Shown here: positions 1 through 38,341 of the stretch, piece after piece
How the letters are laid out: the number at the start of each line of letters is the position of its first letter
How positions within the stretch are numbered: position 1 is the first letter of the stretch
Source: Actinomycetota bacterium
Lineage (GTDB): Bacteria; Actinomycetota; Acidimicrobiia; IMCC26256; PALSA-610
Assembly: GCA_005779345.1 (NCBI GenBank)
Contig: SXJQ01000087.1
Span: forward strand, 1-38,341
Reading direction: 5' to 3'
DNA: 38,341 bases
Position numbers and translations under genes: made by a program
Notes under the pieces: model-generated
What the model saw: the letters and a program-made list of their open reading frames with translations, nothing else
What the model was told of the DNA's origin: nothing
Database searches by the model: none

Positions 1-2
1 GG

Positions 3-1124
3 GTCGGCGGTGACGAGTTCGCCGTCGTCATGGCCGACCGGCCGGTGGGCGAGATCGCCGCCGTCGCCGAGCGGCTGCTCGAGGCGATGCGTACTCCCGT
101 CGCACTCGGCGACGGTCACGAGGTCGTCGCGTCGGTGAGCATCGGCGTCGCGATCGCGGTCGACGGCGACGACGCGGAGGCGCTGTTCCGCAAGTCGGGT
201 CTCGCCCTGACGCGGGCGAAGGCGCGCGGCCGGGCACGGGTCGAGTGGTTCGACGACGAGATGCGGGCGACGATCGAAGCGCGCGCGGAGATCGAGACCG
301 CGCTCCGCCACGCGATCGAGGCGGCCCGGCCGGGGGCGAGCGAGCTCGAACTCTGGTATCAGCCGATCGTCGACCTCGAAGCGGGTCGCGTGCGCGGCTT
401 CGAGGCGCTCATCCGTTGGCGTCGCGACGGCGAGATCGTCGCCCCCGCGGAGTTCGTCGCCATCGCCGAGGAAACCGGGCTCATCGTGCCGCTCGGCGAC
501 TGGATCCTGAAGGAGGCCGCGGCGCAAGCCGGGCGTTGGCAGCGGATGTTCGCCGACCGACCTCCGACGGTGGCCGTGAACGTCTCGGGCAGTCAGCTCG
601 CCGGCGGCGGCCTTCCCGGCCGCCTGCGTGCGGCGATCACGGCGCACCGCCTCGACCCCGCGCACCTCACGATCGAGCTCACCGAGTCGGTACTCCTCGA
701 CGACATCGACCGAGCGCGCGCCACGCTCGACGAGCTGAAGCAGCTCGGTGTCAATCTCGCGATCGACGACTTCGGTACCGGATACTCCTCGCTCACGTAC
801 CTCCGCCAATTTCCGATCGACGTCGTCAAGGTCGATCGATCGTTCGTCGGCCACCTCGGCGAGGACGAGCAAGACTCGGCGATCGTCGCCGCGGTCATCG
901 CGATGGCGCACGCCCTCGGCAAGCGCGTCGTGTGTGAGGGGATCGAGTCCGCCGAGCAGGTCGCCGGGTTGTTGATGCTCGGCGCCGACGACGGTCAGGG
1001 CTGGTTCTTCGCCAAGGCGCTTCCCGTCGACGAGGCGACCAAAATGTACGCGAACGGTATCGCCGTGAACGGCAGCGACCGCTCGGCGCCTCAGAGCACG
1101 AGATCGGCGAGCGCGGCGAGGTGA
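3..1124 (+). CDS. GGDEF-EAL c-di-GMP turnover protein (5' end lies outside the window)
   Basis: The frame of ORF 30..1124 stays open back to nt 3 and reads VGGDEFAVV (GGDEF codons 6-20). EAL domain blocks are present: GFEALIRW (EAL codons 402-410), IELTES, DDFGTGYSSL, CEGIE, QGWFF. Stop is TGA at 1122-1124. Confidence 0.9.
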   Translation, partial: VGGDEFAVVMADRPVGEIAAVAERLLEAMRTPVALGDGHEVVASVSIGVAIAVDGDDAEALFRKSGLALTRAKARGRARVEWFDDEMRATIEARAEIETALRHAIEAARPGASELELWYQPIVDLEAGRVRGFEALIRWRRDGEIVAPAEFVAIAEETGLIVPLGDWILKEAAAQAGRWQRMFADRPPTVAVNVSGSQLAGGGLPGRLRAAITAHRLDPAHLTIELTESVLLDDIDRARATLDELKQLGVNLAIDDFGTGYSSLTYLRQFPIDVVKVDRSFVGHLGEDEQDSAIVAAVIAMAHALGKRVVCEGIESAEQVAGLLMLGADDGQGWFFAKALPVDEATKMYANGIAVNGSDRSAPQSTRSASAAR

Positions 1125-2209
1125 TCGTCGGCGGTGCCGAGCAAGGCACCCGCGGTCACGAGACGCTTGTAGTACAGGTGGATGTCGTGCTCCCAGGTGA
1201 AGCCGACGCCGCCGAACACCTGGATCGCGGTCGCGCCGAGACGCGGGAGTTCCTCGGCTGCGAACGCTGCGGCCATCATCGCCGCGCGTCGGCCCTCTGC
1301 CGGTTCGGCCGCGTCGAGTGCCCAGCACGCGTAGTAGCCGGCGGCGCGTGCGAGCTCGAGTGCCCGGAGCATGTCGGCGCACAGGTGTTGCACGGCCTGG
1401 AACGAACCGATCGGCCGGTCGAACGCGATCCGTGTCTTCGCATAGTCGACCGCGAGTTCGAGCGCGCGGGCGGCCGCGCCCACCGCGTCGACGACGAGCG
1501 CGGTCGACATCCGGTCGAGAGTCGCCGTGATGCCGGCCTCCGCCGCACCGGTGTCGTGACCGAGTCGCGTTGCCGGCGCGTCGTCGAAGATGACCGTGCC
1601 GGTGGTGCGCGCACCATCGATACCCGGTGAATCGGTCACAGTCACGGTCGGACCCCGGCGGCACGCGTAGGCGCCGATCTCGCCGGAGGGACCGGCCGCG
1701 ACGACGAGGAACAGGTCTGCGACGGCCGCGTCGAGCACGTGCACCTTCGTCCCGCTGATGCGGGGGTCGCCAGTGGTCGAGGGCGTCGCGGTGGTAGCTG
1801 GCGTCGACCAGTCGGTGCGGCGCCCGGGCTCGAACGCGGCGAGGGTCGCGACCTGCGTACCCTCGGCGAGCGTCGCCAGGAGGGCGGCGCGGTCCGACGC
1901 GTTCCCGATCGCGTCGACGAGCGAGATCGCTCCGATCGCCGACGCGAGGTACGGCCCGGGGTACACGGCGCGCCCGCATTCCTCGAGCACCACTGCGGCG
2001 TCGACGAGACCCATGCCGGCCCCACCGTGCTCCTCGGGGGCGAGCAGGCCGACCACACCGAGGGCGGCGAGGCCGCGCCACACCGCGTCGGCACCGACCG
2101 CGGTGCCGTAGTGCTCGCGGACGTAGCCGACGATCGGCGCGCGGTCGGCGAGGTAGCGACGCACCGAGGCGCGGAGCTGTTCCTGCTCGCTCGAGAACTC
2201 GAAATCCAT
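1091..2209 (-). CDS. acyl-CoA dehydrogenase family protein
   Basis: ORF 1091..2479 trimmed to the internal ATG at 2209 (MDFEFSSEQEQLR, a typical ACAD N-terminus). The C-terminal block QVFGGVGFTWEHDIHLYYKR is ACAD-like. The upstream 90 codons are Arg/Ala-rich read-through. Confidence 0.85.
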   Translation of the reverse strand: MDFEFSSEQEQLRASVRRYLADRAPIVGYVREHYGTAVGADAVWRGLAALGVVGLLAPEEHGGAGMGLVDAAVVLEECGRAVYPGPYLASAIGAISLVDAIGNASDRAALLATLAEGTQVATLAAFEPGRRTDWSTPATTATPSTTGDPRISGTKVHVLDAAVADLFLVVAAGPSGEIGAYACRRGPTVTVTDSPGIDGARTTGTVIFDDAPATRLGHDTGAAEAGITATLDRMSTALVVDAVGAAARALELAVDYAKTRIAFDRPIGSFQAVQHLCADMLRALELARAAGYYACWALDAAEPAEGRRAAMMAAAFAAEELPRLGATAIQVFGGVGFTWEHDIHLYYKRLVTAGALLGTADDHLAALADLVL

Positions 2210-2257
2210 GGCGACCGGCCGACTCCCGCGAGCGTTGGTGAGCGGCGTCGAGATTGC

Positions 2258-2271
2258 TGACGCCCGTGTCA
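2258..2271. promoter_or_regulatory. operator-like palindrome TGACG-CCCG-TGTCA (site A)
   Basis: It sits in the 83-bp gap between the divergent ACAD genes, 6 nt upstream of the TACTGT box at 2278-2283. It matches TGACA-N4-TGTCA with one mismatch. Confidence 0.5.
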
Positions 2272-2292
2272 GGAAACTACTGTCCCCGCCGC

Positions 2293-3483
2293 ATGCGACT
2301 CCAGTACGGCGACGCCGAGAACGCCTTCCGGGCCGAGCTGGTCGCCTGGCTCGCCGAGCACACGCCGCCGCGCGAGCTGCTGGAAGCGCCGCGGTTGTCG
2401 AGCGCGCACCTGCCGGACTGGGCCCGCGCCTGGCAGCGCACCTTGTTCGACGCCGGCTGGCTCGTCCCGGGTTGGCCACCCGAGTACGGCGGACGCAACG
2501 CGACCCCCGCGCAGCAGATGATCTACTTCGAAGAACTCAGCGCCCGCGAGATCCCGCGGACCCTCAACCCGCAGGCACTCGGCATCATCGCCCCGTCGAT
2601 TCGCGATTACGGGACCGACGAACAACGCGAGCGATTCGTGTTGCCGACACTGCGCGCGGAGATCGCATGGTCGCTGGGCATGAGCGAGCCGGGCGCGGGG
2701 AGCGACCTCGCGAGCCTCACGACGAAGGCCGTGGTCGACGGCGACGAGTTCGTCGTGAACGGCCAGAAGGTCTGGACGAGCGGTGCGCACCACAGCGACT
2801 GGTGCCTCTGCTTCGTCCGCACCGACCCCGACGCGCCGAAGCACAAGGGGATCAGCGCGCTCATCATCGATATGACCTCGCCGGGGATCGAGTGCCGGCC
2901 GTTCGCGGAGCTGTCTGAACCCGACTTCACCGACTTCAACGAGGTGTTCTTCACCGACGTGCGCGTGCCGCGGGCGAACCTGCTCGGGGCGATGAATGCG
3001 GGGTGGCCGATCACCCAGGGTTCGCTCGCGCACGAGCGGGCGATGCTGTGGATCGACTACGCGTACCTCGTGCAACGCGCCGTGCGGGCGATGCAGTCGC
3101 TCGCCGATCGGCGTGGCCCCGACGGTGGGCGGCTCGGTGACGATGCCCACTTCCGCGATGTGCTCGCCGGGTACTACGTCGACTCGGTGGCGCTCATGGC
3201 GATGGGGTATCGCGGGTTCTCCAAGTTCATGGCCGGCAAGAGCAACCCCGAACACTCGTTGCTGAAGCTCTACGGCTCCGAGACGATGCAGCAGTGCCTC
3301 CTCGCGGCCGTCGAGTTCCTCGGCCCCGAGGCGCTCGACCGCGATGTCGCGGGTCCGCGCATGTGGCGCGAGGGCGGTTGGTCGGTCCAGTACCTCCGAA
3401 GTTTCAGCGGCACGATCCCGGGCGGGACGAGCGAGATCCAGCGCAACATCATCGCCGAGCGTGTCCTCGGTCTCCCGCGCTGA
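2293..3483 (+). CDS. acyl-CoA dehydrogenase family protein
   Basis: ORF 2254..3483. ACAD blocks: WPPEYGG, LGMSEPGAGSDLASL, NGQKVWTSGAH, GGTSEIQRNIIAERVLGLP. Start is taken at ATG 2293 (MRLQYGD), 9 nt after a TACTGT box. Confidence 0.85.
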   Translation: MRLQYGDAENAFRAELVAWLAEHTPPRELLEAPRLSSAHLPDWARAWQRTLFDAGWLVPGWPPEYGGRNATPAQQMIYFEELSAREIPRTLNPQALGIIAPSIRDYGTDEQRERFVLPTLRAEIAWSLGMSEPGAGSDLASLTTKAVVDGDEFVVNGQKVWTSGAHHSDWCLCFVRTDPDAPKHKGISALIIDMTSPGIECRPFAELSEPDFTDFNEVFFTDVRVPRANLLGAMNAGWPITQGSLAHERAMLWIDYAYLVQRAVRAMQSLADRRGPDGGRLGDDAHFRDVLAGYYVDSVALMAMGYRGFSKFMAGKSNPEHSLLKLYGSETMQQCLLAAVEFLGPEALDRDVAGPRMWREGGWSVQYLRSFSGTIPGGTSEIQRNIIAERVLGLPR

Positions 3484-3529
3484 ACGAGCCATTGCGCGGC
3501 GTGAGCGCACGGGTCGGGAGAGGGTGGGT

Positions 3530-4213
3530 TCAGCGTGTCGGCCGCTCGGCGAGCGCTCGGCGCACCGCTGCGACGACCGCCCCTGCTGCCTCGAGGGGCA
3601 AGTAGTGGCCGGCGTCGGCGACCTCGACGTAATGGCCGTCGCGCAGGCTCGCCGCGAGTGTCGCGCCGCGACCTGGCGTGCGGTCGTGCTCGCCGCTCAT
3701 CACGAGCACGCGCCCGGGCCAATCGCGCAGGAACGCCTCGCGATCGAGGCGTGTGTGGAAGGCGTGCACGCCGCGCATGATCGCTGCGATCGGATGGGCG
3801 GCGGCGATGCGCCGCGCACGATCGACCGTGGTCGCGTCGGCGGACGGCCCGAACAGTGGCTCCCAGAATTCGGGCCACGCTCTGTCGATACCCTCCGTCG
3901 CGAGGAGTTCGAGAGCGCGAGCGCGGAGGGCCGGCTCGGGTCGGTGCCCCGGCTTCGCCCCGAGGAGCACGAGCAACTCGACCCGATCCGGGACCATGCG
4001 GGCCATCTCGACGGCCACCGAACCGCCGATGGAGTTGCCGACGATCGTCACGGGTCCGTCGGGGAGCGACTCGACGATCGATCGGGCCCACTCCTCGACG
4101 CTGTCGCCGAGGCCGTACAGCGTGGGCGCGATCACGTCGCCGTCGAACGCATCTCGGAATCCGTCCCACATCGATGCGTCGAGCGGGAGTGCGTGCAGCA
4201 GCACGAGTGTCAC
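3530..4213 (-). CDS. alpha/beta-fold hydrolase
   Basis: 227-aa ORF with a GTG start. It has the VLLHALP N-terminus, the nucleophile elbow GNSIGG, and GEHD and AGHYLP near the C-terminus. It starts 22 nt downstream of the hyuA-like stop on the same strand. Confidence 0.75.
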   Translation of the reverse strand: MTLVLLHALPLDASMWDGFRDAFDGDVIAPTLYGLGDSVEEWARSIVESLPDGPVTIVGNSIGGSVAVEMARMVPDRVELLVLLGAKPGHRPEPALRARALELLATEGIDRAWPEFWEPLFGPSADATTVDRARRIAAAHPIAAIMRGVHAFHTRLDREAFLRDWPGRVLVMSGEHDRTPGRGATLAASLRDGHYVEVADAGHYLPLEAAGAVVAAVRRALAERPTR

Positions 4214-4235
4214 CCGCGGTGGTCCCGGTCGTGCG

Positions 4236-6308
4236 TCACGCCAGGGTCACGAGGGCGTCGCCGGTGGCGGTGATCGTGAGTTCGTCGTCGGGCCCAACGA
4301 CGATGCTCGTGAAGGGCGAGGTGACGATGGCAGGCCCCGTCACGGCGTCGCCGGGTGCGAGGGTGCCGAGGTCGACGATCGCGGTGTCGCGCCAGGCGCC
4401 CTCGATCCACGCCGCCCGCGTGGTCGCGGCCTCGGTCGTCGCAGGTACTGCTGTGGCGCGTACCCCGGCGGGCACCTCGATGCCGACGGCGCCGGTCGCG
4501 ATGACGCGTACGCCGCGCACGATCGGCTCTTGCGCTCGCGCCTCGATCAGGCGCGCCTCCTCGGTGCGGCGGTGGAACTCGTTCACCGCCGCCTCGACGT
4601 GCGCGGCGGTGATCGTCGTGACGTCGTGAGCGACGGGGATCGACGTGTCGAACGTCTGGCCCGGATACACGAGGTCGAGGAACCACTCCTCGCTCCGTCG
4701 TTCGGGCGCGACCCCCGCGTCGTCGAACTCGCGGTGCACCTCGGCGCGGAGTTCCTGGGTCTGGCGGTCGAGCGTCGCGGGGTCGAGGGTCTGCCACGCG
4801 CCGATCGTCGTGCGCGTGCGGTCGATCACGTGATCGGCCTGGAGCAACCCGCACGCGCTGAATCCCGATGCGAGCGCGGGCACGAGTACCCGGCGCATGC
4901 CGAGTGCGCGCGCCTGGGCGACGGCGTGCAGCCCGCCCATCCCGCCGAACGCGACGAGGTCGAGCGAGCGCGGGTCGACGCCCGCGAGGCTCAACACGCG
5001 ACGGATCGCGTCGGTCATGTGCGCCTCGACCAGCCGCACGACGTCGGCGGCGACGACCGTGGGGTCGTCGAGGCCGAGCAGCGCGCCGACCCGCGCCAAC
5101 GCTGCGCTTGCCGCGGCGGCATCGAGCCGGCTGCGGCCGCCCAAGAACGCGTCGGCGTCGAGCCGGCCGAGCGCGAGGTTCGCGTCGGTGACCGTCGGGT
5201 CGGTGCCGCCCTGCGCGTAACAGACGGGTCCGGGCTGGGCCCCGGCACTCCGCGGCCCAACGGTGAGTTGCCCTTGGTCGCTCGCGACGATCGAGCCGCC
5301 GCCTGCACCGATGGCATGGATGTCGACCATCGGGAGCGCGATGCAGTAGCGGTGCCGCCAGTTCCAGTCGGCCTTGAGCTCGGGACGCCCGTCGCGGATG
5401 AGGCAGACGTCGTAGCTCGTACCGCCCATGTCGACGCTGACGACGTCGTGCAACCCAGCAGCGCGCGCGGCACGAGCCGCGGCGACCACGCCACCGGTCG
5501 GCCCGCTGTTGATCGTCGCGACGGCACGACGTGCGATCGAGCGCGTGGTTGCGACGCCGCCGCTGCATGTCGCGACGAGGAGTTCGCGCGTGTAGCCGTG
5601 CGCTGCGAGTCGTGTCAGGAGTCGCTCGAGGTAGTCGACGATCGGCGGTCCGATATAGGCGTTGACGAGTGTGGTGCTCGTACGTTCGAACTCCGGTGGC
5701 TTGGGGAGCACCTCGTGCGACAACGATACGAGCGCGACCTCGGGGTACTCCTCGACCACGATCTCGCGGGCGCGCAGCTCGTGCACCGCGTTGCGATAGC
5801 TGTGCAGGAACACCACGGCGACACTCGTGACGCCGAAGGCGCGGAGTCGACGGACCTGGGCGCGCAGGTGTTCCTCGTCGAGTGCCGTCTCGATCTCGCC
5901 CTCGGCGGTCAGCCGCTCGCGGACCTCGAGGCGCACCCTGCGCCGGGCAATGGGTTCGGGCGGCGGGAACGTCGGGTCCCAGATGTCTTCCTTGAAGCAG
6001 CGCCGGAATTCGATCTCGTCGCGGAAGCCCTCGGTGACGAGCAGCCCGGTGGGAGCGCCGCGCATCTCGATCATCGCGTTGTCGGCCGTCGTGGTGCCGT
6101 GCACGATTCGCGTGGTGGCGGCCAACAGCGACTCGAGCGAACCTGCGCCGAGCACGTCGGTCAGGCGAAGGAGTCCGTCGAGCACGCCCTCGCTCTGGTC
6201 GTGGGGTGTGGTCGGGGTCTTCTCCAACACGACCGTGCCGTCGTCGCCGACCGCGACGCAGTCGGTGAACGTCCCGCCGACGTCGAGTCCGATCTCGTAG
6301 CGGGTCAT
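4236..6308 (-). CDS. hyuA: hydantoinase/oxoprolinase A-type subunit (HyuA family, ATP-dependent)
   Basis: ORF 4236..6998 trimmed to ATG 6308 (MTRYEIGLDVGGTFTDCV, the Hydantoinase_A N-terminal signature). Later blocks: VSVDMGGTSYDV and IGAGGGSI. The start overlaps the upstream gene's stop in an ATGA at 6305-6308. Confidence 0.88.
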   Translation of the reverse strand: MTRYEIGLDVGGTFTDCVAVGDDGTVVLEKTPTTPHDQSEGVLDGLLRLTDVLGAGSLESLLAATTRIVHGTTTADNAMIEMRGAPTGLLVTEGFRDEIEFRRCFKEDIWDPTFPPPEPIARRRVRLEVRERLTAEGEIETALDEEHLRAQVRRLRAFGVTSVAVVFLHSYRNAVHELRAREIVVEEYPEVALVSLSHEVLPKPPEFERTSTTLVNAYIGPPIVDYLERLLTRLAAHGYTRELLVATCSGGVATTRSIARRAVATINSGPTGGVVAAARAARAAGLHDVVSVDMGGTSYDVCLIRDGRPELKADWNWRHRYCIALPMVDIHAIGAGGGSIVASDQGQLTVGPRSAGAQPGPVCYAQGGTDPTVTDANLALGRLDADAFLGGRSRLDAAAASAALARVGALLGLDDPTVVAADVVRLVEAHMTDAIRRVLSLAGVDPRSLDLVAFGGMGGLHAVAQARALGMRRVLVPALASGFSACGLLQADHVIDRTRTTIGAWQTLDPATLDRQTQELRAEVHREFDDAGVAPERRSEEWFLDLVYPGQTFDTSIPVAHDVTTITAAHVEAAVNEFHRRTEEARLIEARAQEPIVRGVRVIATGAVGIEVPAGVRATAVPATTEAATTRAAWIEGAWRDTAIVDLGTLAPGDAVTGPAIVTSPFTSIVVGPDDELTITATGDALVTLA

Positions 6309-8143
6309 CCGCGCGCAGCTCCTGGCCGTGCCGACCGGAGTCGTGCGGTCGTCTCGTGATCGATCGCGAGGTCCATGGCTTCGAGCGATCCGGTGATCGC
6401 CACCCCGTAGTCGCGCGCGGCTCCCTCGATCGACACGTACTCGTCCCACACGTCGTCGAGCACCGCTGCCGGATCGCGCAGGAACGGATCGCCCCATCCG
6501 CCACCGCCGCCGAAGTCGTAGACGAGTTGCTCGCCCGTGGCGAGGAGGTGACGGGCGACCGTCGGCGCGACTTCGACCTCGTGGTCGGTCCCGGCCGCGA
6601 GTACCACACGATCCGGCGCGCCGTTGCGGCCACCGGCGATCCCGGGATGGGTGTGGATGCGGTTCACGACGTACTGATTGACATAGGTCGGGGTCCGCAC
6701 CTCCTTGACGAAATGCGAGCCGCACGCCCCGCGCCACTCGCCGGCGCCGGCCGAGTCGGTGCGGTAGGCGCGACCGCGCAGGAAGTGGGGGAAGAGCACC
6801 TCGTTCAGTTCGGCGCTCGCCTTGATGAGGTTGCCGTTGCTCGCGGCGAGCGCGCCCCAGCCGTCGACGCCGCGGACGCCGTTCACCCAGCCGGCGTTGA
6901 CCTCGCCGCCATGGTCGAAGAACGGTCGGCCCGTGCGCGGGTCGAGGTCGCCCCACATCTGGCGCGGGGCGCCGTACTTGTACGTCTGCGGTGCGCATCG
7001 TTCGGGGATGATCTGCGACATCGCGATCGCGATCGCATCACTCACCTCCACGCCGGGATGGTGGGTCCCCGCGCTCACGGGTTTGCCGACCGGCGGGTTG
7101 ACGCACGTGCCCTCCGGGACCCGCAGATCGATGCAGTCGAAGAAGCCCTCGTTCTTGGGGATCGTCGGGTCGACCATCGATGCGAGCTGGGCGATCGTGT
7201 TGCCGCGCGTGTTGCCGTAGGTGCTCCACGCGTTGATGTGCGGTCGGTCGTCGCTCCCCGCGAAGTCGACGACGAGTCGATCGCCGGCGACCGTCACCGC
7301 GACATGCACGTGGATGTCGGGGTTGCCCGCGGGATCGGCGTCGACGTAGACGTCGGCCTCGTAGGTACCGTCGGGCCACTCGTCGATCGCGGCGGAGAAG
7401 CGGCGGCGCGCTTCGCCGATCGTGTGGTCGATCGCCGCGCGGACGACATCGGCCCCGTGTTCGCTCGCGATCTCACCGAGGCGCCGTACGCCGAGCTGGG
7501 CGGCCCCGATCTGCGCGCGCAGGTCGCCGATGAAGCCGTCGAGGCGGTTGTTCGCCCGCATGGTGAGCACGACATCGCGACGCTCGACGCCACGGTCGAT
7601 GATCTTGAGGAGGGGATAGCGCGTCCCCTCGCTCCAGATATCGGTCGCGAACACGTTGTAGCCGCCCGCGAGCGCGCCGCCGGTGTCACCGTGGTGACAC
7701 TGGATCGACGCAATGACCAACAGCTCGCCGCGATCGTCGAACACCGGCGCGAACACGTTGAAATCCGGGAGGTGTCCGCCGCCGTTGTACGGGTCGTTGG
7801 CGACGATCACGTCGCCGGGCGCGAGTTCGTCGCCGAAGAAGTCGAGGGCGAGCCGTACCGGCAGCGTGCTCGACAACATGAACTGCGGGATCCCGACGCT
7901 CAGGGCGGCGAGCCGGCCGGCGGCGTCGAGGATGGTGGCGTTCCGTTCGTTGCTCTGGTTCAGGATCGGCGTCGTCGCCGTGCGCGACACGTAGGTCGCC
8001 ATCTCGAAGCACACGGTTTCGAATCCCGACCGGATCACCTCGGCGACGATCGCTCCGGTCGGGCCGGTCGGGCCGGTCGCTCCGGCGGCTCCGGTCGGGC
8101 CGGTCGAGTTGGTGGAGCCGGCGGGCGCACGCGGACCTGACAT
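6305..8143 (-). CDS. hyuB: hydantoinase/oxoprolinase B-type subunit (HyuB family)
   Basis: ORF 6305..8161. Hydantoinase_B blocks: NDPYNGGGHLPDFNVF and IQCHHGDTGG. Start is uncertain. I prefer ATG 8143 (MSGPR) because a TATTGT box (plus strand 8151-8156) lies 7 nt upstream; ATG 8161 is the longest option. Confidence 0.85.
   Translation of the reverse strand: MSGPRAPAGSTNSTGPTGAAGATGPTGPTGAIVAEVIRSGFETVCFEMATYVSRTATTPILNQSNERNATILDAAGRLAALSVGIPQFMLSSTLPVRLALDFFGDELAPGDVIVANDPYNGGGHLPDFNVFAPVFDDRGELLVIASIQCHHGDTGGALAGGYNVFATDIWSEGTRYPLLKIIDRGVERRDVVLTMRANNRLDGFIGDLRAQIGAAQLGVRRLGEIASEHGADVVRAAIDHTIGEARRRFSAAIDEWPDGTYEADVYVDADPAGNPDIHVHVAVTVAGDRLVVDFAGSDDRPHINAWSTYGNTRGNTIAQLASMVDPTIPKNEGFFDCIDLRVPEGTCVNPPVGKPVSAGTHHPGVEVSDAIAIAMSQIIPERCAPQTYKYGAPRQMWGDLDPRTGRPFFDHGGEVNAGWVNGVRGVDGWGALAASNGNLIKASAELNEVLFPHFLRGRAYRTDSAGAGEWRGACGSHFVKEVRTPTYVNQYVVNRIHTHPGIAGGRNGAPDRVVLAAGTDHEVEVAPTVARHLLATGEQLVYDFGGGGGWGDPFLRDPAAVLDDVWDEYVSIEGAARDYGVAITGSLEAMDLAIDHETTARLRSARPGAARG
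8056..8109. repeat. six tandem 9-bp units (CCGGTCGGG and variants), in frame in the hyuB 5' region
   Basis: Units: 8056 ccggtcggg, 8065 ccggtcggg, 8074 ccggtcgct, 8083 ccggcggct, 8092 ccggtcggg, 8101 ccggtcgag. On the minus strand they encode STGPTGAAGATGPTGPTGA. Confidence 0.8.
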
Positions 8144-8151
8144 GGATGTCA
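8138..8151. promoter_or_regulatory. operator-like palindrome TGACA-TGGA-TGTCA (site B)
   Basis: Perfect TGACAT/ATGTCA arms centred on the CATG shared by the hyuB and ligase start candidates. It abuts the hyuB -10-like box. Confidence 0.5.
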
Positions 8152-9776
8152 CAATACGCATCGTGACCTTCGCCTGGGATCCGCGACCGCCCTCGGCCGA
8201 ACTCCAGCGTCGTTACGTCGCGGCGGGATGGTGGGATGACCAGACGCTCGGCACGCTGCTCGCGTCGGGCCTCGCCGACGCGGCGGCCGAGCCGTTCACG
8301 GTCCGTTCCGAACGTCGACCGTTCCGGGGCACGCTCGGCGCGGTCGACGAACTCGCGCGCCGGATCGCGGCAGGGATGCGGGCGCGCGGGATCGGGCCGG
8401 GCGATGTCGTCGCATTCCAGTTGCCGAACTGGGTCGAGGCCGCGGCGACGTTCTACGCGGCCTGCTATCTGGGAGTGACGATCGTGCCGATCGTCCACTT
8501 CTACGGCGCCAAGGAGGTCGGCTACATCCTGCGGCGCACGCAGGTGAAGGCCCTGATCACGACGGATCGGTTCGGGGCCCAGGACTTCCTCGGGAACCTC
8601 GAGCAGTTGCGAGTCGATCCGGGAGGGCTCCCCGACCTCGAGTGGGTCGCGGTCGTCGGCGAAGCGTCGTTCGCCTCGCTGGTCGGCGACGATCTCATCG
8701 ACGCGCCGGTCGCTGTTGCTCCCGAGTCGCCCGCGCTCATCGCGTTCACGAGCGGGACGACGAGCGACCCGAAGGGTGTCGTGCATGCGCACCGCACCAT
8801 TGGCGCCGAGATCCGACAGCTCGGTGGGATCCAGCCGACGGTCGGGGCCGCGATGCTCACCGGCGCACCCGTCGGTCACGGTATCGGGATGCTCGCCGCG
8901 CTCCTGCTCCCGGTGTGGCGGCGCGGCGCGATCCATCTGATCGACGTATGGGACCCCGCGCGGGTCCTGGCGGCGATGCTCGACGACGGCCTGTCGGCGG
9001 GGCAGGGCGCCACGGTCTTTCTCACGAGCCTGCTCGACCACCCCGACTTCGACCTCGAACGCCACGGCCCGCTCATGGCAACGATCGGGCTCGGCGGCGC
9101 GGCCGTGCCGGTCGCGGTGTGCGAGCGCGCCCGCGGGCTCGGGATCGAATGTTCACGTTCCTACGGCTGTACCGAGCACCCGTCGATCACCGGGTCGACG
9201 TTCGCCGACCCGTGGGAGCAGCGTTGTACGACCGACGGAGTTCCGCTCCCCGGTGTCGAAATCCGCCTCGTCGACGACCGCGGCCGCGACGTCGACCGCG
9301 CGACGCCGGGCGAGATCTGGAGTCGCGGCCCCGACTGCTTCTGGGGCTACACCGATCCCGCGCTCGACGACTGCTTCGTCGACGGGTGGTACCGCACCGG
9401 CGATGTCGGCGTGCTCGACGAACACGGTCGGCTCGCGATCACCGATCGAGTGAAGGACATCATCATCCGCGGTGGGGAGAACATCTCGGCCCAGGAGGTG
9501 GAGGAACTCCTCATGCGCTTGCCGGGCGTCGCGGAGTGCGCGGTCGTCGCGGCGCCCGACCCGCGCCTCGGCGAGCACGCCGCTGCGTTCTTTCGGATGC
9601 AGGAGGGCAGCGAGGTACCGACGCTCGACGTGGTGCAGCGCCACCTCGACACGGCGGGTCTGGCGAAGCCGAAGTGGCCCGAAGAACTGCATTCGGTGGG
9701 GGAGTTCCCGCGCACGCCGAGCGGCAAGGTGCAGAAGTTCGTGTTGCGCGGCCGATTGCGAGACGCGGGTGGCTGA
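8142..9776 (+). CDS. AMP-dependent acyl-CoA synthetase/ligase
   Basis: ORF 8109..9776. AMP-binding motif FTSGTTSDPKGV, plus YGCTEHP, WYRTGDVG and PRTPSGKVQKF. Start is uncertain (TTG 8109, ATG 8142, GTG 8163). ATG 8142 shares the CATG at 8141-8144 with the hyuB ATG. Confidence 0.85.
   Translation: MDVTIRIVTFAWDPRPPSAELQRRYVAAGWWDDQTLGTLLASGLADAAAEPFTVRSERRPFRGTLGAVDELARRIAAGMRARGIGPGDVVAFQLPNWVEAAATFYAACYLGVTIVPIVHFYGAKEVGYILRRTQVKALITTDRFGAQDFLGNLEQLRVDPGGLPDLEWVAVVGEASFASLVGDDLIDAPVAVAPESPALIAFTSGTTSDPKGVVHAHRTIGAEIRQLGGIQPTVGAAMLTGAPVGHGIGMLAALLLPVWRRGAIHLIDVWDPARVLAAMLDDGLSAGQGATVFLTSLLDHPDFDLERHGPLMATIGLGGAAVPVAVCERARGLGIECSRSYGCTEHPSITGSTFADPWEQRCTTDGVPLPGVEIRLVDDRGRDVDRATPGEIWSRGPDCFWGYTDPALDDCFVDGWYRTGDVGVLDEHGRLAITDRVKDIIIRGGENISAQEVEELLMRLPGVAECAVVAAPDPRLGEHAAAFFRMQEGSEVPTLDVVQRHLDTAGLAKPKWPEELHSVGEFPRTPSGKVQKFVLRGRLRDAGG
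8151..8156 (-). promoter_or_regulatory. -10-like box TATTGT for a leaderless hyuB-hyuA-hydrolase transcript
   Basis: The complement of acaata at 8151-8156 lies 7 nt upstream of ATG 8143. Confidence 0.35.
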
Positions 9777-9807
9777 TGCCGACGGCGCGCCCGCGAGCGA
9801 GTCGACG

Positions 9808-10587
9808 ATGGGGAGTGCGGGCGAGGTCGCGATCGTCGCTCTCGTCGCGGCCGATCTCGTGTCCGATGGCGCGCAGGCCGTCGTGTTGGGTGGCTCGGTG
9901 GCTCGTGGCGATGCGCATCGTTTCTCCGACCTCGACATGGTCGCGATCGGCGCGGCCGGAGGCGGACCGGAGTACGCGTTGCGGGTCGTCGACGGCCGTC
10001 TCGTCTCGGTGTCGTGGCGCACCGGCGACGATGTGCGCGCGCTCATCGACTCGCCCGCCGATGCCGGCGGCGCGGTCCCCGCGTGGCGCGCCGCGCGAAT
10101 CGTGCACGACCAGAAGGGCTGGGCGGCCGCGCTCCAGGAGTTCGCGCGAGGTTGGTCGTGGTCGCGAATCGACGCGGCGTGCGACGAGTACGTCGCCGAC
10201 GCGACCGTCGGTCTCGCCGAGGAGGTCCTGCGGCTCGCAGGAATGCTCGAGGTCGGCAATCTCGCGGCGGCGGCGGCAATGCGCAACGTGTTGGCGCTCC
10301 GCCTCCCGATGGTGATGGCCGTGCACCACCGGATCCTGTACGACAGCGAGAACGCGCTGTGGGCCGCGGTCGACGCCGCCATGGGACCTGCCTGGACCGC
10401 CGACGCGGCAGCCGCCGCGGGGATCGCGACGGTCGACCTCGCGGCGGGATGCGCGGCGGCGGGCGCGATGTACACGGCGGCCGTCGCGGCGGCGCGGCCA
10501 CTCATCGGCGCTGACGGCCGGGCGGTGGTCGACCTCGCGTCGGAGGTCGCTGCGGGATTGCGCGGTCGCGGCCCACGACGTGAGTAG
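9808..10587 (+). CDS. pol-beta-fold nucleotidyltransferase domain protein with helical C-terminal domain
   Basis: ORF 9472..10587 trimmed to ATG 9808, past the ligase stop. Motif: GGSVARGDAHRFSDLDMVAI (GS-x9-D-x-D of NTP_transf_2). At 259 aa its size and layout resemble kanamycin-nucleotidyltransferase-like proteins. The substrate is unknown. Confidence 0.7.
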   Translation: MGSAGEVAIVALVAADLVSDGAQAVVLGGSVARGDAHRFSDLDMVAIGAAGGGPEYALRVVDGRLVSVSWRTGDDVRALIDSPADAGGAVPAWRAARIVHDQKGWAAALQEFARGWSWSRIDAACDEYVADATVGLAEEVLRLAGMLEVGNLAAAAAMRNVLALRLPMVMAVHHRILYDSENALWAAVDAAMGPAWTADAAAAAGIATVDLAAGCAAAGAMYTAAVAAARPLIGADGRAVVDLASEVAAGLRGRGPRRE

Positions 10588-10599
10588 GTTGACCGGTTC

Positions 10600-10932
10600 A
10601 TGAGTGAGGAGCGGCGGCGTTATCAGCGCCACGACGTGCGGGTCGCAGCGTTGTGCCGGCGGGTGTCCGAACACGGCATCGAACCCGCGGCGCACGGCGA
10701 GACGACCGACCTGTCGCTCGGCGGGTTCGGCGCGGTGCTCGACGAGTACTTCGAGACCGGCGACGTCGTCGACGTTGATCTCGTGCTCGTGCCGCACCTC
10801 GTGACCCTGCGCGCGCTGGTGGTCGACGTCTCGCCCGCGGGCGACCGCGTGCGGATCCACTGCATCTACACCGATCCGCCGCCGATGGTCGCCCGTGCGA
10901 TCGATGACTTCCTCAGCGCCCGCAACGCTTGA
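10600..10932 (+). CDS. stand-alone PilZ domain protein (putative c-di-GMP receptor)
   Basis: 110-aa ORF with both PilZ signature motifs. RxxxR is in EERRRYQRH (codons 10615-10629) and DxSxxG is DLSLGG (10708-10725). Confidence 0.75.
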   Translation: MSEERRRYQRHDVRVAALCRRVSEHGIEPAAHGETTDLSLGGFGAVLDEYFETGDVVDVDLVLVPHLVTLRALVVDVSPAGDRVRIHCIYTDPPPMVARAIDDFLSARNA

Positions 10933-11010
10933 CCGACCCCACCGTCCCGAACGTTGAGTGGAGAACCCGTAAATACGGGTTCTCCACTCAACGTTGCGGT
11001 GGGTCGGGCG
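10931..11010. terminator. long perfect hairpin between convergent genes (bidirectional intrinsic terminator or REP-like element)
   Basis: The arms AACGTTGAGTGGAGAACCCGTA (10950-10971) and TACGGGTTCTCCACTCAACGTT (10974-10995) are perfect reverse complements (22 bp). Imperfect outer arms GACCGACCCCACCG / CGGTGGGTCGG extend the stem. It lies between the PilZ stop (10932) and the amidohydrolase stop (11030). There is no U-tract. Confidence 0.6.
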
Positions 11011-11029
11011 GGTGGTGGAGTCGGGCGGG

Positions 11030-12697
11030 TCAGCGGCCGTCGAGGAGCGCGCCGGGGCGGGCGTCGAGGCCCGCGGTGGCGGGGGCGCCATCGACGCGGA
11101 TCGCGACGCCGTTCACGAGCGTGTGCGTCATGCCCACGGGAGCGTCGGCGGTGAGACGCTCACCGCCGGCCGGGAAGTCGCGCACCCGACGCAGGCCGCC
11201 GGGCGCGACCGTCGCGAAATCGAACACGGTGATGTCGGCGGCCTTGCCGACCTCGAGCGTGCCGCGATCGTGGAGTCCGTACACCGCCGCGGGTTCGCCC
11301 GAGAGTTTGTGGATCGCGCGTTCGAGGGGCATGACCTCCTTCTCGCGGACCCAGTTGCCGAGCAGGTCGGTGGCGAAGCACGCGTCGCAGAGTTGGCCGA
11401 CGTGCGCCCCGGAGTCGGCGAGGCCGAGCAACGCGTTGTCCTGCGGGAGCAGCCAGGCGATCGCCTCGGGATCGTTGTTGGCGAGCACCGACCAGAAGCG
11501 CGTCTCGAGATCGTCGTCGAGCGCGATGTCGAGCATGGCCTCGAGCGCGTTGACGCCGCGTTCGGCCGCGAGTTCGACGACCGACCGGCCGATGAGTTCG
11601 GGGTGCCGGTTCGATTCTGCGATCGACATCGCTCCCCAATTGGGCGGGAGCACCTTGGAGGTCGTCAGGTCGGTCCAGGCGCGGGCGCGCCATTCGGGCG
11701 ACCGGTAGGCCGCCGCACGTTCGTCGCGGGGCCGGTCCATCAGCTCGGCGAACGTGTCGCGCATGTTGAAGGTGAACGGCTCCAGCAGGTTCATCTGGAA
11801 CACGAGCGGACGGCACGACACCTGCGGCCACACCTCGATGCCCTCGGCTCGAGCGCGGTCGTGCTCCTCCATCACCCGGACGTGGTAATCGAGGCCCTTG
11901 ATCGTGAGCAACGCCGTCCACGTGAACGGTCGCCCGATCTCGCGTTGGAGGTCGAACATCTGCTGGTTCGAGAACACCCCGCCCGGGAGCATGGCGACGA
12001 CGCCACGGCCCGCCTCGCGCACGGGGTCCATCAGGGCGCGCAGCTCGGCGATCCCGGCGACCCGCGACGGCACCGGGCGACCGCGGTCGCCGTTGTGAGT
12101 CGGCGAGGCCGACGTCGCGAAGCCGATCGCGCCACCGTCCATCGCGTCGCGCACGAGGTCCTGCATCGCGCCGAGTTCCGCCTCGGTCGCGTCGCGCTCG
12201 TAGGACTCGTCGCCCATCACGTGGATGCGCAGCGCGGTATGGCCGATGTAGCAGCCGTAGTTCAGTGCGGTCCCGCGCCGAGCGATCGCCTGGAGATACT
12301 GCGGGAACGACTCGAATTCGTCCCAGGGCACACCGGCCGCGAGCGTGTCGAAGCTCATGTCTTCGACGTGTTGGAGCGTGCGGGCGAGGAGCCCGACGTT
12401 GTCGGGCGTCACCGGCGCGATCGTGAATCCGCAGTTGCCCGCGATCACCGACGTGACCCCGTGGAACGATGACGGCGTGAGCGCCGGATCCCAGAACACC
12501 TGCGCGTCGAAGTGGGTGTGGATGTCGACGAAGCCCGGGCTGACGATCTGACCGGCCGCGTCGAGCTCGCGTCGCCCCGACAGGCCGGGGCCGATCTCGC
12601 GAATCCGGCCGTCGCTGATCGCAACGTCGGCGGCGTAGCCCGGCGCTCCCGTGCCGTCGACGACGGTCCCACCCTTGATGACGATGTCGGCAGTCAT
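11030..12697 (-). CDS. amidohydrolase family protein (N-acyl-D-amino-acid deacylase / D-aminoacylase-like)
   Basis: ORF 11030..12859 trimmed to ATG 12697 (MTADIVIKGGTVVDGTG). Metal-binding block: SPGFVDIHTHFD. The D-aminoacylase-like block GVTSVIAGNCGF is also present. Confidence 0.8.
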   Translation of the reverse strand: MTADIVIKGGTVVDGTGAPGYAADVAISDGRIREIGPGLSGRRELDAAGQIVSPGFVDIHTHFDAQVFWDPALTPSSFHGVTSVIAGNCGFTIAPVTPDNVGLLARTLQHVEDMSFDTLAAGVPWDEFESFPQYLQAIARRGTALNYGCYIGHTALRIHVMGDESYERDATEAELGAMQDLVRDAMDGGAIGFATSASPTHNGDRGRPVPSRVAGIAELRALMDPVREAGRGVVAMLPGGVFSNQQMFDLQREIGRPFTWTALLTIKGLDYHVRVMEEHDRARAEGIEVWPQVSCRPLVFQMNLLEPFTFNMRDTFAELMDRPRDERAAAYRSPEWRARAWTDLTTSKVLPPNWGAMSIAESNRHPELIGRSVVELAAERGVNALEAMLDIALDDDLETRFWSVLANNDPEAIAWLLPQDNALLGLADSGAHVGQLCDACFATDLLGNWVREKEVMPLERAIHKLSGEPAAVYGLHDRGTLEVGKAADITVFDFATVAPGGLRRVRDFPAGGERLTADAPVGMTHTLVNGVAIRVDGAPATAGLDARPGALLDGR

Positions 12698-12704
12698 GGC
12701 CCGG

Positions 12705-12710
12705 ACGCTA
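12705..12710 (-). promoter_or_regulatory. -10-like box TAGCGT for a leaderless amidohydrolase transcript
   Basis: The complement of acgcta at 12705-12710 lies 7 nt upstream of ATG 12697. Confidence 0.35.
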
Positions 12711-12718
12711 CGCCTCCC

Positions 12719-12732
12719 TGACACCCGTGTCA
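12719..12732. promoter_or_regulatory. operator-like palindrome TGACA-CCCG-TGTCA (site C)
   Basis: Extended perfect 7-bp arms CTGACAC/GTGTCAG (12718-12733), 8 nt upstream of the amidohydrolase -10-like box. It is almost identical to site A, including the CCCG centre. Confidence 0.55.
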
Positions 12733-12799
12733 GATGCCGTCGGGGGCAGGTTCTCCCGTGCTCGCTTCCGCCCGGCGACGGGGCGCGGCCACCCAACCT

Positions 12800-12813
12800 T
12801 GACACGCGCGTCA
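12800..12813. promoter_or_regulatory. operator-like palindrome TGACA-CGCG-CGTCA (site D) overlapping a TTGACA -35 box
   Basis: One mismatch to TGACA-N4-TGTCA. It overlaps TTGACA at 12799-12804, which lies 18 nt upstream of GAGGCT (12823-12828), and that box lies 8 nt before the ADH ATG at 12837. Confidence 0.4.
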
Positions 12814-12836
12814 GGTTTCCGTGAGGCTCGAACCCG

Positions 12837-13886
12837 ATGCCCGAGATTCCCGACCACATGCCCGCGGCCGTCCTGTATGGGATCCGCGACGTGCAGGTCG
12901 AGACGCGGCCGGTCCCGGTCGTCGGCCCCGACGAGGTATTGCTCGAGGTCGGCTACTGCGGGATCTGTGGGTCCGACATCCACTTCATCGTCGAGTGGCC
13001 CGGTGCCGCCAAGCCCGGGAGCATCGAAGGGCACGAGTTCTCCGGGACGATCGTCGCAGTGGGCGATGCGGTCCGCGAGTGGCAGGTGGGCGACGCGGTC
13101 GTCGGTGGGCCGAGCCCGCGGTGCGGGCGGTGCCGGTTCTGCCTCGACCAGCGCCCGTCGCTCTGCGTCGAGCGCGGCAAGGTCGGTGCCGACGACAGCG
13201 ACTGGCAGGGCGCATTCGCGCGGTACAAGAAGATGCCGGCCGCGCAACTGCTCCGCGTCCCCGACGGTCTCGATCTCAAGCATGCCGCGCTCGTCGAGCC
13301 GATGGCCGTCTCGTTGCACGGCATCACCCGCGCCGGCGGCGCCGACCCGACGAAGCGCTATCTCGTCACCGGCGGTGGGCCGATCGGATTCCTGAGCGTG
13401 GCCGCGCTCCTCGCGGGCGGCGTCACCGATGTCGTGGTGAGCGAACCCCACGAGGGGCGTCGCGCCCTCTGTGCGCGCATCGGCGCGCGGGTCGTGACGC
13501 CAGACGAACTCGTCGCGCCGAGCATGCCGCACGACGTCGCCGACGAGCCTTTCGACATCGTGCTCGAGTGCAGCGGACACCGCGAAGCGATGGAGTCGGG
13601 GCTCGCCCAACTCCGCCGCGGGGGCCGGCTCGTCCTCGTGGGCGCCGGGATTCGGCCGCCGCGCTTCGACCCGAACCGCATCTTGCTGAACGAGCTGGAG
13701 ATCACCGGCGCGTTCGTGTACGACCACGACGGGTTTCCCCGCGCGCTCGAGCTCCTCGCGAGTGGTCGGGTCCCGCTCGAACTGCTCGTCGAGCCCGACG
13801 ACATCCCGCTCGACGGCATCGTGCAGGCGAGCGTCGACCTGTTCGAGGGGCGCCGACCCGCGAAGGCCATGGTCGTTCCCCGATGA
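12837..13886 (+). CDS. zinc-dependent alcohol dehydrogenase (MDR family)
   Basis: 349-aa ORF with the catalytic Zn motifs YCGICGSDIH and GHEFSG. The structural Zn cluster is CGRCRFCLDQRPSLC and the NAD fold is VTGGGPIGF. Confidence 0.85.
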   Translation: MPEIPDHMPAAVLYGIRDVQVETRPVPVVGPDEVLLEVGYCGICGSDIHFIVEWPGAAKPGSIEGHEFSGTIVAVGDAVREWQVGDAVVGGPSPRCGRCRFCLDQRPSLCVERGKVGADDSDWQGAFARYKKMPAAQLLRVPDGLDLKHAALVEPMAVSLHGITRAGGADPTKRYLVTGGGPIGFLSVAALLAGGVTDVVVSEPHEGRRALCARIGARVVTPDELVAPSMPHDVADEPFDIVLECSGHREAMESGLAQLRRGGRLVLVGAGIRPPRFDPNRILLNELEITGAFVYDHDGFPRALELLASGRVPLELLVEPDDIPLDGIVQASVDLFEGRRPAKAMVVPR

Positions 13887-13947
13887 CGAACCCGCCGCGC
13901 CACGGCATTCCCCGTCTCGACATCGCGAACCAGAAAGGCGCCACGCC

Positions 13948-14415
13948 ATGACCACGTCGATCGATCGCGCCGACAAGCCGACGTTCCCGTCCCGGACTCC
14001 CCGCATCAATCACGTCGCGACGAGCGTGCCGGCCGAACTGCTCGACGAGGAGCACCGCGGTCTGCTCGCCGACTTCTACGAGCACGTCTTCGGCTTCCAG
14101 GAACTCCCGACGATGACGCAGGACCGTCGCCGGCTCATCTTCTCGGTGTTCGATGTCGAGCAGTTCTTGTTCCTCATCGCGGAAGACGAACCGATGCGGT
14201 GCCCGCGCCTCGACCACTGGGGGTTCTCGGTAGGTTCCGAGGCCGAGCTCGACGAGATCCTGCGCCGGGCGAAGGCGTATCGGGAGCACGACGACCGCGT
14301 CGACATCATCGACAAGAAGACCGAAGACCACGGCATGCTCGCGATCACCGCGATCTACGTGAAGTACCTGTTGCCGATGATGGTCGAGGTCCAATACTGG
14401 GACTACAAGCGATGA
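13948..14415 (+). CDS. VOC (glyoxalase/dioxygenase-fold) family protein
   Basis: ORF 13762..14415 trimmed to ATG 13948, which is preceded by an AAAGG Shine-Dalgarno-like box at 13934-13938. Size (155 aa) and the INHVATSV ... HWGFSV pattern fit the VOC fold. The functional call is weak. Confidence 0.55.
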   Translation: MTTSIDRADKPTFPSRTPRINHVATSVPAELLDEEHRGLLADFYEHVFGFQELPTMTQDRRRLIFSVFDVEQFLFLIAEDEPMRCPRLDHWGFSVGSEAELDEILRRAKAYREHDDRVDIIDKKTEDHGMLAITAIYVKYLLPMMVEVQYWDYKR

Positions 14416-15389
14416 CGGGTGCCATCAAGTACGGCGCGTTCGTGCCGCAGGGGTGGAAGCTCGAATACGTCGGCGTCGATGGCCCGACCGCGTGGGCCCG
14501 CAGTGTCGAGTTGGCACAGCAGATCGAGGCATGGGGATACGACCACCTCTGGGTGTACGACCACGTCGAGACCGTGCCGCGGCGCGAGCCGACCCACGTG
14601 TTCGAGGCGTTCACCTTCCTCGCCGCCATCGCGCAGCACACGCGCACGATCAAGCTCGGCCAGCTCGTGACCTGCGCGAGTTATCGCAATCCCGGCCTGC
14701 TCGCCAAGACCGCGGCGTGCGTCGACGTGATGTCGGGAGGCCGGTTGGTCTTCGGGCTCGGCGCCGGTTGGTACGACCGCGAGTACCAGGCGTATGGGTA
14801 CGAGTTCATGGGTGCCGGAGCCCGCATCGCGTACCTCGACGAATCCCTCGAAGTGATCCGGCGGTTGTGGACCGAAGAGACCGTCACCCACGAGGGTCGC
14901 TTCCTCCGATTCGACGGCGCCTACTGCGACCCGAAGCCTGTCCAGTCGCTCCCGCAGATCTGGGTCGGCGGCGGCGGCGAGCGCAAGACGCTCGCGGTGG
15001 CGGCGCGCCACGCCACCCACACGAACTGGCAGGTCGGCCTCGACCAGTTCGTCCACAAGAGCGAGGTGCTGGCCCGTCACTGCGACGACGTCGGTCGCGA
15101 CCCCGACTCGATCGTGCGGACCCACGGACCGGATTGTCGGATCTTCGACACCGAGCGGGAGTTGCGGGAGTGGTGCGCCAGCCCGAACGGCGGGCATCCG
15201 CGCAAGCAGGGCACCGACGACGACTACATCGCGAACCAACTCGTCGGCACCCCCGAGATGGTCGCGGAGAAGGTGCAGGCTTACGTCGACGCGGGGTGTC
15301 GTGAGTTCGTCCTGTGGTTCCGCGACGCGCCGTCGGGGGAGAGCATGGAGCGTTTCGCCCGCGAGGTGGCTCCGGCGGTGCGGCGTTAG
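14412..15389 (+). CDS. luciferase-like (LLM) flavin/F420-dependent oxidoreductase
   Basis: ORF 14199..15389 trimmed to ATG 14412, which overlaps the VOC stop in an ATGA (14412-14415). LLM blocks: WGYDHLWVYDH, RLVFGLGAGW, IWVGGGGE. Confidence 0.8.
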   Translation: MTGAIKYGAFVPQGWKLEYVGVDGPTAWARSVELAQQIEAWGYDHLWVYDHVETVPRREPTHVFEAFTFLAAIAQHTRTIKLGQLVTCASYRNPGLLAKTAACVDVMSGGRLVFGLGAGWYDREYQAYGYEFMGAGARIAYLDESLEVIRRLWTEETVTHEGRFLRFDGAYCDPKPVQSLPQIWVGGGGERKTLAVAARHATHTNWQVGLDQFVHKSEVLARHCDDVGRDPDSIVRTHGPDCRIFDTERELREWCASPNGGHPRKQGTDDDYIANQLVGTPEMVAEKVQAYVDAGCREFVLWFRDAPSGESMERFAREVAPAVRR

Positions 15390-15417
15390 CGCGAGCAGCG
15401 CATCTAGCGTGTCGACC

Positions 15418-17010
15418 GTGACTGAGGGGGTGGCGCCGGGGCCTGGCGCGCGGGCGCGCGCATCGGCCGCGTCGTTTCCTCCGGCGGGCGGCGCCGTGGT
15501 TGTCGGCGCCGTGGTTGCCGTCGTCGGGGCCGGGATCCTCCTGCGGTTCGTCACCGCTTCGGACCTCTGGCTCGACGAGGCGCTGACCGTCAACATCTCG
15601 GGGCTGGCCTTCGGCGACATCCCCGACTGGCTCCGCCACGACGGCGCACCGCCGCTCTACTACTTCTTGTTGCATGCCTGGACCGCGGTGTTCGGCGACG
15701 GCGACACGTCGGCCCGCGCGCTCACCGGCGTGTTCGGCGTCGCTGCGCTCCCGCTCGCGTGGTCGTGTGGGCGCCGCATCGGTGGCCGGCCGTTGGCGGT
15801 GGCGGTGCTCGTCGTGACGGCGACGAGCCCGTACGCGATCCGCTACTCCACCGAGGCGCGCATGTACGGCCTCGAGATCTTCCTCGTGTTCGCCGGGATG
15901 CTCGCCGTCCGTCGGGCGTTCGACGACCCGTCGCCGGCGCGGCTCGCTCCGGTAGCGGTCGTGAGTTCGGCCCTCCTCTTCACGCAGTACTGGTGCCTGT
16001 CGCTGGTCGGTGTCACCGGGCTCACGCTGCTCCTCGTCGCGTGGCGCGGCCCCGACGACCTGCGGCGGGCGGCGCGCCGGATCTTCGTCGCGACGGCGAT
16101 CGGTGCGGCGACGTTCGCGGCATGGCTCCCGGTGTTGTTCGACCAGCGGGCGCATACCGGCACGCCGTGGGGTACGCCGCAGTTGCCGCCGGGCCCGATC
16201 GGCACGACGTTCATCGGTTTCGCCGGCGGCGACGACCATCCGGAGGGCTGGACGCTCTACCTCCTCTCGGTCCCACTGCTCGTGATCGGCGCGTTGGGCG
16301 TTGCCGCGTACGGGCGCTGGGAGGTGCGGCTGGATCTGCGGGCCCGTACACCCGTGCGCGCCGAGACGATCCTCGGTGGCGTGACCCTCGTCGTCGCCTG
16401 TTCGGTCGCGTACGTCGGCGAGAGCGCGTTCGAACCGCGGTACTCGGCGATCGTGTTCCCGATGTACGCCCTGATCATCGCGGGGGGCATCACGTTGCTC
16501 GCGGACGCGCGTGTGCGAGCGGCGGCGCTCGCGTTGGTCGCCGTGGTCGGCCTCGTCGGTGGAACGCGCAACGCGGTCGAGCAACGGACCCAGACGGGCG
16601 CGGTCGCCGCGATGATCGCGGCCGAGGCGACGCCCGGCGAGGTCGTCGTCTACTGCCCCGACCAACTCGGGCCGGCCACCCATCGCGTGCTGGCGCGGGA
16701 GCGCCCCGACCTCGTGGAGTTGCGGTACCCGGACCTCTCGACCGACGTCGGGTTCGTCGACTGGGTCGACTACGAGGCGCGACTCGCGGATCCTGATCGT
16801 TCGCCCGAACGGGTCGCGGCGCGGGTGATCGAACGGGCGGGAACCGGTCGGATCTGGGTCGTCAGCGCGGGTGGCTACCGCACGCACGACGCCTACTGCG
16901 GCCCGCTGATCACGGCACTCGCGGTCGCCGGGCGACAGGCGGTGCCCCGGATCGCGCCCGACGAGACGATCTTCGAACGCGCGGGGCTGTACGAGCTGCG
17001 GGTCGGATGA
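15418..17010 (+). CDS. GT-C fold membrane glycosyltransferase (PMT_2 / family 39-like)
   Basis: ORF 15301..17010. It is polytopic, with the first-loop acidic motif LWLDEALT followed by APPLYYFLLHAW. Start is GTG 15418 (7 nt after TAGCGT at 15405-15410) or GTG 15409. Confidence 0.75.
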   Translation: MTEGVAPGPGARARASAASFPPAGGAVVVGAVVAVVGAGILLRFVTASDLWLDEALTVNISGLAFGDIPDWLRHDGAPPLYYFLLHAWTAVFGDGDTSARALTGVFGVAALPLAWSCGRRIGGRPLAVAVLVVTATSPYAIRYSTEARMYGLEIFLVFAGMLAVRRAFDDPSPARLAPVAVVSSALLFTQYWCLSLVGVTGLTLLLVAWRGPDDLRRAARRIFVATAIGAATFAAWLPVLFDQRAHTGTPWGTPQLPPGPIGTTFIGFAGGDDHPEGWTLYLLSVPLLVIGALGVAAYGRWEVRLDLRARTPVRAETILGGVTLVVACSVAYVGESAFEPRYSAIVFPMYALIIAGGITLLADARVRAAALALVAVVGLVGGTRNAVEQRTQTGAVAAMIAAEATPGEVVVYCPDQLGPATHRVLARERPDLVELRYPDLSTDVGFVDWVDYEARLADPDRSPERVAARVIERAGTGRIWVVSAGGYRTHDAYCGPLITALAVAGRQAVPRIAPDETIFERAGLYELRVG

Positions 17011-18158
17011 CGGCGGCGACCGACGACCGCGCCCTCGACCGCGCGGGCGATCCGGGCAGCGCCGGCCGCGCGCTCGTGGTCGCGATCGGGCCGTGGATCC
17101 TGTCGCGCGCGCTCGTCGCCGCCGCACTGGCCACGGCCCGCCACGTGGCCGACACGGCGTTCGCGGGTCGCCCACCGACGATCGACCACGGCCTCTTGGC
17201 GTGGGACGCGGCGTGGTACGGCGACATCGCCAAGTTCGGATACGAGGGTGTCGACCCCGCGGGCCTGCGCTTCTTCCCGTTGCTGCCGCTCCTCGGTCGT
17301 GCCGTGGGTGCGATCGTTCCGGGAATCGACGCGGGGAAGGGCGTGGTCGTCGTCGCGAACCTCGCGGCGCTGTGGTTCCTCGTGAAGCTCCATCGCTTCG
17401 TCGTCCGCGAGTCGGGCGACGCCGACACCGCTCGCCGCGCGGTGTGGATCGGCGTGCTCGCACCGCCGGCGTTCGTGCTCGTGATGGGCTACGCCGAGTC
17501 GGTGCTCCTGCTCGCTGCCGTCGGCGCGATCGACGCCACCCGACGCGGCCGCCCGTGGCGGGCGCTGCCATGGGCGATCGTGGCCGGCCTCGCCCGGCCG
17601 ACGGGGATCCTCGTCGCGATCCCGTTGCTCGTCGAAGTGTTCGAGCGCTGGCGACCGGCCAGGCCGCGCGACCGGCTCGCGGGCCTCGCCGCCGCCGCGG
17701 GCGCGCCCATCGGCCAACTCGTGTTCCTCGTCTGGGCGCGTGAGCGGGCCGGCTCGTTGTTCGAACCGCTCCGCATCCACAACCGCACGACCTTGCGGGG
17801 CGGCGTCGTCAATCCGCTCGGCGCGATGTGGGATGCACTCAGCGACCTCCGGCTCGGCGACCGGTTCGGCTCGGGGCTGCATTTCTTCACGGCGATCGTC
17901 TTGCTGTCGCTGCTCGTCCACATCTGGCGTCGGGGGCCGCGATCGATGTTCTGGTACGCGCTCGCCTCATCGGTGATCGGCCTGTCGGCCGCGAACCTCG
18001 ACTCGATCGAGCGCTACGCGTTCGCAACGTTGCCGTTCATCGTCGCGGGCGCGACCCTCACCGAACGGCCGATGGTGGAGCGGTACGTACTCGTCTTGTC
18101 GGGCACTGGGCTCGTCGCCATGTCGATGCTCGCCTTCTTCGGAACTCTGGTGCCATGA
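17007..18158 (+). CDS. PIG-V-like (GT76-type) integral membrane mannosyltransferase family protein
   Basis: 383-aa polytopic ORF. The N-terminal loop motif WDAAWYGDIAKFGY matches the PIG-V/Mannosyl_trans2 family. ATGA overlap with the upstream stop at 17007-17010. Confidence 0.65.
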   Translation: MTAATDDRALDRAGDPGSAGRALVVAIGPWILSRALVAAALATARHVADTAFAGRPPTIDHGLLAWDAAWYGDIAKFGYEGVDPAGLRFFPLLPLLGRAVGAIVPGIDAGKGVVVVANLAALWFLVKLHRFVVRESGDADTARRAVWIGVLAPPAFVLVMGYAESVLLLAAVGAIDATRRGRPWRALPWAIVAGLARPTGILVAIPLLVEVFERWRPARPRDRLAGLAAAAGAPIGQLVFLVWARERAGSLFEPLRIHNRTTLRGGVVNPLGAMWDALSDLRLGDRFGSGLHFFTAIVLLSLLVHIWRRGPRSMFWYALASSVIGLSAANLDSIERYAFATLPFIVAGATLTERPMVERYVLVLSGTGLVAMSMLAFFGTLVP

Positions 18159-19639
18159 TCCGCGTCGTGAGCCCTCGGCGTTGGACTCGCTTCGGCCGGT
18201 TCCTGCTCGCGATCGCGCTCGTCGCGCTCGCCGTGCGGATCACGTACGTCGCGTGGGGCAAGGGCGGATCGTGTCCGACGGGTGTCGAAGACGTCGTCGC
18301 CCCGACCCAGTGCCCGTCGGTCGATCCCGACACGCCGAACGACAGCACCTATTACAACTCCGCGGCGAACCATCTCGCGCGCGGCGGCGGGCTCACCGAC
18401 CCGTTCCGCCCCGACGAGCCCGCGGCCGATCACCCGCCGCTGACGGTGTTCGCGCTCGCCCCGGTGTCGTGGCTCGGCGATCGCCTGCCCGACTCGTGGA
18501 TCGGCGACCCGACGAATCAGGTTCCGCAGCGTTATGCGATGGCGTTGTTCGGCACCGCGGTCGTGGTCGGGATCGGCTTCGCCGGGCGGCGTCTCGGTCG
18601 CTCCGGCGATCTCGGCGGCCCAGGCGATCGCGGTCGCGCGGACCGGGGCGACTCGGTCGGCCTCATCGCCGCGGGCGTGGCCGCGATCTATCCCGGCCTC
18701 TGGATCAGCGACGCGCTGATCTTCTCCGAGACGGTCACGAACCTCGCCGTCGTGCTCGCGATCCTCGCGGCATTGCGGGCGCGTGAGGCGCTCACGACCC
18801 GGCGGCTCGTGATCCTCGGCGTCGCGTGTGCACTCGCCGGCCTCGCCCGCGCCGAGTTGTTGCTCTTCGGCCCGCTCCTCGCGGCGATCATCGTGCCGTG
18901 GCGCGAGCCGAAGGTGTTGCGTCGAATCGGCGCGGTCGCAGTCGGTGCGATCGCGCTCGTCGGTCCGTGGGTCGTCTACAACAACCTCCGCTTCGAGGAG
19001 TTCACCTTCGTCTCGACGAACGACGGCCTCGCGATCGCGGCATCGAACTGCGAGCCTGTGTACCACGGCGCCAACATCGGGTTGACGAGCTACGACGCGG
19101 CGCCTGCCGACGCCGCGCCCGAGATCAAGGCCGATCCGATCTACTGCGTCGAGATCTGGGATCGTGACGACCTCGAAATGTGTCCGCAACGGGTCGCGCA
19201 GTGCGGCGACCAGTCGGAGGTGTCGAAGTATTTGCGGGATCGGACTCTGCGGTACATCGGCAACAACATGAAGTGGCAGCCCGTCGTCATGTCGGCGCGG
19301 GTCGGGCGAGTCTGGAACCTGTATCGACCGTTCGACATGGTCTGGTTCAACGAGGGCGAGGACCGCGAAGCCTGGGCGACGCGATCGGCCCTGTTCTCGT
19401 TCTATCCGGTGGCGTTGCTCGCGGTCGTCGGCGGGATCCGACTCCGGCGTGATCGCCGCACGCTGCTGGCGCTCCTCGTGCCGATCGCGGTCGTCACGAT
19501 CGGTGCCGCGGTCACCTACGGTCAGGCGCGCTACCGCGCGGCCGCGGAGCCGAGCCTCGTACTGCTGGCCGCGGTGGCCCTAGCGTGGATCGCCGGGCGT
19601 CGAGCCCGAGCCGGAGGGTCCGAGGAGGTGCAGGGGTGA
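18155..19639 (+). CDS. ArnT/PMT-like GT-C membrane glycosyltransferase
   Basis: ORF 17828..19639 trimmed to ATG 18155 (ATGA overlap 18155-18158). Motifs: DSTYYNSAANHLA ... ADHPPL. It is homologous along its length to the C-terminal halves of the two AT3 fusion proteins (LWISDALIFSE vs LWINDEMLMSE, ARVGRVWNLYRP vs ARIGRMWDVYRP). Confidence 0.75.
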   Translation: MIRVVSPRRWTRFGRFLLAIALVALAVRITYVAWGKGGSCPTGVEDVVAPTQCPSVDPDTPNDSTYYNSAANHLARGGGLTDPFRPDEPAADHPPLTVFALAPVSWLGDRLPDSWIGDPTNQVPQRYAMALFGTAVVVGIGFAGRRLGRSGDLGGPGDRGRADRGDSVGLIAAGVAAIYPGLWISDALIFSETVTNLAVVLAILAALRAREALTTRRLVILGVACALAGLARAELLLFGPLLAAIIVPWREPKVLRRIGAVAVGAIALVGPWVVYNNLRFEEFTFVSTNDGLAIAASNCEPVYHGANIGLTSYDAAPADAAPEIKADPIYCVEIWDRDDLEMCPQRVAQCGDQSEVSKYLRDRTLRYIGNNMKWQPVVMSARVGRVWNLYRPFDMVWFNEGEDREAWATRSALFSFYPVALLAVVGGIRLRRDRRTLLALLVPIAVVTIGAAVTYGQARYRAAAEPSLVLLAAVALAWIAGRRARAGGSEEVQG

Positions 19640-21195
19640 GCGAGCGCCAGCCGCGGATCGGGATCCTCGTGGTCGCGTACAACGCCGCCGCCACCCTCGC
19701 GCACGTCCTCGACCGCATCCCGCGCGACTTCGCACCGCGGATCAGCGAGGTCCTCGTCTTCGACGATCACAGCGACGACGCGACCTATCTCGTCGGACTC
19801 GGCTATCAGCAGGCCAACGCGCACCTGCCGCTCCGGGTGTTCCGGAACGACCGCAATCTCGGCTACGGCGGCAACCAGAAGGCCGGGTATCGGTGGGCGA
19901 TCGAGCACGACCTCGACATCATCGTGCTGTTGCACGGCGACGGCCAGTACGCGCCCGAGATGCTCCCCGAGATGGTCGCCCCGCTCGAGCGCGGCGAGGC
20001 CGACGCGGTCTTCGGGTCGCGGATGCTCACGAAGGGCGCGGCGCGTCGCGGCGGAATGCCGGTCTACAAGTACGTCGGCAACAAGATCCTGACCCGGGTG
20101 CAGAACGCGATCGGTGGCGCCGATCTCTCGGAGTGGCACAGCGGCTACCGCGCCTACTCGGTCGCCGCGCTCCGCAAGATCCCCTTCGAGCGCAATGTCG
20201 ACGTCTTCGACTTCGACTGCCAGATCATCATCCAACTGCTCGAGACGCAGCAGCGCATCGTCGAGATCCCGATTCCGACCTACTACGGCGACGAGATCTC
20301 CTACGTGAACGGGCTCGGCTACGCCCGCGACGTCGTGCGTGACGTCGTCGTCTACCGCGCGCACAAGATGGGCTTCGGGAGCGGAGCGACGGCCTTCGCC
20401 TCGCGCGAGTACGAGCTCAAGGAGGAGGCCGCGACCTCGCACCGCTCGATCGTCGCCGCGCTGTCGGTCGGCCCGCCGCGACGGGTGCTCGACCTCGGTT
20501 GCTCCGCCGGGCACCTCGCTGCCGAACTGCGCAAACTCGGCCACGAGGTGGTCGGGGTCGATGTCGAGGAACACGCCGAGGTCGCCGAACGCGTCGACCG
20601 ATTCGTGCGCGCGGATCTCGACGACGGGATCCCCGAGGCGGTCGGCGACGGATTCGACATCGTGCTCGCCGCCGACGTGCTCGAACACGTGCCGCACCCC
20701 GAACACATGCTGCGCGACGCCCGCCGCGTGCTCGCCCCGGGTGGCCGCATGCTCGTCTGCGTTCCCAACATCGGACACTGGTACCCGCGAGCGCGGGTCG
20801 CGGCCGGCCGGTTCGCGTACGAACGCCGCGGCATCCTCGACGCAGGGCACGTGCGGTTCTTCACGCGACGCAGCTTCGGGCAACTCGCGCGCGAGCAGGG
20901 GTTCGAGATCACACGCCGCTGGGCCGTCGGTGTGCCCATCGAGGTCACCGCACGCGCTGCCGGTGGTCGGGTGACCGGGCGCACGACCCCGACCGCGCGG
21001 CGTTCGGGCCCGAACGCGGTGTTGCGCGCTGCGGGGCGGGTCGACGCCGCGCTCGCCCGGGCGTGGCCGACGCTGTTCGGTTACCAGCTCCTGTTCGAGC
21101 TCACTCCGCGTCGGGACACTGCAAGACCGGCCCCGACGGAGACGGCGGTGGCACCCCACACGGACGCTGGAACACCCTCGCCAACCCGAAGCTGA
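19636..21195 (+). CDS. GT2 (polyprenol-phosphate sugar synthase-like) glycosyltransferase fused to class I SAM methyltransferase
   Basis: ORF 19585..21195 trimmed to GTG 19636 (GTGA overlap 19636-19639). The N-terminal half carries GILVVAYNAA, FDDHSDD and LLHGDGQY (GT-A DxD type). The C-terminal half carries VLDLGCSAGHLA (SAM motif I) and DIVLAADVLEHVP. Confidence 0.85.
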   Translation: MSERQPRIGILVVAYNAAATLAHVLDRIPRDFAPRISEVLVFDDHSDDATYLVGLGYQQANAHLPLRVFRNDRNLGYGGNQKAGYRWAIEHDLDIIVLLHGDGQYAPEMLPEMVAPLERGEADAVFGSRMLTKGAARRGGMPVYKYVGNKILTRVQNAIGGADLSEWHSGYRAYSVAALRKIPFERNVDVFDFDCQIIIQLLETQQRIVEIPIPTYYGDEISYVNGLGYARDVVRDVVVYRAHKMGFGSGATAFASREYELKEEAATSHRSIVAALSVGPPRRVLDLGCSAGHLAAELRKLGHEVVGVDVEEHAEVAERVDRFVRADLDDGIPEAVGDGFDIVLAADVLEHVPHPEHMLRDARRVLAPGGRMLVCVPNIGHWYPRARVAAGRFAYERRGILDAGHVRFFTRRSFGQLAREQGFEITRRWAVGVPIEVTARAAGGRVTGRTTPTARRSGPNAVLRAAGRVDAALARAWPTLFGYQLLFELTPRRDTARPAPTETAVAPHTDAGTPSPTRS

Positions 21196-22582
21196 TCGCG
21201 CCCCCGGCGACACAGATCGCGACGACGCCCGCGAGCACGGCGCGCGACCTGCGGCGCGCGACCAGCACCTGCATCCCGACGATCGCCAGCACGAGCAGCG
21301 GCGGGAAGAAGTCGGCCAGGTACCGGTGCGAGACGAACGCGATCGTCAGCACGAAGCTCGTCCCGAGCGCACCGCCGACCACCGGACCCCACACCGCAGT
21401 GAGCGCGGGGCGGCGGACGAGCGCGACGACCCCGACGAGACCGAGGACCACGAAGCCCGGGAGGCTCGCCGGGAGGCTCGACGAACGATCGAGGGTGTCG
21501 AAGACGGCGTCGCCGAAGACATGGGCCCGCGGCGGAAACGCGACGAACGGTGCGCGGTCGTCGACGCGGATCGCGTCGGGTCGGAGGTACTGCCAGAGGG
21601 TCGTCGGCACGTACTGCAGGCCGAAGAGCGAGCCGTCGTTCGCGGCCAGGGCCGCCTCACGCGCGTCGTTGAGCGTGCCGAACCCGTCGGGGTCGCTGAA
21701 CACCTGGTGATCGAGGGGGAGCCGGGTCGGACTCCCGAACCGCGCGGTGTTGGCCCCGGCGTGCAGCACGACGGGCACGATCACAGCGGCGGCGAGCACC
21801 GCGAGGTGCCGGCGGAAGTCGCGACCCGAATCGGGCTGACGCGAGTCGGTCCGGCCTGAGTCGGGCTGGCTCGGCGCAGCGAAGCGGGCTCGCGTCCGCG
21901 GCCACGCGTAGCCGGCCGTGAACAGCGCGACGCCGGCGACCGCGCCGAGCCCGACCGAGATGCGCGAGGTCGTCGTGATCGCGGCCCACACGGCGACCCA
22001 GGCCGCACCGCGCGTCGACGGCGCGCGTGCGAATCGAAACAACGCGTCGGCCGTCGCGACCGCTCCGGCGATGCCCCACAACTCCATCTCGTGGTACACG
22101 ACACCGCGGCTCATGAGGAACGTCGCGATCGATCCGGCACCGACGAGGAGTTGGAACCCCGCGACGGCCCACGGTTCGGCGCGTCCCACGGGCGCGCCCG
22201 GCCGCAGCGCATCGCGCACGGCCCACGAGAGCCGCGCCGAGAACCACAGCAAGAGGCCCGAGGCGAGCAACATCGACGCGATCGCGAGGCGGCCGTCCCA
22301 GGAGTCGGGGAGTGCGGCGAACGGGACGCGGAGCAGGCTCGGCCAGATCCCGAAGTAGGTGTGGCGCCGGCCGTCGATCACGAACGCCTCGAGACCGAGC
22401 ACATCGGGTCGGCTCGGCAGGTCCCACCGGCCGTGGAGCCACGCCGAAGCCTGGGCGGGATGGATCCCCGCGAACGGTTGCGAGGTGCGGGTGATCAGCA
22501 ACGCGCCGACGAGCCACGCGGCGCTCGAACCGATCCACGCCGCACGCGTGAGACGCGCGTCGGGGCTCGGCGGGGAGGCCAT
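21101..22582 (-). CDS. polytopic membrane protein of unknown function (possible GT-C type enzyme)
   Basis: ORF 21101..22960 trimmed to ATG 22582 (MASPPSPD), 8 nt after a TAGAGT box (plus strand 22591-22596). It has many hydrophobic segments and I recognised no family motif. Its 3' end overlaps the convergent GT2-MT gene by 95 nt. Confidence 0.6.
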   Translation of the reverse strand: MASPPSPDARLTRAAWIGSSAAWLVGALLITRTSQPFAGIHPAQASAWLHGRWDLPSRPDVLGLEAFVIDGRRHTYFGIWPSLLRVPFAALPDSWDGRLAIASMLLASGLLLWFSARLSWAVRDALRPGAPVGRAEPWAVAGFQLLVGAGSIATFLMSRGVVYHEMELWGIAGAVATADALFRFARAPSTRGAAWVAVWAAITTTSRISVGLGAVAGVALFTAGYAWPRTRARFAAPSQPDSGRTDSRQPDSGRDFRRHLAVLAAAVIVPVVLHAGANTARFGSPTRLPLDHQVFSDPDGFGTLNDAREAALAANDGSLFGLQYVPTTLWQYLRPDAIRVDDRAPFVAFPPRAHVFGDAVFDTLDRSSSLPASLPGFVVLGLVGVVALVRRPALTAVWGPVVGGALGTSFVLTIAFVSHRYLADFFPPLLVLAIVGMQVLVARRRSRAVLAGVVAICVAGGAISFGLARVFQRPCGVPPPSPSGPVLQCPDAE

Positions 22583-22590
22583 CGGCGGCG

Positions 22591-22630
22591 ACTCTACGCG
22601 CCGCCCATCGGGTGCGCGACCCCGTACGAT
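22591..22630. promoter_or_regulatory. back-to-back -10-like boxes in the 55-bp divergent gap
   Basis: TAGAGT (complement of 22591-22596) lies 8 nt before ATG 22582 on the minus strand. TACGAT (22625-22630) lies 7 nt before TTG 22638 on the plus strand. Confidence 0.35.
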
Positions 22631-22637
22631 CGGCACC

Positions 22638-25088
22638 TTGCGACGGTCCGAGCGGCTCCCCGGGTTCGACGGCCTGCGGGCCGTCGCTGCGCTCGCGGTG
22701 TTCACGTACCACGTCGACTTCTTCGCCGCGGGCCTCGCGGATTCGCTCGGCCACCGCCTGCTGCAACAACTCCGGGTCGGCGTGTGGGTGTTCTTCGCGC
22801 TGTCGGGATTCCTGTTGTACCGGCCGTGGGCGGCCGCGCACCTCGACGGAGCGAAGCGCCCCGACCTGCGTTCGTACCTGCGCAACCGGGCGTTGCGCAT
22901 CCTGCCCGCGTACTGGGCCTGCCTCACGTTCTTCGTCTTCGTCAGCCGCGCCGGCCTCACGTTCGAATCGCCCGTCGGTGTCCTCGCCCGCCAGTACGGC
23001 CTCGTGCAGATCTACGCGCGGTCCGACGCCGGACTCGGCACCTTCCGCGGGTTGCCCCACACCTGGAGTCTCGCCGTCGAGTTGTCGTTCTACGTCGCGC
23101 TGCCCCTCTACGCCGCGCTCGTCGGCGCGGTGGTACGGCGCCGTCCCGGTCGGGCGTTCGCTGTCGAGGTCGGTGGTATCGCCGTGCTCGTCGCACAGTG
23201 GGTCGCCTGGACGGTCGCCACCGACGGCGACGCGGTCCGCCAGCAGTGGCTCCCGAACTTCTCGATGGCGTTCGGCGTCGGGATGTTGCTCGCGGTGCTC
23301 ACGACGGAGCGCGGTGCGGCGACCGCAGTGGCCCGCATCCTCCGCTCGGTCGCGCGACCCGCGCTGCTCTGGCCTGCGGCCGCGGTCGCGCTCGTCGTGC
23401 GCAGCCGGTTCGAGATCCGCGCCGAGAACGGACTCGGCTCCCAAGTGCTGTACGCGCTCGCGGCTGTCGCGCTCGTTGCTCCCTTCGCGCTCGCTGGGGA
23501 GCGAGCGGGCGACTCGGCGATCGGGCGGGTGCTCGGCCATCGCGTCGTCGTCTGGCTCGGCACCGTCTCGTACGGAATCTTCCTCTGGCACTACCACATC
23601 GTCGCGATTGCACGCGACGACTGGCTCGACGCCCCGAGTGGTTGGAACGGCGAGGTCACGCTGGGCGTCGTCGCGCTCGCGGCGACCCTGGTCGGCGCGG
23701 CCGCGAGCTGGTACGTCGTCGAACGGCCGGCGCTCGCCTGGCGCCGACGCGTCGCACCGGTGCTCGCGGAATGGAGCGATCGGCGATTCCGGATATCGCT
23801 CGCGGCGGTGACGGCGGCCGGGTTCGTGTGGCGCGTCGTGTACGTGCTCGGGCAGCGGGGCCGCCAACCGCTGAACGGCGACGCCGCGTACTACCACCTC
23901 CAGGCGACCGCGGTCGCGCGCGGCATCGGTTTCGTCGATCCGTTCCAGTGGGATCAGCTCGGACGCATTCGCCAGAGCGCCGGCCACCCACCGGCCTACA
24001 TCCTCTACCTCGCCGGCTTCACCAAGGTCGGGTTGGGGAGCGAGACGCAGCACCGCCTCGCGTCGTGCCTGCTCGGCGCAGCCGCGATCGCGGTGATCGG
24101 GTTCGCGGGGCGTGCGATCGCGGGGAACCGGGTCGGCGTCGTGGCTGCGTTGGCCGCCGCGGGCTACGCGAACCTGTGGATCAACGACGAGATGCTCATG
24201 TCGGAGAGCATGGCCGCGCTGGCGTTCGCGTTCGTGGTGCTCGCCGTGTACCGCTACGTCGCGATCCCGACCCGGCGGCGCGTGTTGGCGGCCGGCGCCG
24301 CGATCGGATTCGCGGCGCTCAGCCGCGCCGAGCTGCTCGCGCTCGCGGTGCTCATCGTCGTGCCGCTCGTGTGGCGGTGCGTCGGCGATCGCCGTGAGCG
24401 ATTCGTGCAGATCGTCGGTGCGGGCGCGGTGTGCGCCCTGCTCGTGGCGCCGTGGGTGCTGTACAACGTCGGGCGATTCGAGCACCCGGTGCTGATGAGC
24501 AACGGCACCGGCGGCGTACTGCTCGTCGGCAACTGCGACGAGACCTACCACGGCGAACTGCTCGGCTACTGGTACGTCGGGTGTGGTGGCGCGGCCGCGG
24601 TGTCGCTCGTCGGCGACGAGTCGGAGCGCGAAGCGATCTGGCGCGAGCAGGGCCTCACCTACCTCAGCGATCACGTCGAGCGGTTTCCGGTGGTCGCCGC
24701 GGCACGGATCGGCCGCATGTGGGACGTGTACCGACCCGAGCAGAACATCTCGCTCAACATCGCGCTCGAGGGTCGCGGGCGCTCGGCCCCGCGGCTCGCG
24801 TTCTGGCAGTACGTGTTCCTGCTCCCGTTCGCCGGCGCGGGGCTCGTCGCGCTGCGCCGCCGCAGGGTCCCGATCTGGCCGCTGCTCGCAACCGCCGGAC
24901 TGATCACGTTCACCGCGGTGCTGGCGTTCGGGATCACGCGTTACCGCGTTCCGATCGATGTCGCGTTGCCGATCCTCGCGGCCGTCGGCGGCGTCGCTTG
25001 GTGGTCGGGCGAGTTCGGTGCCGCGCGAGCGCCGTCGGCGCGCACGTCTGGGCCCGCTCAGCCGGCGAGGCACTCCGACACGGCGTAG
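22638..25088 (+). CDS. fusion protein: N-terminal Acyl_transf_3 (AT3) acyltransferase + C-terminal ArnT/PMT-like GT-C glycosyltransferase
   Basis: ORF 22359..25088. AT3 motifs: GFDGLRAVAALAVFTYH, FFALSGFLLYRPW, RALRILPAYW, TVSYGIFLWHY. GT-C part: LNGDAAYYH, SAGHPPAYILY, LWINDEMLMSE, RFEHPVLMSNG. The only in-frame start after the divergent gene is TTG 22638, 7 nt after TACGAT (22625-22630), so the start is uncertain. Confidence 0.8.
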   Translation: MRRSERLPGFDGLRAVAALAVFTYHVDFFAAGLADSLGHRLLQQLRVGVWVFFALSGFLLYRPWAAAHLDGAKRPDLRSYLRNRALRILPAYWACLTFFVFVSRAGLTFESPVGVLARQYGLVQIYARSDAGLGTFRGLPHTWSLAVELSFYVALPLYAALVGAVVRRRPGRAFAVEVGGIAVLVAQWVAWTVATDGDAVRQQWLPNFSMAFGVGMLLAVLTTERGAATAVARILRSVARPALLWPAAAVALVVRSRFEIRAENGLGSQVLYALAAVALVAPFALAGERAGDSAIGRVLGHRVVVWLGTVSYGIFLWHYHIVAIARDDWLDAPSGWNGEVTLGVVALAATLVGAAASWYVVERPALAWRRRVAPVLAEWSDRRFRISLAAVTAAGFVWRVVYVLGQRGRQPLNGDAAYYHLQATAVARGIGFVDPFQWDQLGRIRQSAGHPPAYILYLAGFTKVGLGSETQHRLASCLLGAAAIAVIGFAGRAIAGNRVGVVAALAAAGYANLWINDEMLMSESMAALAFAFVVLAVYRYVAIPTRRRVLAAGAAIGFAALSRAELLALAVLIVVPLVWRCVGDRRERFVQIVGAGAVCALLVAPWVLYNVGRFEHPVLMSNGTGGVLLVGNCDETYHGELLGYWYVGCGGAAAVSLVGDESEREAIWREQGLTYLSDHVERFPVVAAARIGRMWDVYRPEQNISLNIALEGRGRSAPRLAFWQYVFLLPFAGAGLVALRRRRVPIWPLLATAGLITFTAVLAFGITRYRVPIDVALPILAAVGGVAWWSGEFGAARAPSARTSGPAQPARHSDTA

Positions 25089-25585
25089 AGCGTCACGCGC
25101 GGCTTGTCGTCGAAGCCGGGCGTATCGGAGTTGCTCGTCGCGACCACGAGGTAGCCGTCGACGCGTGCACGCAGCTTCGGGTACCGCTCGTCGTCGAGCC
25201 CGGAGCGGTCGATCGCGTAGCCGCGCTCGGCCCACATGGCGGCGATCGCTTCGATCGCGGCGTCGGGGTCGAGCCCGGTCCCGGCGAGTTCGACGATCGC
25301 GGGAACCTGCGCCTGGCGCGTCCCCGATTCGCCGACCGCGAAGCCGAGGAACTTGTCGCGGCACGTCTCGCGGTCGGTGTCGGCGATGGTCACCGGCTCG
25401 AAGTCGGCCGCGGGTGGCAGGACGGCGCCGGCCTCGTTGAGCAGGGCCACCACGCGTGCCTGACCGGCCGCGAAGTCGTCGCTCCCGGTGCCGGGTTCGG
25501 AACAGCCGGCGAGCGCGACGACCGCGAGCGCCAGACTGCCGACAACTCGGGTGCGGGTGGCCGCACGGCTCAGAGCGCGTCGCAT
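25058..25585 (-). CDS. lipoprotein
   Basis: ORF 25058..27574 trimmed to ATG 25585. The N-terminus MRRALSRAATRTRVVGSLALAVVALAGCSEPG has a basic n-region, a hydrophobic core and the lipobox LAGC. It overlaps the convergent fusion gene by 31 nt. Confidence 0.7.
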   Translation of the reverse strand: MRRALSRAATRTRVVGSLALAVVALAGCSEPGTGSDDFAAGQARVVALLNEAGAVLPPAADFEPVTIADTDRETCRDKFLGFAVGESGTRQAQVPAIVELAGTGLDPDAAIEAIAAMWAERGYAIDRSGLDDERYPKLRARVDGYLVVATSNSDTPGFDDKPRVTLYAVSECLAG

Positions 25586-25647
25586 CGCCCAGGGATCTAG
25601 CACACCGCGGCGTGGCGTCGGTGCCCGGCCCCGTGGTGGGTCACCGG

Positions 25648-25653
25648 TAGCAT
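25648..25653 (+). promoter_or_regulatory. -10-like box TAGCAT upstream of the flavoprotein/AT3 operon
   Basis: TAnnnT hexamer about 31 nt upstream of ATG 25685. The leader in between carries GGGAG Shine-Dalgarno sequences. Confidence 0.3.
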
Positions 25654-25684
25654 CGCCGCCCGGGAACCGAGGGAGACGGGGGAG

Positions 25685-27238
25685 ATGGCCGCGACCGCAA
25701 CGCCCCGATCTGATCCAGCCGCGGCGCAGGTCGTCGTCATCGGTGCCGGCCCTGCCGGGCTCACCGCCGCGTACCACCTCACCAAGGCGGGCGTCACGCC
25801 GACGATCCTCGAGGCCGACGACGTCGTCGGCGGGATCAGCCGAACGGTCGAGCGCGACGGCTGGCGCTTCGACATCGGCGGGCACCGCTTCTTCACCAAG
25901 GTCAAGGCCGTCGACGACCTGTGGTTCGAGATCCTCGGTGAAGACGAGTTCCTGCAACGGCCGCGGATGAGTCGCATCTACTACCGCGGCAAGCTCTACG
26001 ACTACCCCCTCAAGCCGCTGAACGTGCTGCGCAACATCGGGTTCATCGAAGCGGTGCGGTGCGTCGCGTCGTACCTCTGGGTCCGGGTTCGTCCACCGAA
26101 AGACACGAGCAACCTCGAGGGTTTCTACGTGAGCATGTTCGGTTGGCGCCTCTACGGGCATTTCTTCGACCACTACAACCAGAAGGTGTGGGGAGTCCCG
26201 ACCCGCCAGATGTCGGCCGACTTCGGTGCGCAGCGCGTCAAGGGCATGTCGTTGATGACGGCCGTCCGCGAGGGATTCACGCCGAAGTTCGTCAAGAATC
26301 GTCGCAGCAAGGGCCAACAGGTCACGTCGCTCATCGAGTCGTTCAACTACCCGAAATTCGGCCCCGGCCAGATGTGGGAGCGGTGCACCGAGATCGTCAT
26401 CGGGCGCGGTTGCACCGTCGACTTCGGTGCGCGCGTCGTGCGGATCACCCATGCCGACGGACGCGCCGAATCGGTCGTCGTCGAGGTCGACGGTGCCGAG
26501 CGCGCCTATCCCTGCACCCACGTCGTCTCCTCGATGCCGTTTCGCGATCTGATCCGCGCGATCGACCCGCCCGTCCCGCCCGAGGTCCGGGCCGCGGCCG
26601 AGGGGCTCGGCTACCGCGACTTCATCACGGTCGCGCTCGTGGTGCCGCAGGAGTACTCGTTCCCCGACAACTGGATCTACATCCACGACCCCGACGTGAA
26701 GGTCGGCCGCATCCAGAACTTCGGGTCGTGGTCGCCCTACCTCGTGAAGGAGGGCCGCACCTGTCTCGGGCTCGAGTTGTTCGTCAACGAGGGCGACGAC
26801 ACCTGGACGAAGTCCGACGACGACCTCATCGCGCAGGCCAAGCGCGAGATCCAACACCTCGGCCTCGCCGACGCGTCGAAGGTCGAAGCCGGTTACGTCG
26901 TGCGCATGCCGAAGGCGTACCCGGTCTACGACGAGTACTACCAAGCCAACGTGAAGGTGCTGCGCGACTGGATCGCGGCGAACGCGCCGAACATCATGCC
27001 GACCGGTCGCAACGGCATGCACAAGTACAACAACCAGGATCACTCGATGCTCACCGCCATGCTGTCGGTCGAGAACATCCTCGGCGCCCATCACGACGTG
27101 TGGACCGTCAACGTCGAGTCCGAGTACCACGAGGAACAGATGGGAAGCGACGCCCCCTCGTCGGGTCGTGACGCGCCGGTGCTGCCGAGGGCGGCGATCG
27201 AAGCCGCGGCCCGGCAGCGGCAGGCGGCGGCCGACTGA
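25685..27238 (+). CDS. FAD-dependent oxidoreductase (amine-oxidase / UDP-galactopyranose-mutase-like fold)
   Basis: 517-aa ORF with the dinucleotide fold VVVIGAGPAGLTAAYHL..EA and DIGGHRFF. It is preceded by GGGAG/GGGGGAG Shine-Dalgarno sequences at 25671-25684. Confidence 0.8.
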   Translation: MAATATPRSDPAAAQVVVIGAGPAGLTAAYHLTKAGVTPTILEADDVVGGISRTVERDGWRFDIGGHRFFTKVKAVDDLWFEILGEDEFLQRPRMSRIYYRGKLYDYPLKPLNVLRNIGFIEAVRCVASYLWVRVRPPKDTSNLEGFYVSMFGWRLYGHFFDHYNQKVWGVPTRQMSADFGAQRVKGMSLMTAVREGFTPKFVKNRRSKGQQVTSLIESFNYPKFGPGQMWERCTEIVIGRGCTVDFGARVVRITHADGRAESVVVEVDGAERAYPCTHVVSSMPFRDLIRAIDPPVPPEVRAAAEGLGYRDFITVALVVPQEYSFPDNWIYIHDPDVKVGRIQNFGSWSPYLVKEGRTCLGLELFVNEGDDTWTKSDDDLIAQAKREIQHLGLADASKVEAGYVVRMPKAYPVYDEYYQANVKVLRDWIAANAPNIMPTGRNGMHKYNNQDHSMLTAMLSVENILGAHHDVWTVNVESEYHEEQMGSDAPSSGRDAPVLPRAAIEAAARQRQAAAD

Positions 27239-27240
27239 CG

Positions 27241-28485
27241 ATGCCGGGCGTGGCCCCCGGCCCGGCGCACGCCTCGGCCCAGCTCGAGTCCGGTCGGCCG
27301 CACGTCGCGGGGCTCGAAGGCCTGCGGGCGCTCGGCGCCGTCGCGGTGTTCGTGAAGCACTCGAGCCTCGCGACCGGCAAGCAGTACGACACTGGCTGGG
27401 CGTGGCTGAACCACTTCGAGATCGGCCCGACACTGTTCTTCGTGCTGTCGGCGTTCCTCGTCTACCAGCCGTTCGCTGCCGCGCACCTCGCCGGACGGCC
27501 GCTGCCGTCGTTGACCCGATTCGCTCGGCATCGCGTGCTGCGCGTGGTCCCGGCGTACTGGGTTGCCCTCGCAATCATGCTCGTGTTCCTGCGCGCTCCC
27601 GAGCAGGGGTCGTTCGGGTTGCACGTGCGCGACGCTCGCTCCGTACTCCAGTTGTTCACGTTCACGCAGATCTACGACCCGGTCCGCTTCTTCGACGGCA
27701 TCGCCGCCGCGTACACGCTGTGCGTCGAGGTGTCGTTCTACGTGTTCGTGGCCGGTTGGGTCGTGCTGGTGCGGCGAATCGCGCCGCGCGCTGCGGCGCC
27801 GGCGCAACGCCTGCGCGTCGAGTTCGCCGGCATCGGCGTGCTCGTCGGCCTCGCGCTCGGCTGGCGGTTCCTCGTCGGTTTCGTGTTCCGGCCCGACGGT
27901 GACGCCGTGTGCAGCGCGACCTCGACCCACTGGACGTGCGCGGCCGCGAACTGGCTACCGGGCTACCTCGCGTACTTCGCGCTCGGCATGTTGCTCGCGG
28001 TGCTGGTGGTTTGGACGCGCGGCCACGGGCCGATCACCGCGTTCGACCGCGCGAGCGACCGCACCGTGCCCTGGCTCGTGCTCGCCGGTGGCGTGTTCTG
28101 GCTCTACAGCGCGCGCTACGGCACACGCGGGCTCGACTCGCGCACGGGTATCGACGGCGAGGTGCGGCACCTCCTGAACGGTCTCATCGTGTTGGCCGCG
28201 ATCGTGCCGTTGCTCGGGCGCCGCCGATCGCGGTATCGATCGTTGCTCGCCGGGCGGCCGCTCGTGTACCTCGGTGTCGTGTCGTACGGGTTCTACCTCT
28301 GGCACCAGGCATTCATCGATCGGCTCATGATCTGGACCGACGCGCGGCCGTTCGACGGATCGTTCGCCGTCGTCGCGCCAACCGCGTTCGCGCTCGCGGT
28401 CGCTGCTGCCGCCGTGAGCCACCGCGCCATCGAGGAGCCGATCCGACGCCGCCGCGACGGGTTGTTGGTCGGGGCCCGCACATGA
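27241..28485 (+). CDS. Acyl_transf_3 (AT3) family membrane acyltransferase
   Basis: 414-aa ORF with GLEGLRALGAVAVFVKH, FFVLSAFLVYQPF, RVLRVVPAYW and VVSYGFYLWHQ. It starts 2 nt after the flavoprotein stop. Confidence 0.85.
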   Translation: MPGVAPGPAHASAQLESGRPHVAGLEGLRALGAVAVFVKHSSLATGKQYDTGWAWLNHFEIGPTLFFVLSAFLVYQPFAAAHLAGRPLPSLTRFARHRVLRVVPAYWVALAIMLVFLRAPEQGSFGLHVRDARSVLQLFTFTQIYDPVRFFDGIAAAYTLCVEVSFYVFVAGWVVLVRRIAPRAAAPAQRLRVEFAGIGVLVGLALGWRFLVGFVFRPDGDAVCSATSTHWTCAAANWLPGYLAYFALGMLLAVLVVWTRGHGPITAFDRASDRTVPWLVLAGGVFWLYSARYGTRGLDSRTGIDGEVRHLLNGLIVLAAIVPLLGRRRSRYRSLLAGRPLVYLGVVSYGFYLWHQAFIDRLMIWTDARPFDGSFAVVAPTAFALAVAAAAVSHRAIEEPIRRRRDGLLVGART

Positions 28486-30917
28486 CCGCCACGACCGAGA
28501 CCGATCCGATCGTCACCCGGCCGTCGGATCCGGGTCGCATCCTCGGGCTCGAGGGTTTGCGTGCGATCGCGATCGCCGCGGTGTTCCTCACGCACACCGG
28601 ATACGTCACCGGCGTGACAGGTCGGTCCGACTGGGGCGCGTTCCTCGGCCGCCTCGAGATCGGCCCCACGATCTTCTTCATGATCTCGGCGTTCCTCCTC
28701 GGCCTGCCGTTCGCCGAGGCGAACCAGGCGGGCGCCCGTGCGCCGAGCGCCCGCCGGTTCCTGCGGCGCCGCGCGGTGCGGGTGTTCCCCGCGTACTGGC
28801 TGACGCTCGTCCTGTTGTTCGTGGTCTTCGGGGTCGACGTCGACGGGTTCGGCGACGTCGTACGGCTCGCGACCCTGACCCACATCTACAGCGACGATGG
28901 GTTCTTCTCGGTGTCGGTGCTCGTCCCCACGTGGACACTTGCGACCGAACTCGCGTTCTATGCGTTTCTCCTCGGCTGGGCCGCGGCGGTGCGCCGCATC
29001 GGTCGCGACCGCGACGCGGCAGGCCGTTTGTCGCTCGAACTGATGCTCGTCGGCGTCCTCGTGGTGATTGCGTTCGCCTTCCGGGCGCTCGTCGACGCCG
29101 AGATCGGGCTCCCGGCCGTCGCGGAGTTCTGGCTGCCGGGCCAGCTCGACATCTTCGCGGTCGGCCTCGGGTTCGCGTCGATCGTCGCCTACGTGCGCGT
29201 CACCGGCAACACGCCGCGGCTCGCGACGCTCGTTCGGCGAGGCCCCGATGTCGTCGTCGGCCTCGCCGGGCTCGCGTACCTCGGCGTGCCGCTCTTCACC
29301 AACGTGAGTCGCGGGCTGGTGCTCACGAACGAGACCTCGCTCGACGGCCACCTCGCCCACGCGTTCTACCTGCTGTGTGCCACGCTGCTCCTGGCCCCGA
29401 TCGCGTTGCGCTCGCCGGCGCGCAGCGCGTATCTCTGGTTCGTGCGGTTGCGGCCGGTCGCGTACTTCGGGCTCGTGTCGTACGGCTTCTACCTCTGGCA
29501 CGACCACTTCATCGTCGAGACGGCGGGCTGGTCGGGCGGCACGTTGCTGCCCTACCCGCACGCCGACTTCTGGATCGTCGCGAGCGCGGCCTTCGCGCTG
29601 AGTCTCGTCGCGGGATCGATCAGCTACCACGTCGTCGAGCGGCCCGCGCTCGACCTCGACGCCGGTCGCTTCGCCGCGCTGCGAGCGCGGGCGCGAGAAG
29701 CATCGAGCATCGTGCCCGCCGTCATCGCCGGGACGCGCACCGCGGCGACGAACTTCGACCTGTTCGATGGTCTCCGCGCGATCGCCGCGCTCACGGTCGT
29801 GCTGCACCACGTCGCCCTACCCACCGGGAGGCAGAACAACGGCTTCTGGGCGTCCTATCTCACCGAGTTCGACGTCGGCGTCGCGATCTTCTTCCTCATC
29901 TCGGGCTTCTTGCTCTACCGGCCGTTCGTCACGCGCGCCCTCGGCGACGAACCGGAGCCGCCGCTCGGTCGGTTCCTCGTGCGTCGGGCCGTGCGGATCT
30001 ACCCCGCCTACTGGTTCGCGCTCGCCGGCATCCTGGTTTTCGTCGGGTTCCAGGCGCCCGTCGCCGACGGCCTGCCCCAGTACCTCAGCTACTTCGGGCT
30101 CGTGCACGTGTACTTCCGCGACTGGGCGGCAGGCGGGATGTCGCAGGCGTGGACGCTGGCCGTCGAGGTGACGTTCTACCTGTTCCTCCCGGTGTGGGCG
30201 GCGCTCGTGCGCCGCCTCGGTGCGGGCCGGTCCGGCGTCACGCGCGTGCACCTCCAGCTCGGCGCGCTGGCGGCCATGTATCTGTTCGCGGTCGCGTTTC
30301 GCGCGTACTGCTACTGGGGCGCGGGCGACGACCTGGCGTTCCTCGGCGTCTACTGGCTGCCGGCGAACCTCGACCTGTTCGCGCTCGGTATGGGTGTCGC
30401 CGTGGTGAGCGCGGGCGCGCAGGCCGGTGTCGTCTCGCAACGGGTCACCGCGCGGCTCGCAACGATCGGGTCGTGGTCGTGGCTCGGCTCGATCGGCGCG
30501 TTCGTCGTGCTGTGCAACGCGTTCGATCTCCCGCTCGGTATCGCGGTTCGCCCCGACGGTTGGCAGGGACACGTGAAGCAGGCGACCTTCGGGCTGGTCG
30601 CGCTCGGGCTGTTGCTCCCCGCGGTCTTCGCGACGGCCGGCCGCGATCCGATTCGGCGGCTGCTCGCGTGGCGTCCGCTCGCCTATTGCGGCGTCGTGTC
30701 GTACGGCATCTACCTGTGGCACCAGGCATGGGCGAAGAAGGCCGTCGGTTGGCAGGCGCGCCCGTTGTTCGCCGCCGACTTCGTCACCGTGCTCGCGGCG
30801 ACCCTGGCGCTCACGCTGCTGGCGGCATCGGTCAGTTGGTTCGTGGTCGAACGCCCGCTGATGCGGGCCGTCCACCGCAAGATCGTGGCGCGCCCGCCGA
30901 TGGAACCGGTGGCATGA
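28482..30917 (+). CDS. tandem AT3-AT3 double acyltransferase (two complete Acyl_transf_3 domains in one ORF)
   Basis: ORF 27909..30917 trimmed to ATG 28482 (ATGA overlap 28482-28485). Domain 1 has GLEGLRAIAIAAVFLTH, FFMISAFLLG, RAVRVFPAYW and LVSYGFYLWHD. Domain 2, from about nt 29751, has FDGLRAIAALTVVLHH, FFLISGFLLYRPF, RAVRIYPAYW and VVSYGIYLWHQ. No stop codon separates the domains. Confidence 0.8.
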   Translation: MTATTETDPIVTRPSDPGRILGLEGLRAIAIAAVFLTHTGYVTGVTGRSDWGAFLGRLEIGPTIFFMISAFLLGLPFAEANQAGARAPSARRFLRRRAVRVFPAYWLTLVLLFVVFGVDVDGFGDVVRLATLTHIYSDDGFFSVSVLVPTWTLATELAFYAFLLGWAAAVRRIGRDRDAAGRLSLELMLVGVLVVIAFAFRALVDAEIGLPAVAEFWLPGQLDIFAVGLGFASIVAYVRVTGNTPRLATLVRRGPDVVVGLAGLAYLGVPLFTNVSRGLVLTNETSLDGHLAHAFYLLCATLLLAPIALRSPARSAYLWFVRLRPVAYFGLVSYGFYLWHDHFIVETAGWSGGTLLPYPHADFWIVASAAFALSLVAGSISYHVVERPALDLDAGRFAALRARAREASSIVPAVIAGTRTAATNFDLFDGLRAIAALTVVLHHVALPTGRQNNGFWASYLTEFDVGVAIFFLISGFLLYRPFVTRALGDEPEPPLGRFLVRRAVRIYPAYWFALAGILVFVGFQAPVADGLPQYLSYFGLVHVYFRDWAAGGMSQAWTLAVEVTFYLFLPVWAALVRRLGAGRSGVTRVHLQLGALAAMYLFAVAFRAYCYWGAGDDLAFLGVYWLPANLDLFALGMGVAVVSAGAQAGVVSQRVTARLATIGSWSWLGSIGAFVVLCNAFDLPLGIAVRPDGWQGHVKQATFGLVALGLLLPAVFATAGRDPIRRLLAWRPLAYCGVVSYGIYLWHQAWAKKAVGWQARPLFAADFVTVLAATLALTLLAASVSWFVVERPLMRAVHRKIVARPPMEPVA

Positions 30918-32116
30918 GCGTCGCGACCCCGGCCCCCTCATCGGTTCGTCCGCACTACGCGGGGTTCGAGGGGTTGCGCACCATCGGCATGACCGCCGTG
31001 TTCTTCGCCCACCTCGGCTTCATCACCGGGGTCACGCTCGGGCGCGACTGGGCGGCACCGCTCGGTCACCTCGAGTTCTCGGTCGCGATCTTCTTCATCG
31101 TCTCGGCGTTCTTGCTGTATCGCCCGTTCGCGCTCGCGCATCTCCGCGGCGCACCGGTGCCCGACCTCGGGCTGTTCGTGTGGCGGCGGATGTTCCGGAT
31201 CTTCCCGGCATACTGGGCGACGCTCGCCGTGATGCTCGTGTTCCTCGGCGTCGACTCCGGTGGGGCCGGCCACCTCGCCCGGCTGTTCACCCTCACTCAT
31301 GTGTACACCGAGTGGGGGTTCACCGCGATCGACGTGCTCGTGCCGACGTGGACACTCGCCGCCGAGTTGATCTTCTACTTCTTCATGATCGCTGCCGCGG
31401 TCGCGCTCCGGCGGTTCGCGGCACGCGCGACCACCGCCGCGGAGCGACTTGCCGCGGAGCTGTGGCTCGCCGCGGGGGCGTTCGGGTTCGCGATGGCATG
31501 GCGGGCGTTCGTCTACTTCGCCGATGTCGTGCCCCACGTGGCCGAGCACTGGTTCCCCGGGACACTCGATGTCTTCGCCACGGGCATGGCGTTGGCCGCG
31601 GTCAGCGCGTTCCGGGAGTTGAGCGGTGAGGCGCACCCGGTCGTCGATCGCGTCGAGCAGATCGCGCGGCGGGGGAGTTGGAGTGCAGTCGGCGCGTTCG
31701 CTTGCTTCATGGCCGTCCCGGTGTTCCTCGACGTCGACCGGTTCATCGAGCTCGAACCCGACTGGCAGGTATTCGTCCGCAACTTGTTGCTCCTCGCTTC
31801 GGCGGCGCTGCTCGTGGTGCCGATCGTGCTCGGCGGCAACGACCGCGGCTGGTACCGGCGGTTCCTCGAGGTGAAGCCGATCGCCTATCTCGGCCTGACC
31901 TCGTACGGGCTCTATCTCTGGCACGATTTCTGGCTCAAGAAGGCGACGTTCGAGTGGATCGAGATCCACAACCTCGAGACGAAGTTCGCGATCATCGGTG
32001 TCATTGCCTTCGCGCTCGCCGCGCTGTGCGGCACGGCCAGCTTCCGCCTCGTCGAGCAGCCCGCCCAACAACTCGGGACCCGCCTGCGGGCGCGCCTGTT
32101 CCGGCAATCGCTGTGA
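30914..32116 (+). CDS. Acyl_transf_3 (AT3) family membrane acyltransferase
   Basis: ORF 28931..32116 trimmed to ATG 30914 (ATGA overlap 30914-30917). Motifs: GFEGLRTIGMTAVFFAH, FFIVSAFLLYRPF, RMFRIFPAYW, LTSYGLYLWHD. Confidence 0.85.
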   Translation: MSVATPAPSSVRPHYAGFEGLRTIGMTAVFFAHLGFITGVTLGRDWAAPLGHLEFSVAIFFIVSAFLLYRPFALAHLRGAPVPDLGLFVWRRMFRIFPAYWATLAVMLVFLGVDSGGAGHLARLFTLTHVYTEWGFTAIDVLVPTWTLAAELIFYFFMIAAAVALRRFAARATTAAERLAAELWLAAGAFGFAMAWRAFVYFADVVPHVAEHWFPGTLDVFATGMALAAVSAFRELSGEAHPVVDRVEQIARRGSWSAVGAFACFMAVPVFLDVDRFIELEPDWQVFVRNLLLLASAALLVVPIVLGGNDRGWYRRFLEVKPIAYLGLTSYGLYLWHDFWLKKATFEWIEIHNLETKFAIIGVIAFALAALCGTASFRLVEQPAQQLGTRLRARLFRQSL

Positions 32117-32117
32117 C

Positions 32118-33605
32118 TCAGTACCAGTAGAGGCCGATGCGGAGGGCCGCGAACGCGGCGAGCGCCGACACCGTCGCGATCGCCAGGCCGGTCGTCGCGG
32201 ATCGTGTCGACGGGACACTTCCGACATCGGTGCTCCGGTGTGTCGACGCAAGCGCTGCGAGCCCGACGACGGGGAAGAGGTAGCGGCCCTGGAACTCGTC
32301 GATGCGCGGGGCTCCCACAGCGTTCCACCCCGTGTAGGCGAGCAGGAACACCGCGCCGGTGGTTGCGACGACCACACCCCACGTCACGAACGCATCGGAG
32401 CGAGCGACACCGCCGGGCGATCGTGCACGGCGTCGTCGATCGGGCGCGACGACGAGCACCAACGCGGCCCCGACGAGCAGCACGACCGCGACCGCGCCGG
32501 CCGACGCGAACGGTCGCCACGGCAGTTGCGCGACGGCATCGCGCGGGATCTCGACCCCGTCGCGCGCGACCGTCCGACCCATCGCGGCCACGAAATCGAG
32601 CGGGTGCGCGCGCACGAATCGGAGCGGGGCGTCGGGGTCGACGTCGTGGTAGGCGTACCCGTCGTTGGTGACGGCGGTCGGGTCGTACGGGTTCTCGAGC
32701 GGCACGTAGATCGACTGGGCGTAGCCGCTCCACGCCGCGAAGAGGATCGCGGCGGGCACGAGCACGGCCGCGAGCGCGACTCCGCCCGCCGCGCGACGGC
32801 GCAGGACCACGGGGACGAACATGACGAGCAGCAGCACGTAGGGCGGCTTCGCGAGGCCCAGCGCGGCTGCGACGATCGCGATCTCGATCAACAGGTGCCG
32901 ATCGAGGGGAGTCTCGGGGTCGGCTGCGTGCCGCGCGAGCACCACCGCGAGCAACGCGAGCGCGATCGTGAGCGAGTCGGCGGTGATCATCGCCGACTGC
33001 GCGACCGCGACCGGGGCGAGGCCGAGCACCGCGACCACCCACGCCGCGCTCCCGGCCCGGCGGACTGCGCGCCGCACCACGAGCACGTACGCGATCAGAG
33101 CACCGAGGCGAGCGAGGAGGAGCGCAGCGAAGGTCGAGAGGCCGACGATGCGTGCGAGCCCGACCCCGATGGCCGAGCCCGCATAGGGAATCGGTGAGTA
33201 CACCGCGCCGGTCGAGATCCCGAGGTTGCAGGCCGGACCGCCCGGGGCAGGGTCGTCGATCGTCCGCCAGGCGTCGGCGGCGCCCCCAGGTCCGAGGCCC
33301 GTGCGGCTCGCGTCGAGCAGGCCGCGCGCGTAGATCTCGCGCGTGTCGTCGAGCAGGTCGGCGGGGAAGGTCCCGACCACCGTCGGGCCGCGATCGGTGC
33401 CGCCGCCGCACAGTTCGACCGACCCCGTGCGCTCGTTGATCCAGTCGCCGCCCGACACCTGCCAGGCGCGAAGGACGTGCACCGGCTCGTCGGCGCCGCC
33501 GAGTTGGGGGACGGCGATCGCGAAACCGAGGCCCAGCAACGTCGCGAGCAGTGTGAACGTACCGACCGGCGATGTTGACCATGTCACGACGCGACCCGCG
33601 GGCAC
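32118..33605 (-). CDS. DUF2142-like polytopic membrane protein (putative GT-C type glycosyltransferase)
   Basis: ORF 32118..33638. The N-terminal loop motif GADEPVHVLRAWQVSGG (DE..H..RA.Q.S.G) is the pattern I associate with DUF2142. Start is GTG 33605, 8 nt after TAGTTT (plus strand 33614-19), or GTG 33638 as the longest option. Confidence 0.65.
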   Translation of the reverse strand: MPAGRVVTWSTSPVGTFTLLATLLGLGFAIAVPQLGGADEPVHVLRAWQVSGGDWINERTGSVELCGGGTDRGPTVVGTFPADLLDDTREIYARGLLDASRTGLGPGGAADAWRTIDDPAPGGPACNLGISTGAVYSPIPYAGSAIGVGLARIVGLSTFAALLLARLGALIAYVLVVRRAVRRAGSAAWVVAVLGLAPVAVAQSAMITADSLTIALALLAVVLARHAADPETPLDRHLLIEIAIVAAALGLAKPPYVLLLVMFVPVVLRRRAAGGVALAAVLVPAAILFAAWSGYAQSIYVPLENPYDPTAVTNDGYAYHDVDPDAPLRFVRAHPLDFVAAMGRTVARDGVEIPRDAVAQLPWRPFASAGAVAVVLLVGAALVLVVAPDRRRRARSPGGVARSDAFVTWGVVVATTGAVFLLAYTGWNAVGAPRIDEFQGRYLFPVVGLAALASTHRSTDVGSVPSTRSATTGLAIATVSALAAFAALRIGLYWY

Positions 33606-33613
33606 GGTGGCGA

Positions 33614-33623
33614 AAACTAGTGT
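33614..33623. promoter_or_regulatory. two overlapping divergent -10-like boxes around an ACTAGT palindrome
   Basis: This is the only AT-rich patch in the region (gaaaactagtgt). TAGTGT (33618-33623) lies 7 nt before GTG 33631 on the plus strand. TAGTTT (complement of 33614-33619) lies 8 nt before GTG 33605 on the minus strand. Both GTGs are in frame with the flanking ORFs. Confidence 0.45.
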
Positions 33624-33630
33624 CCGCCCG

Positions 33631-35175
33631 GTGAGCACCGTGGCCGTCGACGATGCGGCCGAGCCGGGCCGCGGGGCACTCGCGGCGCCCGGTAGCCCCG
33701 GTTCCTCGGGGCCGTCGCCTCGTGAACGGCTCGCGGTGCGCGTGGTGACCGGTGCGTTCCTGGTCGCGCTCTTCGCGTACGCGGGCGTGATCGTGTTCGG
33801 CGCGTCGCCGCTGCGCGGCAGCCCTGCCTGGCCCGACTACGTGCCGGGCCACGTCATGTTCGGCACGGATTCGGCCGGCTACTATCGGGCCTCGCATCAC
33901 GTGTGGTGGGAGCGGGGCTTCTTCGGTGCGCCGATGATCTACCCGCTGCTGCTCCAGGTGCTCGTTCGCAATCTCGTCGCCGTCGTACTCGTGCAGACCG
34001 CGCTGTACGGCGCCGCGTGGATCTGGCTCGCGCGGGTGTCGGCGCGGTTCGCGGCACGGCCGACGATGCGCATCCTGATCGCCGCGATCCTCTTCGCGCT
34101 CGCGCTCTCGCCGGAACTGTTGTTGTGGACGGCGTCGATCTCGACCGAGACGTTGTCGATCGCGCATGCCGTGGCGTTCCTCGCCGCGCTCGTGTCGGTG
34201 GCCGAGCAACCGACGCTCCGGCGCTGGACGGTGCTCGTCGGGCTCGTGGTGCTCGGCGCGCTGTTGCGCGACTCGAACACGGCGATCGCGCTGCTCGTGC
34301 TGCCCGCCGGTGTCGTCGCCGCGGTGCGGTTCCCCGCGTGGCGCCGCTTCGCGCTCGCCTCCGCCGTGGTCTGCACCGTCGTCGCGTTGGGCGTGTCGTC
34401 GCTCGCGAACATCGGGTCGGTGCCCTACGCGGGCGACGACTGCGACGTTCCGCCCACGAGCGACGACTGCCCGCCGCGGTGGCTGTATCCGTTGATGGAC
34501 ACGATCGTGATCCGGGTCGTGCGCGACGAGGGGTCGTACGACTGGTTCGTTGCCCGGGGCATGCCCGACGCCGCGGTGGTGAAGAAGTACACCGACGTCT
34601 ACGAACTCGACATCGGCGAGTTCAAGGAGCCGCAGTTCGACGAGTTCCGCGAGTGGATCTACTCCGAGGGGCGCACGAGCTACCTGTGGTTCCTCGTGAC
34701 GCATCCCCGTTACACGTTGTGGCGACCGGTCCTCGCCGACGAACAGATCTTCCTCCCGGGATCCGACTCGAATCTCGCGCCCGAGACCCGGCGTTCCTAC
34801 GGTGCCTACACGGGGTCGACCCCCGGCGCGATCTACGGCTGGTTCGGGGCGGCCGCGTTCTGGCGTTGGCTCGGATTGGTCGAGGTGTGGGCGCTCCTCG
34901 TGGTCCTGGCGCTGAGCGGCCTTCCCGCGACGCCGCTGCGTCGCGACGGCCGGCTGCGGCTCGCGCTCGGCGTCGGCTTCGCGGTCGGCCTGCTCCATGC
35001 GGTGGCGAACTACCACGGCGACGCCGCCGAGGTCGGGCGGCATGCGATCGCACCGAACGCTCAGCTCCGGGCGATCCTGTGGGTCACGACGTTGCTGGCG
35101 ATCGATCGGTGGTGGTCGAGGCGCCGATCTCGGCAGGTGCCGGAGGGTGACCTCGTAGCCGATCGATCAGGCTGA
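33631..35175 (+). CDS. polytopic membrane protein of unknown function with a soluble central loop
   Basis: ORF 33343..35175 trimmed to GTG 33631, 7 nt after TAGTGT (33618-33623). It has several hydrophobic segments and a Cys-containing hydrophilic segment (DDCDVPPTSDDCPPRW). I recognised no family motif. Confidence 0.55.
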   Translation: MSTVAVDDAAEPGRGALAAPGSPGSSGPSPRERLAVRVVTGAFLVALFAYAGVIVFGASPLRGSPAWPDYVPGHVMFGTDSAGYYRASHHVWWERGFFGAPMIYPLLLQVLVRNLVAVVLVQTALYGAAWIWLARVSARFAARPTMRILIAAILFALALSPELLLWTASISTETLSIAHAVAFLAALVSVAEQPTLRRWTVLVGLVVLGALLRDSNTAIALLVLPAGVVAAVRFPAWRRFALASAVVCTVVALGVSSLANIGSVPYAGDDCDVPPTSDDCPPRWLYPLMDTIVIRVVRDEGSYDWFVARGMPDAAVVKKYTDVYELDIGEFKEPQFDEFREWIYSEGRTSYLWFLVTHPRYTLWRPVLADEQIFLPGSDSNLAPETRRSYGAYTGSTPGAIYGWFGAAAFWRWLGLVEVWALLVVLALSGLPATPLRRDGRLRLALGVGFAVGLLHAVANYHGDAAEVGRHAIAPNAQLRAILWVTTLLAIDRWWSRRRSRQVPEGDLVADRSG

Positions 35176-37654
35176 TCACCGCACCGGCCGCGAGCACCGT
35201 GATCAGCGCGTCGACGGGTGCTCGGTATCGCGTGATGCCGAATGTGGTCGCGGCGGTGATCGTGATGGCGGCCGCGACCGCGAGGAACGGCAGGATCGGG
35301 ACCTTGCGACGCCGGAGCAAGAACAGCCCCACGATCGCGAACGGCAACATCGCGAAGTACTGCACGGTCGCGAGGTACGACTGCCAGTCGCCGCGCCCCT
35401 CGAGCGCGGCGTTGAACGGATGGATGTTCTGGCGGACGAACCAGAGGTCCCACATGCGCGCGACTCGGAGCGCGGCCATGCGCGGTTGCTGGCCCGGGTG
35501 GTCGCCGATGTAGTCGAGACCCCGCGCTCGCCACTCGATTTCCTTCTCGGACTCGTCGCCCGCTTGGAGCGGGCCGAAGCCTTCGGCGCAACCGACGCTC
35601 CAGTAGCCGAGGTAGGTGTCGCCCGCGCCGCCGTTGCCGTAGGTGATGTCGCAGTTCGCCACCATCAGCACGCTGCCGATGCCGTTCGACATGAGCACGG
35701 GGTGCTCGAACCGGGTGAGGTTGAACGCGAACCAGGGGGCGAGGACCAGGCCGCCGACCACGCAGGCGACCGCCGCGAATCGGACCCGCTCGCGGACCGG
35801 ATGGCTTCGCAACAAGAGCGCGAGCGGCACGACGAGGAGCGGGAACAGGGCCATTGCCTCGGCTCGGCTCAACGCGGCCATCGCAACGCCCGCGCCCATC
35901 CCCACCGCGGTCGCGAACCGCGGGTCGCGCCAGAAGCGGTAGGTCGCGAGCAGGGCCACGGCCGTCCACAGTTGGTACATGCCCTCCGACATCAACATCT
36001 CGTCGTTGATCCAGAGGTGCGCGTACGCACCTGCGAACGCGGCGGCGAGCCAACCGGCGCGCTCGTCGTCGAAGATCCGACGCGCGAGCAGGCCGAGCAG
36101 GAACACCGCGCCGGCACCGAGCAGTGTCGACGCGATGCGGTGCGTGAGTTCGCTCCGACCGATGAACTTGGAGACACCAGCGAGGTAGAGGAGGTAGTTC
36201 GGCGGGTGGCCCGCGCTCGGCGTGATGCGCCCGAAGATGTGGTACTTGCCGGGGTCGACGAACCAGAGACCATCGGCGATGTCGTTCGCTTGGGTGTGGT
36301 AGTAGTACGCGTCGCCGTTCAGCGGTACGCGGCCCCGGCTGATCACCACGTAGAAGAGTCGCCAGGCGAAGGCCGCGACCGTGATCAGGGTGAGGCCCAC
36401 GAAGAACGGTGGCCGAAAGCCGCGGCGGCTGATCGCGATCGACGGTCGTTCGAGCAGCCACCAGCTCGCCGCGCCGAGCAGCGTCGCGCCGATCGCGCTG
36501 AGCACGAAGATCTTCACGAACGTGAGGCTCTCGCCGCCGGTGAACCAATGCTGCGACAGCCAGTCGACGAACGCGTAGTGCCAGAGGTAGAAGCCGTACG
36601 ACACGAGCCCGATGAACGCGAGTGGCCGCCAGGCGAGCAGGCGCCGGATCGCTCCGCCGTCGGACGCGGTTGCGCTGGTGTCGAGCACACTCGGCCGGAT
36701 CACCGCGGGGATCACGAACAAGACCGCGATGAGCCCACCAGCGAACCGTTCGGCGACCTGTTGACGGGCCGTGATCGAGAACGGCGCGAGCGGGTCGATG
36801 CCGATCCCTTGGACGAACACGAAGAACGTGAGCGCGCCGCCGAGCCAGGGGATCCAGGGCCGTCGCGCGACGAACGCGTAGAGCGGATGCACGACGGTAC
36901 GGCGACGCGCGCCGACGTCGATCGCCGCGAGGAGCATCCCGAATCCGAACTGGCCGAGGTAGTGGGGGAGCACCCGGAGCGGCACCGCGAGCGCGTGATG
37001 GCGGCCGTACCAGACGAACAGCGGCCCGATCACGACGAGCGCGAGCGCGCCGACGATCTCGACGCGCAAGCGCGTGGTCGCGCGGACCCGAGCACCCCCG
37101 AGCGCGCGCGTCAGGAGCCGCAGCGCCCAGGCCCAGAGCGGGACGAACAGGTAGAAGCTGATCTCGACGACGAGTGTCCAGGCGTGACGCAGTCCGTAGT
37201 TGGCATTCGCATCGAGCGAGGGCACGTAGCCCTGGAACAGCAGGTAGTTGCGGATCCCGACGTCGGCGCTCGGGAGGCTCTTCGCCGCGGAGAACGCCAC
37301 GATGAGCGACAGCGCGACCCAGTAGGCCGGGTAGATGCGCCAGAACCGTTTGGAGAAGAAGCGCAACGCGTCGGGCGGTCGGGCGGCGCCGACGTGCGCG
37401 GCGACGAACGGCCGGTACACGAGGAACGCGGAGACGACGAAGAACACGGCCACGCCCATGTTGAGCTGCTGGACGGCGAGCCCGAGCGGGAACGTGAAGA
37501 TCCCGACGACGTCGATCTCGCTGCGGACCGCGCCGCTCGCGTCGCCGACGTGGGTCACGAGCACGGCCAGGGCGGCGAGGGCGCGCAGTCCGTCGAGCGC
37601 GCCGAGGCGGTCGGAGGGCGCCGCGGCCGGATCGTTCGGAGCGGTCGCCGTCAC
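35084..37654 (-). CDS. fusion protein: N-terminal AT3 acyltransferase + C-terminal ArnT/PMT-like GT-C glycosyltransferase (paralog of 22638..25088)
   Basis: ORF 35084..37897. AT3 motifs: LDGLRALAALAVLVTH, FFVVSAFLVYRPF, RFWRIYPAYW, LVSYGFYLWHY. GT-C part: LNGDAYYYH, SAGHPPNYLLY, LWINDEMLMSE, RFEHPVLMSNG, FGITRYRAPVD. Start is GTG 37654 (8 nt after TAGATT, plus strand 37663-68) or ATG 37699. Confidence 0.8.
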   Translation of the reverse strand: MTATAPNDPAAAPSDRLGALDGLRALAALAVLVTHVGDASGAVRSEIDVVGIFTFPLGLAVQQLNMGVAVFFVVSAFLVYRPFVAAHVGAARPPDALRFFSKRFWRIYPAYWVALSLIVAFSAAKSLPSADVGIRNYLLFQGYVPSLDANANYGLRHAWTLVVEISFYLFVPLWAWALRLLTRALGGARVRATTRLRVEIVGALALVVIGPLFVWYGRHHALAVPLRVLPHYLGQFGFGMLLAAIDVGARRRTVVHPLYAFVARRPWIPWLGGALTFFVFVQGIGIDPLAPFSITARQQVAERFAGGLIAVLFVIPAVIRPSVLDTSATASDGGAIRRLLAWRPLAFIGLVSYGFYLWHYAFVDWLSQHWFTGGESLTFVKIFVLSAIGATLLGAASWWLLERPSIAISRRGFRPPFFVGLTLITVAAFAWRLFYVVISRGRVPLNGDAYYYHTQANDIADGLWFVDPGKYHIFGRITPSAGHPPNYLLYLAGVSKFIGRSELTHRIASTLLGAGAVFLLGLLARRIFDDERAGWLAAAFAGAYAHLWINDEMLMSEGMYQLWTAVALLATYRFWRDPRFATAVGMGAGVAMAALSRAEAMALFPLLVVPLALLLRSHPVRERVRFAAVACVVGGLVLAPWFAFNLTRFEHPVLMSNGIGSVLMVANCDITYGNGGAGDTYLGYWSVGCAEGFGPLQAGDESEKEIEWRARGLDYIGDHPGQQPRMAALRVARMWDLWFVRQNIHPFNAALEGRGDWQSYLATVQYFAMLPFAIVGLFLLRRRKVPILPFLAVAAAITITAATTFGITRYRAPVDALITVLAAGAVISLIDRLRGHPPAPAEIGASTTTDRSPATS

Positions 37655-37662
37655 GACGGAGC

Positions 37663-37690
37663 AATCTACCGGCGACGAGGGGCGATACCC
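37663..37690. promoter_or_regulatory. back-to-back -10-like boxes between the AT3-GT-C fusion gene and the GT2 gene
   Basis: TAGATT (complement of 37663-37668) lies 8 nt before GTG 37654 on the minus strand. TACCCT (37685-37690) lies 7 nt before ATG 37698 on the plus strand. Confidence 0.35.
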
Positions 37691-37697
37691 TGACCTC

Positions 37698-38341
37698 ATG
37701 GCGGCGCCGACGACGAGGTCCGACACGCTCGTCGTGATCCCCGCGTACAACGAGGAGGCGGCGCTGCCCGCGACACTCGCCGAACTCCACGGCGTGCGCC
37801 CCGACCTCGACGTCCTCGTCGTCTCCGACGGTTCCCGCGACGCGACGGCGGCCGTCGCCCGGACGGCGAGCGTCGCGGTGGTGGAGTTGCCGTTCAACCT
37901 CGGGATCGGCGGCGCGCTCCAAACCGGATTCCGCTACGCGGTGCGCCACGGCTACCGGCGTGCGGTGCAGTTCGATGCCGACGGCCAACACGACCCGAAC
38001 GCGATCGGCGCCCTGCTCGACTCGCTCGACGCCGGCGCGGATCTGGTGATCGGCACCCGCTTCGGCGAGGGTGGCACGGTCGAGTATCGGGTCGGGCCGT
38101 TGCGACGCTCGGCGATGCACGTGCTGCGCCTCTCCATCAACGCGCTCACCCACCAGCGCTTCTCCGACACGTCGTCGGGGTTCCGCGCGTTCAGCGCCCC
38201 GATGCTCGACCAGTTCGCGGCGACCTACCCCGTCGAGTTCATGGACTCGACCGAGGCGTTGCTCCAGGCGTGCAACGCCGGTTTCACGGTGGTCGAGGTG
38301 CCCGTCGCCATCCGCGAGCGCCAGGCGGGCGTGCCGAGCAC
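37698..38341 (+). CDS. GT2 family glycosyltransferase (DPM1/GtrB-like polyprenol-phosphate sugar synthase type), 3' end outside the window
   Basis: This ORF is not in the ORF track because it runs off the window. My translation from ATG 37698 is MAAPTTRSDTLVVIPAYNEEAALPATL..LVVSDGSRD..VQFDADGQHDP..SGFRAF, which has the classic GT-A/GT2 N-terminal motifs. A TACCCT box lies at 37685-37690, 7 nt upstream. Confidence 0.8.
   Translation, partial: MAAPTTRSDTLVVIPAYNEEAALPATLAELHGVRPDLDVLVVSDGSRDATAAVARTASVAVVELPFNLGIGGALQTGFRYAVRHGYRRAVQFDADGQHDPNAIGALLDSLDAGADLVIGTRFGEGGTVEYRVGPLRRSAMHVLRLSINALTHQRFSDTSSGFRAFSAPMLDQFAATYPVEFMDSTEALLQACNAGFTVVEVPVAIRERQAGVPS

What the first reader, a model, noticed from the sequence alone, without database searches (positions are those of the whole stretch)
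2258..12813. Shared palindrome TGACA-N4-TGTCA in three divergent promoter regions: one unseen regulator may control the whole catabolic set
There are four copies. Site A (2258-2271, TGACGCCCGTGTCA) lies between the two ACAD genes. Site B (8138-8151, TGACATGGATGTCA) lies between hyuB and the ligase. Site C (12719-12732, TGACACCCGTGTCA) and site D (12800-12813, TGACACGCGCGTCA) lie between the amidohydrolase and the ADH. Sites A and C are nearly identical over 16 nt (CTGAC[G/A]CCCGTGTCAG). Every copy sits in or beside a predicted -35/-10/TSS region, which is the position expected for a repressor. Intergenic DNA is a tiny share of this window, so four hits confined to it are unlikely by chance. 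No HTH regulator is encoded in the window. The motif does not match the operators I know for KstR, KstR2, PaaR or FadR-type regulators. An everted arrangement, GTGTCAC-CGTG-GTGACAC, also occurs inside hyuB at 7683-7700.
Basis: seen in the sequence. Interest (0 to 1): 0.65.

Follow-up and report, generated by a model that had tools for sequence, protein, structure and literature searches.

The report
Shared repressor operator on catabolic promoters
Four copies of a 16-base palindrome sit on the promoters of six neighbouring breakdown-pathway gene units and are conserved in related uncultured actinobacteria, so they are very probably the docking site of one repressor encoded elsewhere: a real but ordinary kind of gene switch.

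Summary
TGAC-N6-GTCA occurs exactly four times in the window, at the stated coordinates; 0 of 100 shuffles reach four. All four copies lie in the three divergent intergenic regions of the catabolic part, which make up 0.6% of the window.

The full motif is cTGACAY-NN-RTGTCAg. It is conserved upstream of the orthologous ACAD, hyuB, ligase, amidohydrolase and ADH genes in about 15 Acidimicrobiia or Actinomycetota genomes, including ones where gene order has changed. Across the window and 80 related loci, 41 of 52 sites lie next to gene starts (p about 3e-23).

The sites overlap core promoter elements of apparently leaderless genes. At hyuB the start codon lies inside the palindrome. This placement points to a repressor.

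No DNA-binding regulator is encoded in the window. The best lead is a TetR-family protein with a TetR_C_24 C-terminal domain. Such genes sit next to sites in several related loci, and one family carries the motif in its own promoter. This identification is not proven.

The everted copy inside hyuB is a by-product of the codons for the invariant peptide CHHGDT.

Verdict: a real regulon operator, a new member of a known kind, of moderate interest.

The parts
2257..2272 (.). Site A, CTGACGCCCGTGTCAG. It lies in the 83-nt divergent region between the two acyl-CoA dehydrogenase (ACAD) genes.
   Evidence: 21.5 bits. It is conserved in L001, L002, L021, L079 and L138, with its centre 26.5-30.5 bp from the ACAD start codon.
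8137..8152 (.). Site B, CTGACATGGATGTCAC. It contains the hyuB start codon (8143 to 8141, minus strand) and ends 11 bp before the ligase GTG start.
   Evidence: 23.1 bits. Orthologous sites with ATG or GTG at motif positions 9-11 occur in L001, L002, L005, L021 and L079.
12718..12733 (.). Site C, CTGACACCCGTGTCAG, upstream of the amidohydrolase gene (minus strand).
   Evidence: 24.4 bits. L021 has the same layout: motif, 8 nt, TANNNT, 6-7 nt, ATG.
12799..12814 (.). Site D, TTGACACGCGCGTCAG, upstream of the Zn-alcohol dehydrogenase gene. Its left half is a perfect TTGACA.
   Evidence: 20.8 bits. Orthologous sites in L021, L025 and L055 share the layout TTGAC..GTCAGGTT, then GAnnnT, 6-8 nt, ATG.
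2278..2283 (+). Inferred -10 hexamer TACTGT of the ACAD gene at 2293-3483, 9 nt before its ATG. This suggests a leaderless or near-leaderless transcript.
   Evidence: A TANNNT hexamer is conserved at this place in 7 of 7 orthologous promoters. This is inference, with no transcript data.
2274..2279 (-). Inferred -10 hexamer TAGTTT on the minus strand, for the ACAD gene at 1091-2209. The predicted start site falls inside site A.
   Evidence: TA(G/C)TTT is conserved on this strand in L001, L002, L021 and L079. This is inference.
8151..8156 (-). Inferred -10 hexamer TATTGT of hyuB. Its last T is the first T of site B, and 7 nt separate it from the ATG.
   Evidence: L001 has TATTGT; L005, L021 and L079 have TAGTCT at the same register. 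TANNNT is enriched at this offset, in 16 of 192 site orientations.
8150..8155 (+). Inferred -10-like hexamer CACAAT of the ligase gene, 7 nt before its GTG at 8163.
   Evidence: The string TGTCACAATA is shared by the window and L001, followed 6-7 nt later by the start codon. This is inference.
12705..12710 (-). Inferred -10 hexamer TAGCGT of the amidohydrolase gene, 7 nt before its ATG at 12697.
   Evidence: L021 has TACGCT at the same register.
12823..12828 (+). Inferred -10-like hexamer GAGGCT of the ADH gene, 8 nt before its ATG at 12837 and 18 nt after the TTGACA of site D.
   Evidence: The orthologues have GAGATT, GATGCT and GAGACT.
1091..2209 (-). Acyl-CoA dehydrogenase gene, a target unit.
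   Evidence: Pfam Acyl-CoA_dh_N, _M and _1.
2293..3483 (+). Acyl-CoA dehydrogenase gene, a target unit.
   Evidence: Pfam. The start codon is fixed by orthologue alignment.
3530..8143 (-). Target operon of three genes: hyuB (6305-8143), hyuA (4236-6308) and an alpha/beta hydrolase (3530-4213).
   Evidence: Pfam Hydantoinase_B, Hydantoinase_A and Abhydrolase_6. The genes overlap or abut one another.
8163..10932 (+). Target unit: an AMP-dependent ligase (8163-9776), probably co-transcribed with a nucleotidyltransferase-like gene (9784-10587) and a PilZ gene (10600-10932).
   Evidence: Pfam AMP-binding, NTP_transf_2 and PilZ. Co-transcription is inferred from gaps of 7 and 12 nt.
11030..12697 (-). 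Amidohydro_3-family amidohydrolase gene, a target unit.
   Evidence: Pfam.
12837..15389 (+). Target unit: a Zn-ADH (12837-13886), a 155-aa protein with no Pfam match (13948-14415) and a luciferase-like oxidoreductase (14412-15389).
   Evidence: Pfam. The three genes stay together in 15-25 related loci.
7683..7700 (-). Everted repeat GTGTCAC-CGTG-GTGACAC inside hyuB. It is not part of the system.
   Evidence: It encodes the invariant peptide CHHGDT. Most of the 81 orthologues use other codons, and the palindrome is then lost.

Best explanation
The four palindromes are operators of one dimeric transcriptional repressor that is encoded outside this window. The consensus is cTGACAY-NN-RTGTCAg, a 6-2-6 inverted repeat.

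Each operator overlaps the core promoter of one or two divergent units, so a bound repressor keeps RNA polymerase off.
- At the ACAD at 2293, the amidohydrolase and the ADH, the operator covers the -35 position and the spacer.
- At hyuB it runs from the last base of the -10 hexamer to +6 of a leaderless mRNA whose start codon lies inside the palindrome.
- At the second ACAD the predicted start site lies inside the operator.

Six transcription units are therefore switched together: two ACADs, hyuB-hyuA-hydrolase, the ligase unit, the amidohydrolase, and ADH-unknown-LLM. They are presumably released when a pathway metabolite (an acyl-CoA or the substrate itself) binds the repressor.

The repressor is most likely a TetR-family protein with a TetR_C_24-type ligand domain. 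I put this sub-claim at about 0.5.

What is shown: the sites, their statistics, and their conservation in sequence and geometry. What is inferred: the promoter elements, leaderless transcription, repression, the family of the regulator and its effector.
For: **Statistics.**
- There are 4 sites against 0.52 expected by shuffling.
- All four lie in 0.6% of the window, and nothing else scores above 10.3 bits.

**Conservation.**
- L001, L002, L005, L021, L025 and L079 keep sites upstream of the orthologous genes.
- In L025 and L021 gene order is rearranged or a KduI gene is inserted, yet each unit keeps its own site.
- 41 of 52 sites are promoter-proximal.
- The distance from site centre to the ACAD start is 26.5-30.5 bp in 7 loci. 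The distance to the other ACAD varies from 26.5 to 84.5 bp.
- The flanks diverge, but the palindrome and a TANNNT hexamer are kept.

**Both halves matter.** The start codon of hyuB lies inside the right half, while the N-terminal peptide that follows is not conserved.

**Metagenome scan.**
- Exact CTGACACNNGTGTCAG in GC-rich contigs lies mostly just upstream of genes.
- These genes belong to the same families: Amidohydro_2, ACAD pair, thiolase/ChsH2, enoyl-CoA hydratase and ABC ATPases.

**TetR lead.**
- The L178 TetR has a perfect site 38 bp upstream of its start.
- Orthologues found by protein homology alone (L213, L214, L211) carry sites of 18.5-21.4 bits within 100 bp of their starts.
- Of about 40 TetR genes in the 80 hyuB loci, the closest relatives of the L178 TetR all lie in loci with sites: L019, L004, L054, L011, L013 and L020.
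- In L011, L013 and L020 the TetR is the last gene of an operon that shares a site-bearing divergent region with P450-hyuB-hyuA.
Against: - No regulator gene is in the window or within 10 kb in the best-conserved loci, so the link to any protein is indirect.
- The divergent TetR pairs of L004 and L054 have no site in their own intergenic region.
- Relatives of the c71-type TetR fit poorly. L220 and L222 have no strong site in 14 kb full of similar genes. The sites next to that family (TTGACWTCGAWGTCAA) differ in the centre from the window's sites.
- Three L178-type contexts (L201, L217, L219) lack a site.
- One metagenome site lies upstream of a MerR gene (L083).
- The standard promoter scan finds nothing, and no transcript data exist.
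- Many conserved sites are orthologous, so the p-values overstate independence.
Confidence: 0.72

Rival explanations
1. The operator is real, but the regulator belongs to a family other than TetR (MerR, GntR, IclR, MarR or similar). It acts as a repressor in the same way.
For: No regulator is linked in the window or in the closest loci. One metagenome site lies 52 bp upstream of a MerR-family gene (L083). The TetR links are incomplete.
Against: TetR genes are next to sites far more often: L178, L101, L019, L011, L013 and L020, against a single MerR. One TetR family keeps the site in its own promoter across orthologues. The 6-2-6 layout with an AC-NN-GT core matches known TetR boxes such as KstR.
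Confidence: 0.2
2. The palindrome binds an activator, either CRP/FNR-like or MerR-like, that recruits or remodels RNA polymerase.
For: The 5-4-5 shape resembles FNR-type boxes (from memory). In three promoters the site lies between the -35 and -10 positions, where MerR-type activators sit.
Against: At hyuB the site spans the -10 hexamer and the start site, a position that blocks rather than helps polymerase. Site centres lie at about -28 to -30, not -41.5. The inferred spacers are 17-18 nt, not the 19-20 nt typical of MerR promoters. The half-site TGACA differs from TGTGA and from TTGAT.
Confidence: 0.06
3. There is no dedicated regulator. The TGACA halves are simply -35 elements of back-to-back promoters, and the symmetry comes from bidirectional promoter architecture.
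For: Site D carries a perfect TTGACA, and the left halves of sites A and C sit where a -35 would be. Overlapping -10 hexamers on both strands show that these are bidirectional promoters.
Against: At hyuB the motif is at -10 to +6, not at -35. The right half-site is as conserved as the left, even though it has no -35 role for any gene at the ADH or amidohydrolase promoters. Positions 6 and 9 (Y and R) are also conserved. The four other divergent promoter regions in the window lack the motif. The motif recurs upstream of TetR genes in an unrelated lineage.
Confidence: 0.05
4. The sites are a chance cluster or copies of a repeated mobile element.
For: The motif is short.
Against: 0 of 100 shuffles reach four copies. 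The flanks of the four sites are unrelated to each other. The sites are conserved at orthologous positions across genomes with 74-88% protein identity.
Confidence: 0.01

Closest known systems
KstR regulon of mycobacteria, a TetR repressor with box TnnAACnnGTTnnA (PMC1995591)
   Same: Both have a 14-bp palindrome with a 6-2-6 layout and an AC-NN-GT core. Both have many sites in the intergenic regions of scattered lipid or acyl-CoA catabolic genes (ACAD pairs, ligases, thiolase/ChsH2-type genes), sometimes two sites in one divergent region. In both, most targets are unlinked to the regulator gene.
   Different: Positions 2-4 read GAC here, not AGA. Positions 4 and 11 are C and G in about 99% of sites, where KstR requires A and T. 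The target set includes hyuA/hyuB and amidohydrolases, and there is no evidence for steroid genes. The host is Acidimicrobiia-like. The regulator is not identified and autoregulation has not been seen.
RutR box of E. coli, TTGACCAnnTGGTCAA (PMC2475637), and McbR box of C. glutamicum, TAGAC-N6-GTCTA (cited in PMC2723105)
   Same: These are 16-bp TetR-family operators with a GAC-N6-GTC core. RutR shares the full TGAC-N6-GTCA.
   Different: The inner bases differ: CCA..TGG in RutR and unspecified in McbR, against ACAY..RTGT here. The outer bases differ: TA in McbR against cT here. Site C, the window's best-scoring site, differs from the RutR consensus at 6 of 14 specified positions.
Thermus thermophilus FadR, an acyl-CoA-responsive TetR with box TTRNACYNRGTNYAA (PMC5597230)
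   Same: It is a TetR repressor of fatty-acid degradation genes with an AC..GT core, and its operators overlap promoters.
   Different: It has an odd spacing (15 bp, AC-N3-GT) and different outer bases.
Symmetric bidirectional promoters with -10 elements overlapping on opposite strands (recalled from memory, not checked here)
   Same: The ACAD pair and the hyuB/ligase pair have -10-like hexamers overlapping on both strands, with start points about 20-25 bp apart.
   Different: Here one operator is laid over the shared promoter. The transcripts appear to be leaderless.

Membership tests
TetR-family operator and regulon | A palindromic operator of about 14-16 bp bound by a dimer | tested here: met
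   The consensus cTGACAY-NN-RTGTCAg is symmetric over 16 positions.
TetR-family operator and regulon | The operator overlaps core promoter elements of the repressed genes | tested here: inconclusive
   Conserved TANNNT hexamers and start codons at fixed distances place the sites on the -35/spacer or on -10/+1. The consensus promoter scan is negative, and no start sites have been mapped.
TetR-family operator and regulon | A TetR gene lies next to a site, usually divergent or within the regulated operon, and is often autoregulated | tested here: inconclusive
   This is not met in the window. It is met in L019, L011, L013, L020, L178, L213, L214 and L211. It is not met for the TetR pairs of L004 and L054, nor for L201, L217, L219 and L222.
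TetR-family operator and regulon | The protein binds the site and is released by a ligand | not testable with these tools
   This needs EMSA or DAP-seq with candidate proteins.
KstR box | TnnAACnnGTTnnA | tested here: not met
   Positions 4 and 11 are C and G in 99% of 41 sites. The KstR consensus is taken from PMC1995591.
RutR box | TTGACCAnnTGGTCAA | tested here: not met
   The window's sites carry ACAC..GTGT where RutR has ACCA..TGGT.
CRP/FNR-type site | TGTGA-N6-TCACA or TTGAT-N4-ATCAA, centred near -41.5 or -61.5 | tested here: not met
   The half-site is TGACA. Site centres lie about 28-30 bp from the start codons, and about -1.5 at hyuB. The consensus sequences are from memory.
MerR-type operator | A dyad inside a 19-20-nt spacer between -35 and -10, with the regulator gene usually adjacent | tested here: not met
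   The inferred spacers are 17-18 nt, site B lies over the start site, and there is no MerR gene in the window. One metagenome case has an adjacent MerR gene (L083).
Repeated mobile element (REP/MITE) | Copies share flanking sequence beyond the core and are scattered without regard to gene function | tested here: not met
   The flanks of the four sites are unrelated. Sites sit at orthologous promoters in other genomes.

The most novel reading that the evidence does not exclude
The motif marks a large, so far undescribed KstR-like regulon of uncultured soil Acidimicrobiia. It would coordinate an unknown catabolic pathway that combines ATP-dependent hydantoinase/oxoprolinase-type ring opening (hyuAB), CoA ligation, paired ACADs, amidohydrolases and F420/luciferase-like oxidoreductases. 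Its repressor may act as a TetR heterodimer or a fused double TetR, as in L019, L004 and L054.
Probability: 0.3. Interest if true: 0.5.

Novelty: new member of a known kind. Interest (0 to 1): 0.38.

Why it matters
- The motif ties 13 genes in six units into one regulon. These genes would otherwise be annotated separately, as hyuAB, two ACADs, a CoA ligase, two amidohydrolase types and several oxidoreductases.
- This is the best available clue that they form a single pathway in a poorly known, uncultured actinobacterial lineage.
- The 16-mer can be used directly as a probe, by DNA pull-down, DAP-seq or a genome-wide matrix scan. That would find the regulator and the rest of the regulon, and from the regulator's ligand, the substrate.
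- The finding also gives clean examples of leaderless, bidirectional promoters controlled by a single operator.
- It does not reveal a new regulatory principle.

Tried and rejected
**Searches that led nowhere.**
- I looked up the window's own contig through exact protein matches (ACAD, ADH). It is not in the collection, so the source genome could not be scanned.
- The E. coli-type promoter and terminator scan of the three regions found nothing.
- I looked for a regulator among syntenic neighbours. Clusters c57, c3, c45, c44, c22, c53 and c38 are KduI, SDR, methyltransferase, GT2, EEP, M24 peptidase and CoA-transferase. Clusters c29 and c40 have no Pfam hit. None is a regulator.
- Inspecting 63 further small proteins from site-bearing loci found only the Frankia TetR.
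- A regular-expression search for the TetR helix-turn-helix found nothing. It was replaced by phmmer with seed regulator sequences written from memory.
- Literature searches for the motif string returned only plant WHIRLY, CopR and GraR papers. A search for LiuR in Actinobacteria was not informative.

**Tests with weak or negative results.**
- The divergent TetR pairs of L004 and L054 have no site in their own intergenic region.
- The c71-type TetR contexts L220 and L222 have no strong sites.
- The Myxococcota-like TetR contexts L201, L217 and L219 have no site.

**Readings rejected.**
- The everted repeat at 7683-7700 was tested as a second kind of site and rejected. It encodes CHHGDT, and the palindrome is lost in most orthologues.
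- CRP/FNR and MerR-type readings were rejected on geometry.
Full report
**1. The observation**

The pattern TGAC-N6-GTCA occurs exactly four times in the 38,341-base window, at 2258, 8138, 12719 and 12800. Dinucleotide-preserving shuffles give a mean of 0.52, and none of 100 reaches four. The stricter TGACA-N4-TGTCA with one mismatch gives the same four sites. Sites A and C differ at one of 16 positions. The window is 70% G+C.

**2. Gene map**

I called genes by third-position G+C and Pfam.

| Coordinates | Strand | Product |
|---|---|---|
| 1-1124 | + | GGDEF/EAL protein |
| 1091-2209 | - | ACAD |
| 2293-3483 | + | ACAD |
| 3530-4213 | - | alpha/beta hydrolase |
| 4236-6308 | - | hyuA |
| 6305-8143 | - | hyuB |
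| 8163-9776 | + | AMP-dependent ligase |
| 9784-10587 | + | nucleotidyltransferase-like protein |
| 10600-10932 | + | PilZ protein |
| 11030-12697 | - | Amidohydro_3 protein |
| 12837-13886 | + | Zn-ADH |
| 13948-14415 | + | 155-aa protein with no Pfam hit |
| 14412-15389 | + | luciferase-like oxidoreductase |
| 15.4 kb to the end | both | membrane glycosyl- and acyltransferases |

- No called ORF has a DNA-binding domain.
- Regulator seed sequences find nothing among the window's six-frame ORFs.
- Intergenic DNA is 2.3% of the window.
- The four sites occupy the three divergent intergenic regions of the catabolic part (83, 19 and 139 nt).
- The four divergent regions of the envelope part have none.
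- After the four sites (20.8-24.4 bits), the best matrix score in the window is 10.3 bits.

**3. Conservation**

A search of one genome per species with hyuB returned 80 loci, mostly Acidimicrobiia MAGs, at 72-88% protein identity. After calling and clustering their genes, I found the motif upstream of the orthologous genes in about 15 of them.

- L001 has sites at ligase/hyuB and at the ACAD pair.
- L021 has sites at ADH, amidohydrolase, hyuB/ligase and the ACAD pair. A KduI gene has been inserted between ADH and amidohydrolase, and each still has its own site.
- L025 has a rearranged gene order. The ADH, the ligase, hyuB and two ACAD genes each still carry a site.

Over the window plus all 80 loci, 41 of 52 sites with at most one mismatch lie within -150 to +60 of a called gene start. 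That class holds 16% of positions (binomial p about 3e-23). Orthologous sites are not independent, so this figure overstates the evidence.

The symmetrised profile of the 41 sites gives cTGACAY-NN-RTGTCAg, with weak A/T preference just outside it.

**4. Geometry and promoters**

Promoter regions were aligned on the start codons.

- **ACAD at 2293.** Seven loci share ATTGC-TGACAC..GTGTCA-GGAAA-TANNNT, followed 7-9 nt later by ATG. The site centre is 26.5-30.5 bp from the start codon. The distance to the other ACAD varies from 26.5 to 84.5 bp.
- **Second ACAD.** A conserved TA(G/C)TTT lies on the opposite strand and overlaps that -10 hexamer by two bases. It points at the second ACAD, so that gene's predicted start site falls inside the palindrome.
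- **hyuB.**
  - The window reads TATTGT-GACATCC-ATG.
  - L001 reads TATTGT-GACACTC-GTG.
  - L005 and L021 read TAGTCT-GACACGC-ATG, and L079 reads TAGTCT-GACATGC-ATG.
  - The last T of the -10 hexamer is the first base of the motif, and the start codon occupies motif positions 9-11.
  - The residues after Met-Ser are not conserved. The DNA, not the protein, is therefore under constraint.
- **Ligase.** In the window and in L001 the ligase begins 6-7 nt after CACAAT, which overlaps the hyuB -10 on the other strand.
- **Amidohydrolase.** The layout is motif, 8 nt, TANNNT, 6-7 nt, ATG in the window and in L021.
- **ADH.** The layout is TTGAC..GTCAGGTT, 7 nt, GAnnnT, 6-8 nt, ATG in the window, L021 and L055.

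TANNNT hexamers are enriched at these offsets over 96 strong sites.

None of these promoters passes an E. coli-type consensus scan. The promoter and leaderless assignments are therefore inferences from conservation and from the known actinobacterial -10 rule.

Taken together, each operator lies on the -35/spacer or on -10/+1 of every unit it flanks. This placement fits a repressor.

**5. Wider distribution**

- 56 of them have at least 60% G+C.
- In those 56, most sites lie just upstream of genes.
- The genes belong to related families: Amidohydro_2 in five loci, an ACAD pair, thiolase/ChsH2-type genes, enoyl-CoA hydratase, ABC ATPases, and a neighbour of hyuB.
- Hits in AT-rich contigs look like chance or coding matches.

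**6. The regulator**

No regulator gene is linked in the window or in the best-conserved loci. Three lines point to the TetR family.

*(a) A TetR with the motif in its own promoter.*
- In metagenome locus L178, a 191-aa TetR (TetR_N plus TetR_C_24) has a perfect site 38 bp upstream of its start. It is divergent from a BcrAD/BadFG-type gene.
- Its orthologues were found by protein similarity only (one is named Labilithrix).
- L213, L214 and L211 carry sites of 19.4, 21.4 and 18.5 bits within about 40-90 bp of their starts.
- Three other contexts, where the TetR is not next to that gene, have no site.

*(b) The closest relatives lie in site-bearing loci.* The 80 hyuB loci hold about 40 TetR genes. 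The closest relatives of the L178 TetR all lie in loci with promoter sites:
- the fused double TetR of L019;
- the divergent TetR pairs of L004 and L054;
- the c71 TetR of L011, L013 and L020.

*(c) Typical TetR arrangements.*
- In L019 the site lies between the TetR gene and hyuB.
- In L011, L013 and L020 a 20-bit site lies between P450-hyuB-hyuA and an operon ending in the TetR gene.

*Against this.*
- The TetR pairs of L004 and L054 have no site of their own.
- The c71 family is very common in Acidimicrobiia. Two of three further contexts have no strong site.
- The c71-linked sites read TTGACWTCGAWGTCAA, which is related to the window's sites but not identical.
- One site lies upstream of a MerR gene (L083).

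I therefore hold the TetR assignment at about 0.5.

**7. Comparison with known systems**

- The motif string is not reported for any bacterial TetR in the searchable literature.
- It shares the 6-2-6 layout and AC-NN-GT core of the KstR box TnnAACnnGTTnnA, but fails that consensus at positions 4 and 11.
- It shares TGAC-N6-GTCA with the RutR box and GAC-N6-GTC with the McbR box, but differs elsewhere.
- It does not fit CRP/FNR or MerR geometry.
- It works like a KstR-type regulon operator: a palindrome spread over many catabolic promoters, with the regulator elsewhere. It is not a member of that regulon.

**8. The everted repeat**

GTGTCAC-CGTG-GTGACAC at 7683-7700 is present. On the coding strand it reads TGT CAC CAC GGT GAC ACC, the invariant hyuB peptide CHHGDT. 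Most of the 81 orthologues use TGC and GGC, which destroys the palindrome. It is a coding by-product.

**9. Verdict**

It is a new regulon operator of a familiar kind, with an unidentified and probably TetR-type repressor. Interest is moderate.

Noticed in passing
window 8050-8126: A 9-nt tandem array (CCGGTCGGG, 5.8 copies) encodes a Pro/Thr/Gly/Ala-rich insert. It lies between the hyuB start codon and the conserved TAEVIR motif, and the orthologues lack it.
   Followed up: partly
window 2274-2283 and 8150-8156: -10-like hexamers overlap on opposite strands: AAACTA/TACTGT at the first place and CACAAT/ACAATA at the second. This suggests bidirectional, largely leaderless promoters. The pattern is conserved in L001, L002, L021 and L079.
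   Followed up: partly
window 1-1124 and 10600-10932: A GGDEF/EAL gene and a PilZ gene flank or sit within the catabolic cluster, and both are also present in L001. A possible c-di-GMP link was not explored.
   Followed up: no
window 15430-38341: A large cluster of PMT_2, Acyl_transf_3, GT2, DUF2142 and methyltransferase membrane proteins, likely for cell-envelope glycan synthesis. It has no motif sites. The ORF at 21101-22960 (minus strand) overlaps the gene at 22359-25088, so its true start is uncertain.
   Followed up: no
L019 1739-3085 (minus strand); L004 7907-9287; L054 4266-5730: L019 has a fused double TetR of 449 aa with two TetR_N domains. Its two halves are orthologous to the two members of the divergent TetR pairs in L004 and L054. 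This suggests a heterodimeric TetR that became fused.
   Followed up: partly
L012, L033 and L039, about 66 bp upstream of hyuB: A different palindrome, (T/C)GAAACTAGTCTCA, takes the place of the motif upstream of hyuB. This implies a different regulator in those lineages.
   Followed up: no
L220 8800-8990: About eight tandem copies of a roughly 17-nt unit (..GGTCATCGCTGCACA..) lie in the intergenic region between a TetR gene and an Amidohydro_3 gene.
   Followed up: no
L201 about 2740-2830; L217 and L219, about 200 nt upstream of the TetR gene: A conserved element of about 60 nt (..ccgccattgccatc...acgccag..) lies upstream of the Myxococcota-like TetR in the contexts that lack the palindrome.
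   Followed up: no
L211 2762-2781; L214 3734-3753: A nested repeat, GACTGACGTGTCAGTCAG, lies next to the BcrAD/BadFG gene. It is a second, shorter-spaced variant (CTGAC-GT-GTCAG) beside the regular site.
   Followed up: no

What the first reader, a model, noticed from the sequence alone, without database searches (positions are those of the whole stretch)
15418..38341. 23-kb locus of GT-C glycosyltransferases, GT2 lipid-sugar synthases and six AT3 acyltransferase domains: candidate undescribed envelope-glycan assembly and multi-acylation system
Fourteen of fifteen consecutive genes appear to encode membrane proteins. There are at least five GT-C type modules: PMT_2-like at 15418-17010, PIG-V-like at 17007-18158, ArnT-like at 18155-19639, and the C-terminal halves of the two fusion genes. 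A DUF2142-like protein and two unclassified polytopic proteins add to these. There are two GT2 genes of the polyprenol-phosphate-sugar synthase type, one fused to a SAM methyltransferase, and a UGM/amine-oxidase-like flavoprotein. Six Acyl_transf_3 domains are present, each keeping the motif set G(L/F)(E/D)GLR..H, FF..S(A/G)FL, R..R(I/V).PAYW and SYG.(Y/F)LWH. GT-C enzymes use lipid-phosphate sugars on the outer face of the membrane. AT3 proteins move acyl groups across the membrane onto extracytoplasmic glycans (O-antigen acetylases of the OafA/Oac type; mycobacterial polysaccharide succinylation). The window shows no Wzx/Wzy, ABC exporter, priming phosphoglycosyltransferase or nucleotide-sugar synthesis genes. 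The gene content therefore points to elaboration of a surface glycan or glycoconjugate outside the membrane, using lipid-linked donors and up to six different O-acylation activities, plus methylation. I do not recognise this gene set as the LM/LAM, arabinogalactan, teichoic acid or Gtr-type modification clusters.
Basis: partly seen in the sequence, partly recalled or inferred. Interest (0 to 1): 0.85.

Follow-up and report, generated by a model that had tools for sequence, protein, structure and literature searches.

The report
Acylating envelope-glycan assembly locus, Acidimicrobiia
A 23-kb gene block from an uncultured Acidimicrobiia bacterium encodes about eight membrane glycosyltransferases, six membrane acyltransferase domains (some fused to the glycosyltransferases), two lipid-sugar synthases and a galactofuranose-mutase-like enzyme, which together look like an undescribed machine for building and acylating a surface sugar polymer outside the cell membrane.

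Summary
Window 15418-38341 carries 15 tightly packed genes. Six Acyl_transf_3 (AT3) domains pass Pfam's threshold and keep all shared motifs. GT-C modules number seven, plus one probable: PMT_2-like x4, PIG-V-like, DUF2142, and g05, which has no Pfam family but a confident model with a GT-C fold. There are also two GT2 genes, one fused to a SAM methyltransferase. A flavoprotein's only strong matches among solved structures are UDP-galactopyranose mutases, and it keeps their active-site residues.

The block is conserved, with rearrangements, in at least 12 uncultured Acidimicrobiia or Actinomycetota genomes. A simpler core (mutase-like + GT2 + GT-C + AT3) sits at the same chromosomal position in a more distant relative. 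Fusions recur: AT3-GT-C, AT3-AT3, GT-C-GT-C and AT3-GT-C-DUF2142. In relatives, the GT2 at the window's edge is followed by a GacJ/Rv3632-type DUF2304 partner.

Best reading: polyprenyl-phosphate sugars, probably including a furanose, are made inside and used outside by the GT-C enzymes to build a glycan that AT3 domains acylate during synthesis.

No curated family names these proteins, and two AT3 reviews do not list AT3-GT-C fusions. The product, sugars and acyl groups are unknown. I rate it a new variant of a known kind, of moderately high interest.

The parts
15418..17010 (+). g01: GT-C glycosyltransferase, PMT_2/ArnT-like (start uncertain, 15409-15496)
   Evidence: PMT_2 scores 24.4 bits, just under the gathering score of 26.1. 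The weak NCBIfam hits are the MT1671 mannosyltransferase and Agl23. The motifs DLWLDEA and GAPPLYY are invariant in four orthologues. Orthologues are 49-53% identical in L002, L003, L004 and L015, and 47% in L024.
17007..18158 (+). g02: PIG-V-like (Mannosyl_trans2) polytopic GT-C
   Evidence: Pfam PF04188 scores 25.3 bits against a gathering score of 22.4. About 8-10 hydrophobic segments are predicted. It is present only in some related loci (L018, L022) and is missing from L002-L004.
18155..19639 (+). g03: stand-alone GT-C, paralogue of the GT-C halves of g06 and g14
   Evidence: BLASTP to g06_GTC gives 3e-44 at 33% identity. PMT_2 scores 20 bits, below cut-off. The D63 and DHPPL motifs are invariant in orthologues.
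19636..21195 (+). g04: GT2 (AglJ/DPM1-like) fused to a SAM methyltransferase; no transmembrane segment
   Evidence: Glycos_transf_2 scores 69 bits and Methyltransf_23 scores 86 bits. The best NCBIfam hits are AglJ (70 bits) and PpgS (37 bits), both far below cut-off. Orthologues are 66-71% identical. It has HGDGQY where g15 has DADGQH.
21101..22582 (-). g05: polytopic protein with a GT-C fold and no Pfam family
   Evidence: No Pfam, NCBIfam or PDB-sequence hit was found. The AF2 model has pLDDT 88.9 and pTM 0.91. The Foldseek top hits are GT-C enzymes only (AftA, Pmt4, STT3/PglB, EmbB/EmbC, AftB, DPY19), mostly with probability 0.97-1.0 and TM-score mostly 0.33-0.49. The family has about 100 clusters, all called hypothetical. 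The few that carry a taxon name are Acidimicrobiia, Acidimicrobiales or Thermoleophilaceae.
22638..25088 (+). g06: AT3 - GT-C (PMT_2) fusion, 816 aa
   Evidence: Acyl_transf_3 scores 89 bits and PMT_2 scores 36 bits. The AF2 model (pLDDT 79.7) shows about 10 helices, then a GT-C module. Foldseek hits are GT-C enzymes only. AT3 residues H25, FF..S, R84..R87 and E148, and GT-C residue D415, are invariant in the family.
25058..25585 (-). g07: small lipoprotein-like protein (LAGC lipobox), function unknown
   Evidence: Sequence. No family hit. It is conserved next to g08 at 39-56% identity over most of its length in L002, L003, L005, L009 and L022, and as fragments in L018.
25685..27238 (+). g08: UDP-galactopyranose-mutase-like flavoprotein (NF005548/PRK07208 family)
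   Evidence: NCBIfam NF005548 scores 735 bits and is named only 'hypothetical protein'. The PDB sequence search returns 14 distinct UGM sequences at E 4e-23 to 3e-18; the next best is protoporphyrinogen oxidase at 4e-8, N-terminus only. The full-length alignment to T. cruzi UGM keeps the GGH loop, YN.KVW, both Args, W/Y, GYP and RY..NQDHS. It is the best-conserved gene of the locus at 73-77% identity.
27241..28485 (+). g09: stand-alone AT3 acyltransferase
   Evidence: Acyl_transf_3 scores 62 bits. Motifs are kept. The weak best NCBIfam hit is SucT at 19.6 bits against a cut-off of 1275.
28482..30917 (+). g10: tandem AT3-AT3 in one 811-aa reading frame
   Evidence: Acyl_transf_3 scores 141 bits in two stretches. 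There is no stop at the junction. The two halves are 36% identical. The same architecture occurs elsewhere (P0053, two AT3 stretches). In most related loci the two are separate genes.
30914..32116 (+). g11: stand-alone AT3 acyltransferase
   Evidence: Acyl_transf_3 scores 55 bits. It is 43% identical to the first half of g10.
32118..33638 (-). g12: DUF2142 polytopic protein (I treat DUF2142 as GT-C from background knowledge, not tested here)
   Evidence: PF09913 scores 112 bits. D50-E51..H54 is invariant in orthologues. It is fused to the g14 orthologue in L007 and L008.
33640..35175 (+). g13: polytopic protein, probable GT-C (inconclusive)
   Evidence: DUF2142 scores 15 bits at E 0.009. WsfD scores 19 bits at E 4e-4. 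hhalign to the g03 family gives 53% probability. There is no PDB-sequence hit. Orthologues are 31-36% identical in related loci.
35084..37654 (-). g14: second AT3 - GT-C (PMT_2) fusion, 856 aa
   Evidence: Acyl_transf_3 scores 70 bits and PMT_2 scores 36 bits. Its GT-C half is 51% identical to that of g06. Orthologues are 52-55% identical.
37698..38341 (+). g15: GT2 of the polyprenyl-phosphate-sugar synthase type (3' end cut by the window)
   Evidence: Glycos_transf_2 scores 82 bits. It carries the DADGQHDP motif. A full-length orthologue's best NCBIfam hit is PpgS at 104 bits against a cut-off of 370. An orthologue (L006) is followed by a DUF2304 gene, the GacJ/Rv3632 family, at 87 bits (bioRxiv 10.1101/180810); small ORFs of the same size and position follow g15 in L010 and L014.

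Best explanation
The locus encodes a membrane-embedded assembly line that builds and acylates an envelope glycan or glycolipid on the outer face of the cytoplasmic membrane.

Steps shown here, at the level of family or fold:
- g08 is a UGM-type flavoenzyme.
- g15 and the N-terminal half of g04 are DPM1/GtrB/PpgS-like GT2 enzymes. In relatives, g15 has a GacJ-type partner gene.
- Seven proteins or modules are GT-C or GT-C-family (g01, g02, g03, g05, g06 C-terminal half, g12, g14 C-terminal half), and g13 probably is too.
- Six AT3 domains keep the residues of active AT3 acyltransferases.

Inferred mechanism:
1. g08 converts a UDP-pyranose, most likely UDP-Galp, into the furanose form.
2. The GT2 enzymes load sugars onto polyprenyl phosphate at the inner face of the membrane. 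The methyltransferase fused to g04 may methylate its lipid-linked sugar, because SAM is available only in the cytoplasm.
3. The lipid-linked monosaccharides are flipped by an unidentified component.
4. The set of GT-C enzymes polymerises and branches the glycan outside. This resembles the way the many Emb and Aft enzymes build mycobacterial arabinan from a single lipid donor.
5. The AT3 domains pass acyl groups from cytoplasmic acyl-CoA through the membrane onto the growing glycan.

AT3 fuses physically and repeatedly with this GT-C subfamily and with DUF2142. This argues that acylation is coupled to glycosyl transfer within one complex. In that picture the GT-C module takes the acceptor-presenting role that the SGNH domain has in OafA/OatA-type enzymes.
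For: - Family assignments.
- UGM likeness: all 14 strong PDB sequence hits are UGMs. The residues aligned to H62, R176, W315, Y317, R327, Y395, Y429 and N433 of T. cruzi UGM are all kept (the residue roles come from my knowledge of the UGM literature).
- g15 type: DADGQHDP motif, PpgS as best curated model, and a DUF2304/GacJ-family gene directly downstream in an orthologous locus.
- GT-C fold of g05. GT-C fold of the g06 C-terminal half.
- Predicted topology of g06: about 10 helices, then a helix at 381-405, then the loop carrying invariant D415. This fits a cytoplasmic AT3 C-terminus and an extracytoplasmic GT-C catalytic loop.
- AT3 motifs are conserved in all six domains.
- Conserved gene block in at least 12 related loci.
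- Minimal core (g08 + GT2 + GT-C + AT3) in more distant Acidimicrobiia, one at the same ADH/luciferase-like neighbourhood.
- Fusions verified by Pfam: AT3-PMT_2-DUF2142 in L007 and L008, AT3-AT3 in P0053, PMT_2-PMT_2 in P0342.
- Genes are packed with -4 to +2 nt junctions within strands and 43-99 nt between divergent genes.
Against: - No product, sugar, acyl donor or acceptor is known, and every organism that carries the locus is uncultured.
- No flippase (GtrA, Wzx), LCP ligase or priming enzyme was found in the window, so both the start and the anchoring of the glycan are unexplained.
- g08 does not hit Pfam's GLF model. Its family (NF005548) is very large (the search hit its 8000-candidate limit at E<1e-20) and has never been named a mutase, so the substrate could be another sugar nucleotide.
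- g04 lacks the DAD.QH motif of lipid-sugar synthases. It could instead be a conventional glycosyltransferase.
- The GT-C status of g13 is inconclusive.
- GT-C and AT3 folds do not by themselves tell whether the acceptor is a polysaccharide, a glycolipid or a protein.
Confidence: 0.6

Rival explanations
1. The locus is a decoration system rather than an assembly system. Like Gtr, GacIJKL or CsdAB-type modules, each GT2/GT-C pair only adds single side-chain sugars, and each AT3 only adds O-acyl groups. The polymer being decorated (wall polysaccharide, lipoglycan or teichoic-acid-like) would be made by genes elsewhere. The many paralogues would reflect diversification driven by phage or environment.
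For: - The window has no priming enzyme, polymerase of the Wzy type, exporter or ligase.
- GT2 + DUF2304 + GT-C is exactly the composition of known decoration modules (for the lactococcal systems).
- AT3 O-acetylases such as OafA and Oac are classic decoration enzymes.
- Copy number varies between relatives, from 1 AT3 and 1-2 GT-C in L024 and L026 to 6 AT3 and 8 GT-C here. Such variation is typical of variable surface decoration.
Against: - Eight GT-C modules but only two GT2 donor synthases is a ratio seen in polymer-building systems (mycobacterial arabinan and mannan; background knowledge), not in one-sugar decoration modules.
- The block is conserved in order across several species-level genomes.
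- Lactococcal PSP shows that GT-C enzymes can themselves polymerise and ligate, so the missing Wzy does not force this reading.
Confidence: 0.25
2. The locus is a protein O-glycosylation system. The PMT_2-type GT-C enzymes would glycosylate secreted or membrane proteins from polyprenyl-phosphate sugars, as Pmt/Ppm1 do in Streptomyces and mycobacteria. The AT3 domains would acylate the protein-linked glycans, as PglI does in Neisseria.
For: - There are PMT_2 and weak PMT Pfam hits.
- Pmt1/2/4 are among the best structural matches of the g06 and g05 models.
- AT3 acylation of a protein-linked glycan has a precedent in PglI.
Against: - Scores to PMT_2 are low, and ArnT, STT3, Emb and Aft enzymes match comparably well.
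- No Pfam hit to the MIR domain of true PMTs was returned.
- NCBIfam gives no Pmt assignment.
- Eight GT-C modules and a furanose mutase are not features of known Pmt systems (background knowledge).
Confidence: 0.07
3. The locus is only a paralogue-rich patch without a common pathway: unrelated membrane enzymes that lie together by chance or through an assembly artefact.
For: All sequences come from metagenome assemblies, and the function of no single gene has been tested.
Against: - The same genes recur together in at least 12 independent MAG contigs from different studies.
- Pairs of them are fused into single ORFs in several genomes.
- The core recurs in distant relatives at the same chromosomal position.
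- Coding signal (GC3 85-90%) is continuous, and gene junctions overlap by 4 nt.
Confidence: 0.02

Closest known systems
GacI/GacJ/GacK/GacL of Streptococcus pyogenes, the mycobacterial PpgS/Rv3632/Rv3779 system, and Gtr and lactococcal Csd/Wps systems
   Same: - A DPM1-like GT2 makes a polyprenyl-monophosphate sugar, helped by a small DUF2304 protein that lies next to the g15 orthologue.
- A GT-C enzyme then transfers the sugar outside the membrane.
   Different: - This locus has eight GT-C modules instead of one.
- No GtrA or Wzx flippase is recognised.
- It adds a UGM-like enzyme and six AT3 domains, some covalently fused to GT-C.
- No protein reaches the curated cut-off of PpgS or any other named model.
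Mycobacterial arabinan and lipoarabinomannan assembly (EmbA/B/C, AftA-D using decaprenyl-phospho-arabinofuranose; SucT succinylation)
   Same: - Many paralogous GT-C enzymes build a furanose-rich polymer outside the membrane from a lipid-monophosphate donor.
- An AT3 protein (SucT) acylates the product.
- AftA, AftB and Emb are among the best structural matches of g05.
   Different: - No Pfam hit to Arabinose_trans, AftA or GT87, and no DprE1/E2 or UbiA genes.
- The furanose would come from a UGM-type mutase acting on a nucleotide sugar, not from PRPP.
- The AT3 domains here lack an SGNH domain and are fused to GT-C.
- The SucT model matches only g09, at 19.6 bits against a cut-off of 1275.
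AT3 O-acyltransferases of surface glycans (OafA, OafB, OatA, Oac, WecH, TmaT)
   Same: - Same Pfam family, with about 10 helices.
- Conserved TM1 His, FF..S, R..R, the E of W(S/T)L..E, and SYG..LWH.
   Different: - The fusion partners listed in the two AT3 papers consulted are SGNH, a racemase domain (alanine/serine) and NRF.
- Here the partners are GT-C (PMT_2), GT-C + DUF2142, or a second AT3.
- Six paralogous domains sit in one locus.
Eukaryote-type UDP-galactopyranose mutases (T. cruzi, A. fumigatus)
   Same: - g08 aligns over its full length (E 4e-23).
- The flavin-side His loop, both catalytic Args, and the Tyr/Asn residues that hold the diphosphate are conserved.
   Different: - Overall sequence similarity to the solved UGMs is low (84.9 bits over the full length), and Pfam's GLF model is not hit.
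- g08 belongs to the very large bacterial family NF005548/PRK07208, annotated only as an oxidoreductase.
- Activity and substrate are untested.

Membership tests
Acyl_transf_3 (PF01757) membrane acyltransferases | Pfam model above the gathering score | tested here: met
   All six domains score 55-141 bits against a cut-off of 31.
Acyl_transf_3 (PF01757) membrane acyltransferases | Conserved functional residues: TM1 His, FF..S(G/A), R..R, and the Glu of W(S/T)L..E | tested here: met
   These residues are invariant in the alignment of the six domains and in the g06 family. Their functional roles come from the OafB/OatA literature and my own knowledge.
Acyl_transf_3 (PF01757) membrane acyltransferases | Transfer of an acyl group from acyl-CoA to an extracytoplasmic carbohydrate | not testable with these tools
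   This needs biochemistry or mutant glycan analysis.
GT-C fold glycosyltransferases | Match to a Pfam model of a GT-C family above threshold | tested here: met
   Met for g02 (PIG-V), g06 C-terminal half and g14 C-terminal half (PMT_2), and g12 (DUF2142). Below threshold for g01, g03 and g13. No hit for g05.
GT-C fold glycosyltransferases | Polytopic GT-C architecture in three dimensions | tested here: met
   Confident models of g05 (pLDDT 88.9) and g06 (79.7) retrieve GT-C enzymes at high probability.
GT-C fold glycosyltransferases | Acidic residue in the first extracytoplasmic loop | tested here: met
   The conserved residues are: D-E in g01 (DLWLDEA), D50-E51 in g12, D415 in the g06 family, D63 in g03, D77 in g13 and E65 in g05. 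Placement in the loop is inferred from the predicted helices.
GT-C fold glycosyltransferases | Membership of g13 | tested here: inconclusive
   DUF2142 at E 0.009. WsfD at E 4e-4. hhalign gives 53% to the g03 family and 5% to the g12 family. No PDB-sequence hit.
Polyprenyl-phosphate sugar synthases (DPM1/GtrB/GacI/PpgS-type GT2) | GT2 domain with the DAD.QH..P signature | tested here: met
   g15 has DADGQHDP and 82 bits to Glycos_transf_2. g04 has HGDGQY instead, so the feature is not met for g04.
Polyprenyl-phosphate sugar synthases (DPM1/GtrB/GacI/PpgS-type GT2) | Adjacent DUF2304 (GacJ/Rv3632) partner gene | tested here: met
   The partner lies beyond the window's end. It is present directly downstream of the g15 orthologue in L006 (87 bits), and small ORFs of the same size and position follow g15 in L010 and L014.
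Polyprenyl-phosphate sugar synthases (DPM1/GtrB/GacI/PpgS-type GT2) | Curated equivalog score (PpgS, ArnC, AglJ) | tested here: not met
   The best hit is PpgS at 104 bits against 370. g04 scores 70 bits to AglJ against 325. Neither protein is an orthologue of a named enzyme.
UDP-galactopyranose mutase | Sequence similarity to solved UGMs over the full length | tested here: met
   E 4e-23 over residues 14-474 against 4dsg. The 14 best hits are all UGMs.
UDP-galactopyranose mutase | Active-site His loop, two Args, Trp/Tyr, and the Tyr-Tyr-Asn that bind the diphosphate | tested here: met
   All are kept in the alignment. Residue numbering and roles come from my knowledge of the T. cruzi and A. 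fumigatus UGM structures.
UDP-galactopyranose mutase | Pfam GLF (PF03275) model or curated NCBIfam UGM model | tested here: not met
   Neither appears. The curated family that g08 does meet is NF005548, named 'hypothetical protein' (735 bits).
UDP-galactopyranose mutase | Mutase activity | not testable with these tools
   An enzyme assay is needed.
Mycobacterial LM/LAM/arabinogalactan GT-C set | Emb/Aft (Arabinose_trans, AftA) or GT87 families, DPA synthesis genes | tested here: not met
   No such Pfam or NCBIfam hits for any protein. The similarity to AftA and Emb is only fold-level.

The most novel reading that the evidence does not exclude
The locus makes a polyprenyl-phosphate galactofuranose (or other furanose) donor and uses it outside the membrane to polymerise a furanan. 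This would be a galactofuranose counterpart of DPA-dependent arabinan synthesis. My literature searches found no description of such a route; the Galf polymers in the papers I consulted are built in the cytoplasm from UDP-Galf, or in the Golgi in fungi.

In addition, the fused AT3-GT-C and AT3-GT-C-DUF2142 proteins would be single-polypeptide machines that glycosylate and acylate in one step. The GT-C module would replace the SGNH domain as the acceptor-presenting partner of AT3.
Probability: 0.3. Interest if true: 0.8.

Novelty: new variant of a known kind. Interest (0 to 1): 0.62.

Why it matters
- The envelope polymers of Acidimicrobiia, a widespread soil, freshwater and marine actinobacterial class with few cultured members, are essentially uncharted. 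I found no paper describing them.
- The locus gives a concrete, conserved gene set to test.
- For the AT3 field, a natural covalent fusion of AT3 to a GT-C glycosyltransferase bears on an open question raised in the reviews: how AT3 proteins without an SGNH domain find their acceptor, and when acylation happens. The fusion predicts that acylation is coupled to glycosyl transfer.
- For glycobiology, a UGM-like enzyme always sits next to a lipid-sugar synthase and GT-C enzymes. This points to a lipid-linked furanose donor other than DPA.
- It also suggests a function for NF005548/PRK07208, a very large unnamed flavoprotein family.
- g05 defines a GT-C family with no Pfam model.

Tried and rejected
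- The first attempt to scan genomes with a 25-sequence alignment failed for lack of a conserved stretch. It was redone with 11 sequences.
- Sequence-profile searches of the g05 and g13 families against PDB sequences and Pfam gave nothing.
- hhalign between the shallow family profiles was uninformative for g05 and weak for g13. Only structure prediction settled g05.
- Foldseek with the whole g06 model returned only GT-C matches with weak E-values. No AT3-like entry was among the 50 matches listed, so the AT3 half could not be confirmed by fold.
- From the two-stretch hits, I first read some proteins as GT-C-AT3 fusions in the reverse order. Pfam showed that the two I checked are a GT-C-GT-C tandem (P0342) and an AT3-AT3 tandem (P0053), so that claim was dropped.
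- Literature searches for a lipid-linked galactofuranose donor, PRK07208 and Acyl_transf_3 + PMT_2 found nothing relevant. The Salmonella T1 antigen paper concerns cytoplasmic UDP-Galf-dependent synthesis and is not related.
- Rfam found no RNA element in the window.
- I considered and rejected LM/LAM, arabinogalactan, teichoic-acid and MGLP-type clusters, because the family hits are lacking.

Full report
**Source and gene map**

The window has about 70% G+C, so raw ORF lists are full of shadow frames. Two sources define the genes. One is a third-position GC frame plot. The other is the set of gene calls on an ENA metagenome contig that carries the identical flavoprotein and the same gene order (L001). 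Together they give 15 genes between 15418 and the window end.

Homologue tables show that the window is itself a whole 38,341-bp NCBI metagenome contig. Its nearest relatives are Acidimicrobiia or Actinomycetota MAGs.

The first 15.4 kb encodes unrelated metabolism: an EAL protein, acyl-CoA dehydrogenases, hydantoinase A/B, an AMP-ligase, a PilZ protein, an amidohydrolase, an alcohol dehydrogenase and a luciferase-like oxidoreductase.

**Check of the observation**

Pfam confirms six Acyl_transf_3 domains, all above the gathering score. They lie in g06 (N-terminal half), g09, g10 (two domains in one 811-aa frame), g11 and g14 (N-terminal half). They are old paralogues, 31-43% identical.

The GT-C assignments hold as well:
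- PMT_2 is above threshold in the C-terminal halves of g06 and g14.
- g03 is their paralogue (3e-44).
- g01 is just below the PMT_2 threshold but has the DLWLDEA and GAPPLYY motifs.
- g02 passes the PIG-V model.
- g12 is a strong DUF2142 hit.

g04 is GT2 plus a SAM methyltransferase. g15 is a GT2 cut off by the window end.

A hydropathy scan gives 11 polytopic proteins and one lipoprotein-like protein (g07), and g04, g08 and g15 appear soluble or peripheral.

**What the tools add: the flavoprotein**

g08 is not a generic amine oxidase. Against all PDB sequences, its 14 best hits are UDP-galactopyranose mutases (E 4e-23 to 3e-18), and the T. cruzi enzyme aligns over its full length. The next hit, protoporphyrinogen oxidase, is at 4e-8 and covers only the dinucleotide-binding N-terminus.

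The alignment keeps the GGH histidine loop, YN.KVW, both catalytic arginines, the W.Y pair, GYP and RY..NQDHS. The residue roles come from my knowledge of the UGM structures.

NCBIfam places g08 at 735 bits in NF005548 (PRK07208), a family named only 'hypothetical protein'. The family is very large (the search hit its 8000-candidate limit at E<1e-20) and is annotated only as an oxidoreductase. g08 is the best-conserved gene of the locus, at 73-77% identity to its orthologues.

**What the tools add: g05 and g13**

g05 has no Pfam, NCBIfam or PDB-sequence match. Its family has about 100 clusters of hypothetical proteins; the few that carry a taxon name are Acidimicrobiia, Acidimicrobiales or Thermoleophilaceae. 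A confident AlphaFold model (pLDDT 88.9, pTM 0.91) retrieves only GT-C enzymes among its top matches: AftA, Pmt4, STT3/PglB, EmbB/EmbC, AftB and DPY19. g05 is therefore a GT-C fold family without a sequence model.

g13 is probably GT-C as well, on weak evidence: WsfD, DUF2142 and hhalign to the g03 family.

The g06 model (pLDDT 79.7) shows about ten helices. These are followed by a helix at 381-405 and then the loop with the invariant D415. Its structural matches are all GT-C.

**What the tools add: the GT2 at the window edge**

g15 carries DADGQHDP. A full-length orthologue's best curated model is PpgS, the mycobacterial polyprenyl-phospho-GalNAc synthase, though far below cut-off. In L006 the g15 orthologue is followed by a small DUF2304 membrane protein, and ORFs of the same size and position follow it in L010 and L014. 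DUF2304 is the family of GacJ and Rv3632, which bind and stimulate GacI and PpgS (bioRxiv 10.1101/180810). That partner gene would lie just beyond the window's right end.

**Conservation**

A scan of one genome per species found 22 loci. tblastn with the window's proteins gave the following picture:
- The left half (g01-g03-g04-g05-g06-g07-g08, then three or four AT3 genes, then g13) is found wholly or in part in L002, L003, L004, L005 and L015.
- The right half (g15-g14-g12-g13, the AT3 genes, g08) is found wholly or in part in L006, L007, L009, L013 and L014.
- Compact versions occur in L018 and L022.
- g12 and g13 have swapped positions relative to the window.
- g02 is often absent.

More distant orthologues of g08 (68-73% identical) sit in simpler loci. 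L026 has g08, GT2, an unknown 551-aa protein, AT3 and PMT_2. L024 has a g01-like gene, g08, GT2, unknown genes, PMT_2, AT3 and an epimerase. L024 lies in the same amidohydrolase-ADH-luciferase-like neighbourhood as the window.

The core is therefore UGM-like + GT2 + GT-C + AT3. The window's lineage has expanded it by duplication.

**Fusions**

AT3-GT-C proteins form a family of their own. Dozens of clusters carry both PF01757 and PF13231. About 15 of the best 150 representatives at 50% identity cover the query from end to end. Pfam on selected proteins verified four architectures:
- AT3-PMT_2-DUF2142, in L007 and L008 (1357 and 1362 aa).
- AT3-AT3, in P0053, as in g10.
- PMT_2-PMT_2, in P0342.
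- AT3-PMT_2 with an extra C-terminal region, in P0351.

In L026 the stand-alone GT-C and AT3 genes overlap by 4 nt. Repeated fusion in several combinations is the strongest evidence that these enzymes act together.

Neither the 2022 review of AT3 proteins nor the 2025 TmAT superfamily paper mentions a GT-C partner. Between them they list SGNH, racemase and NRF fusions.

**Mechanism (inference)**

1. g08 makes a UDP-furanose, most simply UDP-Galf.
2. g15 (with its GacJ-like partner) and possibly g04 load sugars onto polyprenyl phosphate. The methyltransferase of g04 could only act on the cytoplasmic side.
3. After flipping by an unidentified component, seven or eight GT-C enzymes build the glycan outside the membrane.
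4. The AT3 domains deliver acyl groups from acyl-CoA during synthesis.

The predicted topology of g06 fits this scheme: ten AT3 helices, and then the first GT-C helix leads to the catalytic loop.

The ratio of many GT-C enzymes to few donor synthases resembles mycobacterial arabinan assembly. The GT2/DUF2304/GT-C logic resembles the GacIJKL, PpgS/Rv3779 and lactococcal Wps systems, in which GT-C enzymes also polymerise and ligate.

**What is not explained**

- No flippase, primer, ligase or anchor was found.
- The sugars and acyl groups are unknown.
- g07, a conserved lipoprotein-like protein, has no assigned role.
- g04 lacks the lipid-sugar synthase motif.

The main rival reading is that the locus only decorates a polymer made elsewhere. 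The current data cannot exclude it.

**Comparison with known systems and novelty**

The locus works like known extracytoplasmic glycosylation and AT3 acylation systems. It is not an orthologue of any of them:
- No functional (equivalog) NCBIfam cut-off is met; the only cut-offs reached are g08's, on unnamed 'hypothetical protein' models.
- No Emb, Aft, GT87 or teichoic-acid family is hit.
- No paper was found that describes the gene set, PRK07208, or a lipid-linked Galf donor.

I rate it a new variant of a known kind, for four reasons: novel domain fusions, a new GT-C sequence family, a candidate new route to furanose polymers, and a functional lead for a very large unnamed flavoprotein family. 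All carriers are uncultured, which limits how quickly it can be tested.

Noticed in passing
window 28482-30917 (junction near 29700-29740): g10 reads through from one AT3 domain into the next with no stop codon, and an in-frame GTG sits at the junction. In most related loci the two are separate genes 35-100 nt apart. The same AT3-AT3 architecture exists elsewhere (P0053). A lost stop or an assembly error in this one contig cannot be excluded, because the ENA contig carrying the identical flavoprotein may derive from the same data.
   Followed up: partly
L007:818-4888 (+) and L008:9926-14011 (+): In two related MAGs the orthologues of g14 and g12 form one ORF of 1357 or 1362 aa. Its domain order is AT3 - PMT_2 - DUF2142, a three-module membrane enzyme.
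   Followed up: yes
window 25058-25585 (-): g07 is a 175-aa protein with a lipoprotein signal (LALAVVALAGC) and no family match. It is conserved immediately upstream of and divergent from the mutase-like gene in several related loci.
   Followed up: partly
window 21101-21195 and 35084-35175: Convergent gene pairs overlap at their 3' ends by 95 nt (g04/g05) and 92 nt (g13/g14), and g06/g07 overlap by 31 nt. Same-strand neighbours overlap by 4 nt. The long convergent overlaps may reflect mis-set stops or starts, or real antisense coupling.
   Followed up: no
window 30-1124 (+) and 10588-10932 (+): A GGDEF-remnant/EAL protein and a 114-aa stand-alone PilZ protein (both c-di-GMP signalling) lie upstream of the glycan locus. 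PilZ proteins often control polysaccharide synthesis. This one is separated from g01 by about 4.5 kb of metabolic genes, and I found no evidence of a link.
   Followed up: no
window 12837-15389, L002:2715-5271 and L024:5796-8253: The alcohol dehydrogenase, small ORF and luciferase-like oxidoreductase to the left of the locus are syntenic in L002 and in the distant L024. The glycan locus therefore occupies a fixed chromosomal site while its content expands and contracts.
   Followed up: partly
window 15000-38000 (composition): AT skew swings from about -0.3 where membrane proteins are coded on the + strand to about +0.2 where they are coded on the - strand. My reading, from background knowledge, is T-rich second codon positions in hydrophobic proteins, not a replication signal.
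   Followed up: no
L006:2434-7069: Beyond the g15/DUF2304 end of the locus, one relative carries a GT4 glycosyltransferase, a methyltransferase, a second GT2, a GNAT-like protein and a polysaccharide deacetylase with DUF3473. These genes could extend the pathway, but they lie outside the window.
   Followed up: partly
L024:14027-16102 (-): In the simple version of the locus, a 691-aa protein with a spermine/spermidine-synthase-like domain sits among the GT-C and AT3 genes. Its role is unknown.
   Followed up: no

What the first reader, a model, noticed from the sequence alone, without database searches (positions are those of the whole stretch)
22638..25088. Single ORF fusing an AT3 acyltransferase to an ArnT/PMT-like GT-C glycosyltransferase
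The first ~370 residues carry all the AT3 motifs (GFDGLRAVAALAVFTYH ... TVSYGIFLWHY ... VVERPALAW). The same frame then continues without a stop into a GT-C module (LNGDAAYYH, SAGHPPAY, LWINDEMLMSE). That module is homologous to the stand-alone gene at 18155-19639. The AT3 fusions I know of couple the AT3 domain to a periplasmic SGNH domain (OafA type). A covalent AT3::GT-C pairing would couple acyl export and glycosyl transfer on one polypeptide, for example acylation of the sugar that the same enzyme has just added. As I recall, AT3 has 10 TM helices with both ends cytoplasmic, and GT-C enzymes start in the cytoplasm, so the fusion is topologically plausible without an extra helix.
Basis: partly seen in the sequence, partly recalled or inferred. 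Interest (0 to 1): 0.8.

Follow-up and report, generated by a model that had tools for sequence, protein, structure and literature searches.

The report
Acyltransferase fused to membrane glycosyltransferase
One gene really does encode a 20-helix membrane protein that joins an acyl-exporting enzyme (AT3) to a lipid-sugar-dependent glycosyltransferase (GT-C); the fusion recurs in both domain orders in uncultured Actinomycetota, has not been studied, and is a covalent counterpart of an AT3/GT-C complex reported in mycobacteria in 2026.

Summary
Window 22638-25088 (+) is a single 816-aa gene with a TTG start. It carries a complete AT3 domain (PF01757, aa 9-356) followed by a GT-C module (PF13231, aa 450-609; GT-C fold by Foldseek).

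It is not a frameshift. GC3 stays at about 0.9 in one frame across the junction. The same protein occurs in three independent assemblies. Among the 276 proteins fetched, 52 have the order AT3->GT-C and 40 the reverse order GT-C->AT3, and all named sources are Actinomycetota MAGs.

Catalytic signatures are conserved in both halves and both orders: AT3 R14-X10-H25, FFxxSG, R84xxR87 and E362; GT-C D415, D517/E523 and R563/E565.

The gene sits in an envelope-glycan island with a second paralogous fusion, an AT3::AT3 tandem, two further AT3 genes, several GT-C-like genes and two GT2 genes of the polyprenyl-phosphate-sugar synthase type.

The most likely function is coupled extracytoplasmic glycosylation and O-acylation of one envelope glycan. 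The closest known system is the non-covalent TmaT-AftD complex (bioRxiv, July 2026). I rate it a new variant of a known kind, of moderate to high interest. The substrates are unknown.

The parts
22638..25088 (+). FUS1: whole AT3::GT-C fusion gene, 816 aa, TTG start, TAG stop
   Evidence: It is identical to the NCBI protein P0001.
22638..23723 (+). AT3 module (aa 1-362), 10 TM helices plus a short re-entrant element. Key residues are R14 (22677-22679), H25 (22710-22712), FFALSG 52-57, R84/R87 (22887-22898), E148, S311/Y312/W317/H318 and E362 (23721-23723).
   Evidence: Pfam. These residues are invariant or near-invariant in 32 same-order fusions. The motif definitions come from PMC7448272 and the TmaT preprint.
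23724..23777 (+). Cytoplasmic Arg-rich linker (aa 363-380, RPALAWRRRVAPVLAEWS) between AT3 TM10 and GT-C TM1
   Evidence: It contains no hydrophobic segment. In homologues the whole E362-to-D415 stretch, which includes this linker and GT-C TM1, is 43-60 aa.
23778..25022 (+). GT-C module (aa 381-795): 10 TM helices, a first outer loop at aa 406-468 and a roughly 100-aa outer domain at aa 614-715. Key residues are R399, D415 (23880-23882), H450-P451-P452, D517/E518/E523 (24186-24206), R563/E565, R690/R693 and R768/R770.
   Evidence: Pfam PMT_2. The residues are invariant in 60/60 fusions. Foldseek hits only GT-C folds.
25023..25085 (+). Disordered cytoplasmic C-terminal tail (aa 796-816)
   Evidence: pLDDT is below 50 for aa 800-816. 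The tail is not conserved.
21101..22582 (-). Divergently transcribed polytopic membrane protein (493 aa) with no family assignment; a conserved neighbour of FUS1 orthologues
19585..21195 (+). GT2 glycosyltransferase fused to a SAM-methyltransferase; candidate polyprenyl-P-sugar synthase for module 1
   Evidence: Pfam. NCBIfam gives weak matches to AglJ, Dol-P hexose transferase and PpgS.
18155..19639 (+). Stand-alone paralogue of the GT-C module (494 aa)
   Evidence: 32% identity over 415 aa, E 5e-42. The PMT_2 match is weak.
25685..27238 (+). FAD/NAD(P) oxidoreductase of the PRK07208 family, conserved next to fusions of both domain orders
   Evidence: NF005548 at 735 bits.
27241..28485 (+). 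Stand-alone AT3 gene
28482..30917 (+). In-frame AT3::AT3 tandem (811 aa)
   Evidence: The two halves are separate genes in L001.
30914..32116 (+). Stand-alone AT3 gene
35084..37699 (-). FUS2: second, paralogous AT3::GT-C fusion (about 871 aa; start ATG 37699 or GTG 37654)
   Evidence: Pfam AT3 plus PMT_2. It is 42% identical to FUS1 over 777 aa.
37335..38339 (+). Open reading frame (not a start-refined gene) holding a GT2 of the polyprenyl-phosphate-sugar synthase type; it runs off the window end and is divergent from FUS2. The GT2 domain begins near 37731.
   Evidence: Best NCBIfam match is PpgS, E 1e-31, below the equivalog cut-off. It travels with FUS2 orthologues.
32118..33638 (-). DUF2142 membrane protein (Pfam PF09913), conserved neighbour of FUS2 orthologues

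Best explanation
FUS1 is a genuine single-polypeptide, bifunctional, 20-TM inner-membrane enzyme that tailors an envelope glycan on the outer face of the membrane.

- **GT-C half.** It takes a polyprenyl-phosphate-linked sugar, made on the cytoplasmic face by a GT2 synthase encoded in the same island and then flipped. It transfers that sugar to an extracytoplasmic acceptor, using D415 in the first outer loop and the D517/E518/E523 acidic cluster in the second.
- **AT3 half.** It binds cytoplasmic acyl-CoA through the R14/R84/R87 (and probably R363) arginine cluster. It threads the thioester up a central channel, and H25 catalyses acyl transfer to a sugar hydroxyl on the outer face.
- **Effect of fusion.** Covalent fusion fixes a 1:1 stoichiometry and holds the AT3 channel mouth next to the GT-C acceptor groove. 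Glycosylation and O-acylation then act on the same glycan, possibly on the residue just added.

What is shown: one gene, both domains intact, both catalytic signatures under purifying selection, a compatible topology, and recurrent independent fusion. What is inferred: the donor, acceptor and acyl group, the order of the two reactions, and the physical juxtaposition of the two active sites.
For: - **One gene.** The frame and GC3 are continuous. An 816-aa protein of the same 90%-identity cluster occurs in NCBI, ENA and Logan assemblies. Full-length homologues at 30-58% identity align through the junction without a break.
- **Recurrent fusion in both orders.** I annotated the 276 fetched proteins with local HMMs. 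The result was 52 AT3->GT-C, 40 GT-C->AT3, 5 AT3-AT3 and 5 GT-C tandems. Pfam confirmed the reverse order on six proteins.
  - A neighbour-joining tree of 230 GT-C modules needs about 20 architecture changes.
  - AT3 domains of the two orders are no closer to each other (33% identity) than to stand-alone AT3s. This points to independent fusions and therefore to selection for coupling.
- **Catalytic residues kept.**
  - In the AT3 half, H25, R84, R87, F52, F53, S56, E148 and E362 are present in 32/32 sequences and R14 in 31/32. They correspond to the essential OafA residues R14, H25, R69, R72 and E325 (PMC7448272). They also match the acetyl-CoA-binding R27/R96/R99/R365 and H38 of TmaT.
  - In the GT-C half, R399, D415, P451, P452, E523, R563, R690 and R768 are present in 60/60 sequences.
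  - The same residue set is invariant in the reverse-order group.
- **Fold and topology.** AF2 gives pLDDT 90.8 and pTM 0.81. The helices parse as 10 + 10 TM, with D415 at the N-terminus of the first outer-loop helix. Foldseek hits only GT-C enzymes: STT3, AglB, PglB, Pmt1/2/4, ArnT, EmbA/B, AftB and ALG9/12. Neither order needs an extra TM helix.
- **Context.** The island holds PpgS-, AglJ- and ArnC-like GT2 enzymes, further AT3 genes and further GT-C-like genes. This arrangement is conserved in other MAGs.
- **Precedent.** The mycobacterial AT3 protein TmaT and the GT-C enzyme AftD form a 1:1 complex. A periplasmic groove joins the AT3 channel to the GT-C active site (bioRxiv 10.64898/2026.07.31.741936).
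Against: - There is no biochemical or genetic data for any member, and every source is an uncultured MAG.
- I could not read the model coordinates or the PAE, so the juxtaposition of the two active sites rests only on the high pTM.
- The GT-C catalytic assignment (D415; D517/E523) rests on invariance and position, by analogy with other GT-C enzymes. It does not come from a residue-level structural superposition.
- PDB sequence searches found no relative.
- No flippase or primary polymer-synthesis genes were recognised in the window.
- Fusion could merely ensure co-expression without any mechanistic coupling.
Confidence: 0.68

Rival explanations
1. The AT3 half acylates the lipid-linked donor, not the final glycan. 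It modifies the polyprenyl-P-sugar (or another lipid-linked intermediate) at the outer leaflet or during flipping. The GT-C half then transfers the already acylated sugar, or acylation gates delivery of the donor.
For: TmaT was proposed to acetylate a lipid-linked intermediate (TMM) to aid its transport, and the authors note that the true substrate may be an arabinogalactan (AG) intermediate. Both domains would share a lipid-facing site in a fused protein. Pol-P-sugar synthase-type GT2 genes lie adjacent.
Against: Characterised bacterial AT3 enzymes (OafA/B, Oac, OatA, WecH) mostly act on assembled or polymer-level glycans (PMC9558356). Nothing in the sequence discriminates between the two orders of reaction.
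Confidence: 0.15
2. The fusion serves co-expression only. The two domains are independent enzymes that decorate different positions or different polymers. Fusion then reflects the ease of joining membrane modules that both start and end in the cytoplasm, with no functional coupling.
For: The same families also form AT3-AT3, GT-C-GT-C and GT-C x3 tandems. This suggests promiscuous, topology-permitted fusion. In the reverse order the linkers are long, disordered and variable at 55-150 aa.
Against: This particular pair has been fused repeatedly and independently in both orders. The linker in the AT3->GT-C order is short and conserved. pTM is 0.81 for the two-domain model. The unfused TmaT-AftD pair shows a physical and functional interaction.
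Confidence: 0.12
3. One domain is a non-catalytic scaffold. For example, the GT-C module could act only as the acceptor-binding or presenting domain, replacing the SGNH domain of OafA-type proteins. Alternatively, the AT3 module could only stabilise or regulate the GT-C.
For: In AT3-SGNH proteins the partner domain carries out or guides the final transfer. AftD was suggested to serve as a scaffold for TmaT.
Against: Candidate catalytic residues of both domains are invariant across 60 fusions and in both orders. Stand-alone paralogues of the GT-C carry the same motifs.
Confidence: 0.04
4. The fusion is an artefact: two adjacent genes joined by a sequencing, assembly or frameshift error.
For: The window is a MAG contig. 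High-GC sequence yields many long spurious ORFs.
Against: An 816-aa protein of the same 90%-identity cluster appears in three independent assemblies. More than 50 same-order fusions from different organisms align across the junction. There is no GC3 discontinuity. A paralogous fusion lies in the same window.
Confidence: 0.01

Closest known systems
TmaT-AftD complex of mycobacteria (AT3 acyltransferase plus GT-C arabinofuranosyltransferase; bioRxiv 10.64898/2026.07.31.741936)
   Same: Both pair an AT3 with a GT-C in an actinobacterial inner membrane at 1:1 stoichiometry. TmaT has 10 TM helices and a re-entrant helix. It binds acetyl-CoA with an arginine tetrad and uses the His of the R-X10-H motif, and the corresponding residues are conserved here (R14, R84, R87, H25). 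In the complex a periplasmic groove links the AT3 channel to the GT-C active site.
   Different: Here the pairing is covalent, in either order. The GT-C is a compact module of about 415 aa and 10 TM helices of the PMT_2 type. It is not the 16-TM AftD with its large periplasmic domain. I did not test orthology of the AT3 half to TmaT. The organisms are non-mycolate, uncultured Actinomycetota.
AT3-SGNH O-acyltransferases (OafA, OafB, OatA, PglI)
   Same: Both have an N-terminal AT3 with the R/K-X10-H, FFxxSG and RXXR motifs and a conserved Glu after TMH10. Both are fused to a second domain that works on the outer face.
   Different: The partner here is an integral-membrane GT-C, not a soluble periplasmic SGNH domain. 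There is no 11th TM helix, and no SGNH domain was found in the Pfam scans of the ORFs tested in the window.
Three-component glycan-tailoring systems: GtrA/GtrB/GtrC with Oac (Shigella, Salmonella), ArnC/ArnT, PpgS/Rv3779
   Same: A GT2 makes a polyprenyl-P-sugar and a GT-C transfers it outside the membrane. In the Shigella and Salmonella O-antigen systems an AT3 (Oac, OafA) decorates the same polymer (background knowledge; PMC9558356; PMC3485146). The GT2 genes of the window best match PpgS, AglJ, Dol-P-hexose transferase and ArnC.
   Different: In those systems the AT3 and the GT-C are separate proteins, often at separate loci. The window's GT2 genes score far below the equivalog cut-offs, so the sugar is unknown.
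ArnT (GT83) and protein O-mannosyltransferases (GT39)
   Same: Both have the GT-C fold and match Pfam PMT_2. Both carry an Asp at the start of the first outer-loop helix and use polyprenyl-P-sugar chemistry.
   Different: No NCBIfam model, including those for ArnT, matched. PF02366 does not match FUS1, and no MIR domain was detected. The module is much shorter than either family. Foldseek E-values are only 4e-3 or weaker.
CASD1 (eukaryotic sialate O-acetyltransferase)
   Same: CASD1 combines a luminal catalytic domain with a multipass transmembrane domain (PMC13043746 abstract). That the luminal domain is N-terminal and the membrane domain is AT3-type is background knowledge; if so, AT3 tolerates being the C-terminal module of a fusion, as in the GT-C->AT3 order.
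   Different: Its partner is a soluble SGNH-like domain, not a GT-C, and it is eukaryotic.

Membership tests
Acyltransferase-3 (AT3, PF01757/IPR002656) | Match to the family profile above the curated threshold | tested here: met
   PF01757 covers aa 9-356, at 89.5 bits against a gathering score of 31.
Acyltransferase-3 (AT3, PF01757/IPR002656) | R/K-X10-H motif in TMH1 (OafA R14/H25; TmaT R27/H38) | tested here: met
   R14 and H25 are spaced by exactly 10 residues. H25 is present in 32/32 and R14 in 31/32 same-order fusions. The reverse order keeps the motif as R464/H475.
Acyltransferase-3 (AT3, PF01757/IPR002656) | RXXR motif and FFXISG motif | tested here: met
   R84-A-L-R87 and F52-F53-A-L-S56-G57 are present, with R84, R87, F52, F53 and S56 invariant and G57 in 30/32. 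The motif definitions come from PMC7448272.
Acyltransferase-3 (AT3, PF01757/IPR002656) | Ten TM helices with both termini cytoplasmic | tested here: met
   My reading of the AF2 helices gives ten TM helices: 8-30, 37-70, 77-101, 142-168, 170-195, 205-221, 241-255, 266-292, 311-329 and 339-376. There is also a short element at 224-238. The Arg-rich loops fall on the predicted inner side. No dedicated topology predictor was run.
Acyltransferase-3 (AT3, PF01757/IPR002656) | Acyl-CoA-dependent O-acylation of an extracytoplasmic carbohydrate | not testable with these tools
   This needs biochemistry.
OafA/OatA-type AT3-SGNH fusion | C-terminal periplasmic SGNH domain reached through an 11th TM helix | tested here: not met
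   There is no SGNH/GDSL Pfam hit. The C-terminal half is a GT-C instead, and the stretch between AT3 E362 and GT-C D415 holds only the first helix of the GT-C.
GT-C glycosyltransferase superfamily | GT-C membrane fold | tested here: met
   The 34 best Foldseek PDB hits are all GT-C enzymes and 31 of them have probability at or near 1.00 (>=0.98); the lowest three have 0.94, 0.82 and 0.04. E-values are only 4e-3 to 0.6, and TM-scores normalised to the whole query are 0.2-0.32.
GT-C glycosyltransferase superfamily | Conserved acidic residue in the first extracytoplasmic loop, plus an acidic or basic cluster in later outer loops | tested here: met
   D415 is present in 60/60 and lies at the N-terminus of helix 414-427, after TM1. 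E523 is in 60/60, D517 in 57/60, R563 in 60/60 and E565 in 59/60. Equivalence to the ArnT and PglB catalytic residues is by position only; no superposition was made.
GT-C glycosyltransferase superfamily | Uses a polyprenyl-phosphate-linked sugar donor | not testable with these tools
   The only support is context. Two GT2 genes of the PpgS/AglJ/ArnC type lie in the island.
Pfam PMT_2 (PF13231) | Profile match above the gathering score | tested here: met
   36.2 bits against 26.1, covering aa 450-609 and profile positions 2-160 of 160.
ArnT (GT83) proper, and PMT (GT39) proper | Match to the ArnT equivalog or PMT (PF02366) models; for PMT, luminal MIR domains | tested here: not met
   FUS1 has no NCBIfam hit at E<=1e-3. 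It has no PF02366 or MIR hit. The module is only about 415 aa.
TmaT-AftD-type AT3/GT-C assembly | AT3 and GT-C in physical 1:1 contact, with the AT3 channel opening towards the GT-C active site | tested here: inconclusive
   The 1:1 ratio is guaranteed by the fusion.

The most novel reading that the evidence does not exclude
AT3/GT-C coupling may be a general and repeatedly selected principle of envelope glycan tailoring in Actinomycetota. On this reading the fusions are 'Rosetta stones' with two consequences. First, a GT-C, rather than an SGNH domain, would be the missing acceptor-side partner of many 'AT3-only' acyltransferases. Second, this island would encode a combinatorial set of fused 20-TM modules (AT3-GTC, GTC-AT3, AT3-AT3, GTC-GTC) that builds a heavily acylated and methylated glycan not yet seen in any cultured bacterium. 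Acyl and glycosyl transfer would be mechanistically channelled through a shared periplasmic groove.
Probability: 0.3. Interest if true: 0.8.

Novelty: new variant of a known kind. Interest (0 to 1): 0.6.

Why it matters
AT3 reviews pose an open question: how do AT3-only proteins hand the acyl group to the acceptor, and is a partner protein required (PMC9558356)? A July 2026 preprint shows one AT3 (TmaT) working in a complex with a GT-C (AftD).

The fusions found here give independent evolutionary evidence that this pairing is selected. The pair has been fused repeatedly, in both orders, with the catalytic residues of both halves kept. They also offer a single-chain, 1:1, fairly compact (816 aa) object for structural and enzymatic work on coupled transmembrane acyl and glycosyl transfer.

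They further flag a large, unstudied glycan-decoration island in uncultured Acidimicrobiia-like Actinomycetota. The island holds 6 AT3 domains and at least 4 recognisable GT-C modules, plus up to four more candidate GT-C-like genes, within 24 kb.

Tried and rejected
- **PDB by sequence.** Neither phmmer with FUS1 nor hmmsearch with alignment A1 found a relative. At the library date no AT3 structure was available, so the AT3 half could not be matched by fold either.
- **Global alignment of 60 fusions (A1).** It showed no conserved AT3 columns. This looked like AT3 divergence, but about half of the sequences have the reverse domain order. Re-aligning by order recovered the AT3 motifs.
- **Locus scan.** A1 was too diverse for the search for related loci. 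The closer set A2 worked but reaches only close relatives. My one genome-contig scan is spent, so the taxonomic range is a lower bound.
- **Divergent membrane protein.** hhalign of 21101-22582 against the fusion alignment found no relationship. Its family remains unknown.
- **Literature.** Searches for PF01757+PF13231, Acyl_transf_3+PMT_2, and 'acyltransferase 3'+GT-C+fusion found nothing relevant. The AT3 reviews list only the AT3-only, AT3-SGNH and AT3-alanine-racemase architectures.
- **Circular permutation of one ancestral fusion.** I rejected this as the source of the two orders. AT3 domains of the two orders are no closer to each other than to stand-alone AT3s. The supporting tree is a rough neighbour-joining tree without bootstrap support.
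- **Upstream GTG 22359 as the start.** Rejected. It would overlap the divergent gene's start, and homologues begin at the position of TTG 22638.


Full report

Yes. The window is about 70% GC (0.65-0.73 in 1-kb windows) throughout, so long spurious ORFs abound. Twenty ORFs of at least 80 aa overlap the region, including a 1235-aa antisense ORF.

Only the frame of ORF 22359-25088 (+) has the coding signature. GC3 is 0.83-0.98 in every 180-nt window from 22629 to 25059, with no dip or frame switch at the domain junction.

The resulting 816-aa protein is identical to a protein on record in NCBI (P0001). Proteins of the same 816-aa length, in the same 90%-identity cluster, come from independent ENA and Logan assemblies.

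Homologues begin at the same position. The next in-frame upstream start would run past the ATG (22582) of a divergently transcribed membrane-protein gene.

**2. What are the two halves?**

*Pfam.* PF01757 (Acyl_transf_3) covers aa 9-356 at 89.5 bits against a gathering score of 31. PF13231 (PMT_2) covers aa 450-609 at 36.2 bits against 26.1.

*AT3 half.* In 32 fusions of the same domain order, H25, R84, R87, F52, F53, S56, W143, E148, F151, Y152, S311, Y312, W317 and E362 are invariant. R14 and H318 are each present in 31/32.

These residues match the defining AT3 signatures:
- R/K-X10-H (R14...H25);
- FFXISG (FFALSG, aa 52-57);
- RXXR (R84-A-L-R87);
- the Glu after TMH10.

Alanine substitution of the OafA equivalents R14, H25, R69, R72 and E325 abolishes or strongly reduces activity (PMC7448272). 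In the cryo-EM structure of mycobacterial TmaT, the equivalent arginines R27, R96, R99 and R365 hold the 3'-phospho-ADP of acetyl-CoA. H38 sits above the thioester.

*GT-C half.* R399, D415, G429, A448, P451, P452, E523, R563, P605, W606, S621, R690 and R768 are invariant in 60/60 fusions. D517, H450, E565, R693 and R770 are present in at least 57/60.

*Structure.* An AlphaFold2 model built on that alignment is confident: mean pLDDT 90.8 and pTM 0.81. The 34 best Foldseek PDB matches are all GT-C enzymes, and 31 of them have probability at or near 1.00 (>=0.98). They include STT3, AglB, PglB, Pmt1, Pmt2, Pmt4, ArnT, EmbA/B, AftB, ALG9 and ALG12. The E-values are modest, 4e-3 to 0.6.

Nothing matched the AT3 half. 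That agrees with the preprint's statement that no AT3 structure had been determined before. PDB sequence searches were empty.

*Paralogue.* The homology to the stand-alone gene at 18155-19639 is real: 32% identity over 415 aa, E 5e-42.

**3. Topology**

The helices of the model parse as follows:
- AT3: ten TM helices (8-30, 37-70, 77-101, 142-168, 170-195, 205-221, 241-255, 266-292, 311-329, 339-376) plus a short element at 224-238;
- an Arg-rich linker at aa 363-380;
- GT-C: ten TM helices (381-405, 469-495, 497-519, 523-542, 546-562, 564-581, 585-613, 716-741, 747-762, 767-789).

Arg-rich loops fall on one side. That side also carries the RXXR motif, which is cytoplasmic in TmaT. D415 then lies in the first outer loop, at the N-terminus of helix 414-427. 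D517/E518/E523 lie at the outer TM3/TM4 turn, and a helical domain of about 100 aa (614-715) lies outside.

This parse is my reading of the DSSP string and the charge distribution. No dedicated topology predictor was run.

Oac and OafB have 10 TM helices with both termini in the cytoplasm, and AT3-SGNH proteins need an 11th helix (PMC9833829; PMC9558356). Here no extra helix is needed. In same-order homologues the stretch from the AT3 'ERP' to the GT-C 'GD' is 43-60 aa and holds exactly one hydrophobic helix.

**4. Is it a one-off?**

No, and this is the main addition to the finding. A search of 5.8 billion proteins returned dozens of clusters at 90% identity that carry both Pfam domains, 780-1000 aa long and 30-58% identical to FUS1.

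When the 60-sequence alignment showed no conserved AT3 columns, I found that about half of the sequences have the GT-C at the N-terminus. Pfam confirmed the reverse order, with PMT_2 at about aa 77-270 and AT3 at about aa 456-900.

| Architecture | Count |
|---|---|
| GT-C alone | 132 |
| AT3 -> GT-C | 52 |
| AT3 alone | 42 |
| GT-C -> AT3 | 40 |
| AT3-AT3 | 5 |
| GT-C-GT-C | 4 |
| GT-C x3 | 1 |

The reverse-order group keeps the same catalytic set: D58, HPP 93-95, E170, R210/E212, R464-X10-H475, FFxxSG, R535/R538, E593 and E820.

Its junction consists of the last GT-C helix followed by a non-hydrophobic Pro/Ala/Gly-rich linker of about 30-130 aa. An AF2 model of P0025 has pLDDT 81.4 and pTM 0.70. 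It shows a disordered linker at aa 442-455 and AT3 TM1 starting at aa 460. Thus the GT-C module also ends in the cytoplasm, and either order is topologically legal.

*How many fusion events?* The GT-C module belongs to a large family. A search of 1.84 billion representatives gave 4864 hits at E<=1e-3 and 1204 at E<=1e-30, and most of the top hits are stand-alone proteins of 420-520 aa.

A neighbour-joining tree of 230 GT-C modules with Fitch parsimony needs about 20 architecture changes from a stand-alone root. Its large pure clades hold 19 and 13 sequences (AT3->GT-C) and 24 and 5 sequences (GT-C->AT3).

AT3 domains of the two orders average 33% identity. That is no closer than either is to stand-alone AT3s. 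I therefore read the two orders as independent fusions, not a permutation of one ancestor.

Two caveats apply. The tree has no support values, and the sample is enriched for fusions.

**5. Who has it, and in what context?**

Every named source is a MAG, labelled Acidimicrobiia, Acidimicrobiales, 'Actinomycetes bacterium', Actinomycetota or Actinomyces sp.. Weaker, mostly partial matches come from Solirubrobacterales MAGs. No cultured organism was seen for the AT3/GT-C fusion.

The window itself holds an island from about 14.8 kb to its end:

| Coordinates | Strand | Content |
|---|---|---|
| 15301-17010 | + | Weak PMT_2-like GT-C |
| 17007-18158 | + | PIG-V-like GT-C |
| 18155-19639 | + | Stand-alone GT-C paralogue |
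| 19585-21195 | + | GT2 + SAM-methyltransferase fusion |
| 21101-22582 | - | Unassigned polytopic membrane protein |
| 22638-25088 | + | FUS1 |
| 25685-27238 | + | PRK07208-family FAD oxidoreductase |
| 27241-28485 | + | AT3 |
| 28482-30917 | + | In-frame AT3::AT3 tandem |
| 30914-32116 | + | AT3 |
| 32118-33638 | - | DUF2142 membrane protein |
| 33343-35175 | + | Weak DUF2142-like membrane protein |
| 35084-37699 | - | FUS2, 42% identical to FUS1 over 777 aa |
| 37335 to end | + | GT2, best NCBIfam match PpgS (E 1e-31, below cut-off), then Dol-P-hexose transferase, AglJ and ArnC |

A tblastn synteny table over 28 fetched loci shows two conserved sub-modules:
- FUS1 orthologues travel with the divergent membrane protein, the FAD enzyme (71-77% identity), the GT2-methyltransferase and a GT-C.
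- FUS2 orthologues travel with DUF2142 and the PpgS-like GT2 (55-77% identity).

Both paralogues sit side by side in other genomes. L005 and L010 share one contig. L013 and L019 lie about 10 kb apart on a 4.59-Mb chromosome. A reverse-order fusion (P0034) also has the FAD enzyme immediately upstream and a stand-alone PMT_2 gene immediately downstream.

**6. How it most likely works**

*Established background.* GT-C enzymes use polyprenyl-phosphate sugars made by GT2 synthases. Examples are PpgS with Rv3779 and Ppm1 with the lipoglycan GT-Cs (PMC3485146). AT3 enzymes move an acyl group from cytoplasmic acyl-CoA to an extracytoplasmic carbohydrate.

*Shown here.* Both modules are intact and both catalytic signatures are under purifying selection. 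Their outer-face elements lie on the same side of the membrane. Synthase-type GT2 genes are adjacent. The pair has been fused repeatedly.

*Inferred.* FUS1 glycosylates an envelope glycan from a Pol-P-sugar and O-acylates the same glycan, possibly the sugar just added. The fusion enforces 1:1 stoichiometry and proximity.

The strongest external support is the July 2026 preprint on TmaT-AftD. In that non-covalent 1:1 AT3/GT-C complex, a periplasmic groove connects the AT3 channel to the GT-C catalytic site. The interaction and both catalytic activities are required.

*Rivals.* These are:
- acylation of the lipid-linked donor rather than the product;
- fusion for co-expression only (the AT3-AT3 and GT-C-GT-C tandems show that these modules fuse readily);
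- one domain acting as a non-catalytic scaffold (disfavoured by the invariant residues);
- an artefact (effectively excluded).

The sugar, the acceptor and the acyl group are unknown.

**7. Comparison with what is known, and novelty**

FUS1 is a member of the AT3 family, with every testable criterion met. It is a member of the GT-C superfamily and of Pfam PMT_2.

It is not an OafA-type AT3-SGNH protein: there is no SGNH domain and no 11th helix. It cannot be filed as ArnT or PMT proper: there is no NCBIfam hit, no PF02366 hit and no MIR domain was detected.

The AT3 literature I could read lists only three bacterial architectures: AT3-only, AT3-SGNH and AT3-alanine racemase. Three targeted full-text searches found no paper on an AT3/GT-C fusion.

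Automated pipelines have noticed both domains. JGI names some members 'OafA/YrhL / ArnT-like glycosyltransferase'. So the proteins are in the databases but uncharacterised.

I rate this a new variant of a known kind. Both enzyme classes are known, and their physical partnership has just been shown. What is new is the covalent, bidirectional and recurrent fusion, together with the island around it.

**8. Verdict**

It is richer than described: there is a second copy in the window, the reverse order exists elsewhere, and tandem AT3 and tandem GT-C relatives occur.

Interest is 0.6. A specialist would find it a useful and timely Rosetta-stone argument and a good structural target. The biochemical function remains wholly inferred, and the architecture is not rare in metagenomes.

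Noticed in passing
window 35084-37699 (-): A second, paralogous AT3::GT-C fusion of about 871 aa, 42% identical to FUS1 over 777 aa. It is divergent from a PpgS-like GT2 gene. Its orthologues form their own conserved module with DUF2142 and that GT2 in other MAGs.
   Followed up: partly
window 28482-30917 (+): Two complete AT3 domains lie in one frame with no stop codon, giving an 811-aa AT3::AT3 tandem. In the syntenic locus L001 the same two are separate genes with a stop between them. Five other AT3-AT3 tandems appeared among the homologues, including Acrocarpospora corrugata Acor_29090 (P0070).
   Followed up: partly
window 25685-27238 (+); L001 12537-14087; L004 8463-9950: A PRK07208-family FAD/NAD(P) oxidoreductase (NF005548, 735 bits) sits next to the fusion gene in loci of both domain orders. 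It is 71-77% identical in the syntenic FUS1-type loci and 60% in the reverse-order locus L004. Its role in the pathway is unexplained.
   Followed up: partly
window 21101-22582 (-): A 493-aa polytopic membrane protein is transcribed divergently from FUS1, with a 55-bp gap. It is conserved with FUS1 orthologues at 39-50% identity. It has no significant Pfam or NCBIfam family, and hhalign found no relation to the fusion.
   Followed up: partly
window 19585-21195 (+): A GT2 glycosyltransferase is fused to a SAM-dependent methyltransferase in a single 536-aa protein. It is conserved in syntenic loci at 64-69% identity. This suggests a methylated sugar or lipid-linked donor.
   Followed up: no
proteins P0129-P0134, P0040, P0135, P0192, P0235, P0266 (no window coordinates): Relatives of the GT-C module also occur as GT-C-GT-C and GT-C x3 tandems. 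Others are proteins of 1330-1440 aa in which an AT3-GT-C core is followed by about 550 further residues that I did not identify.
   Followed up: no
L013 (OY970315.1, 3832533-3850853): tblastn matches FUS1 residues 19-782, but the called protein (P0013) stops at 526 aa. This may be a frameshift or pseudogene, or an indel error in that MAG assembly.
   Followed up: no
window 1-14400: The left third of the contig is unrelated to the island. It encodes GGDEF/EAL, two acyl-CoA dehydrogenases, an alpha/beta hydrolase, hydantoinase A and B, an AMP-dependent ligase, a PilZ protein, an amidohydrolase, a zinc alcohol dehydrogenase (ADH) and a luciferase-like monooxygenase. The ADH and the luciferase-like genes are nevertheless syntenic with the island in several MAGs.
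   Followed up: no
window 21657-25364 (-): A 1235-aa ORF lies antisense to FUS1. It has no coding GC3 signature and is a shadow ORF typical of a 72% GC sequence. It is not a gene.
   Followed up: yes

What the first reader, a model, noticed from the sequence alone, without database searches (positions are those of the whole stretch)
28482..30917. Tandem AT3-AT3 double acyltransferase in one 811-codon ORF
Two complete AT3 motif sets occur in the same frame. Domain 1 ends with HVVERPALDLD near 29657 and domain 2 begins with FDLFDGLRAIAAL at about 29751. They are joined by an Ala/Arg-rich linker of roughly 30 residues with no stop codon. An in-frame GTG at 29712 could also allow separate initiation of domain 2. 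A protein of about 20 TM helices with two acyl-translocating modules is unusual. It suggests two different acyl modifications, or an obligate pseudo-dimer in which one half may be regulatory.
Basis: seen in the sequence. Interest (0 to 1): 0.65.

Follow-up and report, generated by a model that had tools for sequence, protein, structure and literature searches.

The report
Two neighbouring acyltransferase genes fused
One 811-codon gene in an uncultured Acidimicrobiia-like bacterium encodes two complete membrane sugar-acyltransferase (AT3) modules because two neighbouring genes, separate in every more distant relative examined, merged; this is a real but fairly ordinary gene fusion, of interest mainly as a hint that such enzymes may work side by side.

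Summary
ORF 28482..30917 (+) encodes 811 aa with two full Acyl_transf_3 (PF01757) domains joined by a 32-residue Ala/Arg-rich linker. It is not an artefact: a relative about 10% diverged in nucleotide sequence, from another sample and assembler (L002), keeps the same 811-codon frame and gene order. Both halves are under purifying selection (dN/dS 0.17 and 0.08). The linker evolves fastest (0.46) but has no indel or stop. Both halves keep the motifs shown to be essential in characterised AT3 enzymes (R-X10-H, FFxIS, RxxR).

The ORF is the middle of an operon of four AT3 modules (A, B-C, D) with ATGA overlaps, inside a conserved envelope-glycan locus rich in GT-C glycosyltransferases. In at least eight syntenic loci from Acidimicrobiia and other Actinomycetota MAGs, the orthologues B' and C' (45-50% identical) are separate adjacent genes, with ATGA/GTGA overlaps at all five junctions read base by base. 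The fusion is therefore recent and lineage-specific, and one frameshifting indel could have made it. GTG 29712 is most likely the relic start codon of C.

AT3-AT3 proteins are rare but arose independently at least three times. The idea of a regulatory or degenerate half is not supported. Physical pairing of the halves remains untested.

The parts
28482..30917 (+). Fused gene B-C: 811-aa double AT3 (Acyl_transf_3) membrane acyltransferase
   Evidence: ORF and translation. Two PF01757 stretches. The same 811-aa ORF occurs in L001 and in the diverged L002.
28482..29657 (+). Module B (aa 1-392): AT3 domain 1 with R27-X10-H38, F65-F66-x-x-S69 and R97-x-x-R100
   Evidence: Alignments A1 and A3. B orthogroup has 92% bootstrap. 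dN/dS is 0.167. Ten long helices in the AF2 model.
29658..29753 (+). Linker (aa 393-424, DAGRFAALRARAREASSIVPAVIAGTRTAATN): the former C-terminal tail of B plus the former N-terminal leader of C; predicted cytoplasmic and flexible
   Evidence: Coordinates and composition. Compared with B' tails and C' heads in unfused relatives. pLDDT is below 50 for residues 400-422. dN/dS is 0.46 with no indel between the window and L002.
29712..29714 (+). In-frame GTG (Val411): probable relic start codon of the formerly separate gene C
   Evidence: Window V-P-A-V aligns with the free C' N-termini M-T-A-V (L003) and V-T-T-A-V (L009). All five unfused junctions that were read are ATGA or GTGA overlaps. The GTG is conserved in L002 but has no conserved SD upstream.
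29754..30914 (+). Module C (aa 425-811): AT3 domain 2 with R432-X10-H443, F470-F471-x-x-S474-G475 and R502-x-x-R505
   Evidence: C orthogroup has 91% bootstrap, 98% when L004 is included. dN/dS is 0.080.
27241..28485 (+). Gene A: single AT3 acyltransferase (414 aa); its stop overlaps the start of B-C (ATGA)
   Evidence: A orthogroup has 100% bootstrap.
30914..32116 (+). Gene D: single AT3 acyltransferase (400 aa), a paralogue of B; its start overlaps the stop of B-C (ATGA)
   Evidence: D is sister to the B orthogroup with 100% bootstrap.
22638..25088 (+). AT3 + PMT_2 (GT-C glycosyltransferase) fusion protein, 816 aa
   Evidence: Pfam. Conserved in the syntenic loci.
25685..27238 (+). FAD-dependent oxidoreductase (PRK07208 type), the conserved upstream neighbour of the AT3 array
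   Evidence: NCBIfam NF005548, 735 bits. Synteny.
32118..33605 (-). DUF2142 membrane protein, a conserved neighbour
   Evidence: Pfam. Synteny.
35084..37750 (-). Second AT3 + PMT_2 fusion protein
   Evidence: Pfam: AT3 at residues 51-425, PMT_2 at 515-674.
37698..38339 (+). GT2 polyprenyl-phosphate sugar synthase (PpgS-like), cut by the window end; followed by DUF2304 in L001
   Evidence: NCBIfam NF058614, 112 bits, below its cutoff of 370. L001 gene table.
15418..21195 (+). Upstream part of the glycan locus: PMT_2-like, PIG-V-like and PMT_2-like GT-C membrane proteins, then a GT2-methyltransferase
   Evidence: Pfam.

Best explanation
The 811-codon ORF is a real, lineage-specific fusion of two neighbouring, translationally coupled AT3 acyltransferase genes, B and C. 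They belong to a conserved operon (FAD oxidoreductase, A, B, C, with D present in some lineages) inside an envelope-glycan locus of Acidimicrobiia-like Actinomycetota.

In the ancestor, B ended and C began at an NTGA overlap. One frameshifting indel (+1 or -2 nt) in the last ~14 codons of B put B into the frame of C and bypassed the stop. The old B tail and the old C leader became a cytoplasmic Arg/Ala-rich linker of about 32 residues, and GTG 29712 is the fossil start codon of C. An AT3 domain has 10 TMH with both termini in the cytoplasm, so joining two head to tail needs no extra helix.

Both modules remain catalytically competent. Inferred: each moves an acyl group from a cytoplasmic acyl-CoA to a different position or sugar of an extracytoplasmic glycan built by the neighbouring GT-C glycosyltransferases from polyprenyl-phosphate sugars. 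The fusion replaces translational coupling with covalent 1:1 coupling and co-localisation.

Shown: the ORF, the two domains, the motifs, purifying selection, the synteny, and the unfused state in relatives. Inferred: the exact mutation, the topology, the donor and acceptor substrates, and any benefit of the fusion.
For: (1) Two PF01757 stretches lie in one frame with a coding GC3 signature across the junction.
(2) The same 811-aa ORF and the same A / B-C / D / DUF2142 order occur in L001 (12 nt differences) and in L002 from a different sample (248 nt and 62 aa differences, dS about 0.31). The linker has about 31 substitutions over 105 nt, with no indel or stop.
(3) dN/dS is 0.167 for B and 0.080 for C, compared with 0.126 and 0.125 for the neighbours A and D.
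(4) R/K-X10-H, FFxIS(G/A) and RxxR are present in both halves. These residues are essential in OafA, OafB and Oac (PMC7448272).
(5) Reciprocal BLAST and bootstrapped NJ trees place the N-half in a B orthogroup (92%) and the C-half in a C orthogroup (91%).
(6) In syntenic loci L003, L005/L006, L007, L009=L014, JGI 3300047160, L016, L017 and L018, and on the short contig L004, B' and C' are separate genes. All 12 B-type orthologue clusters are single proteins of 410-438 aa.
(7) All five unfused junctions that were read are ATGA or GTGA overlaps. The B' tail and C' head match the window's linker in length and in motifs (ERPALDxDA..., (M/V)-T/P-A-V).
(8) The AF2 model has 10 long helices per half and a low-confidence linker. 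AT3 is described as 10 TMH with N-in and C-in termini (PMC9833829).
(9) No promoter-like site and no excess of terminator-like sites occur inside the array.
Against: No biochemical or expression data exist for any member, and the organism is uncultured. L001 and the window may derive from the same read set, so independent confirmation rests mainly on L002. The fusing mutation cannot be located exactly. The acceptor glycan and acyl donors are unknown. The AF2 model is only of moderate quality (pLDDT 72, from a 7-sequence alignment), so the topology is inferred and not shown. A selective advantage of the fusion is not demonstrated; it could be neutral.
Confidence: 0.85

Rival explanations
1. Sequencing or assembly artefact: a spurious indel in a high-GC region merged two separate genes into one apparent ORF.
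For: All more distant orthologues are separate genes with a 4-nt overlap, so a single-base error would be enough to create an apparent fusion. Long accidental ORFs are common in this 70% GC DNA.
Against: Three assemblies from three sources (NCBI, ENA, Logan) give the same 811-codon frame. L002 differs at 248 nt, including about 31 within the linker, yet keeps the frame and the length. C is under strong purifying selection, and in this lineage it has neither an overlapping upstream stop nor an SD of its own.
Confidence: 0.03
2. Pseudo-dimer with one degenerate or regulatory half: only one AT3 module is catalytic, and the other serves as a scaffold or regulator.
For: This pattern is common in other duplicated membrane proteins. 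B has Ala in place of Gly in FFxISG. B evolves about twice as fast as C (dN/dS 0.167 against 0.080).
Against: Both halves keep the TMH1 Arg and His, FFxIS and RxxR. OafA G46A was fully active (PMC7448272). A and D, which are free-standing enzymes, carry the same Gly-to-Ala change. Both halves have dN/dS well below 1. Orthologues of each half exist as independent proteins in at least 8 loci.
Confidence: 0.07
3. Dual products: besides the 811-aa protein, internal initiation at GTG 29712 (the old start of C) still produces a free C protein. This can hold together with the best explanation.
For: GTG 29712 sits where the ancestral start is expected and is conserved in L002. Actinobacteria often use GTG starts and weak or absent SD sequences (general knowledge).
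Against: There is no conserved SD-like sequence upstream in the window or L002. In relatives, C' appears to depend on termination-reinitiation at the NTGA overlap, and that mechanism is lost once the stop is gone. GTG is also simply a Val codon.
Confidence: 0.15
4. Rosetta-stone heterodimer: B and C, and perhaps AT3 proteins generally, work as a physical side-by-side pair, and the fusion fixes a pre-existing interaction. This can hold together with the best explanation.
For: B' and C' are adjacent and translationally coupled in every relative. AT3-AT3 fusions arose at least three times independently. Other neighbours in the locus also fuse: AT3+PMT_2, and AT3+PMT_2+DUF2142 in L005. pTM of 0.64 for a two-domain model is higher than expected for wholly undefined relative placement. 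The PDB hits to HGSNAT include two chains of one entry, 8vli_A and 8vli_B. From my own knowledge, HGSNAT is a homodimer.
Against: No interface could be examined, because neither PAE nor coordinates were available. The linker is long, fast-evolving and predicted disordered, as expected for a passive tether. Adjacent paralogues with NTGA overlaps fuse easily by one indel, so recurrence may reflect mutational ease and not function. The reviews read do not mention AT3 oligomers.
Confidence: 0.3

Closest known systems
Stand-alone (AT3-only) carbohydrate O-acyltransferases, e.g. Shigella Oac, Salmonella WbaK, Legionella Lag-1 (PF01757)
   Same: Each half is a complete AT3 domain with about 10 TMH, the R/K-X10-H motif in TMH1, FFxIS(G), RxxR, and no extra soluble domain (PMC7448272, PMC9558356).
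   Different: Here two such domains, from different orthogroups, are covalently joined in one polypeptide of about 20 TMH. Sequence identity to characterised enzymes is too low to assign a substrate.
AT3-SGNH fused acyltransferases (OafA, OafB, OatA)
   Same: They are also natural fusions in which an AT3 domain is joined to a partner that acts on the same glycan. The essential TMH1 Arg/His and the RxxR motif are shared.
   Different: This protein has no SGNH domain and no 11th TMH. The partner is a second AT3 domain and the linker is cytoplasmic, not periplasmic. The AT3-SGNH-specific motif GG-F/Y-xGV-D was not looked for.
Other AT3-AT3 double proteins from metagenomes (P0002-P0005, P0011, P0080, P0163)
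   Same: They share the two-PF01757 architecture, are 803-846 aa long, keep the catalytic motifs in both halves, and sit in similar GT-C-rich glycan loci.
   Different: They are not orthologous fusions. In P0002-P0005 the mainstream or C-like module (C-type in P0003) is the N-terminal half, and the C-terminal half is of the W_E/L4_g3 type. The halves of P0011 and P0080 are each other's closest relatives. They share only 27-39% identity with the window protein.
Mycobacterial envelope AT3 enzyme SucT and the PpgS (Rv3631-type) / DUF2304 / GT-C system for arabinogalactan decoration
   Same: An actinobacterial context in which AT3 acyltransferases sit next to GT-C glycosyltransferases and a polyprenyl-phosphate sugar synthase with a DUF2304 partner.
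   Different: There is no SucT-level match: the best is gene A at 19.6 bits against a cutoff of 1275. The PpgS-like match is below its cutoff. The glycan of these Acidimicrobiia is unknown.
HGSNAT / TmAT superfamily
   Same: The literature reports a shared 10-TMH transmembrane acyl-transfer fold (PMC12423673). HGSNAT is the only PDB hit with an appreciable Foldseek probability (0.63).
   Different: The match is not statistically significant (E=1.8, TM 0.25-0.33), and there is no sequence similarity.

Membership tests
Acyltransferase-3 (AT3, Pfam PF01757 / IPR002656) | Match to the PF01757 profile above the gathering score, over nearly the full profile length, in each half | tested here: met
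   Two stretches, 142.6 bits in total against a cutoff of 31; the better one covers 428-780, profile positions 4-323 of 326. The N-half aligns in full with A, C and D at 33-43% identity.
Acyltransferase-3 (AT3, Pfam PF01757 / IPR002656) | R/K-X10-H motif in TMH1 (OafA R14 and H25, both essential) | tested here: met
   B has R27 and H38. C has R432 and H443. Both are invariant across all 7 double proteins and all 4 window modules. The motif definition is from PMC7448272.
Acyltransferase-3 (AT3, Pfam PF01757 / IPR002656) | FFXISG motif in TMH2 and RXXR motif near TMH3 | tested here: met
   B has F65-F66-M-I-S69-A and R97-A-V-R100. C has F470-F471-L-I-S474-G475 and R502-A-V-R505. The Gly-to-Ala change in B matches a substitution that was harmless in OafA (G46A).
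Acyltransferase-3 (AT3, Pfam PF01757 / IPR002656) | [quoted passage not shown] | tested here: inconclusive
   The AF2 model shows 10 long helices per half, and the Lys/Arg distribution fits N-in and C-in. However, the model has only pLDDT 72, and no dedicated topology predictor or experiment was available.
Acyltransferase-3 (AT3, Pfam PF01757 / IPR002656) | Transfers an acyl group from a cytoplasmic donor to an extracytoplasmic carbohydrate | not testable with these tools
   Requires biochemistry or genetics.
AT3-SGNH fused acyltransferases (OafA/OatA type) | C-terminal SGNH/GDSL domain preceded by an 11th TMH | tested here: not met
   PF01757 is the only Pfam family found in the 811-aa protein. 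SGNH-bearing relatives such as P0022 and P0029 are detected by the same approach.
SucT (NCBIfam NF058601, mycobacterial AT3) | Score above the equivalog cutoff (1275 bits) | tested here: not met
   There is no hit for B-C. Gene A scores 19.6 bits over 70 residues only.
TmAT superfamily (HGSNAT-like fold) | Significant structural similarity of the 10-TMH core to a solved member | tested here: inconclusive
   Foldseek against 8vli_A gives prob 0.63, E=1.8 and TM 0.25/0.33. The model quality is moderate, and the query held two domains.

The most novel reading that the evidence does not exclude
The fusion is a 'Rosetta stone' showing that AT3 acyltransferases act as side-by-side hetero-oligomers, within a larger membrane complex with GT-C glycosyltransferases, and not as independent monomers. 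The repeated independent AT3-AT3, AT3-PMT_2 and AT3-PMT_2-DUF2142 fusions in these loci would then mark the subunit contacts of an extracytoplasmic glycan assembly and decoration machine in Actinomycetota.
Probability: 0.25. Interest if true: 0.55.

Novelty: new variant of a known kind. Interest (0 to 1): 0.3.

Why it matters
AT3 proteins acylate surface glycans in all domains of life, and how they work is still being resolved. The two reviews and the structural papers I read list AT3-only, AT3-SGNH and AT3-alanine-racemase architectures, but not AT3-AT3.

A natural, selected tandem fusion shows that two AT3 pores can be synthesised and inserted as one 20-TMH chain. It also identifies which two enzymes of a multi-acyltransferase operon are most likely to act together. 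It offers a ready-made single-chain construct for structural work and a testable hypothesis of AT3 pairing.

For annotation, it shows that an ~800-aa protein called 'acyltransferase family protein' can hide two enzymes. It also gives a clean example of how NTGA-overlapping genes fuse in a single mutational step. Beyond that, it is an ordinary gene fusion in an uncultured soil or sediment actinobacterium.

Tried and rejected
(1) A 74-sequence MAFFT alignment (A2) was meant to give depth for structure prediction. It stacked every single-domain protein, and even the other doubles, onto the C-half, so I discarded it and used a 7-sequence doubles-only alignment (A3).
(2) phmmer against PDB sequences gave only chance hits (LpxL, PsaK).
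(3) Foldseek of the AF2 model against the PDB gave no significant match. HGSNAT appeared only weakly.
(4) My first attempt at a bootstrap tree timed out and was redone with a faster distance routine.
(5) A crude Kyte-Doolittle TM scan was noisy and over-split the helices. I used it only for the charge distribution.
(6) NCBIfam gave no functional name for B-C, D, DUF2142 or the AT3-PMT_2 proteins.
(7) The sigma-70 and terminator scan found nothing informative, and this consensus is of doubtful relevance to Actinomycetota.
(8) L019 (an Actinomycetes MAG chromosome) showed AT3 fragments scattered across frames inside a 1772-codon stop-to-stop frame. I judged it uninterpretable, possibly because of assembly indels, and did not use it.
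(9) I looked for relatives between 51% and 90% identity to date the fusion. None exist in the 5.8-billion and 1.84-billion protein libraries.


Full report
**Observation.** The window carries an ATG-initiated ORF at 28482..30917 (+) of 811 codons. Pfam detects two Acyl_transf_3 (PF01757) stretches (E=2e-41). Between them lies a 32-residue linker with 10 Ala and 5 Arg, and an in-frame GTG sits at 29712. GC3 stays at 0.80-0.93 in this frame across the junction (N-half 0.93, linker 0.83, C-half 0.91), and the frame has no stop between 29400 and 30000.

**Immediate context.** The ORF is not isolated. Upstream, 27241..28485 encodes a 414-aa AT3 protein (A). Downstream, 30914..32116 encodes a 400-aa AT3 protein (D). 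Both junctions are ATGA overlaps. The four modules (A, B = N-half, C = C-half, D) are 32-43% identical to each other and share about 65 invariant positions. No promoter-like site and no excess of terminator-like sites lie inside the array.

The wider region, about 15.4-38.3 kb, is an envelope-glycan locus. It holds three GT-C-like membrane proteins (PMT_2-like, PIG-V-like, PMT_2-like), a GT2-methyltransferase, two AT3-PMT_2 fusion proteins, a PRK07208-type FAD oxidoreductase, DUF2142, a PpgS-like polyprenyl-phosphate sugar synthase and DUF2304. That makes seven AT3 modules in roughly 15 kb.

**Is the fusion real?** The exact-sequence cluster of the protein has three members, all 811 aa: the window itself (NCBI contig, 38,341 nt), an ENA contig (L001; 12 nt and 4 aa differences), and a Logan contig from another sequencing run (L002, SRR22387974; 248 nt and 62 aa differences). 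L002 has the same order: A (414 aa), B-C (811 aa), D (400 aa), DUF2142.

Between the window and L002, dS is about 0.31. dN/dS is 0.167 for B, 0.080 for C, 0.126 for A and 0.125 for D. The linker (aa 391-425) is the fastest-evolving segment, with dN/dS 0.46 and about 31 substitutions in 105 nt, yet it has no indel and no stop.

C is strongly constrained, and in this lineage it has no upstream stop for coupling and no conserved Shine-Dalgarno sequence. It must therefore be translated as part of the fused chain. This rules out a sequencing artefact for practical purposes.

**Are both halves functional?** Work on OafA, OafB and Oac defines an R/K-X10-H motif in TMH1 (both residues essential), FFXISG in TMH2, and an essential RXXR motif (PMC7448272).
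- B has R27-X10-H38, FFMISA (65-70) and R97-x-x-R100.
- C has R432-X10-H443, FFLISG (470-475) and R502-x-x-R505.

These positions are invariant across all seven double proteins. The Gly-to-Ala change in B also occurs in the free-standing A and D, and it corresponds to a substitution that was harmless in OafA (G46A). Neither half looks degenerate.

**Origin of the fusion.** An exhaustive search of 1.84 billion representative proteins found stand-alone proteins as the closest relatives of each half: P0133 (422 aa, 48%) for the N-half, and P0131, P0132, P0134 and P0135 (47-51%) for the C-half. A search with the N-half alone found 12 orthologue clusters at 46-50% identity, all single proteins of 410-438 aa, after which identity drops to 38% or less.

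Their genomic contexts are syntenic with the window: AT3(-PMT_2), a small reverse-strand ORF, the FAD oxidoreductase, then AT3 A', AT3 B', AT3 C', sometimes one more gene, then DUF2142, AT3-PMT_2, GT2, DUF2304 and HpaB (L003, L005/L006, L007/L008, L009; a JGI contig carries four single AT3 genes).

Reciprocal BLAST and a bootstrapped NJ tree give these orthogroups: B (window, L002, L003, L005, L007, L009; 92%), C (the same loci, 91%; 98% with L004), and A (100%). D is sister to the B group (100%). MAG titles place the relatives in Acidimicrobiia, Actinomycetes or Actinomycetota, and there too B' and C' lie in different frames (L016-L018).

The unfused state therefore holds in at least eight syntenic loci, and the fused state only in the window lineage. 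No relatives between 51% and 90% identity exist in the libraries, so the fusion can be dated only to the branch leading to the window and L002.

**Mechanism of fusion.** All five unfused B'/C' junctions that could be read are 4-nt overlaps: ATGA in L003 and L007, GTGA in L004, L005 and L009. The window's ...ERPALDLDAGR... matches the B' tail of L005 (ERPALDVDARR...) in the same frame. V411-P-A-V matches the N-termini of free C' proteins (M-T-A-V in L003, V-T-T-A-V in L009). So the linker is the old B tail plus the old C leader, and GTG 29712 is most likely the fossil start codon of C. A single +1 or -2 indel in the last ~14 codons of B would shift B into the frame of C and take the TGA out of frame. 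The exact site cannot be recovered.

**Topology and structure.** AT3 domains are described as 10 TMH with both termini cytoplasmic, and AT3-SGNH proteins need an 11th helix to place SGNH outside (PMC9558356, PMC9833829). An AT3-AT3 fusion needs no extra helix. An AlphaFold2 model built from a 7-sequence alignment of double proteins (pLDDT 72.3, pTM 0.64) shows 10 long helices in each half and a low-confidence linker at residues 400-422. The Lys/Arg-rich loops and linker fit a cytoplasmic location. Foldseek found no significant PDB neighbour. The only hit with an appreciable probability is human HGSNAT (8vli, prob 0.63), in line with the proposed TmAT superfamily (PMC12423673). I could not inspect inter-domain contacts, so the pseudo-dimer question remains open.

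**How rare is the architecture?** Among the best 150 of 18,808 hits in the representative library, only P0002, P0003, P0004, P0163 and P0080 (plus the query's own cluster) are AT3-AT3 doubles. Much more common partners are PMT_2 (GT-C), SGNH and others.

The doubles are not orthologous to the window's fusion. In P0002-P0005 the mainstream or C-like module (C-type in P0003) is N-terminal, and the C-terminal half groups with the AT3 of AT3-PMT_2 proteins and with L004 gene 3 (92-94% bootstrap). The halves of P0011 and P0080 are each other's closest relatives (100%). The architecture therefore arose at least three times. P0002 and P0004 are each seen in two independent samples and sit in comparable GT-C-rich loci, one of them with an AftD-like protein. 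In L005 the neighbouring AT3-PMT_2 and DUF2142 genes are themselves fused into one 1367-aa ORF.

**Interpretation.** The best-supported reading is a young, selectively maintained fusion of two adjacent, functionally distinct AT3 acyltransferases in an operon that decorates an extracytoplasmic glycan. The donor is presumably an acyl-CoA, by analogy with characterised AT3 enzymes. The acceptor and the acyl groups are unknown.

The fusion may be nearly neutral, given that one indel is enough, the topology is compatible, and 1:1 stoichiometry was already provided by translational coupling. It may instead fix a physical B-C partnership. The recurrence of fusions among neighbours in these loci keeps that second, more interesting reading alive at about 0.25-0.3. 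Internal initiation at 29712 is possible but has no positive evidence.

**Literature.** Full-text searches found no description of AT3-AT3 tandem proteins. The AT3 review lists AT3-only, AT3-SGNH and AT3-alanine-racemase architectures. I could not consult Pfam or InterPro architecture tables, which probably list such proteins. I therefore rate this as a new variant of a known kind, of modest interest.

Noticed in passing
window 22638-38339 (also L001, L003, L005, L007, L009): Seven AT3 modules lie within about 15 kb: two AT3-PMT_2 fusions plus A, B, C and D. They sit in a locus that is syntenic across Acidimicrobiia and other Actinomycetota MAGs (FAD oxidoreductase, AT3 array, DUF2142, AT3-PMT_2, PpgS-like GT2, DUF2304, HpaB). 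The glycan this locus builds is unknown.
   Followed up: partly
L005 10849-14949 (-): In this relative the AT3-PMT_2 gene and the neighbouring DUF2142 gene form one 1367-aa ORF (AT3 40-406, PMT_2 506-667, DUF2142 906-1322). This is another fusion between neighbours of the same locus.
   Followed up: partly
window 30914-32116 (gene D); JGI 3300047160 contig: D is a paralogue of B that branches outside the whole B orthogroup. It is absent from L003, L005, L007 and L009, whereas a JGI contig has four single AT3 genes (399, 419, 402 and 409 aa). D was therefore either lost repeatedly or gained in some lineages.
   Followed up: partly
window 37698-38339 (+) and L001 19217-20523: A GT2 resembling the mycobacterial polyprenyl-phospho-GalNAc synthase PpgS (112 bits, below its cutoff) is followed by a DUF2304 gene. 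From my own knowledge, this pairing recalls the Rv3631/Rv3632 pair that supplies a GT-C enzyme decorating arabinogalactan.
   Followed up: no
window 33631-35175 (+), 21104-22501 (-), 25058-25453 (-): Three conserved ORFs of the locus have no Pfam family. The 514-aa one has homologues at the same position in L003 and L004 (30-33% identical) and a faint WsfD-like match. A small reverse-strand ORF between the AT3-PMT_2 gene and the FAD oxidoreductase recurs in all syntenic loci (154-202 aa).
   Followed up: no
window 3-1121 (+) and 10600-10929 (+): A GGDEF/EAL protein (cut by the window start) and a stand-alone PilZ-domain protein lie upstream. These c-di-GMP signalling parts are not far from a surface-glycan locus.
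   Followed up: no
L019 6012-11330: In an 'uncultured Actinomycetes' chromosome-level MAG, AT3 fragments homologous to B/D and to C are spread over different frames inside a 1772-codon stop-to-stop frame. This may reflect assembly indels or decayed genes.
   Followed up: no
L010 11769-14282 (+): Next to the double-AT3 gene P0002 lies an 838-aa protein with one N-terminal AT3 domain and about 450 C-terminal residues that match no Pfam family. The same locus also carries an AftD-like GT-C protein of about 1490 aa.
   Followed up: no
L001 and L005 (both from ENA ERZ27257034): The fused-gene lineage and an unfused relative (B' 47% identical) occur in the same metagenome assembly. The two forms therefore coexist in one habitat.
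   Followed up: no
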